A stretch of DNA of 64,000 nucleotides from Oopsacas minuta (taxonomy: Eukaryota; Animalia; Porifera). Positions 1-64,000 of the stretch are shown piece by piece (the first letter of the stretch is position 1; every line of letters starts with the position of its first letter). The translations under genes were made by a program, and so were the position numbers. The stretch spans positions 285,791 through 349,790 of the forward strand of contig JAKMXF010000319.1 in the NCBI GenBank assembly GCA_024704765.1, in the 5' to 3' direction. The notes below the pieces were generated by a model. The model saw only the letters and a program-made list of their open reading frames with translations. It did no database searches and was not told where the DNA came from.

Positions 1-698
1 TCCTGAAAGAGGTTGTAAAGGACCATGACTTACATAATGCTTAAATATTATGTAATCTTTAGGGGGATCTTCACATGGATCTCTAGACTCAAATTCGATG
101 CAGTTGCATCTTCTTAATCTCTCCATTTGATAAACAAATAAATTTAATCTAATAAAACAATTTGGGAATACCAATGCATAATATAATAGATAAGTAATTT
201 AATGGTAAATCATAATTTATTCCAGTTCCCAGTACTTGGTTGAAATAGGAACACTACTAAAGGCCGGACAAAAACGTTAGTTCACAATAGGAAGGGGGGG
301 GCAAGTGCCCCCCTTGCCCCCCCATGGCTACGCCACTGAGTGGGACCCCGAAATACGGTCACCTACGGGACCGAGAAAAATGGCCGTAATTTCGGGGTGG
401 CCGTTAAGCGGGGTTCCACTGTATCTGTTTAGTATTCATTCACCAAAACAACAACATATACACATACGTTTGATAAATTCAAAAGTGTGAAAATAAGATT
501 AATCCGGGCATTGGATTTTTCCGGCACAGACTGTGATTTGAGAATTTTTGAACTCATTTTACCGTTGTTTTCCGATCTAATTAGGCTTTACATACATAGA
601 ACATAGCATAGAATTGTTGATGTTATTTATTGATTTATTTATACTCAAAGTGAATGAAGTAACACAAAGGAAGAATTATTCAAAACCTCGATTAAAAC

Positions 699-2642
699 AT
701 GTCTCAGACGGAGAAAGTACTCTATAAAGATATTTCAGAAGTACAATTAGACACTTTGGCCAATTCTCATTTGGAAGAAATTCATGATGAAACTGACCTT
801 ATGGAGTACTATGACGGGAAATGTGGTTTATTTAGATTTACACCGAGATGGCTGCAGTTTTTCAACCATCCCAAAGTGTTTTTAATATCTATGAGTTTAT
901 TTATTGGTTTCCAGGGAACCATATCTACTGGGTTTATTGCAGTTGGTCTGTCTAGTATAGAAAAACGCTACGACCTAACGAGTGCGTTATCAGCTGTTGC
1001 AGCAGCCTCGTTTGAAATAGGGGTGATACTGTTCATTCTGTTCACGAGTTATTTCGGAGGGAGGAGTCATAAACCACGAGTACTGGGAGTATCCATGTTT
1101 GTTATGGGTATCGGCTCACTGATATTTGCATCACCTCATTATTTCAGTGGAGAATACAAGTTCAATAAGACTTCAACAGAGTTATGCACCGGCAATTCTA
1201 CATATGAACGTTCATGCACGGATCCACTCTACTTCTTCTATCCGCTATTTATAATAGGTAATATGATAATCGGGTGTGGTGTCAGTACTTTGTATACAGT
1301 AGGTTTAGGATTTATTGATGACAGTACACATCCAAGGTTTTCCCCTATTTACCTAAGTATTGTGGTTATTGTTGGCATATTTGGACATATCGCGGGTTTC
1401 GGATTGGGAGGAGTATTCCTGTCTATTTTTGTAAACCCTCTCACGCCCACAACTCTCACTAGTGATGACCCCCAGTGGGTAGGAGCTTGGTGGTTGGGAT
1501 TTGTGCTAACAGGGATACTCAGTATTATTTGTTCTATTCAATTTTTTCTATACCCCAGACGTTTGAAAGGGTCCAGAGAATATGACAAGCTGAGGAAAGA
1601 ACAACAACCTATTGAGGACCAAGGAGTATCATTTCAGGACGATCACAACATCTCAATTCTCATAATGATAAAAGAATACCCTGTGTATGCTTGGCGTATC
1701 ATAAAGAATCCTACATTCATATTTGTCACATTTGGGATATCTTCCGCTTCATTTGTGATTCAAGGAATGGTGACCTTTCTTCCGAAATATTTTGAGATCC
1801 AATATTCAGTCAGTGCAAGTTTGGCTTCTTATATAATAGGGGCAGTCACCATCCCAGCTGCTGCCTTTGGACTGCTGCTTGGTGGGATAACATTGAGCTT
1901 TTTCAAAAGGTTATCAGTAGAACGATTGGCTCTGTGTGTTTTCCTGCTGACACTGATTGAAATTCTCGCTCCTCCTCTATTTCTAATTGGCTGTAGCACC
2001 AATGAGATCGCTGGAGTCAGTGTAAATTATCAGAACTCCACAGCTAGAACGGATTACCAAATTAATACATTGAATGTGAGTTGTTTCTCATATTGCGGTT
2101 GTGAGGGCACCGATTATCTGCCTGTCTGTTCAGAGAGAGTCACATACTTCTCTCCTTGTCTTACCGGGTGCCCTAATGCGATTGACGATGATGGATATTA
2201 TTCAAACTGTTCCTGTCTCAACAGAAATGTCCAAGCTAAAACTGGAAAGTGTACAGATGATTGTACTATTGAGATTGCTATATCATCTATTTTGTTTTTC
2301 CTCGCAGTAACACTTATCTTCTATAACAATATTCCATTCGTAAAGCTCACTCTCAGATGTGTAGCTGATAAAGATCGAACTATTGCTTTGGGAATACAAT
2401 CGTTTGTATTTCGCCTTTTGGGACAATTACCTGGACCTATTATTGTTGGGACAATTTTCGATTTGAACTGCATTCTTTGGGATGAAACGGACTGTGGAAA
2501 TCGTGGAGCATGTTTAGAGTATGACAGTGTATCTTTAAAGTACTCTGTGGTAGCACTCGTATTTGTTGGAACAACCTTATCAAGTTTCTTCTTTTTTCTC
2601 GCTTGGATCGTCTGGAAATGCAAAAAGATACCAGAAAAATAG
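699..2642 (+). CDS. SLCO: Organic anion transporting polypeptide (OATP/SLCO family, MFS), single exon, 647 aa
   Basis: OATP motifs (SSIEKRYDL, SYFGGRSHKPR, DDPQWVGAWWLGF, FLPKYFEIQY), about 12 hydrophobic segments and a Kazal-like Cys loop (CSERVTYFSPCLTGC). Subfamily not assignable. Confidence 0.95.
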   Translation: MSQTEKVLYKDISEVQLDTLANSHLEEIHDETDLMEYYDGKCGLFRFTPRWLQFFNHPKVFLISMSLFIGFQGTISTGFIAVGLSSIEKRYDLTSALSAVAAASFEIGVILFILFTSYFGGRSHKPRVLGVSMFVMGIGSLIFASPHYFSGEYKFNKTSTELCTGNSTYERSCTDPLYFFYPLFIIGNMIIGCGVSTLYTVGLGFIDDSTHPRFSPIYLSIVVIVGIFGHIAGFGLGGVFLSIFVNPLTPTTLTSDDPQWVGAWWLGFVLTGILSIICSIQFFLYPRRLKGSREYDKLRKEQQPIEDQGVSFQDDHNISILIMIKEYPVYAWRIIKNPTFIFVTFGISSASFVIQGMVTFLPKYFEIQYSVSASLASYIIGAVTIPAAAFGLLLGGITLSFFKRLSVERLALCVFLLTLIEILAPPLFLIGCSTNEIAGVSVNYQNSTARTDYQINTLNVSCFSYCGCEGTDYLPVCSERVTYFSPCLTGCPNAIDDDGYYSNCSCLNRNVQAKTGKCTDDCTIEIAISSILFFLAVTLIFYNNIPFVKLTLRCVADKDRTIALGIQSFVFRLLGQLPGPIIVGTIFDLNCILWDETDCGNRGACLEYDSVSLKYSVVALVFVGTTLSSFFFFLAWIVWKCKKIPEK

Positions 2643-2787
2643 TAACTATCCTATTATATCATAATTTTCAACACTATATTATTTTTGGACCTTATTCTTT
2701 TCATATTTATACTAAATATTTTCATCTGTATTATTATTCAACTGATTGCCAATAGCTTTAGAACGTATATCCTCGTTACGCAGTATC

Positions 2788-3068
2788 CAGGGGCGGATTA
2801 GCCCGGCGAGACACTGGGAAGTTCCCTGTGGGCCGGTTTGATTGGGGTCGTAGTGTTTGCAGCGACCCTAACAGGGGATTTTTGTTTTTAAATCTCCACG
2901 TGAGTCCTAGTGTTTGTTTCACCCATACTTGACAAACTTTGCCAAACATACCCCAGAACAAAATCCAGAAATGTCCAGGATTTTGTAAAAAACCATCTGG
3001 TTACCCTAGCTATGGGCCGTTATTGAGAGCTTTTTCCAGGGCTGCAGCGAGACGCTAATCCGCCCCTG
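2788..3068. mobile_element. hAT-type MITE (281 bp)
   Basis: Terminal inverted repeats caggggcggattagc / gctaatccgcccctg; no clear 8-bp TSD. Confidence 0.65.
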
Positions 3069-3165
3069 TCCATGTACCATGGGATTCATGGCAATTCTTT
3101 TATAATTTGTAGGGTAAACTCTCATTGTAGAGAAGTGGTCGTGACTTCAGTTTCATTTCTATATA

Positions 3166-3345
3166 CAGTAGAACCTCGTTAATACGTACACCAAGGGATC
3201 GTAAAGATTTGTACTCATCCGGAGTACGTATTAACAGGAGTAAAAACAATTGAATTTCCATTGTACAGACTAAAATTGTGTAAAATTCTGTTCGTCTTAA
3301 CCGGAAATTCGTATTAAATGTGTTCGTATTAACGAAGTTTCACTG
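3166..3345. mobile_element. pogo/Tigger-type MITE (180 bp)
   Basis: TA-flanked TIRs cagtagaacctcgttaatacg / cgtattaacgaagtttcactg. Confidence 0.8.
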
Positions 3346-4099
3346 TACGTGATATTTTATTGTAAGCGAAGTAAAATCGATAATTTTCCAGAACACTTCG
3401 TTATAACAGGAGTCTAATATATATATTTGTGAGAATCGGATTCAGCGAATTCAATAATTTGATCCAGTTCTATTCAATTATATTTATTTCGCCATAATTG
3501 CCAAGTCTCACTTTTCCTAAGTGAGACTCACGTATTTTAACACAATCTCACTGTCATTTTTACCTTCTCACTTTAGAATTCCTGAGGAAATGGAAATTAA
3601 TATAGTATAGTAATTCAATGAATACACTCAGGGGCGGTACACCGGTGCGGCGTCGACGTTGCGGTTGGTTAAAGTGCACACTGAACATCTAAACGGTGCT
3701 TAAGACTTGAGTTACTTTACTTTTTTCGCCTTTAGGGGTGCGTCATCAACACCTTGTCATTTTTTCTCTCATTTTTAAAATTTTCAGGTTATCCTCAGAC
3801 AAGTGTGCTTCATTATTCCATCAAAATAGTAATCTAGTGTTATACATTTTCGCAATCTACAGCAACCATAGTAATTATTTGGAATTTATAATCCATGGTA
3901 TATGCGTATAGCGTATCGAAATGAGACAATATGAACCAGAATTGTTTAGATACCGTATTGTGCACATGTCTTACGAATTTTATCAGTTTGCATTCACTAA
4001 ATTCGCCGTTTTGTACTAAAAGCTGATTATGTCCATCTGTAATTATGACGTCATAATTCACACTTTTTATTATTCCTTGAAGTTAAAAATACGTCACCA

Positions 4100-4248
4100 C
4101 AGGGCCGTAGGAGCCGGTGCGGCAGGTGCGGTGCTCGCCGCACTAATAATTCAGAATTTCTATTATTATTTATGGTCAGATGTGATGAATGCCGCTCCAA
4201 TACAATGTACCTCGCCGTACCAATAATTCTTTGCTTCCTACGACCCTG
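4100..4248. mobile_element. hAT-like MITE (149 bp)
   Basis: TIRs cagggccgtaggagc / gcttcctacgaccctg, with cacca repeated directly on both sides. Confidence 0.6.
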
Positions 4249-5649
4249 CACCATATTGGGGCACATTTAGTTATCATTGTGGCAAGTATTCGTCCATTTC
4301 GGGAAATATACACTGCCAAAACCTCGAAAATATCAGTAATATTATATAGGAATCCGAAAAAGCACAAGGATATACTATAGACAAGCACAACACACAGTAA
4401 ATGAAACCTTTGTACATAGGAATTACGCGTGAACAAGTATTTAAGAACATTCCTAACGGTTGGCAAAAACTATAATCGAGCAGAAAACCCGAGTTTATGC
4501 CCTTGTATTATTGTTTCAAAGAATCAATCTTTGGAATCGTTCTTCTAAATATTGTATAATTGCACGAACCGTTGAACTTTGTTACACTTGCGTACGAAAA
4601 CTGTTTGAATGAGTGGCGTAAAATTCTGAGATTTTTCTAGATCGTATTAATTAATGAGAATACAGGCCAAATCCAATTGATATAATATTCCTCATAAATA
4701 TATATATTTAGCATAAAACGTGAAGAATTTGGTAGTAAAATTCGAAATCCGCAAAAAATACAACAAACCTGTCAAAAATGGAGAAAGGCGATCGTACACG
4801 AGTTAGTTTATACTGTACTATAATCGTATGAATAATAAACTTGATCATCGTGAGCAAAACTATAACAAATTGATGTACATATTACTACTAATTCACCACT
4901 AACAACTATGCAAGTATTCTATATATAATTCAAGTAACGTTACTGTTGCTTATATCATCAATGGAATGGAAACGCAGAATTTGTCCTACACTGTATTGAA
5001 GCAGGGGATATGAGCATTTAATACACTAATTGGATAGGTGTTGTGGCTTTTCATGGCATTATCGTTGAACCTTGGCCTTGAGAGTTGGCTGGAAGTTTCC
5101 TTGACCCCCACCTACGTGTTGTGAGTGCGTTTGTAACTCACTAAGAAGGTGATTGGATTGGTATTTATTTGGATTATCTAACTGGAATGCTTTACCCGAG
5201 AATATTAGCATTTGGGTACATTAGTAGGACAAATTCCTATCTATATATTGATGTAGGACAAAATCCTTTTAAACTCATTGTAAGACAATTTCCGGCTACC
5301 CAATGGAATCTATTGCTTAGAACAACCCTTGCTTCCAACCAATGAATAGCATGAAATGATAAACACAACACAGCTGAATTTAGCCATTATTATGGGTTCC
5401 TAGTCGCAGTCAAACATACAACTGACTGATTAAATCCCTCTTCATCAGTGGGGGTATATTCTGTAAGGGGAACTCCTTGTATCCCCGATGTGTCCCATCA
5501 ACCTTTACGATTAGAGTGTCGTTTTGACATCAGCTGTTTTAATTTCTGGTTTTTCGCAGTCATATTTGTGCCTTTTAATGAAAAGTTATTTTGACATTAG
5601 CCTGATTAGATATTTTATCGATATGGGTTTATATGTAAGATCGTATTGT

Positions 5650-6240
5650 AGTATCACAAACTGAATCTTAATCCATGCGACATCCTAATCAATATGGATA
5701 ACACCTAACGTTATATTCCTATATAAGCTACCAGAACTACCAATGATAAAGCGAGTAGGTCAGGTAGGATCTGGTAGTGAAGAGTTCAATCATCCTAGAC
5801 AACCCGCCATTTCTCCCTATCAACATCTATATGTGCCAGATTATATTAACAACAGACTCCGAATCCTGACAACTAATCTGGTATTCAATGACTCGTTACA
5901 CCACGAAACCATGACTGCACCTGTTGATCTAAAGTTCACAAACGATGAAATGTTTGTGTTGAGCTCTAAAGACACTGTGTGTATACATGTGTTTACTCTT
6001 TCAGGAGAGAAGCCCCGCTCCTTACTTACCGGAGGAATAGGAAAGCAAGTTGGAGAGCATGGTTCATGACAACATTATGATTAGAGACTTCTCAGCTCAC
6101 AAAATTAAAGTATTCTCCTCAGAAGGAGACCTCCTACACACGATAGGACAGAGAGAGGACATGAAGCTTCAATGTTTAACTACCCTAATAAAACTGATTT
6201 GTGTGTTTCTGAAAACGTAAATTTCGGTTTACAAATATTT
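5650..6240 (+). pseudogene. Degenerate NHL-repeat gene fragment of a subfamily distinct from the six-copy array
   Basis: IFLYKLPELPMIKRVGQVGSGSEEFNHPRQ..HLYVPDYINNRLRIL..MTAPVDLKF; then a deletion/stop; then NIMIRDFSAHKIKVFSSEGDLLHTIG in another frame. Confidence 0.75.
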
Positions 6241-6412
6241 TCTGCTTTATTTCACTTTTTCTACATACCAAAAATTGTATTTTGAAATTCAATATTATAC
6301 ATTTAGATTTACTGATTACATAGCTGTGACCTTAGTGAATATTTGTACAAAGGGGACAAGGACAGAGGGTAGATAATTCGCGAATTCACCAAATTCGTAT
6401 TCGCACTGCAAC

Positions 6413-6460
6413 GATATACACATAGTGATACACATAGTGATACACATAGTGATACACATG
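6413..6460. repeat. 12-bp minisatellite (gatacacatagt) x about 4
   Basis: Direct reading of the sequence. Confidence 0.85.
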
Positions 6461-6527
6461 TACATCTACCTATCTGTCTATACTAGTAAAACGCATTTAA
6501 TCTATATATTTGTATGTGTATGTATGT

Positions 6528-7056
6528 ATAGACGAGCCTTTGGCTCGTCGCTTCGCGATGAACTCGGCGCATTGCGCCTCGAGGTATCCATTATTCTCCG
6601 AATTAACCCTTTGAGTATTACAATATGCTTACTTACCCCTGTGTAGCCGTTTAGAGCAAGCCTGTATGTATATTTTGAGATTACGATAATTTGTTCAGTT
6701 TATATTCATAAAAACAACTATAGATTTACATATGAGAAACTTGAAAATGCGAAATTCGGATTTAGCGTACTTAGTTACCCCTAGGTAGCCATTTAGAGCA
6801 AGCCTGGACGTATATTTTGAGATTTGGATAATTTGTTTACCTTATCTTCATAAAAACAACAACAAATTTACATATGATTAATCCAAAAGTGTGAAAATCG
6901 GGTTCAGCATGTTCGATATATTTAGTGAAGTTTTACTAAATTCTATTTACTTCCTTGATAAACACGATAAATACATAGTTATGCAATTGCATACCGTAAA
7001 TCCTTCCTTGACAACGGACAAACATACAAACAACACTTGAGATTTAATAATATAGA
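6528..7056 (-). mobile_element. Non-autonomous Helitron-like element
   Basis: Minus-strand 5' end a|tctatattattaaa..tgtttgtatgtttgtccg; 3' hairpin gacgagccaaaggctcgtc followed by ta; internal tandem duplication of about 140 bp; related copies at about 59270-59620 (+) and 43995-44050. Confidence 0.6.
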
Positions 7057-7933
7057 TATATATATGTTTGTATGTCTAGAATTGATTGAAGAAACTGGAG
7101 GACCCTCAGGGCTGATTTTTGGATACAGGGGTATTTCTGGCCTGGCTCGGAAAATTTCATAATTTCTTAATACCCGAGGCACCAAGTGCCGAGATTACTA
7201 ACCAAGAGCGGCATAGCATCTCGAGTGTCACCAGCGAAGGCAATTGAATGTAATTTGGATGGACCATGGATAATAAAATCTTAAAATTTTAACTATTCTG
7301 TGAAGGGGTCGCGTCGTTAGTCCAAATATCAAAATCGGCATTAGTCCAAATTTTTGGTGATGTTTGCGTGAGTTGGATCTGGAGCAGGCTGTGAGTTGCT
7401 GAGAGTATTTAGAGCTCATGTTGGAAAGTTCTAGAATTGGCATTTTCATGGATTATCTAGCTAGATTGGCTTGAGCTGAGAAGATGAGTATTTTAGTAGA
7501 CTATTTGGATAACTGGTGTGGTGTTTGATTGGATTCGAGTTGGATCTGGAGCAGGCTGAGAATATTTAGATTCAAAACAACAAAAGTACATGACTATATT
7601 CCTCGCGACGAAATTTCCCCATGATTACACGTATTCGATCACCAAAAATTGGGACTAATGCCGATTTTGATATTTTGACTAACGCTTGCGCCCCTCTGAT
7701 TCGATGCACGTTGTGCCGAGTATACAGACTACAATAAAATGGGACAGTTAGCGGGACGTCCCGCTTTTTCGGACATGTGTTGCGGTCCACTATGGCTAAG
7801 TCCCGCCAAAACTTGCACAAACCCTTCATTTGTCCCAATTTTTTGTAGTCCAGTATAATACAAATATGCTACGTCCCGCGATGTCCCGCTAAATTACCTC
7901 CTTCCATTCCGCTTTTATTTCAATCTAGCATAA

Positions 7934-8554
7934 ATGAATACTATCAGTTTGGATGACGATAGGGAGGGACCTCAAGATACAGGACCTTCATCACTCGTAC
8001 CCTCCCGGATAACTTCGTTATACCGGCGTTATCAACACACATTAGACTCAACAGTACCACACCGTTTACTACGCTGGTGTTCTCTTATAGTTATAACCAC
8101 CATCTATGCTCTTAGGATCCTATACATACAGGGATGGCATATAGTCAGCTATGCACTTGCTATATACCTATTGAATCTATTTATTTTGTTTCTCTCACCA
8201 AAGATAGACCCTGGGATGGATGAGTGGGATTTAGAAGATGAGTGGGGAGAGTCAGAAGCTCCACAGCTACCAATCACATCTAATCAAGAGTTCCGTCCGT
8301 TTATCCGTCGATTACCAGAGTTCAAATTCTGGCTCTCGTCTATCAAAGCTTTTCTAATAGCTTTCATTTGTACTTTTTTCTCTATCTTCAATATACCTGT
8401 ATTCTGGCCAATTCTAGTGATATATTTTATCATCCTATTCGCACTGACAATGAAGCGACAGATTCGTCACATGATAAGATACAGATATTTGCCTTTTACA
8501 CATGGTAAAGCTGTCTATAAAGGTAAAGAAGAGAAGAGAGCAGCAACAAACTAA
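7934..8554 (+). CDS. RER1: Protein RER1 (Golgi-to-ER retrieval receptor), single exon
   Basis: YQHTLDSTVPH, QGWHIVSYALAIYLLNLFILFLSPKIDP, EFRPFIRRLPEFKFW, FNIPVFWPIL, MKRQIRHMIRYRYLPF are the RER1 signature. Confidence 0.97.
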   Translation: MNTISLDDDREGPQDTGPSSLVPSRITSLYRRYQHTLDSTVPHRLLRWCSLIVITTIYALRILYIQGWHIVSYALAIYLLNLFILFLSPKIDPGMDEWDLEDEWGESEAPQLPITSNQEFRPFIRRLPEFKFWLSSIKAFLIAFICTFFSIFNIPVFWPILVIYFIILFALTMKRQIRHMIRYRYLPFTHGKAVYKGKEEKRAATN

Positions 8555-9167
8555 CCACTTCATATTCATCAGTATATCTGCTCCAATCTAAAATATCAGT
8601 ATGATTTGACTAATATATTGTTTGTGTTGACATTATTGACATTAGCTGTCTTTTAGCTTCCACTCAGGTTAATTAATTTTAGGTAATTGTACTTGGCAGC
8701 TGATTTGTATTATTTAATGTATATACATGTAATTTAGTTCAAATTCAATAATATATACTCTCTCTATCATCTGCAATGATAGTAATTACTTAAGATTGCA
8801 TAGTACTTACAGTAGAACTCGGCAGAAGACGGACACTCGGTTAGTACTTACTTTTCTCCCAAACAGATACGACATGTCCCTAACACCAATGTAGCGAGTA
8901 TTGGGGTCAACGCAAATTAGCGTGATTGTCGCGCGAAGCGCTGTCCCAAGCATTGAGGACTTGATTTCGATTTTGGCAATGTGATAACACTCGTACTGTG
9001 CCGTGGCTAAAATATGGGACGTAAGGTTATGGTAGCCTCCTAAATATATCACCCAAAGTGTATAACTTTATGCTTCATGCATTCTATGCTATTCCTACTA
9101 TCGATATCTTAGAGGAGAAATATTCAGAGGATATTATTGAGAATTATCAAATTGAACAGACAAAGAA

Positions 9168-10439
9168 ATGGCTAACGTAGAAGTGAAAAGAAAGTTTATC
9201 GAACAAGTAAAAGAGAGTAGAAGTAAGATTAGAGACTGCTTCAAGAAGTCACATGAAGCTCTACAACTCAGAGAGAGTATCCTCCTCTCTCGTATTGATG
9301 AAATCGAGAAAGAGTATAATATCAAAAATGAAGAAATGCAGGAGTTATTGGAAGCTTTGGATAAATCAAAATCGTTAATTGCAAACACTCTGACTTCTAA
9401 TAAACTTAAAGCCACTCATCGAGGACTAGAATCACTAATAAATAAACAGTTCGAGGAACTATCAGCTGATACAGACAATAACATTGAGTTTGAATGGAAC
9501 AACCAATTCGAAGCTGACATACAACAGCTAGGGAGTATTATGCTTAACGGTCAGACTAACAAACCTCCCACTCACACCTTCCCTCCTCATGTAAAGCCTG
9601 TTGTACCTGACTACAAGGCTAAACAGCTGCCTACTGCTTACTATTGTAAGAAATCTACAGACAAGAAAGCTCCAGGAGAACTGAACTATCCCACAGGTAT
9701 AGCAATACATTACCAGACTGGAAATATTTACATAGCGGATTGTAGCAACCATCGTGTGCAAGTATTTAGCAATAATGGACACTATCTCTTCATGTTCAGT
9801 GAGAAGATGAACAACCCAATAGGTATCTGTATAACTCAGAATATGGTGTTTGTTACACAATATAGTGGTAATTGCATTAATAAGTACGAGCTAGAAGGGA
9901 AACTAATCAAGAGTGTTGGCAGGAATGGGAGTGGGGAAGCTCAGTTCTACAGTCCACGAGGTCTAGATGTCTCTGATAGAAACAACAATGTGTATGTATG
10001 TGATTCCAGTAATAAAAGAGTTCAAATCTTAACTCAAGAACTCCAGTTCCATTCCATGCTAGGAAGAGATTTGTTTAAGTATCCACTAGACGTTAAGGTT
10101 ACAACAGACAAAGTATTGGTGCTAGATAGCAGTGATCCGTGTATGTTTGTGTTTACTTCTGATCACGTTCTAACCAACAAACTGATAACTAGAGGTGATG
10201 GCAAACAAACAACCCATCCAAACTGTTTCGACATAGACAGATACTATAACATCATTATGAGTGACTACGATAATCACTGTGTGTACGTATTCAATCGGGA
10301 GGGAGAACAGATACACAAGTTTGGGAAGAAAGGTCAGGGTATCGGGGAGTTCATTAATCCCTGTGGAATAGCATTAGACAACACAGGACACATTATAGTT
10401 GTGTGTGATAAGAATACTAATTGTCTCCAATTCTTCTAA
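9168..10439 (+). CDS. Coiled-coil + six-blade NHL-repeat protein (TRIM71/Brat-like propeller, no RING/B-box), array copy 1
   Basis: Intact 423-aa ORF; N-terminal heptad-rich helix; repeats LNYPTGIAI..IYIADCSNHRVQVF, QFYSPRGLDV..VYVCD..NKRVQIL, EFINPCGIALD. Confidence 0.92.
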   Translation: MANVEVKRKFIEQVKESRSKIRDCFKKSHEALQLRESILLSRIDEIEKEYNIKNEEMQELLEALDKSKSLIANTLTSNKLKATHRGLESLINKQFEELSADTDNNIEFEWNNQFEADIQQLGSIMLNGQTNKPPTHTFPPHVKPVVPDYKAKQLPTAYYCKKSTDKKAPGELNYPTGIAIHYQTGNIYIADCSNHRVQVFSNNGHYLFMFSEKMNNPIGICITQNMVFVTQYSGNCINKYELEGKLIKSVGRNGSGEAQFYSPRGLDVSDRNNNVYVCDSSNKRVQILTQELQFHSMLGRDLFKYPLDVKVTTDKVLVLDSSDPCMFVFTSDHVLTNKLITRGDGKQTTHPNCFDIDRYYNIIMSDYDNHCVYVFNREGEQIHKFGKKGQGIGEFINPCGIALDNTGHIIVVCDKNTNCLQFF

Positions 10440-10997
10440 CTGACTGAAGAATTGTTTATAATTTGTACTAATTAGTGAAATAGTTTATTGTTTATCATTT
10501 TGTTTACTTTATTGATAATGATTATTTCCAGTTTTGTATATTTTATCTTATCTAAAGTGAAAGTTAATTGTGTTAAGGAAAAATGACATAAAAATAGGTT
10601 AAGATTGTCGGTACAGGTTCTAATTTTAGATTTTTTGGGTTAAGATATTCTTTAGTTTGGCATTGGCTATGGTTTTGGTATTTCAATTTCCTATTCATTT
10701 ACTTGTCTATCTAGTATCTAACTTGGAGAAATTGTAGCTTGCATTACTTTCAATTACACACAATTGATGGAATTATACACTCCCTCCCTATGAGGCTATG
10801 ACACGCATTTGTAATACAAATATGATACTTTGATTACTACCCCCTTTGGATTCAAGACATTATCAAATGTTTTGACAATACGTAGTATCTGATTGCTGTA
10901 GAACTTGTATAAGACGCACCCCCTTGGGAAAACCAATTTAGTTGTTACTATATGAGTTGCACTCCATTTAGTTAATTCCCTGCTCCAGCTCAATGTA

Positions 10998-11638
10998 CAG
11001 TGAAACTTTCTGACGACCCGATTGTGGATTTCAGTGTGGTATTGTGTCAAAATCACCATTTTCCCGTATATATGTAGTTCATATTATGTCTTACTATTGT
11101 TTCGTATTGCTAGTCACACTGTAGCGTTAAAATATTTCATTCTGCTACATATTGCTTATCCTGAACACCACGTCATCACTGCAAGGGCTGCCACCCAGGC
11201 TCTCCTCGACCTGGAGATATTCTTTCAGGATCAGGGGAAGCAGGTCGACGCTGAGTGGTGCGCAGTACACGCTCACGAGGTCAGAAAGGTGACAGAAAAG
11301 CTTCAGAAGCAGACAAAGATTAGCCAATTCTTCTCCCAATATTAGTGTAGGTTCTGTGTAGCACATATTTCCCCTCAGAGGCGGATTGAGTTGATTTCTT
11401 GTTCACTTACGTAGCATTTATATTGTTTTATATTCGATAGTTATTGCGAAAATACAAATTTATTGAGTTGATTTTAGTATTGATGTCCCCATTGCTTAGG
11501 GGATTTTAGTATTATTTCTATGCGAGCTGAGAGGATTAGATTTTCAGGGTTTGCCCCGATTCTCCGATTCTAGAGGTTCATTTGTATGGGAAAATATTTT
11601 CATGAGCTTCAAGTGCCCCGATTCTAGAGGTTTCTCTG
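10998..11638 (+). mobile_element. pogo/Tigger-derived MITE retaining the transposase C-terminal tail, unit 1
   Basis: TA|cagtgaaac ... gtgccccgattctagaggtttctctg|TA; encodes remnant ..KLQKQTKISQFF (PIP-box like). Confidence 0.7.
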
Positions 11639-13189
11639 TAATAAGCATTGGATATTTTCTGTGCCAACTAATAATAATATTCTTCTAACATTTCAGAATT
11701 GCTAATATTTTTTTTATTCTTATTCGTCTTTGTAACTAAGATATTCTTGTAAATCGATGTCTTTCAATCTCCATAAATGAATCTTATTCACGCTTATTCT
11801 CTGCTTTATAACTAAAAATATTTATTTTATACATCAGAGTAATTATATTATAGTTTAATATACTTTTAGTATTCAATATGGTAAATGGTTGAATACTTTT
11901 GTCCTTTATCTGTATGTATGTTTTGGCTCTGCTGTTAACACCTTTTGAGATTAAGACGTCACTACGAGTATACATGCTAAATTTGGTGTCTAGTTCTGCA
12001 TCTGTCATTTGGAATCTTTCTGATGTGTATATTTTCACACCTTTGACACCTCTGTATTTTATCCCAATCAGATTGTAGGGTGATATAATTATACATAAAT
12101 ACATAAAATTAGTTCTGGTGGAGTGTTTGTAATTTAATTAGCTCTGTAATGTATTTGTATTGATGTAGACTGTAATTGTATTGGTCAATACGTTCTATTT
12201 TATATATATATTTATACTGATTTATCATATGATTAAGCATATTTTGGCACCTTTTCCTGAACATCTCAAAATTATCCTAGAGATTAGCTTCCACTTGTTA
12301 ATAGTGGTAAACAGAGACGTAGAATTAGATTTTAGTATTTTAAATGTCTAATAAGATTAGTAAATTTCAATTTTATCTTTCTTTGATAAAATGAATATTT
12401 AATAGAATAGCAAACTTTCAATAATCCACTAAAGTTAATTTGGTGAAATTTAAGTCTGCTGCAAATTACCAACAAGGGACGTGCCTAAAGTACGTGACGT
12501 GACCTTGCAGCAACCTCCCAAACTGTGTAACTATATGTTTTATGAATAAGATAACACCACCTGTATATTCAGAACGTATGGTGTTTTGCTTGCTCCTTGT
12601 GTGATCGCTTTTTGGAACCTAAAACACAAGCATTTTGACGACCTCTGAGGTAAGTATATCGCTAGCATATCGGAAACCAATCCAGTGAAATAGGACCCCT
12701 TACTAATTTCTCACACTAGCTATAATACGCCATAGAGATGGTTCGTTGGCTATTGTGTATAGTCATCAGGCCACCCTTAACGGCCTACAACAAAGCTTTA
12801 GATACGATGTCCTTGAATCAATCACTATTGGTCAAATTTAGACACAAACGTATACTCGGAAATTCTTGGTTTGAATAGAGTATTCGGTGTTCTGACAGGT
12901 TAAATATTGGCTAATAGCTTAACATGATTTGAATGCACACCGCAGCGGTGTAAAATGAGAGTTAGTAAAGAATAGGTATTCTATTACCAGATAGCCATAT
13001 GCGATGTATTATTTGCAAATAGGTTATCGTATCCGAGGAATCGAATGGGGCAACCAAATTTCTTCTATGGCTTTTAGATTTCTGGACATGACGTCATCAC
13101 ATATTATGATGACGTCGCATTTTAAAAATTATTTAATAAAACTCATAGAAATTTCCACTTCTTAAGAAAAATCTCCTATTCTGTATATG

Positions 13190-15570
13190 TGTTACACGCA
13201 AATCGTGAAATTGCCCATTTCATTGAATAGATATTTGGTTACTCATTTCATGTAATGGTCTTTTCAAATTATTGCACACTTCATGAAATGTGCAATGCTG
13301 TTTATCTAAAGATTTTCGAGAATATGCACTTATAATTCTATGAGGAAACATGATGAAAAAACAAATTATATGAATAAGAAGTGAGAAAATATTTAGGAAA
13401 TAACTTGAGAAAACAACTTAGTCTGTCTGTTTTCAATACGTACTAATCTATGTTGTCACATGATCCTTTCCCATGACAAGCACTGTTGCATATTAGCCCT
13501 GCCTTTAAACAAGAGCAACGTTTTGTTAAACAATTGCTCTTGCAATGACATCTGCGAAATCCCTGACCACCACATATGCTCTGTACTCGAACAATTTCGC
13601 GAATCGATAATTCTTCATCTGGTATGTGTTCCGAATTCTGTCCAGTAAATTTGATAAATTCGACTTGATTTCTTGCAAGTTGGCCTCTTATTTTGCAGTT
13701 CTAGTTCCTATTTGATAACCTCTCTGATCAAATTCCCAAACAATCCCAATTATATTTGGTGGATCACCTTTGCTTCGATCAAACTGGGATACAGGCACAG
13801 CAACACTATCACCGATACGAAGAGGACGCAGGGTGCGAGTACTGCGTGCAATCATTTTTTTGGCTTGTTTTTGGATACCTTTGCAAGCTTCTATTCGTGC
13901 ACGTCTTGCCGGATGGCTATCATTTCCTCTAAAGTCCGAGAGTAGAGAATTAGAAACATTTGTATGATGCAATTCTGGATCTTTTCCTCGTATTAAATCA
14001 CTAAGAATCTCTTCAGCACTGTCATTACCTAGTGGAGTTGTGGTACATGGAAATAAATGAATACTTTCATTCGCCAGTGAAGATTCTGCCATTGGAGTAG
14101 ATGAGTTCTTTCATTGTCCAGTGAAGATTCTGCCATTGAGGGGGGTAGATGATTACTTTCAGCATCAGGATTGTCATTACCAGGTGAAACTATAGTTTCT
14201 GGATTATTAGAATTAACATCTCCGTTTTCAACTTCACAGATTTGAATTTCAAGATCTTCCTCCAATATACCTGTAAATATTTTATCGAGAAAATCTGTTG
14301 GTAGAATACTTTTCAATCCACAACGTGGTCTGTTACCAGTCATTGCTTTATACGGTTCCATTCCTGTTGCTTCATGATATGAAGTGTTCATAGACCATTG
14401 CACAAAACGGATCCCATAGCTCCATTTGGATGTACTATTATCTCGCATCCAAGCCATCAATTGAGTCTTCATGTCACCATTGCTCCGCTCGACTGATCCT
14501 TGACTTTGGGGATGACGTGGACGTCCATTCACAAGAAAAAGTTCTGGCCAAAGAGTTGAAAGTTCTTGAATCACTTGTCCCGTAAATTCACGACCATTAT
14601 CTGATTGTAAGATATTTGGTGCACCAAAGTCTCGGGAAATCAAAAGCAATTGATTTGCAACTTCTGTAGCTGTTTTTCTTTGTTGAGGACGAATAACATG
14701 GAATTTTGTTAGATATTCCATGTAATGTAATATAAATCTGAAATTACCATCTTGGATTGTTTGCATATTAACAAGATCCACCTGGCCACGTTCATTTAAG
14801 TCTTTCACTGTTAGAGGACGTATAACTACGTCAGAAGCAGTCTCTCGTCTTGCTCTCTTCTCTACACATCTTTCGCAACGTTTTATATATTCCTGGACAA
14901 GGTAACGCGGGATATTGGCAAATTTATCTTGTATCTTTTTGTGAGTTTTCTTTTCACCTCCATGGCCTGTTGCGATATGCATAGAAAATATTATATTAAT
15001 AACTTCCTCTTTTGTTGCCATGTATTTTCCATTCCGCTTAGTAACCTTAGCAACAGATCCAATAGATACTAAGGAATAAACATTCAATATATTGTAACAT
15101 TCTCTTGGAAGAGATTTTCCCGTTTTTCCACGTCTCAAGACATCGACGACGTATTTTTCATAATTCTTATCCCATAGAGTTTGATTTTCTGCCACTATCT
15201 CCTCCATATCTATGATTAATTCACCAAAAAGAAAAACGAAAGCATTGATGTTCCCGAATTGAGATCATTTATAAATGAAGAATGCTTTGATATGCACTCA
15301 TAACTACGTGTTATTAGGACAACATTATATTCAATAAGGAAGAGTGTAATCATAATTGGTGTTAAAATTGATTATTTATGAATAACATGTTACTAAGACA
15401 ACAGCATTGCACATTTCATGAAGTGTGCAATAATTTGAAAAGACCATTACATGAAATGAGTAACCAAATATCTATTCAATGAAATGGACAATACAATTGC
15501 CCATTTCACCCATTGAGCAATTTGTTTGCCCAATACATGAAATGGGCATTTTCACGATTTGCGTGTAACA
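13190..15570 (-). mobile_element. Ginger2/TDD-like DNA transposon encoding a retroviral-type integrase (KRBA2/SCAND3-like), frameshifted
   Basis: TIRs over 100 bp starting tgttacacgcaaatcgtgaaa / ending ttcacgatttgcgtgtaaca; ORF 15207-14029 with H2C2 (HIATGH..CERC) and DDE core (VDL, QSDNGREF, PQSQGSVERSN); about 45-bp duplication near 14070-14140 shifts frame; Cys-rich tail near 13480-13600. Confidence 0.85.
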
Positions 15571-15766
15571 TATATATAAACTGATTTATCATATGATTAA
15601 GCATATTTTCACATCTTTTTATGAACATCCCAATATTATCCTAGAGATTAGCTTCCACTTGTTGAATAGTGGTAAACAGAGACGTAGAATTAGATTTTTA
15701 GTATTTTAAATGTCTAACAAGATTAGTAAATTTCAATTTTATCTTTCTTTGATAAAATGATTATTT

Positions 15767-16452
15767 GGACCATATACAATACTATACTTGTTTATCATCC
15801 CCGCCCGACCCATTTCATCTCCCTCCTCGGCAATTTTTATTTTAATACATATCTTTATTTAATACTTATATTCGCAAATGAGCATCTTCGAAACAAGCTA
15901 ATTATTTAACACTAGCGCCCTTCGCTTGCTAGGCCGCTGAGCAGTGTGCCTAATCAGGTAATTTTTCGAAGATCCAAAAAGGTGGCAATGGCATCATAAT
16001 TTCGTCAGGCATGAATTTTCGTCCAAGACTCAAACCTGTCCGAGTCAGGCCCAAATACCCCTCCCTGTATGGCAAAAATCAGCCCTGGGGTGTGCACTAC
16101 ATTTTTATTATTATTATTTTTTATCATTATTCTTATATAGAATTATAGATTAATCGCATTTGAATAATATTGATTATTGTAGTATAACCACAATAAGCAT
16201 AACGTAACAAAACGTTGGTAATTCTTAATAATTTGGTTAAACACAGTGTATTTTACTGATTGTTTTTTCTGCGTATAATTATAAGCTATCTCACCTACCC
16301 TACTTGAGAGTTCCAGTTTTTTCAATTTTACTCTTCTAAATTTCATAGATACATATTAGTGAAATTATGCTAAGCAAAAATTAAAAATAAGATGCCGCCC
16401 CTATTTCGCAGAAAAAAAGGGATGAGAAACAAGTAATTTGTTTTATATGGCC
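15767..16452. mobile_element. Non-autonomous element at a TTAA site (Kolobok-like termini GG..CC)
   Basis: Imperfect about 35-bp TIRs ggaccatatacaatactatacttgtttatcatccc / gggatgagaaacaagtaatttgttttatatggcc; the empty site reads tatTTAAtagaatagc; second copy 47111-47795; relative in the BIG1 intron 56447-56754. Confidence 0.6.
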
Positions 16453-16685
16453 TTAGTAGAATAGCAAACTTTCAATAATCCACTAAAGTTAATTTGGTGA
16501 AATTAAGCCTGAACAGACGGAGATTTTAGATTTTATTAGAAATATCTCTTTTGTGTAAATTTGATATTCCTTACAGGAAGATGGTTATTATATATTAGGC
16601 ATTATTTGTATGTTTATACATTACTCAAATTACAACTAAATATTTGTAGATATTATTCAGAATTATCAAATTGAACAGACAAGAA

Positions 16686-17951
16686 ATGGCTAGCGTAGAA
16701 GTGAAAAGAAAGTTTATCGAACAATTAAAAGAGAGTAGAAGTAAGATTAGAGACTGCTTCAAGAAGTCACATGAAGCTCTACAATTCAGAGAGAGTATCC
16801 TCCTCTCTCGTATTGATGAAATCGAGAAAGAGTATAATATCAAAAATGAGGAAATGCTGGAATTATTGGAAGCTTTGAATAAATCAAAATCGTTAATTAC
16901 AAACACTCTGACTTCTAATAAACTTAAAGCTACTCATCGAGGAATAGAAATACTAATAAATAAACAGATCGAGGAACTATCAGTCGATACAGACAGAAGT
17001 ATTGAGTTTGAATGGAACAACCAATTCGAAGCTGACATTGAACAGCTAGGGAGTATTATGCTTAACGGTCAGACTAACAAACCTCCCACTCACACCTTCC
17101 CTCCTCAAGTGAAGCCTGTTGTACCTGACTACAAGGCTAAACAGCTGCCTACTGCTTACTGCTGTAATAAATCTACAGACAAGAAAGCTCCAGGAGGACT
17201 GAATTGTCCCACAGGTATAGCAATACATTACCAAACTGGAAATATTTACATAGTGGATTGTAGCAACCATCGTGTGGAAGTATTTAGCAATAATGGACAC
17301 TATCTCTTCATGTTCAGTGAGACGATGAACCGACCATTTGGTATCTGTATATCTCAGAATAAAGTGTTTGTTACACAATGGAGTGGTAATTGCATTAATA
17401 AGTACGAGCTAGAAGGGAAACTAATCAAGAGTGTTGGTAGTCAAGGGAATGGAGAAGCTCAGTTCAACAATCCATGCGGTCTGGATGTCTCTGATAGAAG
17501 TAGCAATGTGTATGTTTGTGATTGTTATAATGACAGAGTTCAAATCTTAACTCAAGAACTCAAGTTCCATTCCATGCTAGGAATAGACTTGTTTAAGGCT
17601 CCACGTGACGTTAAGGTTGCAAGAGATAGGGTATTGGTGCTAGATGCGAGTGATCTGTGTATGTTTGTGTTCAATTCAGAACATGTTCTAACTAACAGAC
17701 TGATAACTAGAGGTGGTGGCAAACAAACAATCAATCCATTATGTTTCGACATAGACAGAGACTATAACATCATCATGAGTGACTACGATAATCACTGTGT
17801 GTACGTATTTAATCAGGAGGGAGAACAGATACACAAGTTTGGGAAGGAAGGTCAGGGTATCGGGGAGTTCTATCGTCCCTGGGGAATAGCATTAGACAAC
17901 ACAGGACACATAGTTGTGTGTCAGAAGAATAATTGTCTCCAATTCTTCTAA
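16686..17951 (+). CDS. Coiled-coil + NHL-repeat protein, array copy 2 (421 aa from the ATG)
   Basis: Intact paralogue; ATG at 16686 aligns with the other copies; lacks two codons in the last blade (HIVV, KNNC). Confidence 0.92.
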   Translation: MASVEVKRKFIEQLKESRSKIRDCFKKSHEALQFRESILLSRIDEIEKEYNIKNEEMLELLEALNKSKSLITNTLTSNKLKATHRGIEILINKQIEELSVDTDRSIEFEWNNQFEADIEQLGSIMLNGQTNKPPTHTFPPQVKPVVPDYKAKQLPTAYCCNKSTDKKAPGGLNCPTGIAIHYQTGNIYIVDCSNHRVEVFSNNGHYLFMFSETMNRPFGICISQNKVFVTQWSGNCINKYELEGKLIKSVGSQGNGEAQFNNPCGLDVSDRSSNVYVCDCYNDRVQILTQELKFHSMLGIDLFKAPRDVKVARDRVLVLDASDLCMFVFNSEHVLTNRLITRGGGKQTINPLCFDIDRDYNIIMSDYDNHCVYVFNQEGEQIHKFGKEGQGIGEFYRPWGIALDNTGHIVVCQKNNCLQFF

Positions 17952-18511
17952 CTGCCTGAAGAATTCTTTATAATTTGTACTAATTAGTGAAATAGTTTAT
18001 TGTTTATAATTTTGTTTACTTTATTGATAATGATTATTTCCAGTTTTGTAGAGTTTATCTTATCTAAAGTGAAAGTTAATTGTGTTAAGGAAAAATGACA
18101 TAAAAATAGGTTAAGATTGTCGGTAGAGGTTCTAATTTTAGATTTTTGGGTTTAAAACATTCTTTAGTTTGGCATTGGCTATGGTTTTGGTATTTCTTCA
18201 ATTTCCTATTCATTTACTTGTCTATCTAGTATCTAACTAGGAGAAATTGGAGTTTGTATTTCTTTCAATTACACACAATTGATGGAATTACACACTCCCT
18301 CCCTATGAGGCTATGACACGCATTTGTAATACAAACATGATACTTTGATTAGTACCCCCTTGGATTCAAGACATTATCAAATGTTTTCATAATACGTAGT
18401 ATCTGATTGCTGTAGAACTCGTATAAGACGCACCTCCTTAGGAATACCAGTTTAGTTGTTACTATCCAAGTTGTACTCCATTTAGTTATTTCCCTCCTCC
18501 AGCTCAAGGGA

Positions 18512-18920
18512 CAGTGAAACCTCTGGAATCGTGGCATGTGGGATACTGTGAAAATTTCTGACCACCCGATTGTGGAATTTCCACGATTGTGGATTTCAGT
18601 GTGGTATTGTGTCAAAATGACCATTTTCCGTATACATGTAGTTCATATTATGTCATACTATTGTTTCGTTAAAATATTTCATTCTGCTACATATTGCTTA
18701 TCCTGAATACCACGTCATCACTGCAAGGGCTGCCACCTAGGCTCTCCTCGACCTGGAGATATTCTTTCGGGTTCAGGATAAGCACGTCGACGCTGAGTGG
18801 TGCGCAGTACACGCTGACGAGGTCAGAAAGGTTGCAGAAAAGCTTCAGACGCAGACAATGATTAGCTAATTCTTCTCGCAATGTTAGTGTGGGTTCTGTG
18901 TAGCACATGGTTCCCCTCAG
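18512..18920 (+). mobile_element. pogo-derived MITE, unit 2, 3'-truncated
   Basis: cagtgaaacctctggaatcg left TIR; homology to unit 1 stops at cccctcag. Confidence 0.65.
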
Positions 18921-18924
18921 ACGC

Positions 18925-21000
18925 GTAATGTTAGAGGGTACATTCAATCATTAGGACGTAACCCCTTTATTATTCATTTATATACTGAAGACCAAATTAA
19001 AATATTAAAATGTTTTAAAGATAAAAGCATAATTCTTCACTTAGATGCTACTGACTCAATCATTCGAAAGATTGAACCTTCTCAGCACAAAGTATTTTAA
19101 TGTGCTCTCACAGTACAACATCCAACTTGTTCTACCAGTCCCGTACCTCTGGCAGAGATGATCAGTTCTGGTCATACTAGCACTGAGATTAGTTATTTTC
19201 TACACGAATGGTATCTTGATGCAAAGAAAGTATTAGATTATAATATTAAGATAGGACATATTGAGATAGTTTTCAGCTGGGCGTTAATTCATAGTGTGTG
19301 TAATGCTTTTCTTAAATGTGACATCGATACATATCTTGATAAATGTTGGAATAGAGTGGATACAAATTCTGTCAATCAGGAACTAGAATTAAAATTGATT
19401 CTCCATTTATGTTCTGCCCATATAAGGCATGGCATTGGCTTTCACATTAATAGGAAATTTAAGTTAAATAAAGAAGTGAGAAAGTTGTTTTCGTATTCCT
19501 TTGGATATCTGGTGCGTTTTACTAATATTACTCAAATAAGTTATGTGTTTACTTCCTTGTGTTATGTGTTTAAGAGTAAATATATGAATGAACATGTATT
19601 AACCGATATTAAAACATTAGAGTATTATATTAGTGACAGTTATTCTGATTTAGATGATACAAATGAAAGTTTATACGATGAGGGTAGTGATAATGATCCC
19701 ATCGATATTAAGGATGGTAAGACCCTAAGAGACAGATCTCCCTTTGGCAAAACATTTTGCATATATAAGTAAACAATGTGAAAATGCTATCAACAATGAT
19801 CACACCAAAGCATTTGATTCGAATCCTTGCTATTATCCTCGCCTTATAGAATATATTTTAACTTACTACTTACCTATTCTGCCATTATTGAGTGGTATTA
19901 TATTAGGCCCCCACAGTGTTTCAGTTGGAAATAATTATTCGTATTATAGTAACGCCATTGTAGAGAACTGTATGGGTATAGTTAAATTAGATATTTTGAA
20001 TTCGAAATCAAATTTGAGGCCTGGAGATTCATTAGAGTATTATATCCCGGTATAACTAGTAGAATTACCGCTTTCAATTTTGCTTTTCATCCCAGAGCTA
20101 ATAAAATTTTAAAGGTCGTAAGCGAATAAGAGATATTTCAGGAGAAAAATATAGTGAAGAATGCTCCAGGAGAAAGAAACAGCATTGTGGCTATTTGAAG
20201 TCGAAAACATATGAATTTCCTCAATTGAATAGAGATAAACTGTAGTAAAAGATAAATTAATTCCTATTAAGCGTCAGAAGTTGTCTACGTTACATATGAT
20301 TTGCAAATCATCAGAAATTAATACTCCGTCAATTATTACTGATGAAGAATTGGTAGAGTCAAGTATAATACGATATATTATACCAAGCCTTCGTCCACCA
20401 CACATTGAATGGCAAATCGCTACCTGTAAGAAATGGAAACTACATTATAGTAATCAGATTGTCTATTCTTTAGATAATTTAATTGATAATGGTGAAGGAT
20501 TATATGTATATAATCCCGGAATAACAGAAACAACATCAGGTGATGGAAACTGTTATTTTCTACTATTTCTTATCCGACAACAGGTAGTAAAACCTATATC
20601 ATAAAGAATTACGGGCAATTATCGTTGAAAGCATGTTTGGTAAATTAAGTGCGAGTTGTAATGCGTTTTTTGCGTACTAATTATGTTTACTCAAGGGAAT
20701 TTTAGGAATATTCAGGATTGGGTAAATAAAATGGGGATGAATAAGGTTGGGAAATGGGCTACTGACTTAAAGGTATTTGCAGCTTCGTTGTTATTTAATA
20801 TAGATATTTGGGTGTTTTTGGGCCCTACTGGAACTCGTTGGGCTGGGTTTTCGGGTAATGGATCAAGTTTTGATCAATTATTAAAGGAGCCAACTTCAAA
20901 TGGTTTATATATTCAGAATTTATGTAATCATTACCAGCCCGTACTATCTCTAATTTATTATTTAAAGCAACCCAATCGTTGGTTTCAATTTATGGCAGCG
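18925..21000 (+). pseudogene. Decayed Mutator-class (NOF-FB-like) transposase with a C-terminal OTU-like protease domain
   Basis: GYIQSLGRNPFIIHLY, LHLDATDS, PVPLAEMISSGH, IVFSWALIHSV, SNAIVENCMGIVKLDIL; later SGDGNCYF, WATDLKVFAASLLF, NLCNHYQPV; many stops and frameshifts; 5' truncated. Confidence 0.6.
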
Positions 21001-22360
21001 AAAATTATATATTTACCAACAAGATTATTAGTGAAACAATAAATATTTTGTATAAATGAATCTTGAATATTTTGTGAAATCTCATCTAAATATGTAAAAT
21101 TGATTGCGTCAAAATCACAAATGTAAGTATATACGTATATGTATCGACAGTTGGATTATATGGAACAATTTTATGACCTTTTCTCTAACCAAGGTACGTT
21201 TCTGAATCGGCTGCTAAGATAACACTCGTCCCACTGTATAACTATTTATGGACAACAATTTGATGTATTTGAAAATGTTCACCTCCAATTGGCGTCTTTT
21301 CATGGAGCGGATATTTCCTGTAATATGGTACTTCACCATAGTTCAAGAAATCAGCTATTTCATGTTCTATAGAAAGAAGAACAAGGCTTTCAAGCCTTTC
21401 TTGACGCATAGTTGATTTTAGTTATGTTTTATCATCTTTAACTTACTGAGGCTTATTTCTACACCAGCAGTAGCTACTGGAAGAGTGATAGAGATTGTTA
21501 AGAGTATAGACTATTTGGGAATGCTTTTCTAAAGAATGAATCGTACATTACTTCTTATCGGTAGAATCAGCAGAATATTGCCAAGAATCATCTACAATCG
21601 AACTTGTCTATACCGGCCACTAAAGGGACTTTGCCAAAGAGGCCGATATAGACAAGTTTAGCGCCAGTAAAGGACTCTGAGTTGTGTATTTTGTCTGCTC
21701 TGAGGTTGAGTCTGGTGCAATTTGAACTCAAATACACGTAATCATAGGCGTACGGGCAGTTGTATTCTTGGAGGAGGGGAGGGCTGCGAAATGAGATTGC
21801 TCGAATTTCGACATACTATAATTGTCCGATATTAACGATACATTTTGCCCGAAATCAATACTAGATTTGTCTTTTTCCAGTAATAGCAGATTAATTAACT
21901 AATCTAATTTGTGATACCGGTTAACATAAAGGAAAGAAATATACATCAAATGAATTTTGGACCTGAAGAATAAAGAATAATAAATAATTCAATAATTTGA
22001 TAAGATAATCCATTATTCTTTAACCTGAATTAGTTAACTTGGTCTTAAAGTTAAAACTGTACAATAGTATATTACAGAAAATAGGAATGTACTATAGTAC
22101 AGTTAAGCTAAATATAAGTTATCTCTTAATAGAATAGCAAACTTTAAATAATCCACTAAAGTTAATTTGGTGAAATTAAGCCTGAACAGACGGAGATTTT
22201 AGATTTTATTAGAAATATCTCTTTTGTGTAAATTTGATATTCCTTACAGGAAGATGGTTATTATATATTAGGCATTATTTGTATGTTTATACATTTAATC
22301 AAATTACAACTAAATATTTGTAGATATTATTCAGAATTATCAAATTGAACAGACAAAGAA

Positions 22361-23632
22361 ATGGCTAGCGTAGAAGTGAAAAGAAACTTTATCGAACAAG
22401 TAAAAGAGAGTAGAAGTAAGATTAGAGACTGCTTCAAGAAGTCACATGAAGCTCTACAACTCAGAGAGAGTATCCTCCTCTCTCGTATTGATGAAATCGA
22501 GAAAGAGTATAATATCAAAAATGAAGAAATGCAGGAGTTATTGGAAGCTTTGAATAAATCAAAATCGTTAATTACAGACACTCTGACTTCTAATAAACTT
22601 AAAGCCACTCATCGAGGACTAGAATCACTAATAAATAAACAACTCGAGGAACTATCAGCTGATACAGACAATAGCATTGAGTTTGAATGGAACAACCAAT
22701 TCGAAGCTGACATAGAACAGCTAGGGAGTATTATGCTTAACAGTGAGACTAACCTATCTCTCAACCCCACCTTCCCTCCTCAAGTAAAGCCTGTTGTACC
22801 TAACTACAAGGCTAAACAGCTACCTACTGCTTACTACTGTAAGAAATCTACAGACAAGAAAGCTCCAGGAGGACTGAATTATCCTAGAGGTATAGCAATA
22901 CATTACCAGACTGGAAAAATTTACATAGCGGATTTTGGCAACAATCGTGTGCAAGTATTTAGCAGTAACGGAGACTATTTCTTCATGTTCAGTGGGAAGA
23001 TGAACAACCCATGGGGTATCTGTATATCTCAGAATAAAGTGTTTGTTACACAATATAGTGGTAATTGTATTAATAAGTACGAGCTAGAAGGGAAACTAAT
23101 CAAGAGTGTTGGTAGTAAAGGGAATGGAGGAGTTCAGTTCTACTATCCACAGGGGATAGATGTCTCTGATAGAAATAGCAATGTGTATGTATGTGATTGT
23201 TATAATGACAGAGTTCAAATCTTAACTCAAGAACTCAAGTTCCATTCCATGCTAGGAATAGGCTTGTTTAAGTATCCACGTGATGTTAAGGTTACAAGAG
23301 ACAGAGTATTAGTGTTAGATGGGAGTGATCCGTGTGTGTTTGTGTTCACTTCAGATCACTTTCTAACCAACAAACTGATAACTAGAGGTGGTGGCAAACA
23401 AACAAACATTCCATACTGTTTTGACATAGACAGATACTATAACATCATTATGAGTGACTACTATAATCACTGTGTATACGTATTCAATCAGGAGGGAGAA
23501 CAGATACACAAGTTTGGGAAGCAAGGTCAGGGTATCGGGGAGTTCTATTGTCCATATGGAATAGCATTAGACAACACAGGACACATTATAGTTGTGTGTG
23601 AGAAGAATACTAATTGTCTCCAATTTTTCTAA
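22361..23632 (+). CDS. Coiled-coil + NHL-repeat protein, array copy 3
   Basis: Intact 423-aa paralogue. Confidence 0.92.
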   Translation: MASVEVKRNFIEQVKESRSKIRDCFKKSHEALQLRESILLSRIDEIEKEYNIKNEEMQELLEALNKSKSLITDTLTSNKLKATHRGLESLINKQLEELSADTDNSIEFEWNNQFEADIEQLGSIMLNSETNLSLNPTFPPQVKPVVPNYKAKQLPTAYYCKKSTDKKAPGGLNYPRGIAIHYQTGKIYIADFGNNRVQVFSSNGDYFFMFSGKMNNPWGICISQNKVFVTQYSGNCINKYELEGKLIKSVGSKGNGGVQFYYPQGIDVSDRNSNVYVCDCYNDRVQILTQELKFHSMLGIGLFKYPRDVKVTRDRVLVLDGSDPCVFVFTSDHFLTNKLITRGGGKQTNIPYCFDIDRYYNIIMSDYYNHCVYVFNQEGEQIHKFGKQGQGIGEFYCPYGIALDNTGHIIVVCEKNTNCLQFF

Positions 23633-23833
23633 CTGACTGAAGAATTCTTTATAATTTGTACTAATTAGCGAAATATTTTATTGTTCATTATTTTGTTTAC
23701 TTTATTGATAATGATTATTTCCAGTTTTGTAGGGTTTATCTTATCTAAACCGATAGTTAATTGTGTTAAGGAAAAATGACATAAAAATAGGTTAAGACTT
23801 GATAATTCATATTTTATTTATTTATATTACAGT

Positions 23834-26355
23834 TTGGCTACTCAAGTAGAGACATTACATAAAGAACCATTATCATCAGATGAGAACAAACAAACTGATA
23901 TCACTGCTGGAGAACAGCTGACTTCTAATCCAATTCATCCACTGCAGATGAATGGACTCTATGGTTCTTCCAGCAAGACTCTACCAAAGACTGTGGAGAT
24001 TGTTTTCAAAAAATTATTTCATTTACTACTATTTTAGGTTTTTGGTCTTGTTTCAGGTAATATTACGTTCTTTTACTTTTATACTTAGCACTCCTGTCCT
24101 ATACCAATTTCAAACTTCCTGTAGACCCCCTGCTGTCGTTCGTGGACGACCGAGGGATCCATTGCCCCCTGGTTACAAGATCCACTAAGATACAATATGG
24201 GGAAACGGACATTTGGTTCTTGAAATTTGGTTCCCTGGACATTTTGTTCCCTGGACTTTTGGTTCCCGGACATTTCGTTGCCAATTACGTATCCAATATT
24301 CAAGATTTTTATTAAAAGTAATGATAGAATTTGTTAATTTAAGTTCTTATAATTTGTATTTTAAGACAAGGCGTGAAGTATTAATGTAAAATATGTGTAA
24401 TGTTCATATTAGAAATCAAAGTTGTGCGCCATTCCTCTTAGATATGTTAGAATCTCTCTATTCTCGTAGTCTTTAACTAGTCTCAGGATTCTGAGATTTC
24501 TAGATTCACTGTGCTTTGAGTTCTTGGCACTTCACCAGTCTCCCATCTGACTAGAGTTGCCTCCTTGTAGAGATTGCTCACGTTGCAGGTGCATTAAGAG
24601 CTTTACAAAACTTGGGTGTGAACAAGTCATATCTGATTTAAAGGCATTATGCTATCTTTCTACTGAATTGTTTGTTCGGAGTAATCTGGATCTTACTCGT
24701 GTAAACATATTCCAAATTCGAATTGGAAAGCGTGGTATTCGTCTACTTTGATCTTCACGTCTCTTCCCGATATAATTAACTTCAAAATATTCAGCTACTT
24801 CTTTACCTGATTCCGGGAAATTACCCATCAATATTGTGAAGCAATCAATGACTTCAAATTCCGGCACTAAAGCTAGACTTACTGACATCTTCATTTGTAT
24901 TGCAAATTCCTCATCTTCGAGATATAGTGTAGCCAACCCTATCGACTGTATTTGACGATGAATGCTCTGCGACAGATGAAACAAACAAGCAGATATAACA
25001 GCTAAGGAATTTTCTTCTAGAGTATTGATTGAAGCTTTTTCGAAATCTACCATAATGGATGACGGATCTATTTCAGGTTCGATCTCTTTTAACTTTTTGA
25101 GTAGTTCATCATATGTAGATTGAAGCTTGTTTAACATCAGTGCATATATGCATAGAATGATGTATCCATCTTTCTCGCAATGAATTGTGTATAACTGGAA
25201 AATTGAATGGGAACAACTTTGAATGTACCATCTGCATACCAATTACTTGTGTTCCGTAAAAGGTTGAGCATTTGATGAGTGCCAAATACTAGCAGTCTGT
25301 TGGTCTCATGTATGCCTGAATCATATAGCAAGAACTGCTGTCCTTTTGAGGTTACTTTATAGTTTTTAGGGATAATAATTTCTGTAGCCGTAGCAGAGTT
25401 ATCAAAATTCTCACCACTGGATCTGGTGCGACGGATTGTCCGTTTTATTGAATCAAATTTTGGTAGTGCTGCTATAGTTGACTCATTCATTGATCCTAAT
25501 CCACTAGCAAGTATGGACCTGGTGTTGGTTTCAGAATTCAATGCGCGCTCTTTCATTTGAGAGATACCTTTAATCATCTCACCTCGCACAGGATTTGGTC
25601 CATGGGTGTTAGATGAGTAAATAACAGATCTGCTCTCAGGTTTTATCACAACTCCCTCTTCGGTAGAAACACGGGCTTTACAAGTTGCACGTTTTTCACA
25701 GAGCCAATATAAGTACGGATAACAAGACTTAGTTAGAGTATACAAATAACCATCTATGTAAACCTTTTCTTTGCCTCTACTTGATTTCAGAATTTCAATC
25801 ACAACATTTGGAGTGGCCATGGGAATTGTAGAGCATATAAAATTCCATGTACGCCATTTGATACCTTAGAACAAAATTAATTTGTTCCCAAAAGAACAAT
25901 AACCTGCCAACAATAGGCTAAGCGTTATAGTAATGACTTTTTATTGAAATCTAATTCTAATGTTAGGAAATCAACCCTACAATTGAAAAGGAGGAATCTT
26001 CCTTCAAGAAATATCCAGGGAACAAAATGTCCAGGAACGAAATGTCCAGGAACGAAATGTCCAGGGAAAGGAGATGTGCACTAATCTACAATATGTTCCA
26101 TATGCACATTTCAAATTTCAGTATTTAGATTTATAACTGGGGCAAAATAATAATAGTTTTGATCTATAACTTATTTTCTAATATTTGTAGATTCTGATTA
26201 TAAAATTTTGTTTGAAACTATTTCTTTTACGTACATAAAGCCTCCAGACCGTCTCCCTAACAACTGCAACAATTCCGTATTCAAGAAAGGAATTTGTCCC
26301 ATGTGGGAAGACCCAGCAAACTTGCAAGGAGGCCGTTGGCTGATGCAGATAACTC
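23834..26355 (+). pseudogene. EIF4E: Truncated, intron-containing eIF4E gene fragment (exon 1 23834-24056; exon 2 piece 26231-26355)
   Basis: ..NPIHPL(fs)DEWTLWFFQQDSTKDCGDCFQKIISFTTILGFWSCFR|YIKPPDRLPNNCNNSVFKKGICPMWEDPANLQGGRWLMQIT matches eIF4E HPLxxxWxLWF, FW, FKxGIxPMWED, GGRWL; donor ag|gtaata, phase-compatible acceptor mutated (ttttac|g). Confidence 0.85.
24199..26070 (-). mobile_element. FLYWCH-MULE (Mutator) transposon, decayed, inside the eIF4E intron
   Basis: KVYIDGYLY..YLYWLCEKRATCKAR (FLYWCH), WYADGTFKVVP, MVDFEKA..ACLFHLSQS, RTNNSVE; inverted sub-terminal arrays of ggacattt(n)gttcc. End coordinates approximate. Confidence 0.8.
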
Positions 26356-26552
26356 TATTTTGACACCTTTGACACCTCTGTATTTTATCCCAATCAGATT
26401 GTAGGGTTATATAATTATACATAAATATATAAAATTAGTTCTGGTGGAGTGTTTGTAATTTAATTAGCTCTGTAATGTATTTGTATTGATGTAGACTGTA
26501 ATTCTATTGGTCAATACATTCTATTAAATATATATATATATATATATATATA

Positions 26553-26651
26553 CATGTTACAGTCAATGTGTAAAATCAGTCAATTTACAAATTGACTGAA
26601 ATTTCCAGTCAATTTGTAAATTGACTGATTTTACACATTGACTGTAACATG
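26553..26651. repeat. 99-bp palindrome (perfect 46-bp arms, 7-nt loop) in a (TA)n tract; probable MITE
   Basis: catgttacagtcaatgtgtaaaatcagtcaatttacaaattgactg aaatttc cagtcaatttgtaaattgactgattttacacattgactgtaacatg. Confidence 0.9.
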
Positions 26652-26982
26652 TATATATACTGATTTATCATATGATTAACAATATTTTCACACCTTTTTC
26701 TGAACATCTCAAAATTATCCTAGAGATTAGCTTCCACTTGTTAAATAGTGGTAAACAGAGACGTAGAATCAGATTTTAGCATTTTAAATGTCTAACAAGA
26801 TTAGTAAATTTCAATTTTATCTTTCTTTGATAAAATGAATATTTAATAGAATAGCAAACTTTAAATAATCCACTAAAGTTAATTTGGTGAAATTAAGCCT
26901 GAACAGACGGAGATTTTAGATTTTATTAGAAATATCTCTTTTGTGTAAATTTGATATTCCTTACAGGAAGATCGTTATTATA

Positions 26983-28282
26983 CAGGGTTAGGCATAAGTT
27001 GTGCAACAAGTATAAACTAGTATCTTTCTTATTTTACCATAATAGTAGTTGAAATTCGTAATGAATTAGTGAATATACATACTAAGGATACGAAATTCAT
27101 CTAGCTCTTCGAATGTATTGCTCTTTGCTGCGATACATAGGCTCAATCGCTTATAGCAATTATCGGCAGCAGCACGCAACACGTCCTCACTGATTAAATC
27201 CCACTCTCTTCTCAAGGAAGACTTCGGACTTTCGACATTCTTGTGAGGCTTTGCACATACCCTGACTCTAAGATGGACCATATACAGAAATCCATAGGGT
27301 TTAGATCTTGAGAAGAGGCCGGCCATTCTTCAGTTGATATAAATTCCGGTACATTGAGTTTCAACCACTCAGATGTCATTTTGGCTTTGTGGGAGGGAGC
27401 GGAATCTTGCTGGAACACCCAATGCGCGCCATTGTAGTGCTCACCAGCCCAAGGCTTCTATGCGTTCTCTAAAATGCTCTCTACATACACCTCTTTGTTA
27501 GTTTTCACCCCTTTGTCAATGAACACCAGAGGTGTCCGACCATCAGAGGTAATTGCTCCACAAACCATGACCGATGCAGGTTTCTGAGTTCTTATGATTG
27601 TGCGTATTGATGACGATATAGACTTTTGATCTGGACCAAGAATTCGACTGTTTTGGCGATTATATGCCATTTCTACGGTAAAAATCTTCTCATCGGAGAA
27701 CACAATGCTCTGGTGCGTGCCACCAGTGAGCATTTTTCTCAGAATCAGACATTTTTCATACCTACGCCTCTTATTCACCTCAGAAAGTAACTGCACCTCT
27801 CAAAATTAGTAGCATTTCAAGCCTAAATCCTCTTTTACTATCCTCCCCATACTTCTGGTTGAAATATTGAAGTCTTTTGCCATGCCTTGGATGCTTCTGA
27901 CAGGATTCTTCCTGATCCTTTCCCGGACGAGCTTCCTAACAGCAGGAGTACGAACAGAACGAGGTCTATCTTTTCTGAACCTGTCCTGGGTACTGCCAGT
28001 CTCCTTGTAACGTTTGATTGTACGGTAGACTATCCATCTGTTTATGGACAGTTTTTTTGATATTACGGAAGCTGACTTGCCTTCATTATGATACAAGATT
28101 ATCAATGACCGTTTTGCTTCTTTGTCCATAACTCAAAAAAAATTTTCTAGTCGGACTCAATACTCTAAATATTGTTTAAAAAGATATTGAAGATAAATAT
28201 GATAAACAAATATTCACCTAAAACCATTCGCAGAACCTCTAGCTTAATTTAAAGTTTGTTGCAGAACTTATGCCTAACCCTA
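26983..28282 (-). mobile_element. maT (DD37D) Tc1/mariner-superfamily transposon, frameshifted
   Basis: TA TSD; TIRs cagggttaggcataagttgtgcaacaa / ttgttgcagaacttatgcctaaccct; HTH ORF 28129-27806; VFSDEK; QQDSAPSH..WPASSQDLNPMD with 37 residues between the two Asp. Confidence 0.88.
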
Positions 28283-28379
28283 TATATTAGGCATTATTTG
28301 TATGTTTATACATTTACTCAAATTACAACTAAATATTTGTAGATATTATTCAGAATTATCAAATTGAACAGACAAAGAA

Positions 28380-29651
28380 ATGGCTAGCGTAGAAGTGAAA
28401 AGAAAGTTTATCGAACAAGTAAAAGAGAGTAGAAGTAAGATTAGAGACTGCTTCAAGAAGTCACATGAAGCTCTACAACTCAGAGAGGGTATCCTCCTCT
28501 CTCGTATTGATGAAATCGAGAAAGAGTATAATATCAAAAATGAGGAAATGCAAGAGTTATTGGAAGCTTTGAATAAATCAAAATCGTTAATTACAGACAC
28601 TCTGACTTCTAATAAACTTAAAGCCACTCATCGAGGAATAGAATCACTACTAAATAAACAAATCGAAGAACTATCAGCTGATACAGACAGTAGTTTTGAG
28701 TTTGAATGGAACAGTCATTTCGAAGCTGACATAGAACAGCTAGGGAGTATTATGCTTAACGGTCAGACTAACAAACCTCCCACTCACACCTTCCCTCCTC
28801 AAGTGAAGCCTGTTGTACCTGACTACAAGGCTAAACACCTTCCTACTGCTTACTGCTGTAAGAAATCTACAGACAAGAAAGCTCCAGGAGAGCTGCACGG
28901 TTCCAGAGGTATAGCAATACATTACCTAACTGGAAATATTTACATAGCGGATTGTGACAACAATCGTGTACAAGTATTTAGCAGTAACGGAGATTATCTC
29001 TTCATGTTCAGTGAGGAGATGAACCTACCATATGGTATCGGTATAACTCAGAATAAAGTGTTTGTTACACAATTCTATGGTTATTGCATTAATAAGTACG
29101 AGCTAGAAGGGAAACTAATCAAGAGTGTTGGTAGTCAAGGGAATGGAGAAGCTCAGTTCAACAATCCATGCGGTCTGGATGTCTCTGATAGAAGTAGCAA
29201 TGTGTATGTTTGTGATATTAGGAATAATAGAGTTCAAATCTTAACTCAAGAACTCAAGTTCCATTCCATGCTAGGAATAGACTTGTTTAAGGCTCCACTT
29301 GACATTAAGGTTACAAGAGACAGAGTATTGGTGCTAGATAGAAGTGATCCGTGTATGCTTGTGTTCAATTCCTATCACGTTCAAATCAACAGGCTGATAA
29401 CTTGCGGGGATGGCAAACAAACAAACAATCCAGACTTTTTCGACATAGATAGAGATTATAATATCATTATGAGTGACTGCTATGATCACTGTGTGTACGT
29501 ATTCAATCAGGAGGGAGAACAGATACACAAGTTTGGGGAGAAAGGTCACGGTATCGGGGAGTTCTATTTTCCATATGGAATAGTACTAGACAACACAGGA
29601 CACATTATAGTTGTGTGTCAGAAGAATACTAATTGTCTCCAATTCTTCTAA
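28380..29651 (+). CDS. Coiled-coil + NHL-repeat protein, array copy 4
   Basis: Intact 423-aa paralogue. Confidence 0.92.
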   Translation: MASVEVKRKFIEQVKESRSKIRDCFKKSHEALQLREGILLSRIDEIEKEYNIKNEEMQELLEALNKSKSLITDTLTSNKLKATHRGIESLLNKQIEELSADTDSSFEFEWNSHFEADIEQLGSIMLNGQTNKPPTHTFPPQVKPVVPDYKAKHLPTAYCCKKSTDKKAPGELHGSRGIAIHYLTGNIYIADCDNNRVQVFSSNGDYLFMFSEEMNLPYGIGITQNKVFVTQFYGYCINKYELEGKLIKSVGSQGNGEAQFNNPCGLDVSDRSSNVYVCDIRNNRVQILTQELKFHSMLGIDLFKAPLDIKVTRDRVLVLDRSDPCMLVFNSYHVQINRLITCGDGKQTNNPDFFDIDRDYNIIMSDCYDHCVYVFNQEGEQIHKFGEKGHGIGEFYFPYGIVLDNTGHIIVVCQKNTNCLQFF

Positions 29652-30211
29652 CTGACTGAAGAATTGTTTATAATTTGTACTAATTAGTGAAATAGTTTAT
29701 TGTTTATTATTTTGTTTACTTTATTGATAATGATTATTTCCAGTTTTGTATAGTTTATCTTATCTAAAGTGAAAGTTAATTGTGTTGAGGAAAAATGACA
29801 TAAAATATGTTAAGATTGTCGGTACAGGTTCTAATTTTAGATTTTTTGGCTTAAGATATTCTTTAGTTTGGCATTGGCTATGGTTTTGGTATTTCATCAA
29901 TTTCCTATTCATTAACTTGTCTATCTAGTATCTAACTTGGAGAAATTGTAGCTTGCATTACTTTCAATTACACACAATTGATGGAATTACACACTCCTTC
30001 TCTATGAGGCTATGACACGCATTTGTAATACAAATATGATACTTTGATTACTACCCCCTTTGGCTTCAAGACATTGTCAAATGTTTTGACACTACGTAGT
30101 GTCTGATTGCTGTAGAACTAGTATAAGACGCACTCCCCTAGGAAAACCAATTTAGTTGTTACTATCCGAGTTGTACTCCATTTAGTTATTTCCCTGCTCC
30201 AGCTCAAGGTA

Positions 30212-30512
30212 CAGTGGAACCTCTGGATTCGGGGCATGTGTGATACTGTGAAAATTTCTGACGCCCCGATTCTGGATTTCAGTTTGGTATTGGGTCAAAA
30301 TGGCCATTTTCCGTATATATGTAGGTCATATTATGTCATGATATTGTTTCGTATTGCTAGTCACACTGTAACGTTAAAATTTTTAATTCTCCTACATATT
30401 GCTTGTCCTGAACACCAAGTCATCACTGCAAGGGCTGCTACCCAGGCTCTCCTCGACCTGGAGATATTCTTTCAGGATCAGTGGAAGCATGTCGACGCTG
30501 AGTGGTGCGCAA
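30212..30512 (+). mobile_element. pogo-derived MITE, unit 4, 3'-truncated
   Basis: TA|cagtggaacctctggattcggggca; homology ends at the tagggtg terminus of the next element. Confidence 0.65.
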
Positions 30513-31960
30513 TAGGGTGTCCCAAAAACTCAAATTTTTAAAGGTTTATGGGGGACCCCCTAAGAAGTTTCTATATTTCATAAAATATTGTGGAAAAACT
30601 TTCAGCTATTTATGAAGTGATTTAGGGGTCCCTCCATGGCTCCGTAAATTATATTTTTACACCTGTTTGTTAACAATTTCAACATTTCATTTTTTGATAG
30701 AAACTTGCTTTAGAGTCCTATACTGGGTGAATCGACGATTCAGATTTCAGATTTACAATCAGAAATTTGTTATTTTGTATACTTTCGTATTTGAATTACT
30801 GAATTTTATGATTCATTTGTTACTGTTCGTCAAGTTTCAAGTTTCTATTGATTACTTCCTAAAATAACTAAAGAATAGATTGTGGTTAGTAATTGAGTCA
30901 TATTTCCCTCGTAAATAAGATTAAATTACTAAGGAATTATTGTGTTTTAATAGCAGGGTTTGCTCCATATTCCGGAACTAGTATAAATTCTGACTCTTAT
31001 TTAAAATGTTTAACAAATTGACATTATGGCAGCAAAACTCGCAGTCCTCAACACGTTTGGTTGATCGGATTCCCTACTTACAAAATAATTGGTGCAAAGT
31101 TTCCTAGTGTACGTGATGTTACGCGCTTTTTATTAAACATCGCGAAAATAAGTGCACAAAACCGGAAAGCGCACATACAACCTATGACGAATTAATTAAG
31201 ATTTGGGACCAGTACAGGATTCCAGTGAAATCTAAGAGAGATATCATCGATAAAATAGAGAAACTCTACAAGCAACAACAACAACAACAACAGCTTTCGA
31301 AAAACATGTAGCGTAGCAATCTGTCAGACATTAAAAACCAAGAAGAGTGCTCAATCAAACTATATGAATTGTTTGACATAGCTCATGCTCTCGCTAGCGC
31401 TATTCCTAAACCATGTACATGACGAGGTCAAAGTTCAGCTTGTTGCAGATATGCACAAGATCGAGGCAGACATCTGTTAACTAAGCTACCGGGCTCTCTT
31501 AATGAACTTCATGCATCACTGTCATTTTTTGAGATATCAAGATTAGACTCATCGTTCCTCAAAAAAACTGTTAATACTTGGAGCTCGGATCTAAGCTACA
31601 TAGAGGGTCAACGATTTGCTAGGCATTTGGCTTGTGTAAACGATGTTGCTGAACGTGGGATCCAGCTGATTCAACAGTTCAACAGAAGTTCAAAAGACGA
31701 GGTCCAAAAGTAATGCCTACTACAAGTGGTAGAGCAACATCGAAAACACTTCAGGACTACTCCAACTATGTCTGAGCTAAATTTCGTTTAATCTATTAAT
31801 ATTGTACAATGAATTACAAAATATTTTACTTCTTGAAAAATATATAAATTGTACAGATAACAAATTTCTGATATTAAATCTGAAATCTGAATCGTCGATT
31901 CACCCAGGTTAGCATTGTAAAGCAAGTTTCTAGGAAAAATTAAATTTTGAAACTGTTAAA
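30513..31960 (+). mobile_element. Internally deleted hATm-like DNA transposon with long TIRs (right TIR truncated)
   Basis: Starts tagggtgtcccaaaaa; 30655-30780 is inverted at about 31855-31960; remnant ORF IGAKFPSVRDV..IWDQYRIP..KIEKLY and ACVNDVAERGIQLIQQFN..LLQVVEQHRK. Family name from recall only. Confidence 0.55.
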
Positions 31961-31974
31961 ACACAGGTAAGAAT

Positions 31975-33768
31975 GAAATGTACCTTCGTCCACAAATTCA
32001 GAATGAAATGATTTCGAATATTTGGGAATGAAATCAGAAGTAGAATTGTTGGTTACCTTAAAGAGGCAGGTATTATTGCAGTGTTGATGGATGAAACACC
32101 TGATGTATCCCATAAAGAACAGCTGACTGTCATTGTCAGATATGCGAACCCTTTAAATGGCAAATTTTCAGAGAGTTTTGTTGCTTTATTAGAAATCCTA
32201 TTACTACTACTACTGGAAAAGCAATTACAAATATTCTAATTATAAAACTAAATAGTCTTGGATTACAAGTTGAAGACATAGCTGGCCAAGGTTATGACGG
32301 AGGAAGCAACATGTCCGGGATTCTCAAAGGTGTACAAGCAAGAATTCGCGAGTTAAACCCACTAGCACTATTCACTCATTGTTATTCCCATAGTCTGAAT
32401 CGAGTGTTAGTGAATTCTGTTTGTAATCATAGAAACATTGAAGCAAGTAAGTTCTTTGGAATAGTGGAATTAGTATACACATTTATTGAAGGTAGTGTGC
32501 AGCGACATGGTTATTTTATTGAAAGACAGAGAGATACAATCTGCTCAACGTCCTTTACACTTAGTTGGTCTATCCGACACAAGGTGGAATTGCAGGGTGT
32601 CTTCTTGTCAACGATTACTAAATGAAGTTGTATTCAAATCAGTTTTGGATACAATTGAACATGTTTGTGCTGCTACTACAGATGGATATTCTAGAGGTAC
32701 AAGCTACTGGCCTTTTAGCGAGTATATCTACTTTCAACTTTGTAATTTCTCTTGTAACAGTTACTCCTATCCTTTTAGCTATCAATATAATAAGTGAAAC
32801 ATTGCAGAGTTGTCAAATAAATCTATTAACGGTGAACAAACAGATCCACGTTTAAAAATTGAACTACAGAGATTACTTACTGAAAACGTCTGGTTGGATG
32901 CGTTTAGTAAAGCAGAGAATTTGGCGATAAAGTTAGGCCTCAATACTGAATTTAGCATCCAACGTTAAAGAAGAGTTTCCTGCAGAGTTGATAATAATCC
33001 TTCTACTGGGATAATGATCCTTTTACAGGGATAATAATCCTTATACTGGGATAATAATCCTTCTACTGGAATAATATTTTCACCAAAAGATAATTTGAGA
33101 GTAAACTTTTACGAAGCATTGGTCGATAGTAAGATTTCTGAGATCAATTCTAGCTTTCCCAATCAATTATTTAATTTTGCATTTTGGATCCAAGGAATTT
33201 TGAAGCCATTGACGCAGAGGAAAATCTTCTAAAACTTGTTCATCAATACAAAAGAATATCTCCAGACCGTTTTATAGCTGAATGGAGACTCGCAACGCAT
33301 TTTATACAACAAGACACTCCTTTACTTGCTGTTTATAACAAATTACCTGATTCATACACAGAACTCCGCTACGTACATGTATCGAAAATTATACACACTC
33401 CTAGTGACTACAGCCCATGCAGAAAGAAGTTATTCTAAATTGTCTTGGAATAAAACTAAGTTACGGTCTACAATGTGCGAAGATTGTCTAGAATCTTTGA
33501 TGTTTTGCTCAATAGAGAAAGAAATTCTGCTTTCTCTAAATAATGAAGACCTCATTTCTAAGTTTGTATCCATGGCAGATAGGAGATTACAATTATCTTA
33601 GTATGTGCTGTGTTGATTAGATTTCTATAGACATCATTCATAGTATATTCATTAGAAATGAACTGATACACGTAATATAATATATTGGTAATTGGGTTAT
33701 TTGTTATGTTTAGTGTAATAAATAATTTTAATTGCCTCCACTTCCAACTATTCCTGGCAACGCCATTG
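31975..33768 (+). mobile_element. Decayed hAT transposon (ZMYM1-like transposase), 5' truncated
   Basis: PQIQNEMI, MDETPDVSHKEQL, GQGYDGGSNMSG, HCYSHSLN, SDTRW, TTAHAERSYSKL..KLRSTM; right end ctggcaacgccattg. Confidence 0.8.
32990..33069. repeat. 20-bp minisatellite x4 (gataataatccttctactgg) inside the hAT
   Basis: Four adjacent near-identical units with no spacers. Confidence 0.85.
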
Positions 33769-34045
33769 ATTGAGACATACAACAACAATAAATTGTTGTT
33801 GTCTCTTTCCAACTTGCTGGGGAATCCCTTGCCGTCACATTTTCCGCATTTACTTAGAAAATAGCCTGAATCATTTACCCAAAGGAGCAATTAGCATATT
33901 TTGGTATAAAAAAATGAACAGCAAAAGATTGGACTTCTCAACCAACTAGTTTCTTCAAAACATAATATAGTTCCAATAGTGTCAACAAACACATCTAAAA
34001 CCAAAGATGAATGCTATGAAATATTAATGGCAGAATGTAAAGAGA
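33769..34045 (+). pseudogene. Isolated SWIM-finger fragment of the FAR1-like MULE seen at 37935-40967
   Basis: Near-copy of about 40230-40500 (NCCCLFPTCWGIPCRHIF region). Confidence 0.75.
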
Positions 34046-34055
34046 TTTATATATA

Positions 34056-34971
34056 CAGTCAGGGGACAAAAGTATTCGACCACACAAATATATTGTCATA
34101 AATTGTATACTCTTTCCCGCTCCTATATATTGTGTAGTCTATATTCGTAGCTGCTATCTAGTAATTTGTATAGAATAACATATGTTTTTCAAGAATTTCA
34201 AAAAAATATTTAGATTGACACTTTTTGAAGGTGTTAATTATTAATAATTATTAGATAATTATTGATAATCAAAATATGTGGTAATTCAAAACCTATTAAG
34301 AATCTATAATTTCTGACTTGATATTTGAATTCTACGTAGGCGAGTTACCCCAGATTGAAATTTCCAATCGGATTGAGCAATTTTTACCAAAGTTATAAAA
34401 GAATCTCAATTTGTCCCACTTGTGCCACTTTTTGAAAAAAGTGGCACAGGTGGCAGGAAAAAGCGCCACTACAAGGAAATCAACTAGAGTTAGGAGGAAT
34501 AAGTCGAAGTAATATTTTCGAATGATATGACTATGCTAACCCTTGAATTCCAAAATAACCTCTCGGTAGCGGCCACTTGTGCCACCTTCGGCAAAAGGTG
34601 GCACAAATGGCACAAAATTGAAATTCATCTATAACTCTGGTAAAAATTGCTCAATCCGATTGGAAATTTCAATCTGGGGTAACTCGCCTACGTAGAATTC
34701 AAATATCAAGTCAGAAATTATAGATTCTTAATAGGTTTTGAATTACCACATATTTTGATTATCAATAATTATCTAATAATTATTAATAATTAACACCTTC
34801 AAAAAGTGTCAATCTAAATATTTTTTTGAAATTCTTGAAAAACATATGTTATTCTATACAAATTACTAGATAGCAGCTACGAATATAGACTACACAATAT
34901 ATAGGAGCGGGAAAGAGTATACAATTTATGACAATATATTTGTGTGGTCGAATACTTTTGTCCCCTGACTG
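34056..34971. mobile_element. 916-bp foldback element with Tc1-like termini
   Basis: TA|cagtcaggggacaaaagtattcgacc..; arms about 400 bp, the outer about 334 bp apparently identical; about 120-bp spacer; no ORF. Confidence 0.88.
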
Positions 34972-35396
34972 TATATATACTGATTTATCATTTGATTAAG
35001 CATATTTTCACACCTTTTACTGAACATCTCAAAATTATCCTAGAGATTAGCTTCCACTTGTTAAATAGTGGTAAACAGAGACGTAGAATTAGATTTTAGT
35101 ATTTTGAATGTCTAACAAGATTAGTAAATTTCAATTTTATCTTTCTTTGATAAAATGAATATTTAATAGAATAGCAAACTTTAAATAATCCACTAAAGTT
35201 AATTTGGTGAAATTAAGTCTGAACAGACGGAGATTTTAGATTTTATTAGAAATATCTCTTTTGTGTAAATTTGATATTCCTTACAGGAAGATGGTTATTA
35301 TATATTAGGCATTATTTGTATGTTTATACGTTACTCAAATTACAACTAAATATTTGTAGATATTATTCAGAATTATCAAATTGAACAGATAAAGAA

Positions 35397-36662
35397 ATGG
35401 CTAGCGTAGAAGTGAAAAGAAAATTTATCGAACAAGTAAAAGAGAGTAGAAGTAAGATTAGAGACTGCTTCAAGAAGTCACATGAAGCTCTACAACTCAG
35501 AGAGAGTATCCTCCTCTCTCGTATTGATGAAATCGAGAAAGAATATAATATCAAAAATGAGGAAATGCAGGAGTTATTGGAAGCTTTGAATAAATCAAAA
35601 TCGTTAATTACAGACACTCTGACTTCTAATAAACTTAAAGCCACTCATCGAGGGATAGAATCACTAATCAATAACCAGATCGAGGAACTATCAGCTGATA
35701 CAGACAGTAGTATTTTGTTTGAATGGAACAATCAATTCGAAGCTGACATAGGACAGCTAGGGGCTATTACGCTTAACGGTCAGACTGACAACCCTCACTC
35801 TCGCACCTTTCCTCCTCAAGTGAAGCCTGTTGTACCTGACTACAAGGCTAAACAGCTGCCTACTGCTTACTGGTGTAAGAAATCTACAGACAAGAAAGCT
35901 CCAGGAGAACTTAATTGTCCCAGTGGTATAGCAATACATTACCAAACTGGAAATATTTACATAGCGGATTGTGGCAACCATCGTATACAAGTATTTAGCA
36001 GCAACGGAGACTATCTCTTCATGTTCAGTGAGAAGATGAACCTTCCAGTAGGTATCTGTATATCTCAGAATAACGTGTTTGTTACACAATGGAGTTATCA
36101 TTGCATTAATACGTACGAGCTAGAAGGGAAATTCATCAAGAGTGTTGGTAGTCAGGGGAATGGAGAAGTTCAGTTCAACTTCCCACGGGGTCTAGATGTC
36201 TCTGATAGAGATAGCAATGTGTATGTATGTGATTGTCATAATGACCGAGTTCAAATCTTAACTCAAGAACTCAATTTCCATTCCATGCTAGGAATAGACT
36301 TGTTTGTGTATCCACGTGATGTTAAGGTTACAAGAGATAGAGTATTGGTGCTAGATGCGAGTGATCTATGTATGTTTGTGTTCAATTCAGAACATGTTCT
36401 AACTAACAGACTGATAACTAGAGGTGGTGGCAAACAAACAATCAATCCATTATGTTTCGACATAGACAGAGATTATAACATCATTATGAGTGACTATGAT
36501 AGTCACTGTCTGTACGTATTTAATCAGGAGGGAGAACAGATACACAAGTTTGGGAAGGAAGGTCAGGGTATCGGGGAGTTCTATCGTCCCTGGGGAATAG
36601 CATTAGACAACACAGGACACATAGTTGTGTGTCAGAAGAATAATTGTCTCCAATTCTTCTAA
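35397..36662 (+). CDS. Coiled-coil + NHL-repeat protein, array copy 5 (421 aa)
   Basis: Intact paralogue; same two-codon deletions as copy 2. Confidence 0.92.
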   Translation: MASVEVKRKFIEQVKESRSKIRDCFKKSHEALQLRESILLSRIDEIEKEYNIKNEEMQELLEALNKSKSLITDTLTSNKLKATHRGIESLINNQIEELSADTDSSILFEWNNQFEADIGQLGAITLNGQTDNPHSRTFPPQVKPVVPDYKAKQLPTAYWCKKSTDKKAPGELNCPSGIAIHYQTGNIYIADCGNHRIQVFSSNGDYLFMFSEKMNLPVGICISQNNVFVTQWSYHCINTYELEGKFIKSVGSQGNGEVQFNFPRGLDVSDRDSNVYVCDCHNDRVQILTQELNFHSMLGIDLFVYPRDVKVTRDRVLVLDASDLCMFVFNSEHVLTNRLITRGGGKQTINPLCFDIDRDYNIIMSDYDSHCLYVFNQEGEQIHKFGKEGQGIGEFYRPWGIALDNTGHIVVCQKNNCLQFF

Positions 36663-37216
36663 CTGCCTGAAGAATTCTTTATAATTTGTACTAATTAGTG
36701 AAATAGTTTATTGTTTATAATTTTGTTTACTTTATTGATAATGATTATTTCCAGTTTTGTATAGTTTATCTTATCTAAAGTGAAAGTTAATTGTGTTGAG
36801 GAAAAATGACATAAAAATAGGTTAAGATTGTCGGTACAGGTTCTAATTTTAGATTTTTTGGCTTAAGATATTCTTTAGTTTGGCATTGGCTATGGTTTTG
36901 GTATTTCAATTTCCTATTCATTTACTTGTCTATCTAGTATATAACTAGGAGAAATTGTAGCTTGCATTACTTTCAATTACACACAATTCATGGAATTATA
37001 CACTCCCTCCCTATGAGGCTATGTCATGCATTTGTAATAGAAGTATGATACTTTGATCACTACCCTCTCTGGATTCAAGACATTATCAAATGTTTTGACA
37101 ATACGAACTATCTGATTACTGTAGAACTCGTATAAGACCCCTTAGGAAAAACCAATTTTGTTGTTACTCTCCGTGTTCTACTCCATTTAGTTATTTTCCT
37201 GCTCCAGTTCAAGATA

Positions 37217-37924
37217 CAGTGAAACCTCTGGAATCGAGGCATGTGTGATACTGTGAAAATTTCTGACGCCCCGATTGTGGAAATTCCCCGATTGTGGATT
37301 TCTGTGTGGTATTGTGTCAAAATCACCATTTTCCGTATTTATGTAGTTCATATTATGTCATACTATTGTTTCGTATTGCTAGTCACACCTTAACGTTATA
37401 ACATTTCATTCAGCTCCATATTGGTTATCCTGAACACCATGTCATCACTGCAAAGGCTGCCACCCAGGCTCTCCTCGACCTGGAGATATACTTTCAGGAT
37501 CTGGGGAAGCAGGTCGACGCTGAGTGGTGCGCAGTACACGCTTACGAGGTCAGAAAGGTGGCAGAAAAGCATCAGAAGCAGACAAAGATTAGTCAATTCT
37601 TCTCCCAATGTTGGTGTATGTTCTGTGTAGCACATATTTACCCACAGAGGCGGATTGAATTGATTTCTTATACACTTACGTAGCATTTATATTGTATTAT
37701 ATTCCAAAGTTATTTCGCAAATACAAATTTATTGAGTTGATATCAGTATTGATGCCCCGATTGCGGAGGGGATTTTAGTATTATTTCTATGCGAGCTGAA
37801 AGAATTAGATTTTCAGAGTTTGCTCCGATTCCCCGATTGTCGCTCTTTCCCCGGTTCCAGAGGTTCATTTGTATGGGAAATTATTTCGCGAATTTCTCGT
37901 GCCGTGATTTCAGAGGTTGTACTG
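37217..37924 (+). mobile_element. pogo-derived MITE, unit 5
   Basis: TA|cagtgaaacctctggaatcgaggca .. gatttcagaggttgtactg|TA. Confidence 0.7.
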
Positions 37925-37934
37925 TATCTATATT

Positions 37935-40900
37935 CGATTATATAAATATTTATAGCTTAACTATACTATTGTACATTCCTATTTTCTGTACTATTTCTAT
38001 GGTACAGTTTTATTAGTGAATATTTGATTTGATAAAGATATATAATAATAACAAATACAAATAAACTAAACAAATAAACACACATCTAACTTCATATTAT
38101 TGTCATGCTATAGGTATCATTTCCTGTCACTTTCAAAAACATTCTTGTTAAAATGAACTTCCATGACGATTATCTTCCCTTAATTAATCAGCTGAACTAT
38201 CAAATACACTCAGAATATTATACAATGCCATTTCCTAATAATGATTTTCAGACATACCTACCAGCTGTGAGGTCACTTTTTGTGCCACAATTTCCATTTC
38301 AATCGAATGAAATAGAAGAAACACAACATTTATCAAAATCGTGTGAGTTATTCTCATATTCTGACTACAACTATCCAAACATCGGGATGTCTGCTCATTC
38401 AACAATACGACTAGCTGAACAGCCCACAGAAGAATCGGATACTGATCTAAACAGCACACCAATAGAGAGTGCTAATAGTATGCAAACATTTCAACTGAAG
38501 AACACCGTCGGCACTGTTGATGACATTTTGAGAATAAGAAAGGTTTGTTTACCAGAGCACATGCCCCATGGACCATGGAAGTCTGCTGACGAAGCAAAGG
38601 CGAACCTTGACTCATGGGCCTACAATCTTCACGTCGATGGAGGGCGTTTAGCTTAATTTGGGGAGGACAGATATATGCTACTAGCAAGAAGGGGTTTTAA
38701 TAAGTGTTAGTTTGTCAAAGAAGTGGAAAGACTGTGTTAACAGGGGAAAAGAGGAGAACTTCTACGCTTAAATGTGGTTGTACATTTAGAATTAGGATTG
38801 ACAGTTGTGTTGAAGGATGGATCATTGCTGGTGGCCACTTGGAACATACAGGTCATGATTTGGTGGTGAATCATGGAGCCAGTTTGGCGCAGGCATCTCT
38901 AAGGTTCATTCCTAAAGAACTAATAGAACTCTGAGAAAAGCTCAAACATGCGGGATTTTCTGCATCCAAGATTAACTAAGCTTTAGAAAGTGAAGCTTAC
39001 AGACGTGCTCTACCCATATCCTGGAAATATAATGATATTTGTAAAGAATGTTCCCCTAGTGTAGAAGAAAGAATTCTGGATGCAACCAATTTTACAGAAT
39101 TTTTCCATTCACACCAAACTAATTATGGATTGTATTATAATTTGAATACAGATTCAGATGGTTCTCTCAATAAAGTATTTGGGTTCTCAAGGAAGCATAG
39201 AACAGTGGTCTGAAAATTTAGGGAACAATCCAGTTTTCTATGATACATCTCATGGGACGATCAAATATGGACTTAAGTTTGGAGCTTTTACAACCACCAA
39301 TGCCTATGGACAAATGATCATTCTTGCTTGTTCTCTTCTATCAAACGAAACCGAAGAATCTTTTGAATTGGATTTTTGGCGAATTTGTTGTTTCGTTTCC
39401 CAAACCTCCAAATGTCATATTGACAGATGGTGACCTTGGTATGGCAGCTACAATACAAAATGTTCGAACTACTACTACACATCTATTGTATACTTTTCAC
39501 CTCTCTCAAAATATCCTTACACATATTAAACCAATTCTAAGTAAGAGAAACGACCCGAAACTAAATTGGAACAATTTTGTTAAATCCTGGTGGTCGATTT
39601 GCAAGAAGCAGGATGCACTTTCATGCACGGATTTTGAATTAGATAGGAATCGATTAATTGACATAATTGATTCTAACAAAGATTCATTGACTGCAAAAAC
39701 GTACAAAGACATAAAAAGGTGACTCGATGTTTGATATGACAGACGTAAACAGTGTGCTGCTAGATGGACTTGGGCTTATTTAACTTTAGGAATACATTCA
39801 ACCCAGAGAGCAGAAGCAGTTCACTCGGCAATTAAGCATTTTCTAACCAGATATACACTATTGACTGAACTTGCGAAACAAATGGATGAGTATCGACAGA
39901 CTATTTCTGAAAGAGGTGAAGGAAAAGCAACACGAGCTATACTTAGAAATGATACTGGAATTCATTCAGATTTCTTATCCCAGCATCCCATTGTAGCATA
40001 TTTAAGAGAACATTAGAGCCCATTTGCTTATGACTTAGCCAAAGCACAGATGATAAGATCTATGAATTACTCAATCGAGAAATCTTTTCAAGTAGAGAAT
40101 TCATCGGAGAATGAAGAAAATAGTAGCATCGGATAATCTCAATCACCAAGAAGTCATTCTCAATGAGCAGTTAAACGCAGCTGATCTAGGACTTATGTCA
40201 TAAACAATAATTCAAAATGAAGTTTTATTGAGACGTACAAGAACCATAAATTGTTGTTGTCTCTTTCCAACTTGCTGGGAATCCCTTGCCGTCACATTTT
40301 CCGCATTTACTTAGATAATAGCCTGAACCATATGCCCAATGAAGCAATTAGCATATTTTCGTATAAAAAAATAAGCAGCAAAAGAATGAAATTCTCAACC
40401 AACTACTTTCTTCAAAACAGATTATAGTTCCAATAGTGTCAACAAACACATCTAAAACCAAAGATGAATGCTATGAAATATTAATGGCAGAATGTAAAGA
40501 CGGCGCACGAATCGCTTCTCAAACTCCTGAAAGTGCTAAGAATGTTCAGTTAGAGCTAAGAAAAATGTTCACCTGTTTGCTCGAGCCGAATGAAGGCACT
40601 AACTTAGCATCAAACCGCAATATAGTTAAGAAACAAATAATAGTTTCCAATCCTAAAAAGACACCTGGTCGTGTACAACCCTCTCAAAAACCAAAGAAGG
40701 GTCATCGCGAGACTGCAAAAAAGTAGATAATAGCATGAATGCAAATATACTTGTGATACCGGTTAACATAAAAGAAAGAAATATACATCAAATGAATTTT
40801 GGACCTGAAGAATAAAGAATAATAAATAATTCAATAATTTGATAAGATAATCCATTATCCTTTAACCTGAATTAGTTAACTTGGTCTTAAAGTTAAAACT

Positions 40901-40967
40901 GTACTATAGTATAGTACAGAAAATAGGAATGTACTATAGTAGAGTTAAGCTAAATATAAGTTATCTC
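37935..40967 (+). mobile_element. FAR1-like MULE (Mutator) transposon, decayed, with about 75-bp TIRs
   Basis: WRKY/GCM1-type finger (VCQRSG..KCGC..HLEHTGH), MULE core (FYDTSHGTIKYG, ILTDGD, LLYTFHLSQN, STQRAEAVH), SWIM finger; TIR agcttaactatactattgtacattcctattttctgtac mirrored at about 40895-40967. Confidence 0.78.
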
Positions 40968-41201
40968 TTAATAGAATATCAAACTTTAAATAATCCACTA
41001 AAGTTAATTTGGTGAAATTCAGCCTGAACAGACGGTGATTTTAGATTTTATTAGAAATATCTCTTTTGTGTAAATTTGATATTCCTTACAGGAAGATGGT
41101 TATTATATATTAGGCATTATTTGTATGTTTATACATTACTCAAATTACAACTAAATATTTGTGGATATTATTCAGAATTATCAAATTGAACAGACAAAGA
41201 A

Positions 41202-42473
41202 ATGGCTAGCGTAGAAGTGAAGAGAAAGTTTATCGAACAAGTAAAAGAGAGTAGAAGTAAGATTAGAGACTGCTTCAAGAAGTCACATGAAGCTCTACAA
41301 CTCAGAGAGAGTATCCTCCTCTCTCGTATTGATGAAATCGAGAAAGAGTATAATATCAAAAATGAAGAAATGCAGGAGTTATTGGAAGCTTTGGATAAAT
41401 CAAAATCATTAATTACAGACACTCTGACTTCTAATAAACTTAAAGCCACTCATCGAGGAATAGAAATACTAATAAATAAACAGATCGAGGAACTATCAGT
41501 CGATACAGACAGAAGTATTGAGTTTGAATGGAACAGTCATTTCGAAGCTGACATAGAACAGCTAGGGAGTATTATGCTTAACGGTCAGACTAACAAACCT
41601 CCCACTCACACCTTCCCTCCTCAAGTGAAGCCTGTTGTACCTGACTACAAGGCTAAACACCTTCCTACTGCTTACTGCTGTAAGAAATCTACAGACAAGA
41701 AAGCTCCAGGAGAGCTGCACGGTTCCAGAGGTATAGCAATACATTACCAGACTGGAAATATTTACATAGCGGATTGTGACAACAATCGTGTACAAGTATT
41801 TAGCAGTAACGGAGACTATCTCTTCATGTTCAGTGAGAAGATGTACTACCCATGGGGAATCTGTATATCTCAGAATAAATTGTTTGTTACACAATTCTAT
41901 GCTAATTGCATTAATAAGTACGAGCTAGAAGGGAAACTAATCAAGAGTGTTGGTAGTGAAGGGAATGAAGAAGCTCAGTTCAATTATCCACTGGGTCTAG
42001 ATGTCTCTGATAGAGATAGCAATGTGTATGTATGTGATTTCTATAATCATAGAGTTCAAATCTTAACTCAAGAACTCAAGTTCCATTCCATGCTAGGAAT
42101 AGACTTGTTTGTGTATCCACGTGATGTTAAGGTTACAAGAGACAGAGTATTGGTGCTAGATAACAGTGATCCGTGTATGTTTGTGTTCAATTCAGATCAC
42201 GTTCTAACCAACAGACTGATAACTAGAGGTGTTGGCAAACAAACAAACGATCCAAACTGTTTCGACATAGACAGAGACCATAACATCATTATGAGTGACT
42301 ACTATAACCACTGTGTGTGCGTATTTAGTCAGGAAGGAGAACAGATTCACAAGTTTGGGAAGGAAGGTCAGGGTATCGGGGAGTTCAGTTACCCATGGGG
42401 AATAGTACTAGACAACACAGGACACATTGTTGTTGTGTGTGAGAAGAATACTAATTGTCTCCAATTCTTCTAA
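41202..42473 (+). CDS. Coiled-coil + NHL-repeat protein, array copy 6
   Basis: Intact 423-aa paralogue. Confidence 0.92.
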   Translation: MASVEVKRKFIEQVKESRSKIRDCFKKSHEALQLRESILLSRIDEIEKEYNIKNEEMQELLEALDKSKSLITDTLTSNKLKATHRGIEILINKQIEELSVDTDRSIEFEWNSHFEADIEQLGSIMLNGQTNKPPTHTFPPQVKPVVPDYKAKHLPTAYCCKKSTDKKAPGELHGSRGIAIHYQTGNIYIADCDNNRVQVFSSNGDYLFMFSEKMYYPWGICISQNKLFVTQFYANCINKYELEGKLIKSVGSEGNEEAQFNYPLGLDVSDRDSNVYVCDFYNHRVQILTQELKFHSMLGIDLFVYPRDVKVTRDRVLVLDNSDPCMFVFNSDHVLTNRLITRGVGKQTNDPNCFDIDRDHNIIMSDYYNHCVCVFSQEGEQIHKFGKEGQGIGEFSYPWGIVLDNTGHIVVVCEKNTNCLQFF

Positions 42474-42810
42474 CTGACTGAAGAATTCTTTATAATTTGT
42501 ACTATTTAGCGAAATAGTTTATTGTTTATAATTTTGTTTACTTTATTGATAATGATTATTTCCAGTTTTGTAGAGTTTATCTTATCTAAAGTGAAAGTTA
42601 ATTGTGTTAAGGAAAAATGACATAAAAATAGGTTAAGATACTTTGATTACTACCCCCTCTGGATTCAAGACATTATCAAATGTTTTCATAATATGTAGTA
42701 TCTGATTGATGTAGAACTCGTATAAGACGCACCCCCTTAGGAAAACCAATTTAGTTGTTACTATCCGAGTTCTACTCCATTAAGATATTTCCCTGCTCCA
42801 GCTCAAGGTA

Positions 42811-43510
42811 CAGTGAAACCTTTGGAATCGAGGCATGTGTGATACTGTGAAAATTTCTGACGTCCCGATTGTGGATTCAGTGTGGTATTGTGTCAAAATC
42901 ATCATTTCCGTATATATGTACTTCATATTATGTCATACTATTGTTTCGTATTGCTAGTCGCACTGTAACGTTAAAATATTTCATTCTGCTACATATTGCT
43001 TATCCTGAACACCACGTCATCACTGCAAGGGCTGCTACCCAGGCTCTCCTCGACCTGGAGATATTCTTTCAGGATCAGGGGAAGCAGTTCGACGCTGAGT
43101 GGTGCGCACTGCGCAGTACACGCTGACGAGGTCAAAAAGGTGGCAGCAGAAAAGCTTCAGAAGTCGACAAGGACTAGCCAATTCTTCTCGCAATGGTAGT
43201 GTAGGTTCTGTGTAGCACATGTTTACCCTCAGAGGCGGATTGAATTGATTTCTTGTTCACTTATGTTGCATTTATATTGTGTTATATTCGATAGTTATTG
43301 CGAAAATAAACATTTATCGATTTGATTTCAGTATTGATGCTCCGATTGCGTAGGGGATTTTAGTATTATTTCTATGCGAGCTGAAAGAATTAGATTTTCA
43401 CGGTTTGCTCCGATTCCCAGATTGTCGCTCTTTCCCCGATTGCAGAGGTTCATTTGTATGAGAAAATATTTTCGCAAAATTCAAGTGCCCCGATTCCAGA
43501 GGTTTCGCTG
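42811..43510 (+). mobile_element. pogo-derived MITE, unit 6 (complete, 700 bp)
   Basis: TA|cagtgaaacctttggaatcgaggca .. tgccccgattccagaggtttcgctg|TA. Confidence 0.75.
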
Positions 43511-43941
43511 TAATGAGCATTGGTTATTTTCTGTGCTAACTAATAATAATATTCTTCGACCATTTCAGAATTGCAATTATTTTGTTTTATTCTTATTCGT
43601 CTTTGTAACTAAGATATTCTTGTAAATCGATGTCATTCAATCTCCATAAATGAATCTTATTCACGCTTATTCTCTGCTTTATAACTAAAAATAGTTATTT
43701 TATACATCAGAGTAATTATATTATAGTTTAATATACTTTTAGTATTCAATATGGTAAATGGTTGGATACTTTTGTCCTTTAACTGTATGTATGTTTTGGC
43801 TCTGCTGTTCACACCTTTTGAGATTAAGACACCAAATTTAGCATGTATACTCGTAGTGACATCTAGTTCTGCATCTGTCATTTGGAATTTTTCGAATGTG
43901 TTTATTTCACACCTCTGTATTTTATCCCAATCAGATTGTAA

Positions 43942-46778
43942 GCGGGCCGGATTAAGCATCTTGCGGACCCTGTCCGCTACCTTTCGTTCAGGCCTTTCCT
44001 TGACAACGGATAAACAAACACAAAAATACAGATTTAATAATATAGATTCTTATTTTTTTTACGAATTTTTTGATCCACAAATTTAAAGACTATTTCTTTG
44101 TCGTCGGTTTCTTCCAATAGCTCCCGCTCAATCGTAATCATTGCTACATCAGTGAATCGGTCCTCTGACATTGATGTGCGTAGTACATTTTGTATATGTT
44201 TCATGTAGTTAAAACATCGTTTATCAGTCGCTACCGCGCACATGATAATCAAACAAATTCGCAATGCTATGGTGACATTGGGAAATACGCTGTCGATGCT
44301 ATGGTTGCACAAATAGAGATATACACCGCCGAAGCTTAGACGATTATCATCACCGAGATTCCTAGAAGTACACTTTATTCTCAGCTCTTCCCTAGGCACA
44401 ACTGACATGAAAATACGATAATGTATGACCTCCTCAATAATTTAATGGACGTCTTTGAGGTGTTTAGGATATTTGTATATCAAATGTTGAACCTCTCAAC
44501 AACTTCTTCTTTTGGGGCGGTCGCACATAAATTAATCAGAAAGCCAAACAATGAGTAGACATCCTTGTAGACCTCTGTACGACGAATCAGTTCCACAATG
44601 AGGAGGTCTATAATTGGTAGAAATACATTGATCCTGAATGAATCAATTTTGCTGGTTGAATGTTAACCTTGATGTCTACAGCTCCCTCGGGAAGGATCTT
44701 TTCTTTCCTTTTGCGAAATATTATTTGTATCCAACAGAATCGCAGTGAAGCGTTCCCTCAATGACTTGAAGTATCCAACCAATGAATTTAGGAGATATGA
44801 TGTTGCACTAAGGTCTAATGAAGCATCTTGAAGGCATTTGTTGACGCTGTTGATTCGATGCAGTATTTGATTCCACAATTCTTTAAGAAGTGGGGTATCC
44901 CAGATGGACAGTGTACCAGATAGATTTTCAGCTTCATGTCGAGTAGATGGCTTTTGTTGCAAGTCGTTTGCAATTTCCTGCAATGCTTCGTCCAGCTGAT
45001 CATAACCTTCTTTCAAAGCACTTATCACCTGAGCGTGCACTGACCATCGCGTATCAGCGAGATTCTTTGGTTCTAGTTTATATCCAAGGTGATCGGTCAA
45101 TACTTTCCATCGGAGGGGCATGTTCAAGAACTTTCTTTTGCATTCCGTTATATTTGCCAGACATATTTGCAGCGTTATCGTAGCACTGTCCCCTCATGCC
45201 TCCAAAGTCAATTCCTAGTCTATGAAGTAATTCGAGTGTTACATTTGTAAGTGAGTGCCCAGTGTATGAGAAAATGGGGATGAAGGTAAGAAAGCGTTCT
45301 ACAGGTTCATGTAGATGGGGGTGAATATAACGGATCACGACCACAAGCTGGTCTACATGACTGATATCTGGGCTTGAGTCAACACTGATGGAGTAATATT
45401 TTGCCTTTTTTACTTCAGCTACGATCGTATCAGTTGGTTTCTCTGCGATCACAGCGATGAACTCATCATCAATAGTGGAAGATAAATATGATACACTCCC
45501 GCGCCCTTTGTTCGCGTATTTGGCGATGTGACCAGCAATGAATGCATCGAACTTTGCAAGAAGCTTTCAGTGTGTTAATATAGTTGCCTGAGTTAATACT
45601 ATTATGTATATCTCTCATCGGTTCCGCGGAAAGCCAATCCGTTGGATCCAAGGAATTTTACTACAGCAATTACTCTCTTTGGAACCTGTGACCAATAAAC
45701 ACGTTTAAACTCTATAGAGATGTTCAATTCACTGTTAATGTGACCATGTTGACTTTTTCGCGTAATCAGATCGAGAGTATATCGGCGATGATAGAGAGAG
45801 TTTTCATGACATTTTATTCGGTCGAAGTGTCTCTAGTCATTGAAGCCTTGTACGAAGGAATTGTTGGATTGTTTCGATGTAGTCGACATACTAGTGCATT
45901 GGAAGCAGTATACATTACCCGACAACGGTGAGTAGCAGAGCCATTCACGCTTGCCCAATTCGTCATTTGCATGTTCAAAATGAGCATTTTGTTCTGAAAA
46001 TATCTGGACTCACCATTATTGTATACCCTCCTCTTCAATGCCGGATAACTCGTTGAGCGGTTGTGCGCAGCAGCAGTGCCTAGTCGAATTAGCTGGTCTG
46101 TCATTTCTGGGGCAGAATTTAGCGATTCACGCCAAGTTGACGGATCTTTCAAATGTATAGACAATTGAGATATTACGAGAGGAGGTGAACTGTCTTCTCC
46201 AGCAGAAATATTAAGCTCCTCATGTACCTGCTGCAATTGTCCAAGACCATTATTAGATTGTGTTGGTGCGGAATAAGTTGTCAAGTTTTGGAAGCTTTGA
46301 TATATAACCCTCTGTGGAAGTAGCAGCATCTCGTTTCTGCGGCCCACTTTTGTGTTTGTAGGAAGACATCGAATCAAAAATATAGCAAAGACAACTTATT
46401 AAGGAAAGTATCAAAATATACAAATAATTTGTAATAGTAGGAAATGATGATTAGTTATTAATAAACAACTATAATATGTTATCACCATTTCACCTTAGTT
46501 AATTCATAGAGTTCATTGTTGACAAATTAATATCCAACCTTAAGAATAAGGAATTAGTCTTATGAATTGAAAATACAAAGAAAGACAATTCCATTATGAG
46601 CAATTAGCTAATAATTGAAGTGGACAAGGTAAGTAAACTAAAACATCTAAAAGATTACCTAAACCCGGCCCGGATCTGCGATTAGGTAAATATTCACTGG
46701 TTTGGAGACCCTGCGGCCCCCAAACCAGTCCAAGTCCTGTGCGATCGCACATTCCGCATGTGCAGTAATCCAGCCCTG
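43942..46778 (-). mobile_element. hAT transposon (ZMYM1-like), near full length but decayed
   Basis: TIR gggccggatta / taatccagccctg; TSD gattgtaa / gattgtag versus empty site cagattgtagggtt; SVDSSPDISHVDQL, GQCYDNAANMSG, LADTRW, dimerisation domain CAVATDKRCF..LRTSM. Confidence 0.85.
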
Positions 46779-47110
46779 GATTGTAGGGTTATATAATTAT
46801 ACATAAATACATAAAATTCGTTCTGGTGGAGTGTTTGTAATTTAATTAGCTCTGTAATGTATTTGTATTGATGTAGACTGTAATTCTATTGGTCAATGCA
46901 TTCTATTTAATATATATATATATACTGATTTATCATATGATTAAGCATATTTTGGCACCTTTTCCTGAACATCTCAAAATTATCCTAGAGATTAGCTTCC
47001 ACTTGTTAAATAGTGGTAAACAGAGACGTAGAATTAGATTTTTAGTATTTTAAATGTCTAACAAGATTAGTAAATTTCAATTTTATCTTTCTTTGACTAA
47101 ATGATTATTT

Positions 47111-47795
47111 GGACCATATACAATACTATACTTGTTTATCATCCCCGCCCGACCCATTTCATCTCCCTCCTCGGCAATTTTTATTTTAATACATATCTTT
47201 ATTTAATACTTATATTCGCAAATGAGCATCTTCGAAACAAGCTAATTATTTAACACTAGCGCCCTTCGCTTGCTAGGCCGCTGAGCAGTGTGCCTAATCA
47301 GGTGATTTTCCGAAAATCCAAAAAGGTGGCAATGGCATCATAATTTCGTCAGGCATGAATTTTCGTCCAAGACTCAAACCTGTCCGAGTCAGGCCCAAAT
47401 AACCCTCCCTGTATGGCAAAAATCAGCCCTGGGGTGTGCACTACATTTTTATTATTATTATTTTTTATCATTATTCTTATATAGAATTATAGATTAATCG
47501 CATTTGAATAATATTGATTATTGTAGTATAACCACAATAAGCATAACGTAACAAAACGTTGGTAATTCTTAATAATTTGGTTAAACACAGTGTATTTTAC
47601 TGATTGTTTTTCTGCGTATAATTATAAGCTATCTCACCTACCCTACTTGAGAGTTCCAGTTTTTTCAATTTTACTCTTCTAAATTTCATAGATACATATT
47701 AGTGAAATTATGCTAAGCAAAAATTAAAAATAAGATGCCGCCCCTATTTCGCAGAAAAAAAGGGATGAGAAACAAGTAATTTGTTTTATATGGCC
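47111..47795. mobile_element. Second copy of the TTAA-site (Kolobok-like) non-autonomous element
   Basis: Near-identical to 15767-16452, at the homologous site. Confidence 0.6.
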
Positions 47796-48966
47796 TTAGT
47801 AGAATAGCAAACTTTCAATAATCCACTAAAGTTAATTTGGTGAAATTAAGCCTGCTGCAAATTACCAGCAAGGGGCGTCCCCAAATTACTTGACGTGACG
47901 TTACAGTAACCTCCCAAAGTGCATAACTATATGTTTTATGAATAAGATAACGCCACCTATACATTCAGAACATATGGTGTATTGCTTGCTCAGTGTGTGA
48001 TCGCCTTTTTGGAACCTAAAACACAAGCATTTTGACGACCCCTGAGGTAAGTATATCGCTAGCATATCGGAAACCAATCCAGTGAAATTGGACCCCTTAC
48101 TAATTTCTTACACTAGCTATAATACGCCATAGAGTTTGTTCTTTGGCCATTGTGTATTAGTCATCAGGCCGCCCTTAACGGCCTACAACAAAGCTTTAGA
48201 TACGATGTCCTTGAATCAATAACTATTGGTCAAATATTGACACGAATGTATACTCGAAATTCTTGGTTTATAATAGAGTATTCGGTGTTCTGACAGGTTA
48301 AATATTGACTAATAGCTTAACATGAATGAATGCACACTTTGATGGTCTCGGGGAAATTACTCGTCATTCTATGTAATTTTGAGGTACTTCTGGCTTGGCT
48401 GGAGTGTGATTTTACTCTCGATTTGTGATTATAACTACTTGTATGTTTTCCCTCACAAACTATCTGCCTTTCCACTTCCGACGTGTAAAATTTCTGGGTT
48501 TCACAGTGGTCGTTTCGGTACTACCCGACACTTATTCAAAATCATCCTATATTTGTAGCCAAGTTGTATTATACACGTATAACGTATAATACATAATACA
48601 CGTATTATGCGTCCTATATTAACCTCGAAATATGAGATTGTGACCAGGGATGTCCTGCTCTAATTATAAGTATGGGAGCGGTGCTCCCACACGCTCCCAC
48701 AGCAGGACACCACTGATTGTGACACTGCTAGACTTGTATAAGTCACATTATTAACAAGAATTATATATTTGTTCAACTATGTTGGAATTTCTCATTACAA
48801 TTCGAAACTCACTGTTTTGATGCAAAATATTTATAGCAGAAATCACCTTAATAGAAATTACGTCACTAAAAATTGTAGATTGAACGTATAACACGTATTA
48901 TACCTAAATACGTATAAACAACTTATATTTATAGTTCTTCATTCTATCCTCTGTCTAGATAGCAAG

Positions 48967-49917
48967 ATGTATCGTCCAGCATTACTCATCACTCGCTTCC
49001 TGAAACCATTATCCTCTCATCGTGCCATGAGTACTCGTACTATAGGATTCCTAGGTTTCGGAAATATGGGATCACACATGGCTACTAATCTAATGAAAAA
49101 CGGATACAACCTTATGTTATATGACGTATCAGAGGCTAACACGGCTAGAGCTAAACAATTAGGAGCTACGATACTGTCTAGTCCTAAGGAAGTTAGTCAG
49201 AATACAGACATAGTAATTACAATGCTACCAGCAGGGAAACATGTATATCACGCTTATTTAGAAAAAGACGGTTTGTTTGAAGGCGCTCGCAAGGATTCAA
49301 TATTTGTGGACTGCACAACATGTGAGCCTACCGTCTCCCGTCGTATGGCAGATGAAGCTGCTAAGGTTAGCGCTATCTATCTAGACTCACCTGTCTCTGG
49401 TGGAGTTGGGTCTGCTAGAGACGCTAGGCTAACATTCATGGTTGGTGGACCTGTTAATGGTTTGGATAAGATCAGACACCTATTGAATATTATGGGTAAG
49501 AATGTTATACATTGTGGTGATGTGGGTATGGGTGAAGCAGCTAAGATCTGTAACAATATGATGCTAGGTATAGCTATGATAGGTACTTCTGAAGCTATGT
49601 CTCTTGGTATAGCACTAGGGATAGATCCTAAGAAGCTGGCGAGTGTGTTGAATGTTTCTTCAGGGCGTTCTTGGTGCTCTGATACTTACAATCCATGTCC
49701 TGGGGTGATTGAGAGCGTACCTTCTTCTAATGACTACAAGGGAGGCTTTGCTACTGGTTTGATGAAGAAGGATCTTGCGTTAGCTCAGAATATTTCCAGT
49801 GAGTTGGATTTATCAACACCATTAGGCGCATCTAGTCTGCATATCTATAGATTGTTGTGTAAGAAGGGTTATGAACACAAAGACTTCTCTTATATCTTCA
49901 AGTTTCTACAGGAATAA
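48967..49917 (+). CDS. HIBADH: 3-hydroxyisobutyrate dehydrogenase, mitochondrial, single exon
   Basis: N-terminal presequence, IGFLGFGNMG Rossmann motif, DSPVSGGVGSA..LTFMVGG, AAKICNNMMLGI, SSGRSWCSDTYNPCPG, YKGGFATGLMKKDL. Confidence 0.97.
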   Translation: MYRPALLITRFLKPLSSHRAMSTRTIGFLGFGNMGSHMATNLMKNGYNLMLYDVSEANTARAKQLGATILSSPKEVSQNTDIVITMLPAGKHVYHAYLEKDGLFEGARKDSIFVDCTTCEPTVSRRMADEAAKVSAIYLDSPVSGGVGSARDARLTFMVGGPVNGLDKIRHLLNIMGKNVIHCGDVGMGEAAKICNNMMLGIAMIGTSEAMSLGIALGIDPKKLASVLNVSSGRSWCSDTYNPCPGVIESVPSSNDYKGGFATGLMKKDLALAQNISSELDLSTPLGASSLHIYRLLCKKGYEHKDFSYIFKFLQE

Positions 49918-51097
49918 CCTGGATTAATTCGTTTCATTACTCTAAGTAATTAATTCTTATTATTCGAACTTATATTAATTTTGGTATTATATTAATTTTG
50001 GTAACGTAACTTCAATAGGCCCAACTAGGGCTATTTGGTTGGACACTAGCCAACCCTTGAACTTGACTGCCCCAGGCTTGTCAAAAGGTCAGGTGATTTT
50101 CAGTTTTTTTAGTACAGCTCTAATAGAGAGCAGTGGCGTAGCAATAGGCGGTTCAGGTTATTCATTGAACTTGAACCCCGATGTCCAGAGCTGTCCCCAA
50201 AGTAAATCAGCAATTCTTCGCAGCATATGTAAGATTGCTGATATACTCAAAAGCATCGGGCAGGGCCGAGTCTAAGGGATTTATGGATATACTGCCAGTA
50301 TTTACTTAGCATATATTTGACGAGAGCCTATTACATTGAAGATATATCATACTCGAAACTAGTTGAGCGTATTATGGAAGTGATCCAATTCTGTTTACTT
50401 GGTAAGGGATCAGATTAGCAAGGTGGGATTATTAGAGAATAAGTAATTCCGGAAATTCCCTGAAGCCTGAAAATGACTCCCCTCTCTGAAAGTGGAGGAA
50501 TCACTGCTGAGGTCGCAAGTCCGGGCTTTCGCCTCGTGCCGAGTTCAGGCTTGACTATAATTATCTGCCAGTATTTGCATATAAAATTTCCTAGATTTTC
50601 ACCACAAATATATAATTACCTTTAATAAACGTGTATTTGGCTCCATTCTATTAATAGAATTGGTATAAGTAAGTTCTCTATTGAATATTGTTATAAATTC
50701 GTATTCTGGTTTCTGTCGGTGGAAGCGAGCAATCAGGTATCGGGGTGAGATGATGGATCCTTTGTGACCTCTATTATAACAGTTGTCTTCTATGTATTTC
50801 ACTAATTTAGTATAATAACCAAATTACATCTAATCTACTAATACACTCGAACTTCTCTCTTATTCCGACCTCCGAGATACGCGCATTTTGCGAATACAGT
50901 GTAACATCCACAATTGAGGCGTGGAAACGGGGAATTCTTGGAAACGAGTGAAAATAAATAGATTAATTCCTAGTCCCATACCACTGAACTTCCACTATAG
51001 CGGATACGGATAGCATTTTTCAGCAGTGAAACAGTGAAAATATTTCATCAATTTGTTATTTAGGAAATCGATTTTATCTGTCACCTTTACATAAGAA

Positions 51098-51465
51098 ATG
51101 GCTAGTGTAAATGTATCTGAAGATGTCTCAATATTCTAACAAGCAAGAGACACAATAGATAGAGATATTAATGAGATCAAACAGTGTCTTAATCATAAGA
51201 AATTACAGCTGTTTGAGGAGATTACTAATTTAGAGGATGAGTATAAACATAAACAACAATAAACACAAAAAGAAATGCAGAAGTAAGCAGAGTTAATAAA
51301 AGATACCGAAGAAGAAATGGGAGAGAAAAATCTATTATAGTTACAGCTTGAATATATCCAGGAAATACGATTATTATTATTATTAGAAATACCTCTAACT
51401 TTCCAATATCTATCATGAACCTCTGCTGTGTAACTGATAATTACAAGTACATGAAGAATTCTTAC
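51098..51465 (+). pseudogene. 5' (coiled-coil) remnant, probably of another NHL-family gene, with several stops
   Basis: MASVNVSEDVSIF*QARDTIDRDINEIKQCLNHKKLQLFEEITNLEDEYKHKQQ* has the same architecture as the array N-termini; abuts a palindromic insertion. Confidence 0.5.
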
Positions 51466-51795
51466 CATGGACACATTTCTGTTAATATTCACCTATAATT
51501 TGACAACCTTTAATGTTATGGCCAATCTTCTTGTAAATATATGGCATATACCCGATTTCCGATACCCTGATAATACATTTGATATGATATCTCTGACAAT
51601 TCTGAGGCAATCTTGAAAATGACCATATATGGTATTATTGATGACTGTGCAATAATCTTTGGACATATCACATCCAAATGTATTATCAGGATATGGGAAA
51701 TCGGGTATATACCATATGTTTGCAAGATGATTGGCCATAACATCAAAGGTTTTCAAATTATACGTGAATATTAGCAGAAATGTGTCATCTATGGT
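51465..51795. mobile_element. Imperfect about 330-bp palindrome (foldback MITE)
   Basis: gacacatttctgttaatattcacctataatttgacaacc.. mirrored by ..ggttttcaaattatacgtgaatattagcagaaatgtgtc; arms about 130 bp. Confidence 0.7.
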
Positions 51796-52267
51796 CACTA
51801 CTATAACTCCGGAAACAGAACTTTATTACAGCAATTTTTTGATATTTTGTATGAAATATACCTGGATTATTTGGTGTTAATTCTAGAGGCGACGAAGCTA
51901 TATATATATATTGATCATTAGACAAAGCTTGAAAAATGGCGCATTTTTCACAACATATTCCCGTTTTAGCCAATCAGATGACGTCATTTCGCCCTGGGAC
52001 TCGTCGGATGGCTTGTCTTAATTATTAACTAATAATAATACATTTATTCGGGTCAAAATGCACCAATTATCGTGAATAATATTATTGTCTATCAAATTTA
52101 ATGCAAGTAATCCATGGTCCATGAAATTTTGGTCAGTGGTATGGCTTTATATATCGAAGGTCACGACTGTACTTACCATTGAGTACGTCTTATCCGAGTA
52201 TTTCTTTTACCTGAGTTCTACTCTATTTGTTTGTAACTTAGAGGATTAGAATATTTATCATTGAATA

Positions 52268-53167
52268 ATGAGTGGACCTTCTATTGATATCAGATTGAAG
52301 CGTCCTAGTAAGACCTATAAAGTAGGAGAAGAGTTAGCTGGTGTTGTTATAATTGATTCCCATTCAGACCTAACTCACTATGGATTAACACTAACCTTTG
52401 AAGCTACAGCTAATCTACAAGTCAGTGCTAAAACAGTAGGACTATTCGAAGCTTTCTACAGTTCACTAAAGCCAATACAAATCCTATTTCATTCCTCTGA
52501 GCTGGCTAAAACAGGGAAATTCCCTTCAGGTACGCTAGAAATTCCTTTCACCTTCCCTATCGAGCCCCTAAGTGGACGTACTCTATACGAAACGTATCAT
52601 GGAGTATTTGTTAACATTCAATATATCCTCAAATGTGATATGAAAAGACCGCTTTTGAGCAAAGATTTACAGAAGATATGTGAGTGTGTAGTTCAGTATA
52701 AGGAAACTGATTCTACACAATTACCCCTGAAACCATTAGAGTTCTGTATTGACCCAGGTTCTGTTGATAAAAAAACTTCTCGTGAATCTCTACCCGAGTT
52801 TAGAATTACAGGTCGCATTGATAGTGTAAATTGCTCAATCACCAAACCATTTTCTGGGGAACTAACTGTAGAGTTTTGTTCAGCTTCTATAAAATCAATA
52901 GAATTGCAACTGATTCGTGTTGAAACTTGTGGTTGTGCTGAAGGGTATTCGAAAGATCCTACTGAGATTCAAAACATACAAATAGCAGATGGAGATGTCT
53001 GTCATAACGTATCTATACCTATTTTCATGATATTCCCTCGTCTCTTCACCTGTCCTTCTCTATCTACTACTAACTTCAAAATAGATTTTGAAGTTTCTAT
53101 TGTAGTTCTATTAGAAGGAGATTTGATGTTAACCGAGAATTTTCCCATACAGCTAACCAGAAATTGA
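52268..53167 (+). CDS. VPS26C: VPS26C/DSCR3 (retriever complex subunit), single exon
   Basis: LQVSAKTVGLFEAFYSSLKPI, LYETYHGVFVNIQY, LQLIRVETCGCAEGYSKDPTEIQNIQIADGDVC, IFPRLFTCP. Confidence 0.96.
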   Translation: MSGPSIDIRLKRPSKTYKVGEELAGVVIIDSHSDLTHYGLTLTFEATANLQVSAKTVGLFEAFYSSLKPIQILFHSSELAKTGKFPSGTLEIPFTFPIEPLSGRTLYETYHGVFVNIQYILKCDMKRPLLSKDLQKICECVVQYKETDSTQLPLKPLEFCIDPGSVDKKTSRESLPEFRITGRIDSVNCSITKPFSGELTVEFCSASIKSIELQLIRVETCGCAEGYSKDPTEIQNIQIADGDVCHNVSIPIFMIFPRLFTCPSLSTTNFKIDFEVSIVVLLEGDLMLTENFPIQLTRN

Positions 53168-54581
53168 CTTATTTATGCTATAACCTCGCTTGTGACTCGT
53201 TAGTAATGGTTTATATTTTCGTAATTATGCTATGTTCACTATTGAGGAGATTTGGTAATATGAATTATTGTGTATATTATATTAATTCGGTTTTTATGGT
53301 TTTTCAAGTTAATTGAAGAATTGGTAAGAGCTACGAACTTGTAATTGGCTTGTGTCTGCAATATGGTCCAACTTAAATGAAGTTTAAATTTCTAAGCGAA
53401 ACCTTCACTCATCTCTGAGAAAAGGTGACAAAATGTTATATCCCATGATAAATGAATTGGGAAATAGTGACACTAGATTGAGGAATTGGTAAGAGCTACA
53501 AATGTGAAATTTGGCAGGTATATGGAATGTCTATTGGTTAGATTTATTTATACTGGCACTAGTAATTGGAGCCACTATGTGTATTTGATTAAATTGTCAT
53601 TTTATGGTACTTCCAATTGATAGTGCCACTTTAAACAAATTTAATCAATAGACTAAGCTGTCGGTACAGGTTGTAACTTATATTTTTTGCTCGCTATGCT
53701 TGTAGTTTATTGTTTAATTGAATAAAAACATTCAGGTTTTGTTGAAATTTTCGAGATATAAAATTGAAAATTTTGCTATGTCATCATCATTGGCCTACTA
53801 TGGTGACGTCATTATTATCATGTCCAATGTGTCCGTCGTAACATCTAGTACACTCCATCAGTTAGAAGTCTTCTATCTCATATAAAAACGGAGTTATGAG
53901 CATTCTATTAATGACGTCATGTTGACTTAGCAAAAATGTCCAAACACTTATGTTTTGTCTAATTTTTGAAATCTCACTTTTTGAAAATTTCTTTGTCATC
54001 ACCACCTCCACTATGGTGACGTCATCGTTATGGTGGCCAATGGGCGCGTCCTGACATATACTACACTTCATCAATTGGAAGTATTACTTTAGCTGTTATC
54101 GTTATGGAGTTATTACTGTTTCAAATTTTCAGTTGTTTATGACGTCTCCCAAATTGTGTCTGTTGTATCGATAATTATTTTTCATAGTCTAGCGATTGTG
54201 TACTAAGTTGGATCATATCAATACCGTCGTACACTGTTTATACCCTCCTACTAGGATTTTGCTCATGGTATTCTAAAAACCTAATACAATTCCTATGAGC
54301 AAATTCAAAGAGTCACAGTATGTCAAATCAAAAATTGTGACCCTCAGTGCATATCGGACAGCAATTGTCCATGTATCCTGAAAGTATTAGCCCTTTATCT
54401 ATTATAGTTTTGGTAGTGCACCGTCTACGGTTAAAGAAAACACAAAATATAGGCAACCATTTCAATACTGAGCCACTATAGTTTAGTTATAGTCAGCACA
54501 GTAATAATAATACATAGCATAAATCGAATTTTGATATTATTATTCATTTATTATCCGTCATGCAGTATATATATATATATT

Positions 54582-54602
54582 CTAGATGCGCCCGAAGGGC
54601 GA
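54582..54602 (-). mobile_element. Helitron-like 3' terminus
   Basis: Minus strand gtcgcccttcgggcgcatctag: GC hairpin followed by CTAG, next to a (TA)n tract. Confidence 0.45.
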
Positions 54603-55864
54603 CTTCCACCTGCTTGAAGTGTTCGCCAAAGACATGTAGCCCAAGCGAAGCGGCTTGTACAGGGTGTTTCATCAATTCATTCACAAAAAGAAATGCTTGA
54701 ATTAAACTCGTAACCAAGTTACATTGAGAAACTTGGGTCTCATGTGATTGATACTGCTTTGACATTTATGAAAACAAAGACATAAACGGATACAACTATA
54801 TGAAATGATTTAGAATTAGAATGTTTAAAGCTAGAACCTTTACGATTACGTGTTTAAGTGGATAAAAGAATATTGCATCTAGATTATTTTGCTAGTAAGT
54901 CGCGTTATTTGTGAGATAAAGTCTTCAACTTCAGTTTTCAGTTCTAGAATTGCAATTGGGGGATTGTTTTATAGACTTAGATGCCACATTACGAGGATGA
55001 CATTATAACGACCCCCACCACTCGCTGGGGATACCTACAATAAACACGCTGTATAAGTATAGGAATGGTTGAGAAATCGTCACGGAAAATTCATTGCCAA
55101 AATATCCTAGCAGTTGCTTGGATGTTTCTGCAATAGCCACTAATCTAGGATACATATCCATCTCTCCAAGGATTTCTCAACAGGTTATATCACCAAGCAT
55201 GGCGGCACACTGTGGTCACAGAGATTTTTAGCATGACCAAATGTGACCAACGATGGCCAAACCTGACTCAACAGGTCAACCTGGGTGTACATGTGGTCAT
55301 GTTATAACCGATAAGAGTTTTGAGAAACTCTGCTCTAAAAGACCTAGCACGTCTATACTATATGCTAGTAGCATGTATCATTGACAGGCCTTTACAATAC
55401 ACTAGTCATTAGACATCAAATCGCGACCATATGTTCGATCTTGTTAGGCGGACAGAATTTGAAATTTTCGAATCTAGACCCCCAATTTCACCTCAAAATG
55501 TATATACTAATTTCATGGCAACCTGACAGGTAGATGTCATTTGAGTTATTCTGAAGGTTTGGGACCATATTTCTACTGTTTAGACTTCTATATAAGGATA
55601 CCGGGGGCGAACTATACACAGGCTACATGGTGAAATTCTTTGTTTGTGATCAATTTCCCAAGTTAAGCGGGTAATTCATTATATCCGTGTTTAATATAAC
55701 GGGAGTTGATTACTTCAATAATTGAATTAATTTGGATTTGAATGAATATATGAGAACCAATTATGTCTCATTGTTGCCATTCCACATTTTTCAGATTTTA
55801 CATACCTTTTACTGTTAGTATATTCGTCTATTCTAACTAGATTATCGTATATATTTATACATTG

Positions 55865-58800
55865 ATGAGCACTGAGGCTCCCCATGAATTTCTCCGAAAA
55901 TCTCTTGAGCGAATCCTCTCAGAAAGAGAGATTCGTAAAGATTCAAGTCACGGAATTGAGAAAGCTTGTCAACAAACTCTGAGAGCATTGAATGCTATTT
56001 TCCCTTCTTCTAGGACAAGTACAGACTCGAAGGAAGATAAAACATCTGTAGATTCTGTGAAGAGTTCTGTACTACCTCCTCCCAGAACCTCTGCTGAGGA
56101 CCATTTCTCTGCTGATATGTATTTCCTCCCGTTTGAACTTGTATGTTACTCCAAATTACCTAAACTGACTAGAATCGCATTGGATACTGTAGAAAAATTG
56201 ATCTCTTATGGACATCTGACAGGAAAGGTGAGTTTCCATATTATTCAGTTATTTATTTACATATAGGCAGCCCCTCGACTATCGCGATTTCGCTTGCACG
56301 GATCCTCAGTATTATGGAAAAATGATCACAAATTTTTCAATAACAAATATGCCCTTACTCATTGAGGTTAGAATAAGTAATGGCAAAACTTCCCAAAGAC
56401 CTTATTCATTTCATCTAGCTTACTACATCCATATATTTCCACTTTAGGTCATGTAATTTAATATACTTGTTTCTCATCCCTGCCCGTCCCAAATTTGTCC
56501 CCCTTCTGGAAAGATTTTATTTGTATTTTTTCCAAATTTATGCATAATTCTTTGCTCACAGTGCAATCCACATTTTACTCCCTGTGTTGTTAAAAATTCA
56601 ATATTTTTAAGCCAGAAAGAATGTGATTAGATGATCATAGGGTGATTTTATTTCACATATTAACTGGCCTATGAAAAATACAAATAAAATACCGTCTGCC
56701 GTCCCAGTTTCTGAAAAATTCCGGATGAGAATAAGTAATTAATTTTACATGGCCTTAGATGTATATTTTTATTTATCAAATAACTTATATAGCTCAGCTA
56801 ACTATGGTACAGTTCTTGCGTATTAGCTTTTCTATCTTCGAGGAAAGATTATTTTTCGGATTAATGAAAGTCACCTTTCGAATCAGGGTATGGGTTTTTG
56901 TATTGCAAAAAACTGTACTATACTATAGCTCAGCTATATATATATAAGGAATCTCTCAAGATTTTTGGGCTTTGTGTCAGGGAAACTTATTTAATACAAT
57001 TCTTATTGGAATGATAATATTGCTGCCACTTGGTTTATATGATAAGAATGTTCATCAAAAGCGACCTTAACCTTATTTATGCTTATAAGGGTTGATGAGC
57101 AGTGTGCCGTCAAACACTTAAAATATCCCCGAAATATATAGCTATGTTTACATGCATTTATACATACAATTCTACAATTCTCTTTAATGTTACTGGATTA
57201 ATACCCTCTTCCCATTTTAGATAACAGATCCAGTTCACGCACACAAACTCTTAATTGATAGTATTATCAAAGCTGTATCAAGCTGTTTCCACGGAGAGAA
57301 GACAGACTTTCACGTCCAACTCCAAATCCTCAAAGCTCTTCTAGCTCTAGTTAACAGTCCTTCATGTTCAATCCACGCCAAAAACTTACGCAAAATTATT
57401 CGTACTTGTATTAACATATATTTGGCTACCAACAAGATGCCTACAGTACAAACAACTGCAAAAGCTACTCTAACTCAAATGTTGAATGTAGTCTTCCATA
57501 AGATAGAGACAAATCCGATATTATTTGCACAAGCACAAAGTAGGATGGATATTTCAATTAAACCGTCCTTTTCAGAGAGAAGAACACCGATTAGCACTGA
57601 GCAAACAACTCCGACAAATGAACGAGCACCTCAACAAGAAGATTTCCCAATCATTCCCACGCCAACATCTCTAGAAACCTCCAGTGAACCTGTGGAAATG
57701 AATATTTCGGAAATAGCTCAATTTTCTTCTAACTCTTCTCTGCATGATCAGATTGAGCAGAACCCTGCACTGGCTCCTATTAATGATCTAGTAGAATCTT
57801 CTTTACCTATTACTGACCAAGATTTTCCGGATGCAATCCCAATTGATGTTCCATTTATTGATGATCAAAGCGAAATAGGCGATACAGATTCGACAACTGT
57901 TGAAACTCCAACACTTGATGAGAGTATTTCATATTCTCATAATCAAAGTGGGGCGACACCAGACACAAAGATTTTCGTCACACAGCCATCTAATACTGAT
58001 TCAAACGGAGCATCTGAGAAAGAGATAGAACGCTCGAAGTTATGCCTGAAAGACGCTGCAGATCTATTCTATATGTTATGTACTATATCAGATAAACAAC
58101 TCGCAGAATTGCACAATCCTAAGAGCTATGAAATTCGTCTTAAAGTGATTCTTCTTGAAATGATCCTGATAGTCCTTGACAACTCTGGTCCTGTGTTTCG
58201 TACTGACCCTACATTCATAAAAATAGTACGTGAATATCTCTGTCAATCGCTCTCTATCAATGTAATATCACCTGTACTAGAGGTGTTTGAACTAGCCATC
58301 ACGATTTTCCTTGTGGTTGTGGGGCTTTTCAAAATTTACCTCAAAGCACAGATAGAAGTATTCTTCAAAGAGATCATATTCAATATATTAGATTCACATA
58401 CAAGCTCCTATGAACATAAATGGATAGTACTCCATACGTTAACTAAAATATGCTCTGACTCACAGCTACTACTAGATTTGTACTTGAATTACGACTGTGA
58501 CTTGGATTATGTGAACGTATTCGAAATGTTGATAAATGTATTAACGCGTACTTCCAAATCAACAAATCTCGTCAAACTCGGAGTAATCTCTTCCACACAA
58601 GAACGTGAACTAAAGTACAAATCGTTAGAATGTCTTGTTTTGATATTACGCTGTCTAGTAGATTGGTCAAGTGAGTTGCATTATAACCCCAATCAAGAAA
58701 ATGCCGATTTCAGTATCGTTAACAACGCACCAAATCCGTATAAACATGATGTAGATCTCTATCTGCGTACTGTATTATCCAAGCGGGTTGAAGGAGTACC

Positions 58801-61800
58801 TCGTAGAAGCGGTTCACATACCACACTCCAGTCTGTTTCAGCTGGTAAGTTCTGTGAATTCAGTATTTATTTAACGCTTCGGAGTTCAAACATTTGCTAC
58901 TTAATAAGCGAATGTGTATGTCATCACCCAGTAAGCTAAAAAATAGAAAGACGCTTTACCTTTATTAATTTTACGACATACTAATGCTCACACCATTACT
59001 CAATTATACTTTCTAGGGGTTTCTGTAAATGAGGAATTAATTGAAAGTACTATAAAGTTCTCACGCGGCCATCCATCATATGGTTTAGGCTCTTTTAACC
59101 GAAACAGTTGGGAAATGTGTGATTTTGTGACGTCACAAAGGTGCTAAAATCCCGACTTGGGTCCGGGAATTGGTTAAAACTAATTGGTAAAATTGTTCCT
59201 TTTTGTTACACTACTTCGGCCGTAATCTGTTATTGATAATGTTAGCATTGAAAAATTGCTCATTCCTGTTATATATAAAACTCGTTTGTGTGTGTTTGTC
59301 CGTTGTCAAGTTAAGGATTTATGGAATGTTGTATTGAATTCGAATTTCTCAATATGAGAGTCACATAACTATGTATTTATCGTGTTTATCAAGAATGTAA
59401 ACAGAATTCTATAACTTGAATAAATATATCAAATATGCTGAATCTGATTTTCACACTTTTGAATAATCACATGTAATTTATCGTTTTTTATGAATACAAG
59501 TAAACAATTAGTTGAAATCTCAAATAATACTTAGAGAATTGCTCTCAACAGGAATATAGGGAGTAATCATTTATGCTGGAATCCGAATTTCGCATTTTCA
59601 ACTCGTTTGTCTAAGAACGTAGTTTTATTCAAAATGTATTTAATACACTGGTATGAATTGAAACAGATTTTGCAACTAATTATCTAAAAATCAAAAATTC
59701 AAACATACAGGGATTGCCAGATATCGCCATGGCCTCTCCCAAATTCCTTCTGTCATACCTCCTATTTACATCCATGCACGCCATCTTAACTTAGTAAACT
59801 TGCAAATATTGTATTCTCCCGCCGCTTCCGCTATAATTAACCTCTCTTACAAATAAATAACCGAGATCAAAGCACTTAGTTATTACTAGAGTTCACAATA
59901 GTTTGACATTTACAATGCCTGGAAAACCTAGTACATGTATACAGTATGACGAACTGATGTTGGGTGAAACTTTTGTCAAATCGTATTTATTGTTCTCTCA
60001 TTAGGTAGTACTGTAGATGGAGAACTTTCAGAAATCGGAGATCGTTCTCCATCTCTTCAATCATTTGATGATGATCCAGAACAATTTGAGTCTTTTAAAC
60101 AGAAGAAAGAGCTGATGGATAAAGGCTTGGCTCTTTTTAAGAAGTCCCCCAAAAAGGGGATAACCTATTTGCAGGAGAATAACCTGATTGGTAAAACTGC
60201 AGAAGATGTTTCCGATTTTTTCCATCACTACGAGCGGCTTGATAAAGCCTCTGTCGGGGATTTTCTGAGCGAAAACACTGATTTTTCTAAAACAACTATG
60301 TATGCATATGTTGATGCTTTCGACTTTCACAAGATTGACTTACTAGCGGCGCTTCGTATATTCCTATCTGCTGGATTTCGTCTGCCTGGTGAGGCACAGA
60401 AAGTAGATCGTTTGATGGAAAAATTCGCTGCGAGGTACATCGATACAAATCCTCAAAACGAGATTTTCGCAAGTGCGGATGCCGCATATGTACTAGCATT
60501 TAGTATCATTATGCTTACAACTGACTTACATAATGATCAAGTGAAGGTCAAAATGACGAAAGAAGATTACATAAAAATGAACCGCGGTATTAATGAGAGT
60601 AAGGATCTCCCTCGTGATTATTTAGAAGCCATATACGAAGAAGTATCTAAAGAGGAAATAAAGATGTCCTACGCATCGGTTAATATTTCACGTACACCTA
60701 GCCTTTCTTATAAGAACCAAACTTTGCGGAAACAAGCCTTTTGCCAAGAGACAGAACTGATTACAAAGAATGCACAAATGTTGATTCGGGAAGCTGGTAA
60801 GAAGGAGAGCAACTTCACATCTGCGAAACAAATTGAGCATGTACGTCCAATGTTCAAAGGTGGTTGGACGTCTTTTTTATCCGCCTTTTCGTTGGCCCTA
60901 AAAGAGAATGATGATATAGACATTATTTACCTCTGCCTGGATGGTTTAAAAAATTCGATAAGAATTGCTTGTGTTTTTATGTTAGATCTAGAACGCAATG
61001 CATTTATTCAGTCTCTAACAAAATTTACGCTATTAGTATCTGGTTTGGGAGAAATGAAAGTGAAAAATATTGAAACGATAAAAACTTTAGTAACAATTGC
61101 CTATACAGATGGAAATTATTTACAGGATTCATGGCTTGAGGTCTTAAAGGTAATTTCACAGTTAGAGATGGCTCAATTAATCGGTACTGGAGTTAAACCA
61201 CAGTTTATTTCCATTGTGAAGGAGAAAGACTTGAAAATAGTGAAAGAATCTACTTCATTTTTCAAAAAAGAAGATCATTCAAGTATTGATGCTGTATTAG
61301 GAGGGATAGGTAAGGATAAAAGCAAAGTAGCGATAGTCAAAGAATCTATGGAAGAGACCAGTTCTCAGTCTATTGTTGTTGCAGTCGATCGTATCTTCAC
61401 ATCTAGCACAAAACTTGGCGGTGATGCAATTGTTGATTTTGTGCGTTGCCTATGCGCTGTTTCGATGGAGGAACTGAATGCTTCGAGTGGACCACGTATG
61501 TTTTCATTACAAAAAATAGTTGAGATTTCATACTACAATATGGGTAGGATTCGACTGGAGTGGAGTAGGATTTGGACTGTGTTAGGAGAACATTTTAATT
61601 CTGTCGGATGTCATCCTGATGAAGATATTGCTTTGTTCGCAATTGATTCCTTGAAGCAGTTAGCTTTGAAGTTTATTGAAAAGGGCGAACTTACAAACTT
61701 TCATTTCCAAAAAGAATTCTTAAAACCATTCCACTATATCATCTCTAGCGATATTTCTCTCAAGATTAAGGACATGATTGTGCGGTGTTTTTCTCAAATG

Positions 61801-63717
61801 GTGCAGGCACAAGCAAAAAATGTCCGTTCTGGTTGGAAATGTATATTCGGGGTTTTCCAGGTTGCTGCAGGTGACAGCGAGGAGAGTGTTGTGTTTTTGG
61901 CGTTTGAAACTATTTCCATGATTTTTCAATACCATTTCCCCTCTACTATTGAATCTTTTCAGGAAGCAATGAAATGTTTGAGTGAATTCGCATGCAACTC
62001 AAATTTTCCTGATATCAGCATGGAAGCTATTCGCTTATTCAGGAATACTGCAAAGCAGGTTCATGATTACCCTGACCTTTTCTATGAACAAATCTCACAC
62101 CAATCAAGCGGCGAAGGTACATTCCATTTGGATCAGGAGAAGGTTTGGCTGAGAGGCTGGCTACCTGTGTTAGTGGAATTAGCTAGTGTTATGTCACGTT
62201 GTATGCTAGATGTACGCACACGAGGTTTGACAGTTATGTTTGAAATCATTAAGACCTATGGTGGTAAACTATTACCAAATTGGTGGAATGACCTTTTCGC
62301 CTTAATTTTCCGTATTTTTGACCCAAGTAAGTTGCCAGAAATGGTCGAAAAAAGTGAATGGATGACCACCACTTGTAACCATGCATTGTATGCTTTGATT
62401 GACGTTTTCACTCAGTATTTCAATATACTTGCATCTTCACAATTCCAGCAAGTACTCGATCAATTAGTATGGTGTGTTCAACAGGAAAACGAACAATTAG
62501 CATGTTCAGGTACAAATTGCCTTGAAAATTTAGTTATTTATAATGGAGCATTATTTTCTGCACATTTTTGGGACACCACAATTGAGTACATTTGGAAAGT
62601 TTACACTTTTACAGAACCAACTGAATTGATAGATATACTAGAAAATACACTCAAAGTAGCAGCAAAGGTTGAAATTCAGGTTCAAGAAGAAATACATGAA
62701 GAAGCTATAGTCCCTGATATTGAAGCTGAAGACCCAATAACTCCAGTCTCAAGTAACAAGTTTATCAGTCCTGAAATATTGCATAAAGAAACACATCCCT
62801 CTACTGATTCAGATTCTAACATTAGTCTTGATTTGGAAACTATTAATGATTTCACAATTGTTGATGAAGATCATAATTTGCCATCCAAAACTGTGTGTGA
62901 AGCTTCAGAGGGGCCAGGAGTTACTTCTGTTATTCCTCAGCCTAGAGAAAGTATCTCTTCCGTCGAGACTGGTGAATTACCCGAGATACAACTAGAGAAA
63001 AAGACAAACTCATTGCCTGATAGTCAACAAGAGAAACTCCATCGCTTCAATGTTGTTCAATTAGAGCTTATTCGTGCTATCGACCACATACTTTTCTACC
63101 CAACGACAACTAAATACGAAAATGATTTTATCTTTAACCTTAAAAATACTGCCAATCAATTCAATGGAAAAATTCGACCAAAATTAGATCCTCGAGGTAT
63201 GTTTTCCAAACTTTCAACGCCGCAATTGTTATCTCTTAACGAATGTCTTTCTAAGTCACACCAGAATTCAAACCAAATTCTTGCCTTGGATGAAGAATTA
63301 TCTAAAGATGTAAGGAATTACAAGAATATATATTTTCAGAAACTACTACTTATCGATATTGAGACTACAAGTATTGCTACTGGATTTCGTATACTTTTCC
63401 ATCTGTTGTTTTCTACTGAGCACGAATCTATGCATCAACATATTGAGAAGACTTTGACTAATTTAGCGGAACACGCACTCAAAACTTTTCTTATCCTTCA
63501 GTCTCCTTTGTCTATTGAGCCATGGACAAGAGTTATATTATTGTACTTCTATTACTTAACACATATTCAACAAGGTGCTTATTTTAAGCGTCATCTATCA
63601 ATAATCTACCCATTATTGATCAAGGTTTTACAACAGGCGCCAGTTTATTCATCTCATAACCTAGCTTACAACATGTCTCTACTATTCGAGAAGATAGGCA
63701 TCGAGTTTGCAATTTAG
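55865..63717 (+). CDS. ARFGEF1: Brefeldin A-inhibited ARF-GEF (BIG1/BIG2 orthologue); exons 55865-56227, 57221-58844, 60005-63717 (about 1899 aa)
   Basis: DCB (ALDTVEKLISYGHL), HUS (YLNYDCDL..NVFE), Sec7 (FRLPGEAQKVDRLMEKFA, VLAFSIIMLTTDLHN), HDS (FSLQKIVEISYYNMGRIRLEWSRIW); GT/AG sites join in frame (phase 0, phase 1). Confidence 0.93.
56447..56754. mobile_element. MITE of the GG..CC/TTAA family in BIG1 intron 1
   Basis: ggtcatgtaatttaatatacttgtttctcatccc / ggatgagaataagtaattaattttacatggcc. Confidence 0.55.
59270..59620 (+). mobile_element. Helitron-like family copy in BIG1 intron 2
   Basis: Colinear with the reverse complement of about 6700-7050 (tgtttgtccgttgtcaag, cataactatgtatttatcgtgtttatcaag, aatccgaatttcgcattttcaa). 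Confidence 0.6.
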
Positions 63718-64000
63718 CTAATTGACAGACAATCAATATAGTAGTAAAATATAAACCAAACTTTGTACTGATGTCAAAGAGTGTATAAATAGATATGACA
63801 GTAATATTGTATTAGTTTATTACATAACTCTATATCACTATAGAATATTATTAGTCGTCGAATACTTAATTCAACTGAATGTGATATATTATTTAATTGT
63901 TGACTTTACTGTTGCAGTTATATAAAACTTATATTGCTGACTTTTCTCCACGTTTTGTTCAATTCTCAAAACTATGTTAGAGGTGGGCTATTCGGAATTA

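Follow-up and report, generated by a model that had tools for sequence, protein, structure and literature searches.

The question raised by this locus of the glass sponge Oopsacas minuta is whether the residues that differ between its tandem NHL genes, at the same places of every propeller blade, form a ligand-binding face under diversifying selection, and what such a face might recognise. The window, i.e., the whole analysed stretch of 64,000 nucleotides from assembly GCA_024704765.1, contained six intact, intronless coiled-coil and NHL genes, all on the plus strand, coding for proteins of 421-423 aa with a pairwise identity of 82-86%. The six intact reading frames reported in the initial annotation were all found, at the following positions:

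9168..10439, plus strand, copy 1, coiled-coil and NHL gene (ORF, 423 aa)
16686..17951, plus strand, copy 2 (ORF from the conserved ATG, 421 aa)
22361..23632, plus strand, copy 3 (ORF, 423 aa)
28380..29651, plus strand, copy 4 (ORF, 423 aa)
35397..36662, plus strand, copy 5 (ORF, 421 aa)
41202..42473, plus strand, copy 6 (ORF, 423 aa)

For copy 2, the conserved ATG at 16686 was taken as the start, the mechanical ORF opening at a TTG at 16671. Residues are numbered after copy 3, which also served for the AF2 model. The duplication unit common to the copies comprised 40-450 nt of 5' sequence, the CDS and 0.17-1.2 kb of 3' sequence. The near-identity of the coiled coils, also claimed earlier, was true within this array but not genome-wide, where the coiled coils were more diverged; in the array, the four-fold distance of the NHL part was 2.8 times that of the coiled coil.

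Pfam detected in copy 1 the NHL repeat (PF01436, E = 6e-26, 89.5 bits with a cutoff of 20) and the six-bladed propeller DUF5128 (PF17170, E = 5e-15). The AF2 model of copy 3 (mean pLDDT 87.6, above 90 in the NHL domain) showed two coiled-coil helices (residues 10-74 and 78-100 according to DSSP) followed by 24 strands in six blades, with blade 6 closed by the N-terminal strand 157-162. The parts of copy 3 referred to below were as follows:

22388..22660, plus strand, helical hairpin of residues 10-100, a TRIM-like coiled coil (DSSP on the AF2 model)
22829..23629, plus strand, six-bladed NHL beta-propeller, residues 157-423 (Pfam, AF2 and fold matches)
22880..23602, plus strand, hypervariable codon span (family entropy, dN/dS, M2a and TRIM71 register)
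23633..23797, plus strand, conserved 3' flank common to all six copies, probable 3'UTR

The Pfam match and the six four-stranded blades placed the proteins in the NHL six-bladed propeller family. The nearest folds to copy 3 were the NHL domains of Thin, TRIM71/LIN41, TRIM2/3 and Brat, and the Foldseek comparison with NHL crystal structures gave TM scores by target of 0.78-0.88 with E values from 1e-33 to 1e-27. The coiled coil was located directly N-terminal to the C-terminal domain, as in TRIM proteins, and TRIM71 from residue 349 (coiled coil) to 868 aligned with query residues 6-423. Superposed over its whole length on a cnidarian RING-B-box-NHL cluster, the model gave a TM of 0.74 over 375 residues. 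Coiled-coil feature matches in the atlas did not exceed 0.86 and were treated as leads only, the likeness to the TRIM coiled coil being structural.

A Pfam zinc-finger search revealed no RING finger in any of the six copies, and no zf-B_box match was obtained by Pfam in these proteins. A coding exon hidden upstream is impossible in frame because a TGA lies in frame five codons 5' of the ATG in all six copies. The copy 3 protein begins 9 residues ahead of the coiled coil, and all 117 compared family members were 410-430 aa long with the same N-terminus. The array proteins are therefore relatives of the TRIM-NHL proteins and not TRIM proteins. The TRIM-NHL group (TRIM71/LIN-41, TRIM2, TRIM3, Thin/Abba, Brat, Mei-P26 and NHL-1/2) provided the best match in both sequence and fold, with the same six-bladed propeller and a preceding coiled coil that superposed in the same model. 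The sponge proteins differ from this group in the absence of RING, B-box and filamin domains, in their length (423 aa versus 650-1150 aa), in being encoded by intronless genes of a multigene family of hundreds and in the hypervariability of the binding-face residues, which are conserved among LIN-41 orthologues. Since RING and B-box are among the missing parts, no E3 ligase activity of the sponge protein itself is expected.

The family comprised 782 proteins at E<=1e-10, and the best 120 of these were 68-100% identical to copy 3. Variability was compared among 117 members from two species, the assembly of the second species being ENA ERZ25071281. The column entropy was near zero in the NHL scaffold, with spikes of 2-3.4 bits in the same register of all six blades. 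Four positions per blade were variable, namely the residues flanking the blade Pro and two residues after strand B. The pairwise identity was 23% at these approximately 24 sites versus 86% in the scaffold, and the variable-site signatures were distinct in 115 of the 117 members. The hypervariable residues of copy 3 were 174, 176, 192, 193, 216, 218, 232, 233, (253), 261, 262, 264, 280, 281, 304, 305, 307, 321, 350, 352, 367, 368, 397, 399 and 414, the codon of residue p starting at 22361+3(p-1). Tyr was enriched 3.9-fold and Arg 3.1-fold at variable sites, Trp occurred only there, and Pro, Ile and Val were depleted; nearly every member displayed a variable surface of its own, in which Tyr, Arg, Trp and Cys abound. 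No O. minuta signature was more than 46% identical to any signature of the other species, indicating turnover.

The tripeptides quoted in the initial annotation (YPT/CPT/YPR/GSR/CPS/GSR and the further blade series, including those beginning with DCS, QYS and DSS) were all present in the alignment, and the codon series ata/ttt/tgg/tat/gta/tgg corresponded exactly to site 218. The whole-codon swaps noted there were reflected in differences of 2-3 nt in 60% of the codon pairs differing in amino acid at variable sites, versus 27% elsewhere in the NHL part. The per-blade variability pattern lies far beyond chance, and the observation is confirmed as real.

The top face of the NHL propeller is the RNA-binding face in TRIM71/LIN-41 and Brat. 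In the AF2/DSSP topology, each blade carried its variable sites where strand A begins and in the loop joining strands B and C. When classes were defined from AF2 strand topology alone, values of 0.9-1.9 were obtained for top loops, 0.33-0.42 for bottom loops and 0.36-0.38 for strands. The sites were thus not scattered but confined to one face, an assignment made by strand topology and repeat register versus TRIM71 rather than by measured 3D distances, and the bottom loops were conserved like the strands. All ten RNA-contact residues published for TRIM71/LIN-41 fell at the same four repeat positions as the sponge variable sites, on the top face, in agreement with the earlier proposal that the variable loops match the RNA-binding face of known NHL proteins.

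In a cross-validation, 18 sites were defined on 94 paralogues of the second species and then measured in O. minuta. The dN at these sites was 0.76-0.84 versus a domain dS of 0.165, giving a ratio of 4.5-5.2 (bootstrap 3.1-6.9). The site models, run with our own code on fixed per-segment trees with scaled branch lengths, favoured M2a over M1a (2dlnL = 394, omega2 = 9.5, p2 = 5.5%), and the 21 sites with a posterior above 0.9 were all situated in the NHL domain. The corresponding 2dlnL was 2.9 for the coiled coil and 1.2 for the NHL domain once the variable codons had been removed. The site-model omega could be inflated by recombination within segments, but these controls and the tree-free pairwise estimate argue otherwise. 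The local NG86 omega reached only 1.5 at variable codons, the local dS being inflated by multi-step paths. The cross-validated pairwise ratio and M2a both place dN/dS at the blade sites well above 1, as anticipated by the earlier claim of diversifying selection, and in this multigene family an omega above 1 is confined to a putative binding surface.

Exchange between the paralogues was also evident. The segment trees were incongruent (AU p<0.002), and identical tracts longer than permutation allows were detected in 6 of the 15 copy pairs. Such tracts covered codons 236-277 in copies 2 and 4, codons 326-359 in copies 2 and 5, and codons 107-176, with 43 polymorphic sites, in copies 4 and 6 (permutation p<0.0005 in each case). 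Blade-sized tracts were common to different copy pairs, and the exchange was of a kind that generates diversity.

The explanation that we consider best, with a probability of about 0.7 for the whole, is that the six genes are members of a large glass-sponge family, expanded recently, of cytoplasmic coiled-coil and NHL proteins devoid of RING and B-box. Purifying selection and paralogue exchange keep the propeller scaffold, the coiled coil and the UTRs nearly constant; the 3' flank had a mean pairwise p-distance of 0.039 over 165 nt in the six copies. About 24 residues, four per blade, surround the central cavity at the top face and are driven apart by positive diversifying selection. Short blade-sized gene-conversion tracts reshuffle them between paralogues, so that nearly all paralogue surfaces become unique. 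Each paralogue may bind a different putative ligand via its top face, and the coiled coil may dimerise the protein or connect it with a downstream partner. The family could then be a recognition repertoire encoded in the germline and engaged in a conflict with targets that evolve fast, the candidates being RNA or proteins of viruses or transposons, molecules of symbionts and non-self cytoplasm. The core of this explanation, diversifying selection on a predicted ligand-binding (top) NHL face, is supported by the dN/dS at the variable sites and by their confinement to one face; the function suggested with it, sensing of foreign RNA or microbial ligands as in immunity or allorecognition, is drawn solely from the evolutionary pattern and homology. 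Read contigs piled up over the CDS and were absent from some intergenic bins in X2 and X3 (library type not stated), and transcription of the array genes is only suggested.

A variant of this explanation, with the same mechanism and a different target, is that the family diversified to regulate the transcripts of the sponge itself or to silence the sponge's transposons, through RNA binding that is specific for sequence or shape. It would then be a genomic-conflict or regulatory system, like plant restorer-like PPR proteins or KRAB zinc fingers, rather than one of immunity or allorecognition. Plant restorer-of-fertility-like PPR genes are clustered paralogues with specificity residues of each repeat under diversifying selection, recombination shuffles their repeats and their target is RNA; they differ from the sponge genes in the alpha-solenoid scaffold, organelle targeting and known conflict with mitochondrial genes. 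The coincidence of the variable sites with the TRIM71 RNA-contact register would suit such a role, as would the strongest enrichment being that of Arg and Tyr, typical RNA-binding residues, and the mean net charge of +2.9 at variable sites. One paralogue adjoins eIF4E and Argonaute/Piwi genes, which may be due to chance in a compact genome. However, the charge ranges from -4 to +7, hence many members have no basic face, and we regard this variant as rather unlikely.

A raised mutation rate at the variable codons, which would make selection on the protein unnecessary, is improbable. It might arise from a diversity-generating mechanism, error-prone repair at the ends of conversion tracts or templated patching from NHL-only copies. 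The NG86 dS was raised at variable codons (0.49-0.57 versus 0.165), gene conversion is active and truncated NHL-only copies could serve as donors, but the silent diversity of the codons adjoining variable sites, including the Pro between variable codons, was not raised (0.10 and 0.03 versus about 0.09 far away). A mutator would have to hit 24 places with the precision of a single codon, and the amino acid spectrum departs strongly from randomness, Tyr, Arg and Trp being increased and Pro, Ile and Val decreased. No reverse transcriptase or template repeat was found beside the array genes, the sole integrase detected by Pfam being a degraded fragment.

Neutral drift of exposed loops in young duplicates, with the fold conserved and no selection for diversity, is more improbable still. 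The overall omega of the array genes (0.46-0.66) is high for a conserved gene and the paralogues are young (four-fold distance 0.03-0.15), yet drift cannot produce a dN 4.5-5 times dS or the omega2 obtained, the equally exposed bottom loops are conserved like strands and variation affects the same four blade positions in both species; relaxed constraint is effectively refuted by these observations. Sponge symbionts commonly possess NHL "eukaryotic-like proteins", the NCBI names of several paralogues are bacterial in style (PknD, PEP-CTERM, cell surface protein) and high scores were obtained for giant bacterial multi-NHL proteins in the 50%-identity library, but the chance of bacterial symbiont genes or mis-assembled paralogue chimeras is negligible given the position of the array on a 365 kb contig among eukaryotic housekeeping genes (OATP, Rer1, HIBADH-like, Vps26-like and BIG1/2), the uniform GC content (0.32-0.40), the six intact ORFs with common UTRs, the animal TRIM-NHL proteins as the closest solved and predicted structures, coiled coil included, the same family in an independent assembly of another species and the exact-match read contigs (X1) spanning several variable codons of copy 3.

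TRIM-type genes have also undergone lineage-specific tandem expansion in TRIM5alpha, fish finTRIM and other TRIM-B30.2 antiviral families, in which surface loops of the C-terminal recognition domain are under positive selection and the coiled coil mediates dimerisation. Their recognition domain is B30.2/SPRY and not NHL, and they keep the RING and B-box, which are needed for signalling and restriction. No description of a hypervariable NHL-propeller recognition scaffold in any organism was found in the literature searched, within which the claim that no such NHL system had been described held, with the fungal HNWD WD40 proteins as a close conceptual analogue. The HNWD family of Podospora anserina (het-d, het-e and het-r) consists of NACHT-WD40 non-self recognition genes, in which four top-surface positions per WD40 repeat are under positive diversifying selection and the remainder of the repeat is kept nearly identical by exchange, both inside a paralogue and from one paralogue to another (Paoletti et al. 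2007, PMC1805685). Both families use beta-propeller modules with four diversified top-surface positions per repeat and a homogenised scaffold, and in both cases the proteins are cytoplasmic and the organisms syncytial. In contrast to the fungal WD40 fold, the sponge family has an NHL fold in an animal; NACHT and HET effector domains are present in the fungal genes, whereas the sponge genes carry only a coiled coil, no Pfam match to NACHT or NB-ARC being found in a protein too short for NACHT. The repeat number varies in the fungus, while the sponge blades are fixed at six and are not near-identical to each other within one protein, and the fungal RIP has no counterpart in the sponge.

Tentatively, glass sponges might possess a new class of animal intracellular recognition receptor, an antibody-like, Tyr/Arg/Trp-rich repertoire of RING-less NHL proteins for cytoplasmic immunity or self/non-self recognition; we hold this to be possible rather than probable. 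Positive selection and cassette-like gene conversion would diversify such a germline repertoire, which would be directed at viruses, transposons or symbionts, or at self/non-self discrimination in syncytial tissue. To our knowledge, sponges have no adaptive immunity. Glass sponge tissue is largely one syncytium, in which the discrimination of self and symbionts from parasites is little known; expanded receptor families known in sponges are NLRs and SRCR proteins. If true, the family would be the animal counterpart of the fungal HNWD heterokaryon-incompatibility propellers. The pattern itself shows convergence with the WD40 non-self receptors of fungi. The signal stands out by its clarity (some 24 codons, omega of about 5-9, scaffold 86% identical across two species), and the variable sites offer a ready-made map of putative specificity-determining residues. 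The designed "Pizza" propellers are derived from the NHL fold, which could be a natural and evolvable scaffold for binders.

Three further features were located around the array genes:

5701..6048, plus strand, fragment of a different NHL subfamily upstream of the array (tblastn, 37% identity to residues 233-347)
23834..26355, plus strand, 3' flank of copy 3, eIF4E-locus DNA split by an insertion (matches to L004)
25137-25820, minus strand, FLYWCH ORF within the insertion in the copy 3 flank (Pfam FLYWCH match)

The ORF at the first of these (5743-6069) gave no Pfam match. Truncated NHL-only copies of the family are present elsewhere in the genome. The locus L004 contains a family paralogue followed by an eIF4E gene. 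Positions 22182-24176 of the window matched L004:9821-11813 at 91%, and positions 26087-26355 matched L004:11850-12118 at 89%.

The six plus-strand ORFs of the array (421–423 aa, spaced 5.7–7.5 kb, 82–86% identical in protein sequence) belong to a family in which a conserved scaffold carries codon-precise hypervariability on one face of an NHL propeller. In each, a helical N-terminal region is joined through a short linker to a C-terminal NHL domain (Pfam NHL repeat, E = 6e-26), which also matched the six-bladed propeller model DUF5128. The copies and the elements lying among them are located as follows (copy 3 is the reference for residue numbering; L004 is one of the other loci with family members, L001–L004, L006 and L007).

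5701-6048: NHL fragment of a different subfamily, between OATP and Rer1, 37% identical to copy 3 residues 233-347
9168-10439, plus strand: copy 1
12206-12458: shorter copy of the 942-nt repeat
14029-15207, minus strand: degraded integrase ORF
15570-16511: 942-nt direct repeat, first copy
16686-17951, plus strand: copy 2, starting at the conserved ATG at 16686
19158-19772: 204-aa ORF without Pfam match, between copies 2 and 3
22361-23632, plus strand: copy 3
25137-25820, minus strand: FLYWCH zinc-finger ORF, inside an insertion of ~1.9 kb that interrupts the match to L004
26649-26901: shorter copy of the 942-nt repeat
28380-29651, plus strand: copy 4
34972-35221: shorter copy of the 942-nt repeat
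35397-36662, plus strand: copy 5
41202-42473, plus strand: copy 6
46914-47854: 942-nt direct repeat, second copy, 98% identical to the first, the two flanking copies 2 to 6

The 942-nt repeat probably represents a young transposon or the LTR of one. The ORF at 5743-6069, overlapping the NHL fragment at 5701-6048, had no Pfam match, so the fragment is probably a decayed copy. The other neighboring genes were ordinary eukaryotic ones (OATP, Rer1, a HIBADH-like dehydrogenase, a Vps26-like gene and BIG1/2 Sec7), the base composition of the window was uniform and the best database matches outside it carried the name Oopsacas minuta, the paralogues being retrieved from GCA_024704765.1. The window is sponge nuclear DNA and not that of a symbiont.

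The search at E ≤ 1e-10 revealed 782 matching proteins. The best 120 of these 782 were all 68–100% identical and nearly all 414–424 aa long; 23 came from O. minuta, including the six from the window, and 97 from another organism represented by metagenome-type ENA assemblies, from which a single locus was retrieved (assembly ERZ25071281). The four-fold synonymous distance between O. minuta and the ENA source was only 0.18–0.26. The paralogues were dispersed over many contigs amid housekeeping genes, and remoter full-length subfamilies of like architecture showed 27–39% identity.

In the alignment of 117 family members, the column entropy of the NHL domain was about 0 apart from isolated spikes of 2–3.4 bits at residues 174, 192, 193, 216, 218, 232, 233, 261, 262, 264, 280, 281, 305, 307, 321, 350, 352, 367, 368, 397, 399 and 414 of copy 3, with 7–17 different amino acids per site. 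The spikes corresponded to the residues directly flanking the conserved Pro of each blade (P-1, P+1) and to the one or two following the conserved Asp/Gln/Cys at the end of strand B (D+1, D+2). The residue strings quoted for these positions in the initial annotation were all present in the alignment of the six window copies, and its codon series for one site was correct in the codon alignment. Among the 117 members, the mean pairwise identity was 23% over 24 variable sites versus 86% over the other 229 NHL positions, and 115 of the 117 had a distinct variable-site signature. Tyr (3.9-fold), Arg (3.1-fold), Cys and His were enriched at the variable sites and Trp was restricted to them, whereas Pro, Ile and Val were depleted; the net charge of these sites averaged +2.9 (range -4 to +7). 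The best match of any O. minuta signature to those of the other species did not exceed 46% identity, and the specificities of the family, as read from these signatures, appear to have a fast turnover. Residues 4-8 of copy 3 (22370-22384), in a part of low model confidence, were also variable family-wide (1.8–2.6 bits).

The proposal that the variable sites are under diversifying selection was borne out by two approaches, both giving ω well over 1. Whole-gene pairwise ω was 0.46–0.66. To avoid circularity, variable sites were defined on the 94 ENA sequences only (18 sites, each of 2 bits or more), and substitution was then measured in codon alignments of O. minuta comprising either the six window copies or 15 intact copies. 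At these cross-validated sites dN was 0.76–0.84, with dS of 0.165 and ω of 0.41 in the remaining NHL domain. The ratio of dN at the variable sites to domain dS was 4.5 (bootstrap 3.1–6.9) for the six window copies and 5.2 (3.9–6.9) for the fifteen. The local NG86 ω at variable codons was 1.5, since averaging over paths in multi-hit codons adds "synonymous" steps and lowers the value; the domain-wide dS was therefore taken as the denominator and checked against neutral yardsticks within the array, which were lower still (four-fold distance 0.029 for the coiled coil and 0.082 for NHL; divergence of the common 3'UTR 0.039).

Site models were fitted with our own GY94 likelihood code (F3x4 frequencies, scaled branch lengths) on four alignment segments, each on a separate tree inferred with the variable codons left out. 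M2a was preferred over M1a with 2ΔlnL = 394 and ω2 = 9.5 for 5.5% of codons. The posterior exceeded 0.9 at 21 sites; every one lay in the NHL domain, 20 of them in the blade register. The same code gave 2ΔlnL = 2.9 for the coiled coil and linker, 1.2 for the NHL domain minus 25 variable codons and 382 with them included, indicating that the signal came from the variable codons alone and was not produced by recombination or by the implementation. Residue 253 of copy 3 (23117-23119), in the D-A loop of blade 3, had an M2a posterior of 0.996 outside the four-per-blade register.

Silent diversity in the codons adjoining the variable sites was ordinary, not that of a mutation hotspot: it was 0.10 in the invariant codons abutting variable ones, 0.03 in the next codon out and 0.085–0.093 farther away, and the Pro codon between two variable codons had zero silent variation in three of six blades. 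Codon-precise hypervariability with a biased amino-acid outcome points to selection on the protein.

The AlphaFold2 model of copy 3, built on a 55-sequence alignment, had a mean pLDDT of 87.6 (>90 through the propeller) and comprised 24 strands in six blades, with blade 6 closed by an N-terminal strand (157-162). In every blade the variable positions were located where strand A begins and immediately past strand B. A four-stranded meander places both spots on the side of the D-A and B-C loops, by convention the top face, beside the central channel. With structural classes set from strand topology alone, the ratio of dN to background dS was 0.9 for the top D-A loops and 1.6–1.9 for the top B-C loops versus 0.33–0.42 for the bottom loops and 0.36–0.38 for the strands. 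The variable sites were thus not scattered, the top loops being raised and the bottom loops at strand level, a contrast which in this modeled topology suggests confinement to one face.

The nearest solved structures were the NHL domains of TRIM2, TRIM3, Thin, TRIM71/LIN-41 (including the RNA complexes 6FQ3 and 8J72) and Brat. According to Kumari et al. 2018 (PMC5908797), LIN-41 contacts the RNA stem-loop in a basic cavity on its "upper" surface through ten residues, in human numbering R608, R625, R655, K672, D673, Y702, R720, R751, R796 and R814. The sponge blade-5/6 unit aligned by phmmer to all six blades of human TRIM71 (7QRX), and once a chain offset of +589 was applied, the expected identity was seen at each of the ten contact residues. 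Each of the ten fell at P-1, P+1, D+1 or D+2 of an NHL repeat, the four positions hypervariable in the sponge. The variable register thus matches a known ligand-binding surface, and for TRIM71 this direct register comparison supports the premise that the variable loops correspond to the RNA-binding top face.

Gene conversion has accompanied this diversification. The four segment trees built without variable codons rejected one another in almost every comparison. AU p values were below 0.002 for the coiled coil and for the segments from blades 1-4; the coiled-coil tree was not rejected by the segment of blades 5-6 (p = 0.097). The six window copies formed a clade in the coiled-coil tree (98% support) but not in the propeller-segment trees. 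The longest identity runs exceeded the permutation expectation in 6 of 15 window-copy pairs (p ≤ 0.0005); identical tracts were found, for example, between copies 2 and 4 (codons 236-277), 2 and 5 (326-359) and 4 and 6 (107-176), and such tracts were blade-sized, with the variable residues traveling along. In the array the propeller (codons 171-423) was the most diverged part even silently, its four-fold distance being 2.8 times that of the coiled coil (codons 1-130), consistent with propeller segments having been acquired from more divergent paralogues. Shared coiled-coil lineages across species with a species-grouped NHL domain, sought as the classical proof of concerted evolution, were not found in the 117-member protein trees (two species-label changes per domain). 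Two ENA copies seemed nested in the nucleotide coiled-coil tree; both form one clade, so the apparent nesting depends on rooting.

The common duplication unit was short (40–450 nt upstream, the CDS and 0.17–1.2 kb downstream), with unrelated or transposon-derived spacers beyond it. The copy 3 region 22182-24176 was 91% identical to L004:9821-11813 and 26087-26355 was 89% identical to L004:11850-12118. In L004 a paralogue is followed by eIF4E, and the 3' flank of copy 3 (23834-26355) contains DNA from this locus, which indicates DNA-level movement between dispersed sites.

The N-terminal part was predicted as a long helix (10-74) and a second helix (78-100) folded back. Swiss-Prot AlphaFold models of TRIM71 aligned from the coiled coil through the C-terminus (query 6-423 versus 349-868), and an ESM-Atlas cluster of cnidarian RING-B-box-NHL proteins superposed with a TM of 0.74 over 375 residues. 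The atlas search with residues 1-155 gave scores of at most 0.86, with many molluscan B-box proteins and one TRIM_CC cluster, to be read as leads only. TRIM-NHL and sponge proteins are alike in the order of coiled coil and NHL, but no RING, B-box or filamin domain was found in the window copies by Pfam search. An in-frame TGA located five codons upstream of the ATG in all six leaves no 5' coding exon able to supply a RING or B-box. Despite the database names, filing them as TRIM proteins or E3 ligases was rejected as they lack the RING and B-box of the tripartite motif; the genes are most aptly called TRIM-NHL relatives without RING or B-box. An N-terminal RPW8 match (E 0.003–0.007) was also discarded, its 16–18 bits being under the 30.4 cutoff.

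Each paralogue would bind a different ligand through its variable face, with the coiled coil dimerizing the protein or coupling it to a partner, and the targets would evolve fast. Direct reading of the sequence (MASVEVKRKFIEQ...) revealed no signal peptide or hydrophobic N-terminus, which would place the proteins in the cytoplasm. From homology and the Arg/Tyr enrichment, RNA is a reasonable candidate ligand class; the wide charge range means that many family members may bind something else. In the fungal HNWD propellers, diversifying selection acts at four positions of each WD40 repeat, on the interaction surface, and the remaining positions are homogenized by exchange (PMC1805685). A diversified propeller surface would be common to these and the sponge NHL proteins, an intriguing parallel between syncytial organisms. 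The evolutionary principle is already known from other scaffolds; what is new is that the scaffold is an NHL propeller, that the proteins lack a RING and that they occur in an early-branching animal. No description of the family was found in literature searches on NHL proteins of Oopsacas, Aphrocallistes and glass sponges and on TRIM-NHL proteins of Porifera.

Copy 3 was found in three or four sequencing runs of one sample, as short contigs from libraries of unrecorded type. Depth was hundreds to thousands over its CDS versus tens in the flanks (10–1000x), in a multicopy family and with RNA or DNA origin unrecorded. Runs X2 and X3 had zero coverage in some intergenic bins, and an exact-match read contig spanned copy 3 residues 164-217 with four variable codons. 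The CDS-biased coverage is suggestive of transcription, short of proof.

Elsewhere, 5'-truncated copies in which just the linker and propeller remain (starting at about residue 87-123) could be NHL-only genes, pseudogenes or gene-conversion donors; such copies and one full-length copy with an internal stop occupy L006:4700-5599, L007:1917-2819, L002:19516-20526 and L006:17532-18800. A second coiled-coil and NHL subfamily (27% identity) lies at L001:972-2114 and L003:701-1843, adjoining C-type-lectin adhesion-GPCR genes, and each of these loci also contains a main-family member. At L004:10001-15745 a paralogue is located immediately 5' of eIF4E and an Argonaute/Piwi gene, which may be a coincidence of a compact genome.
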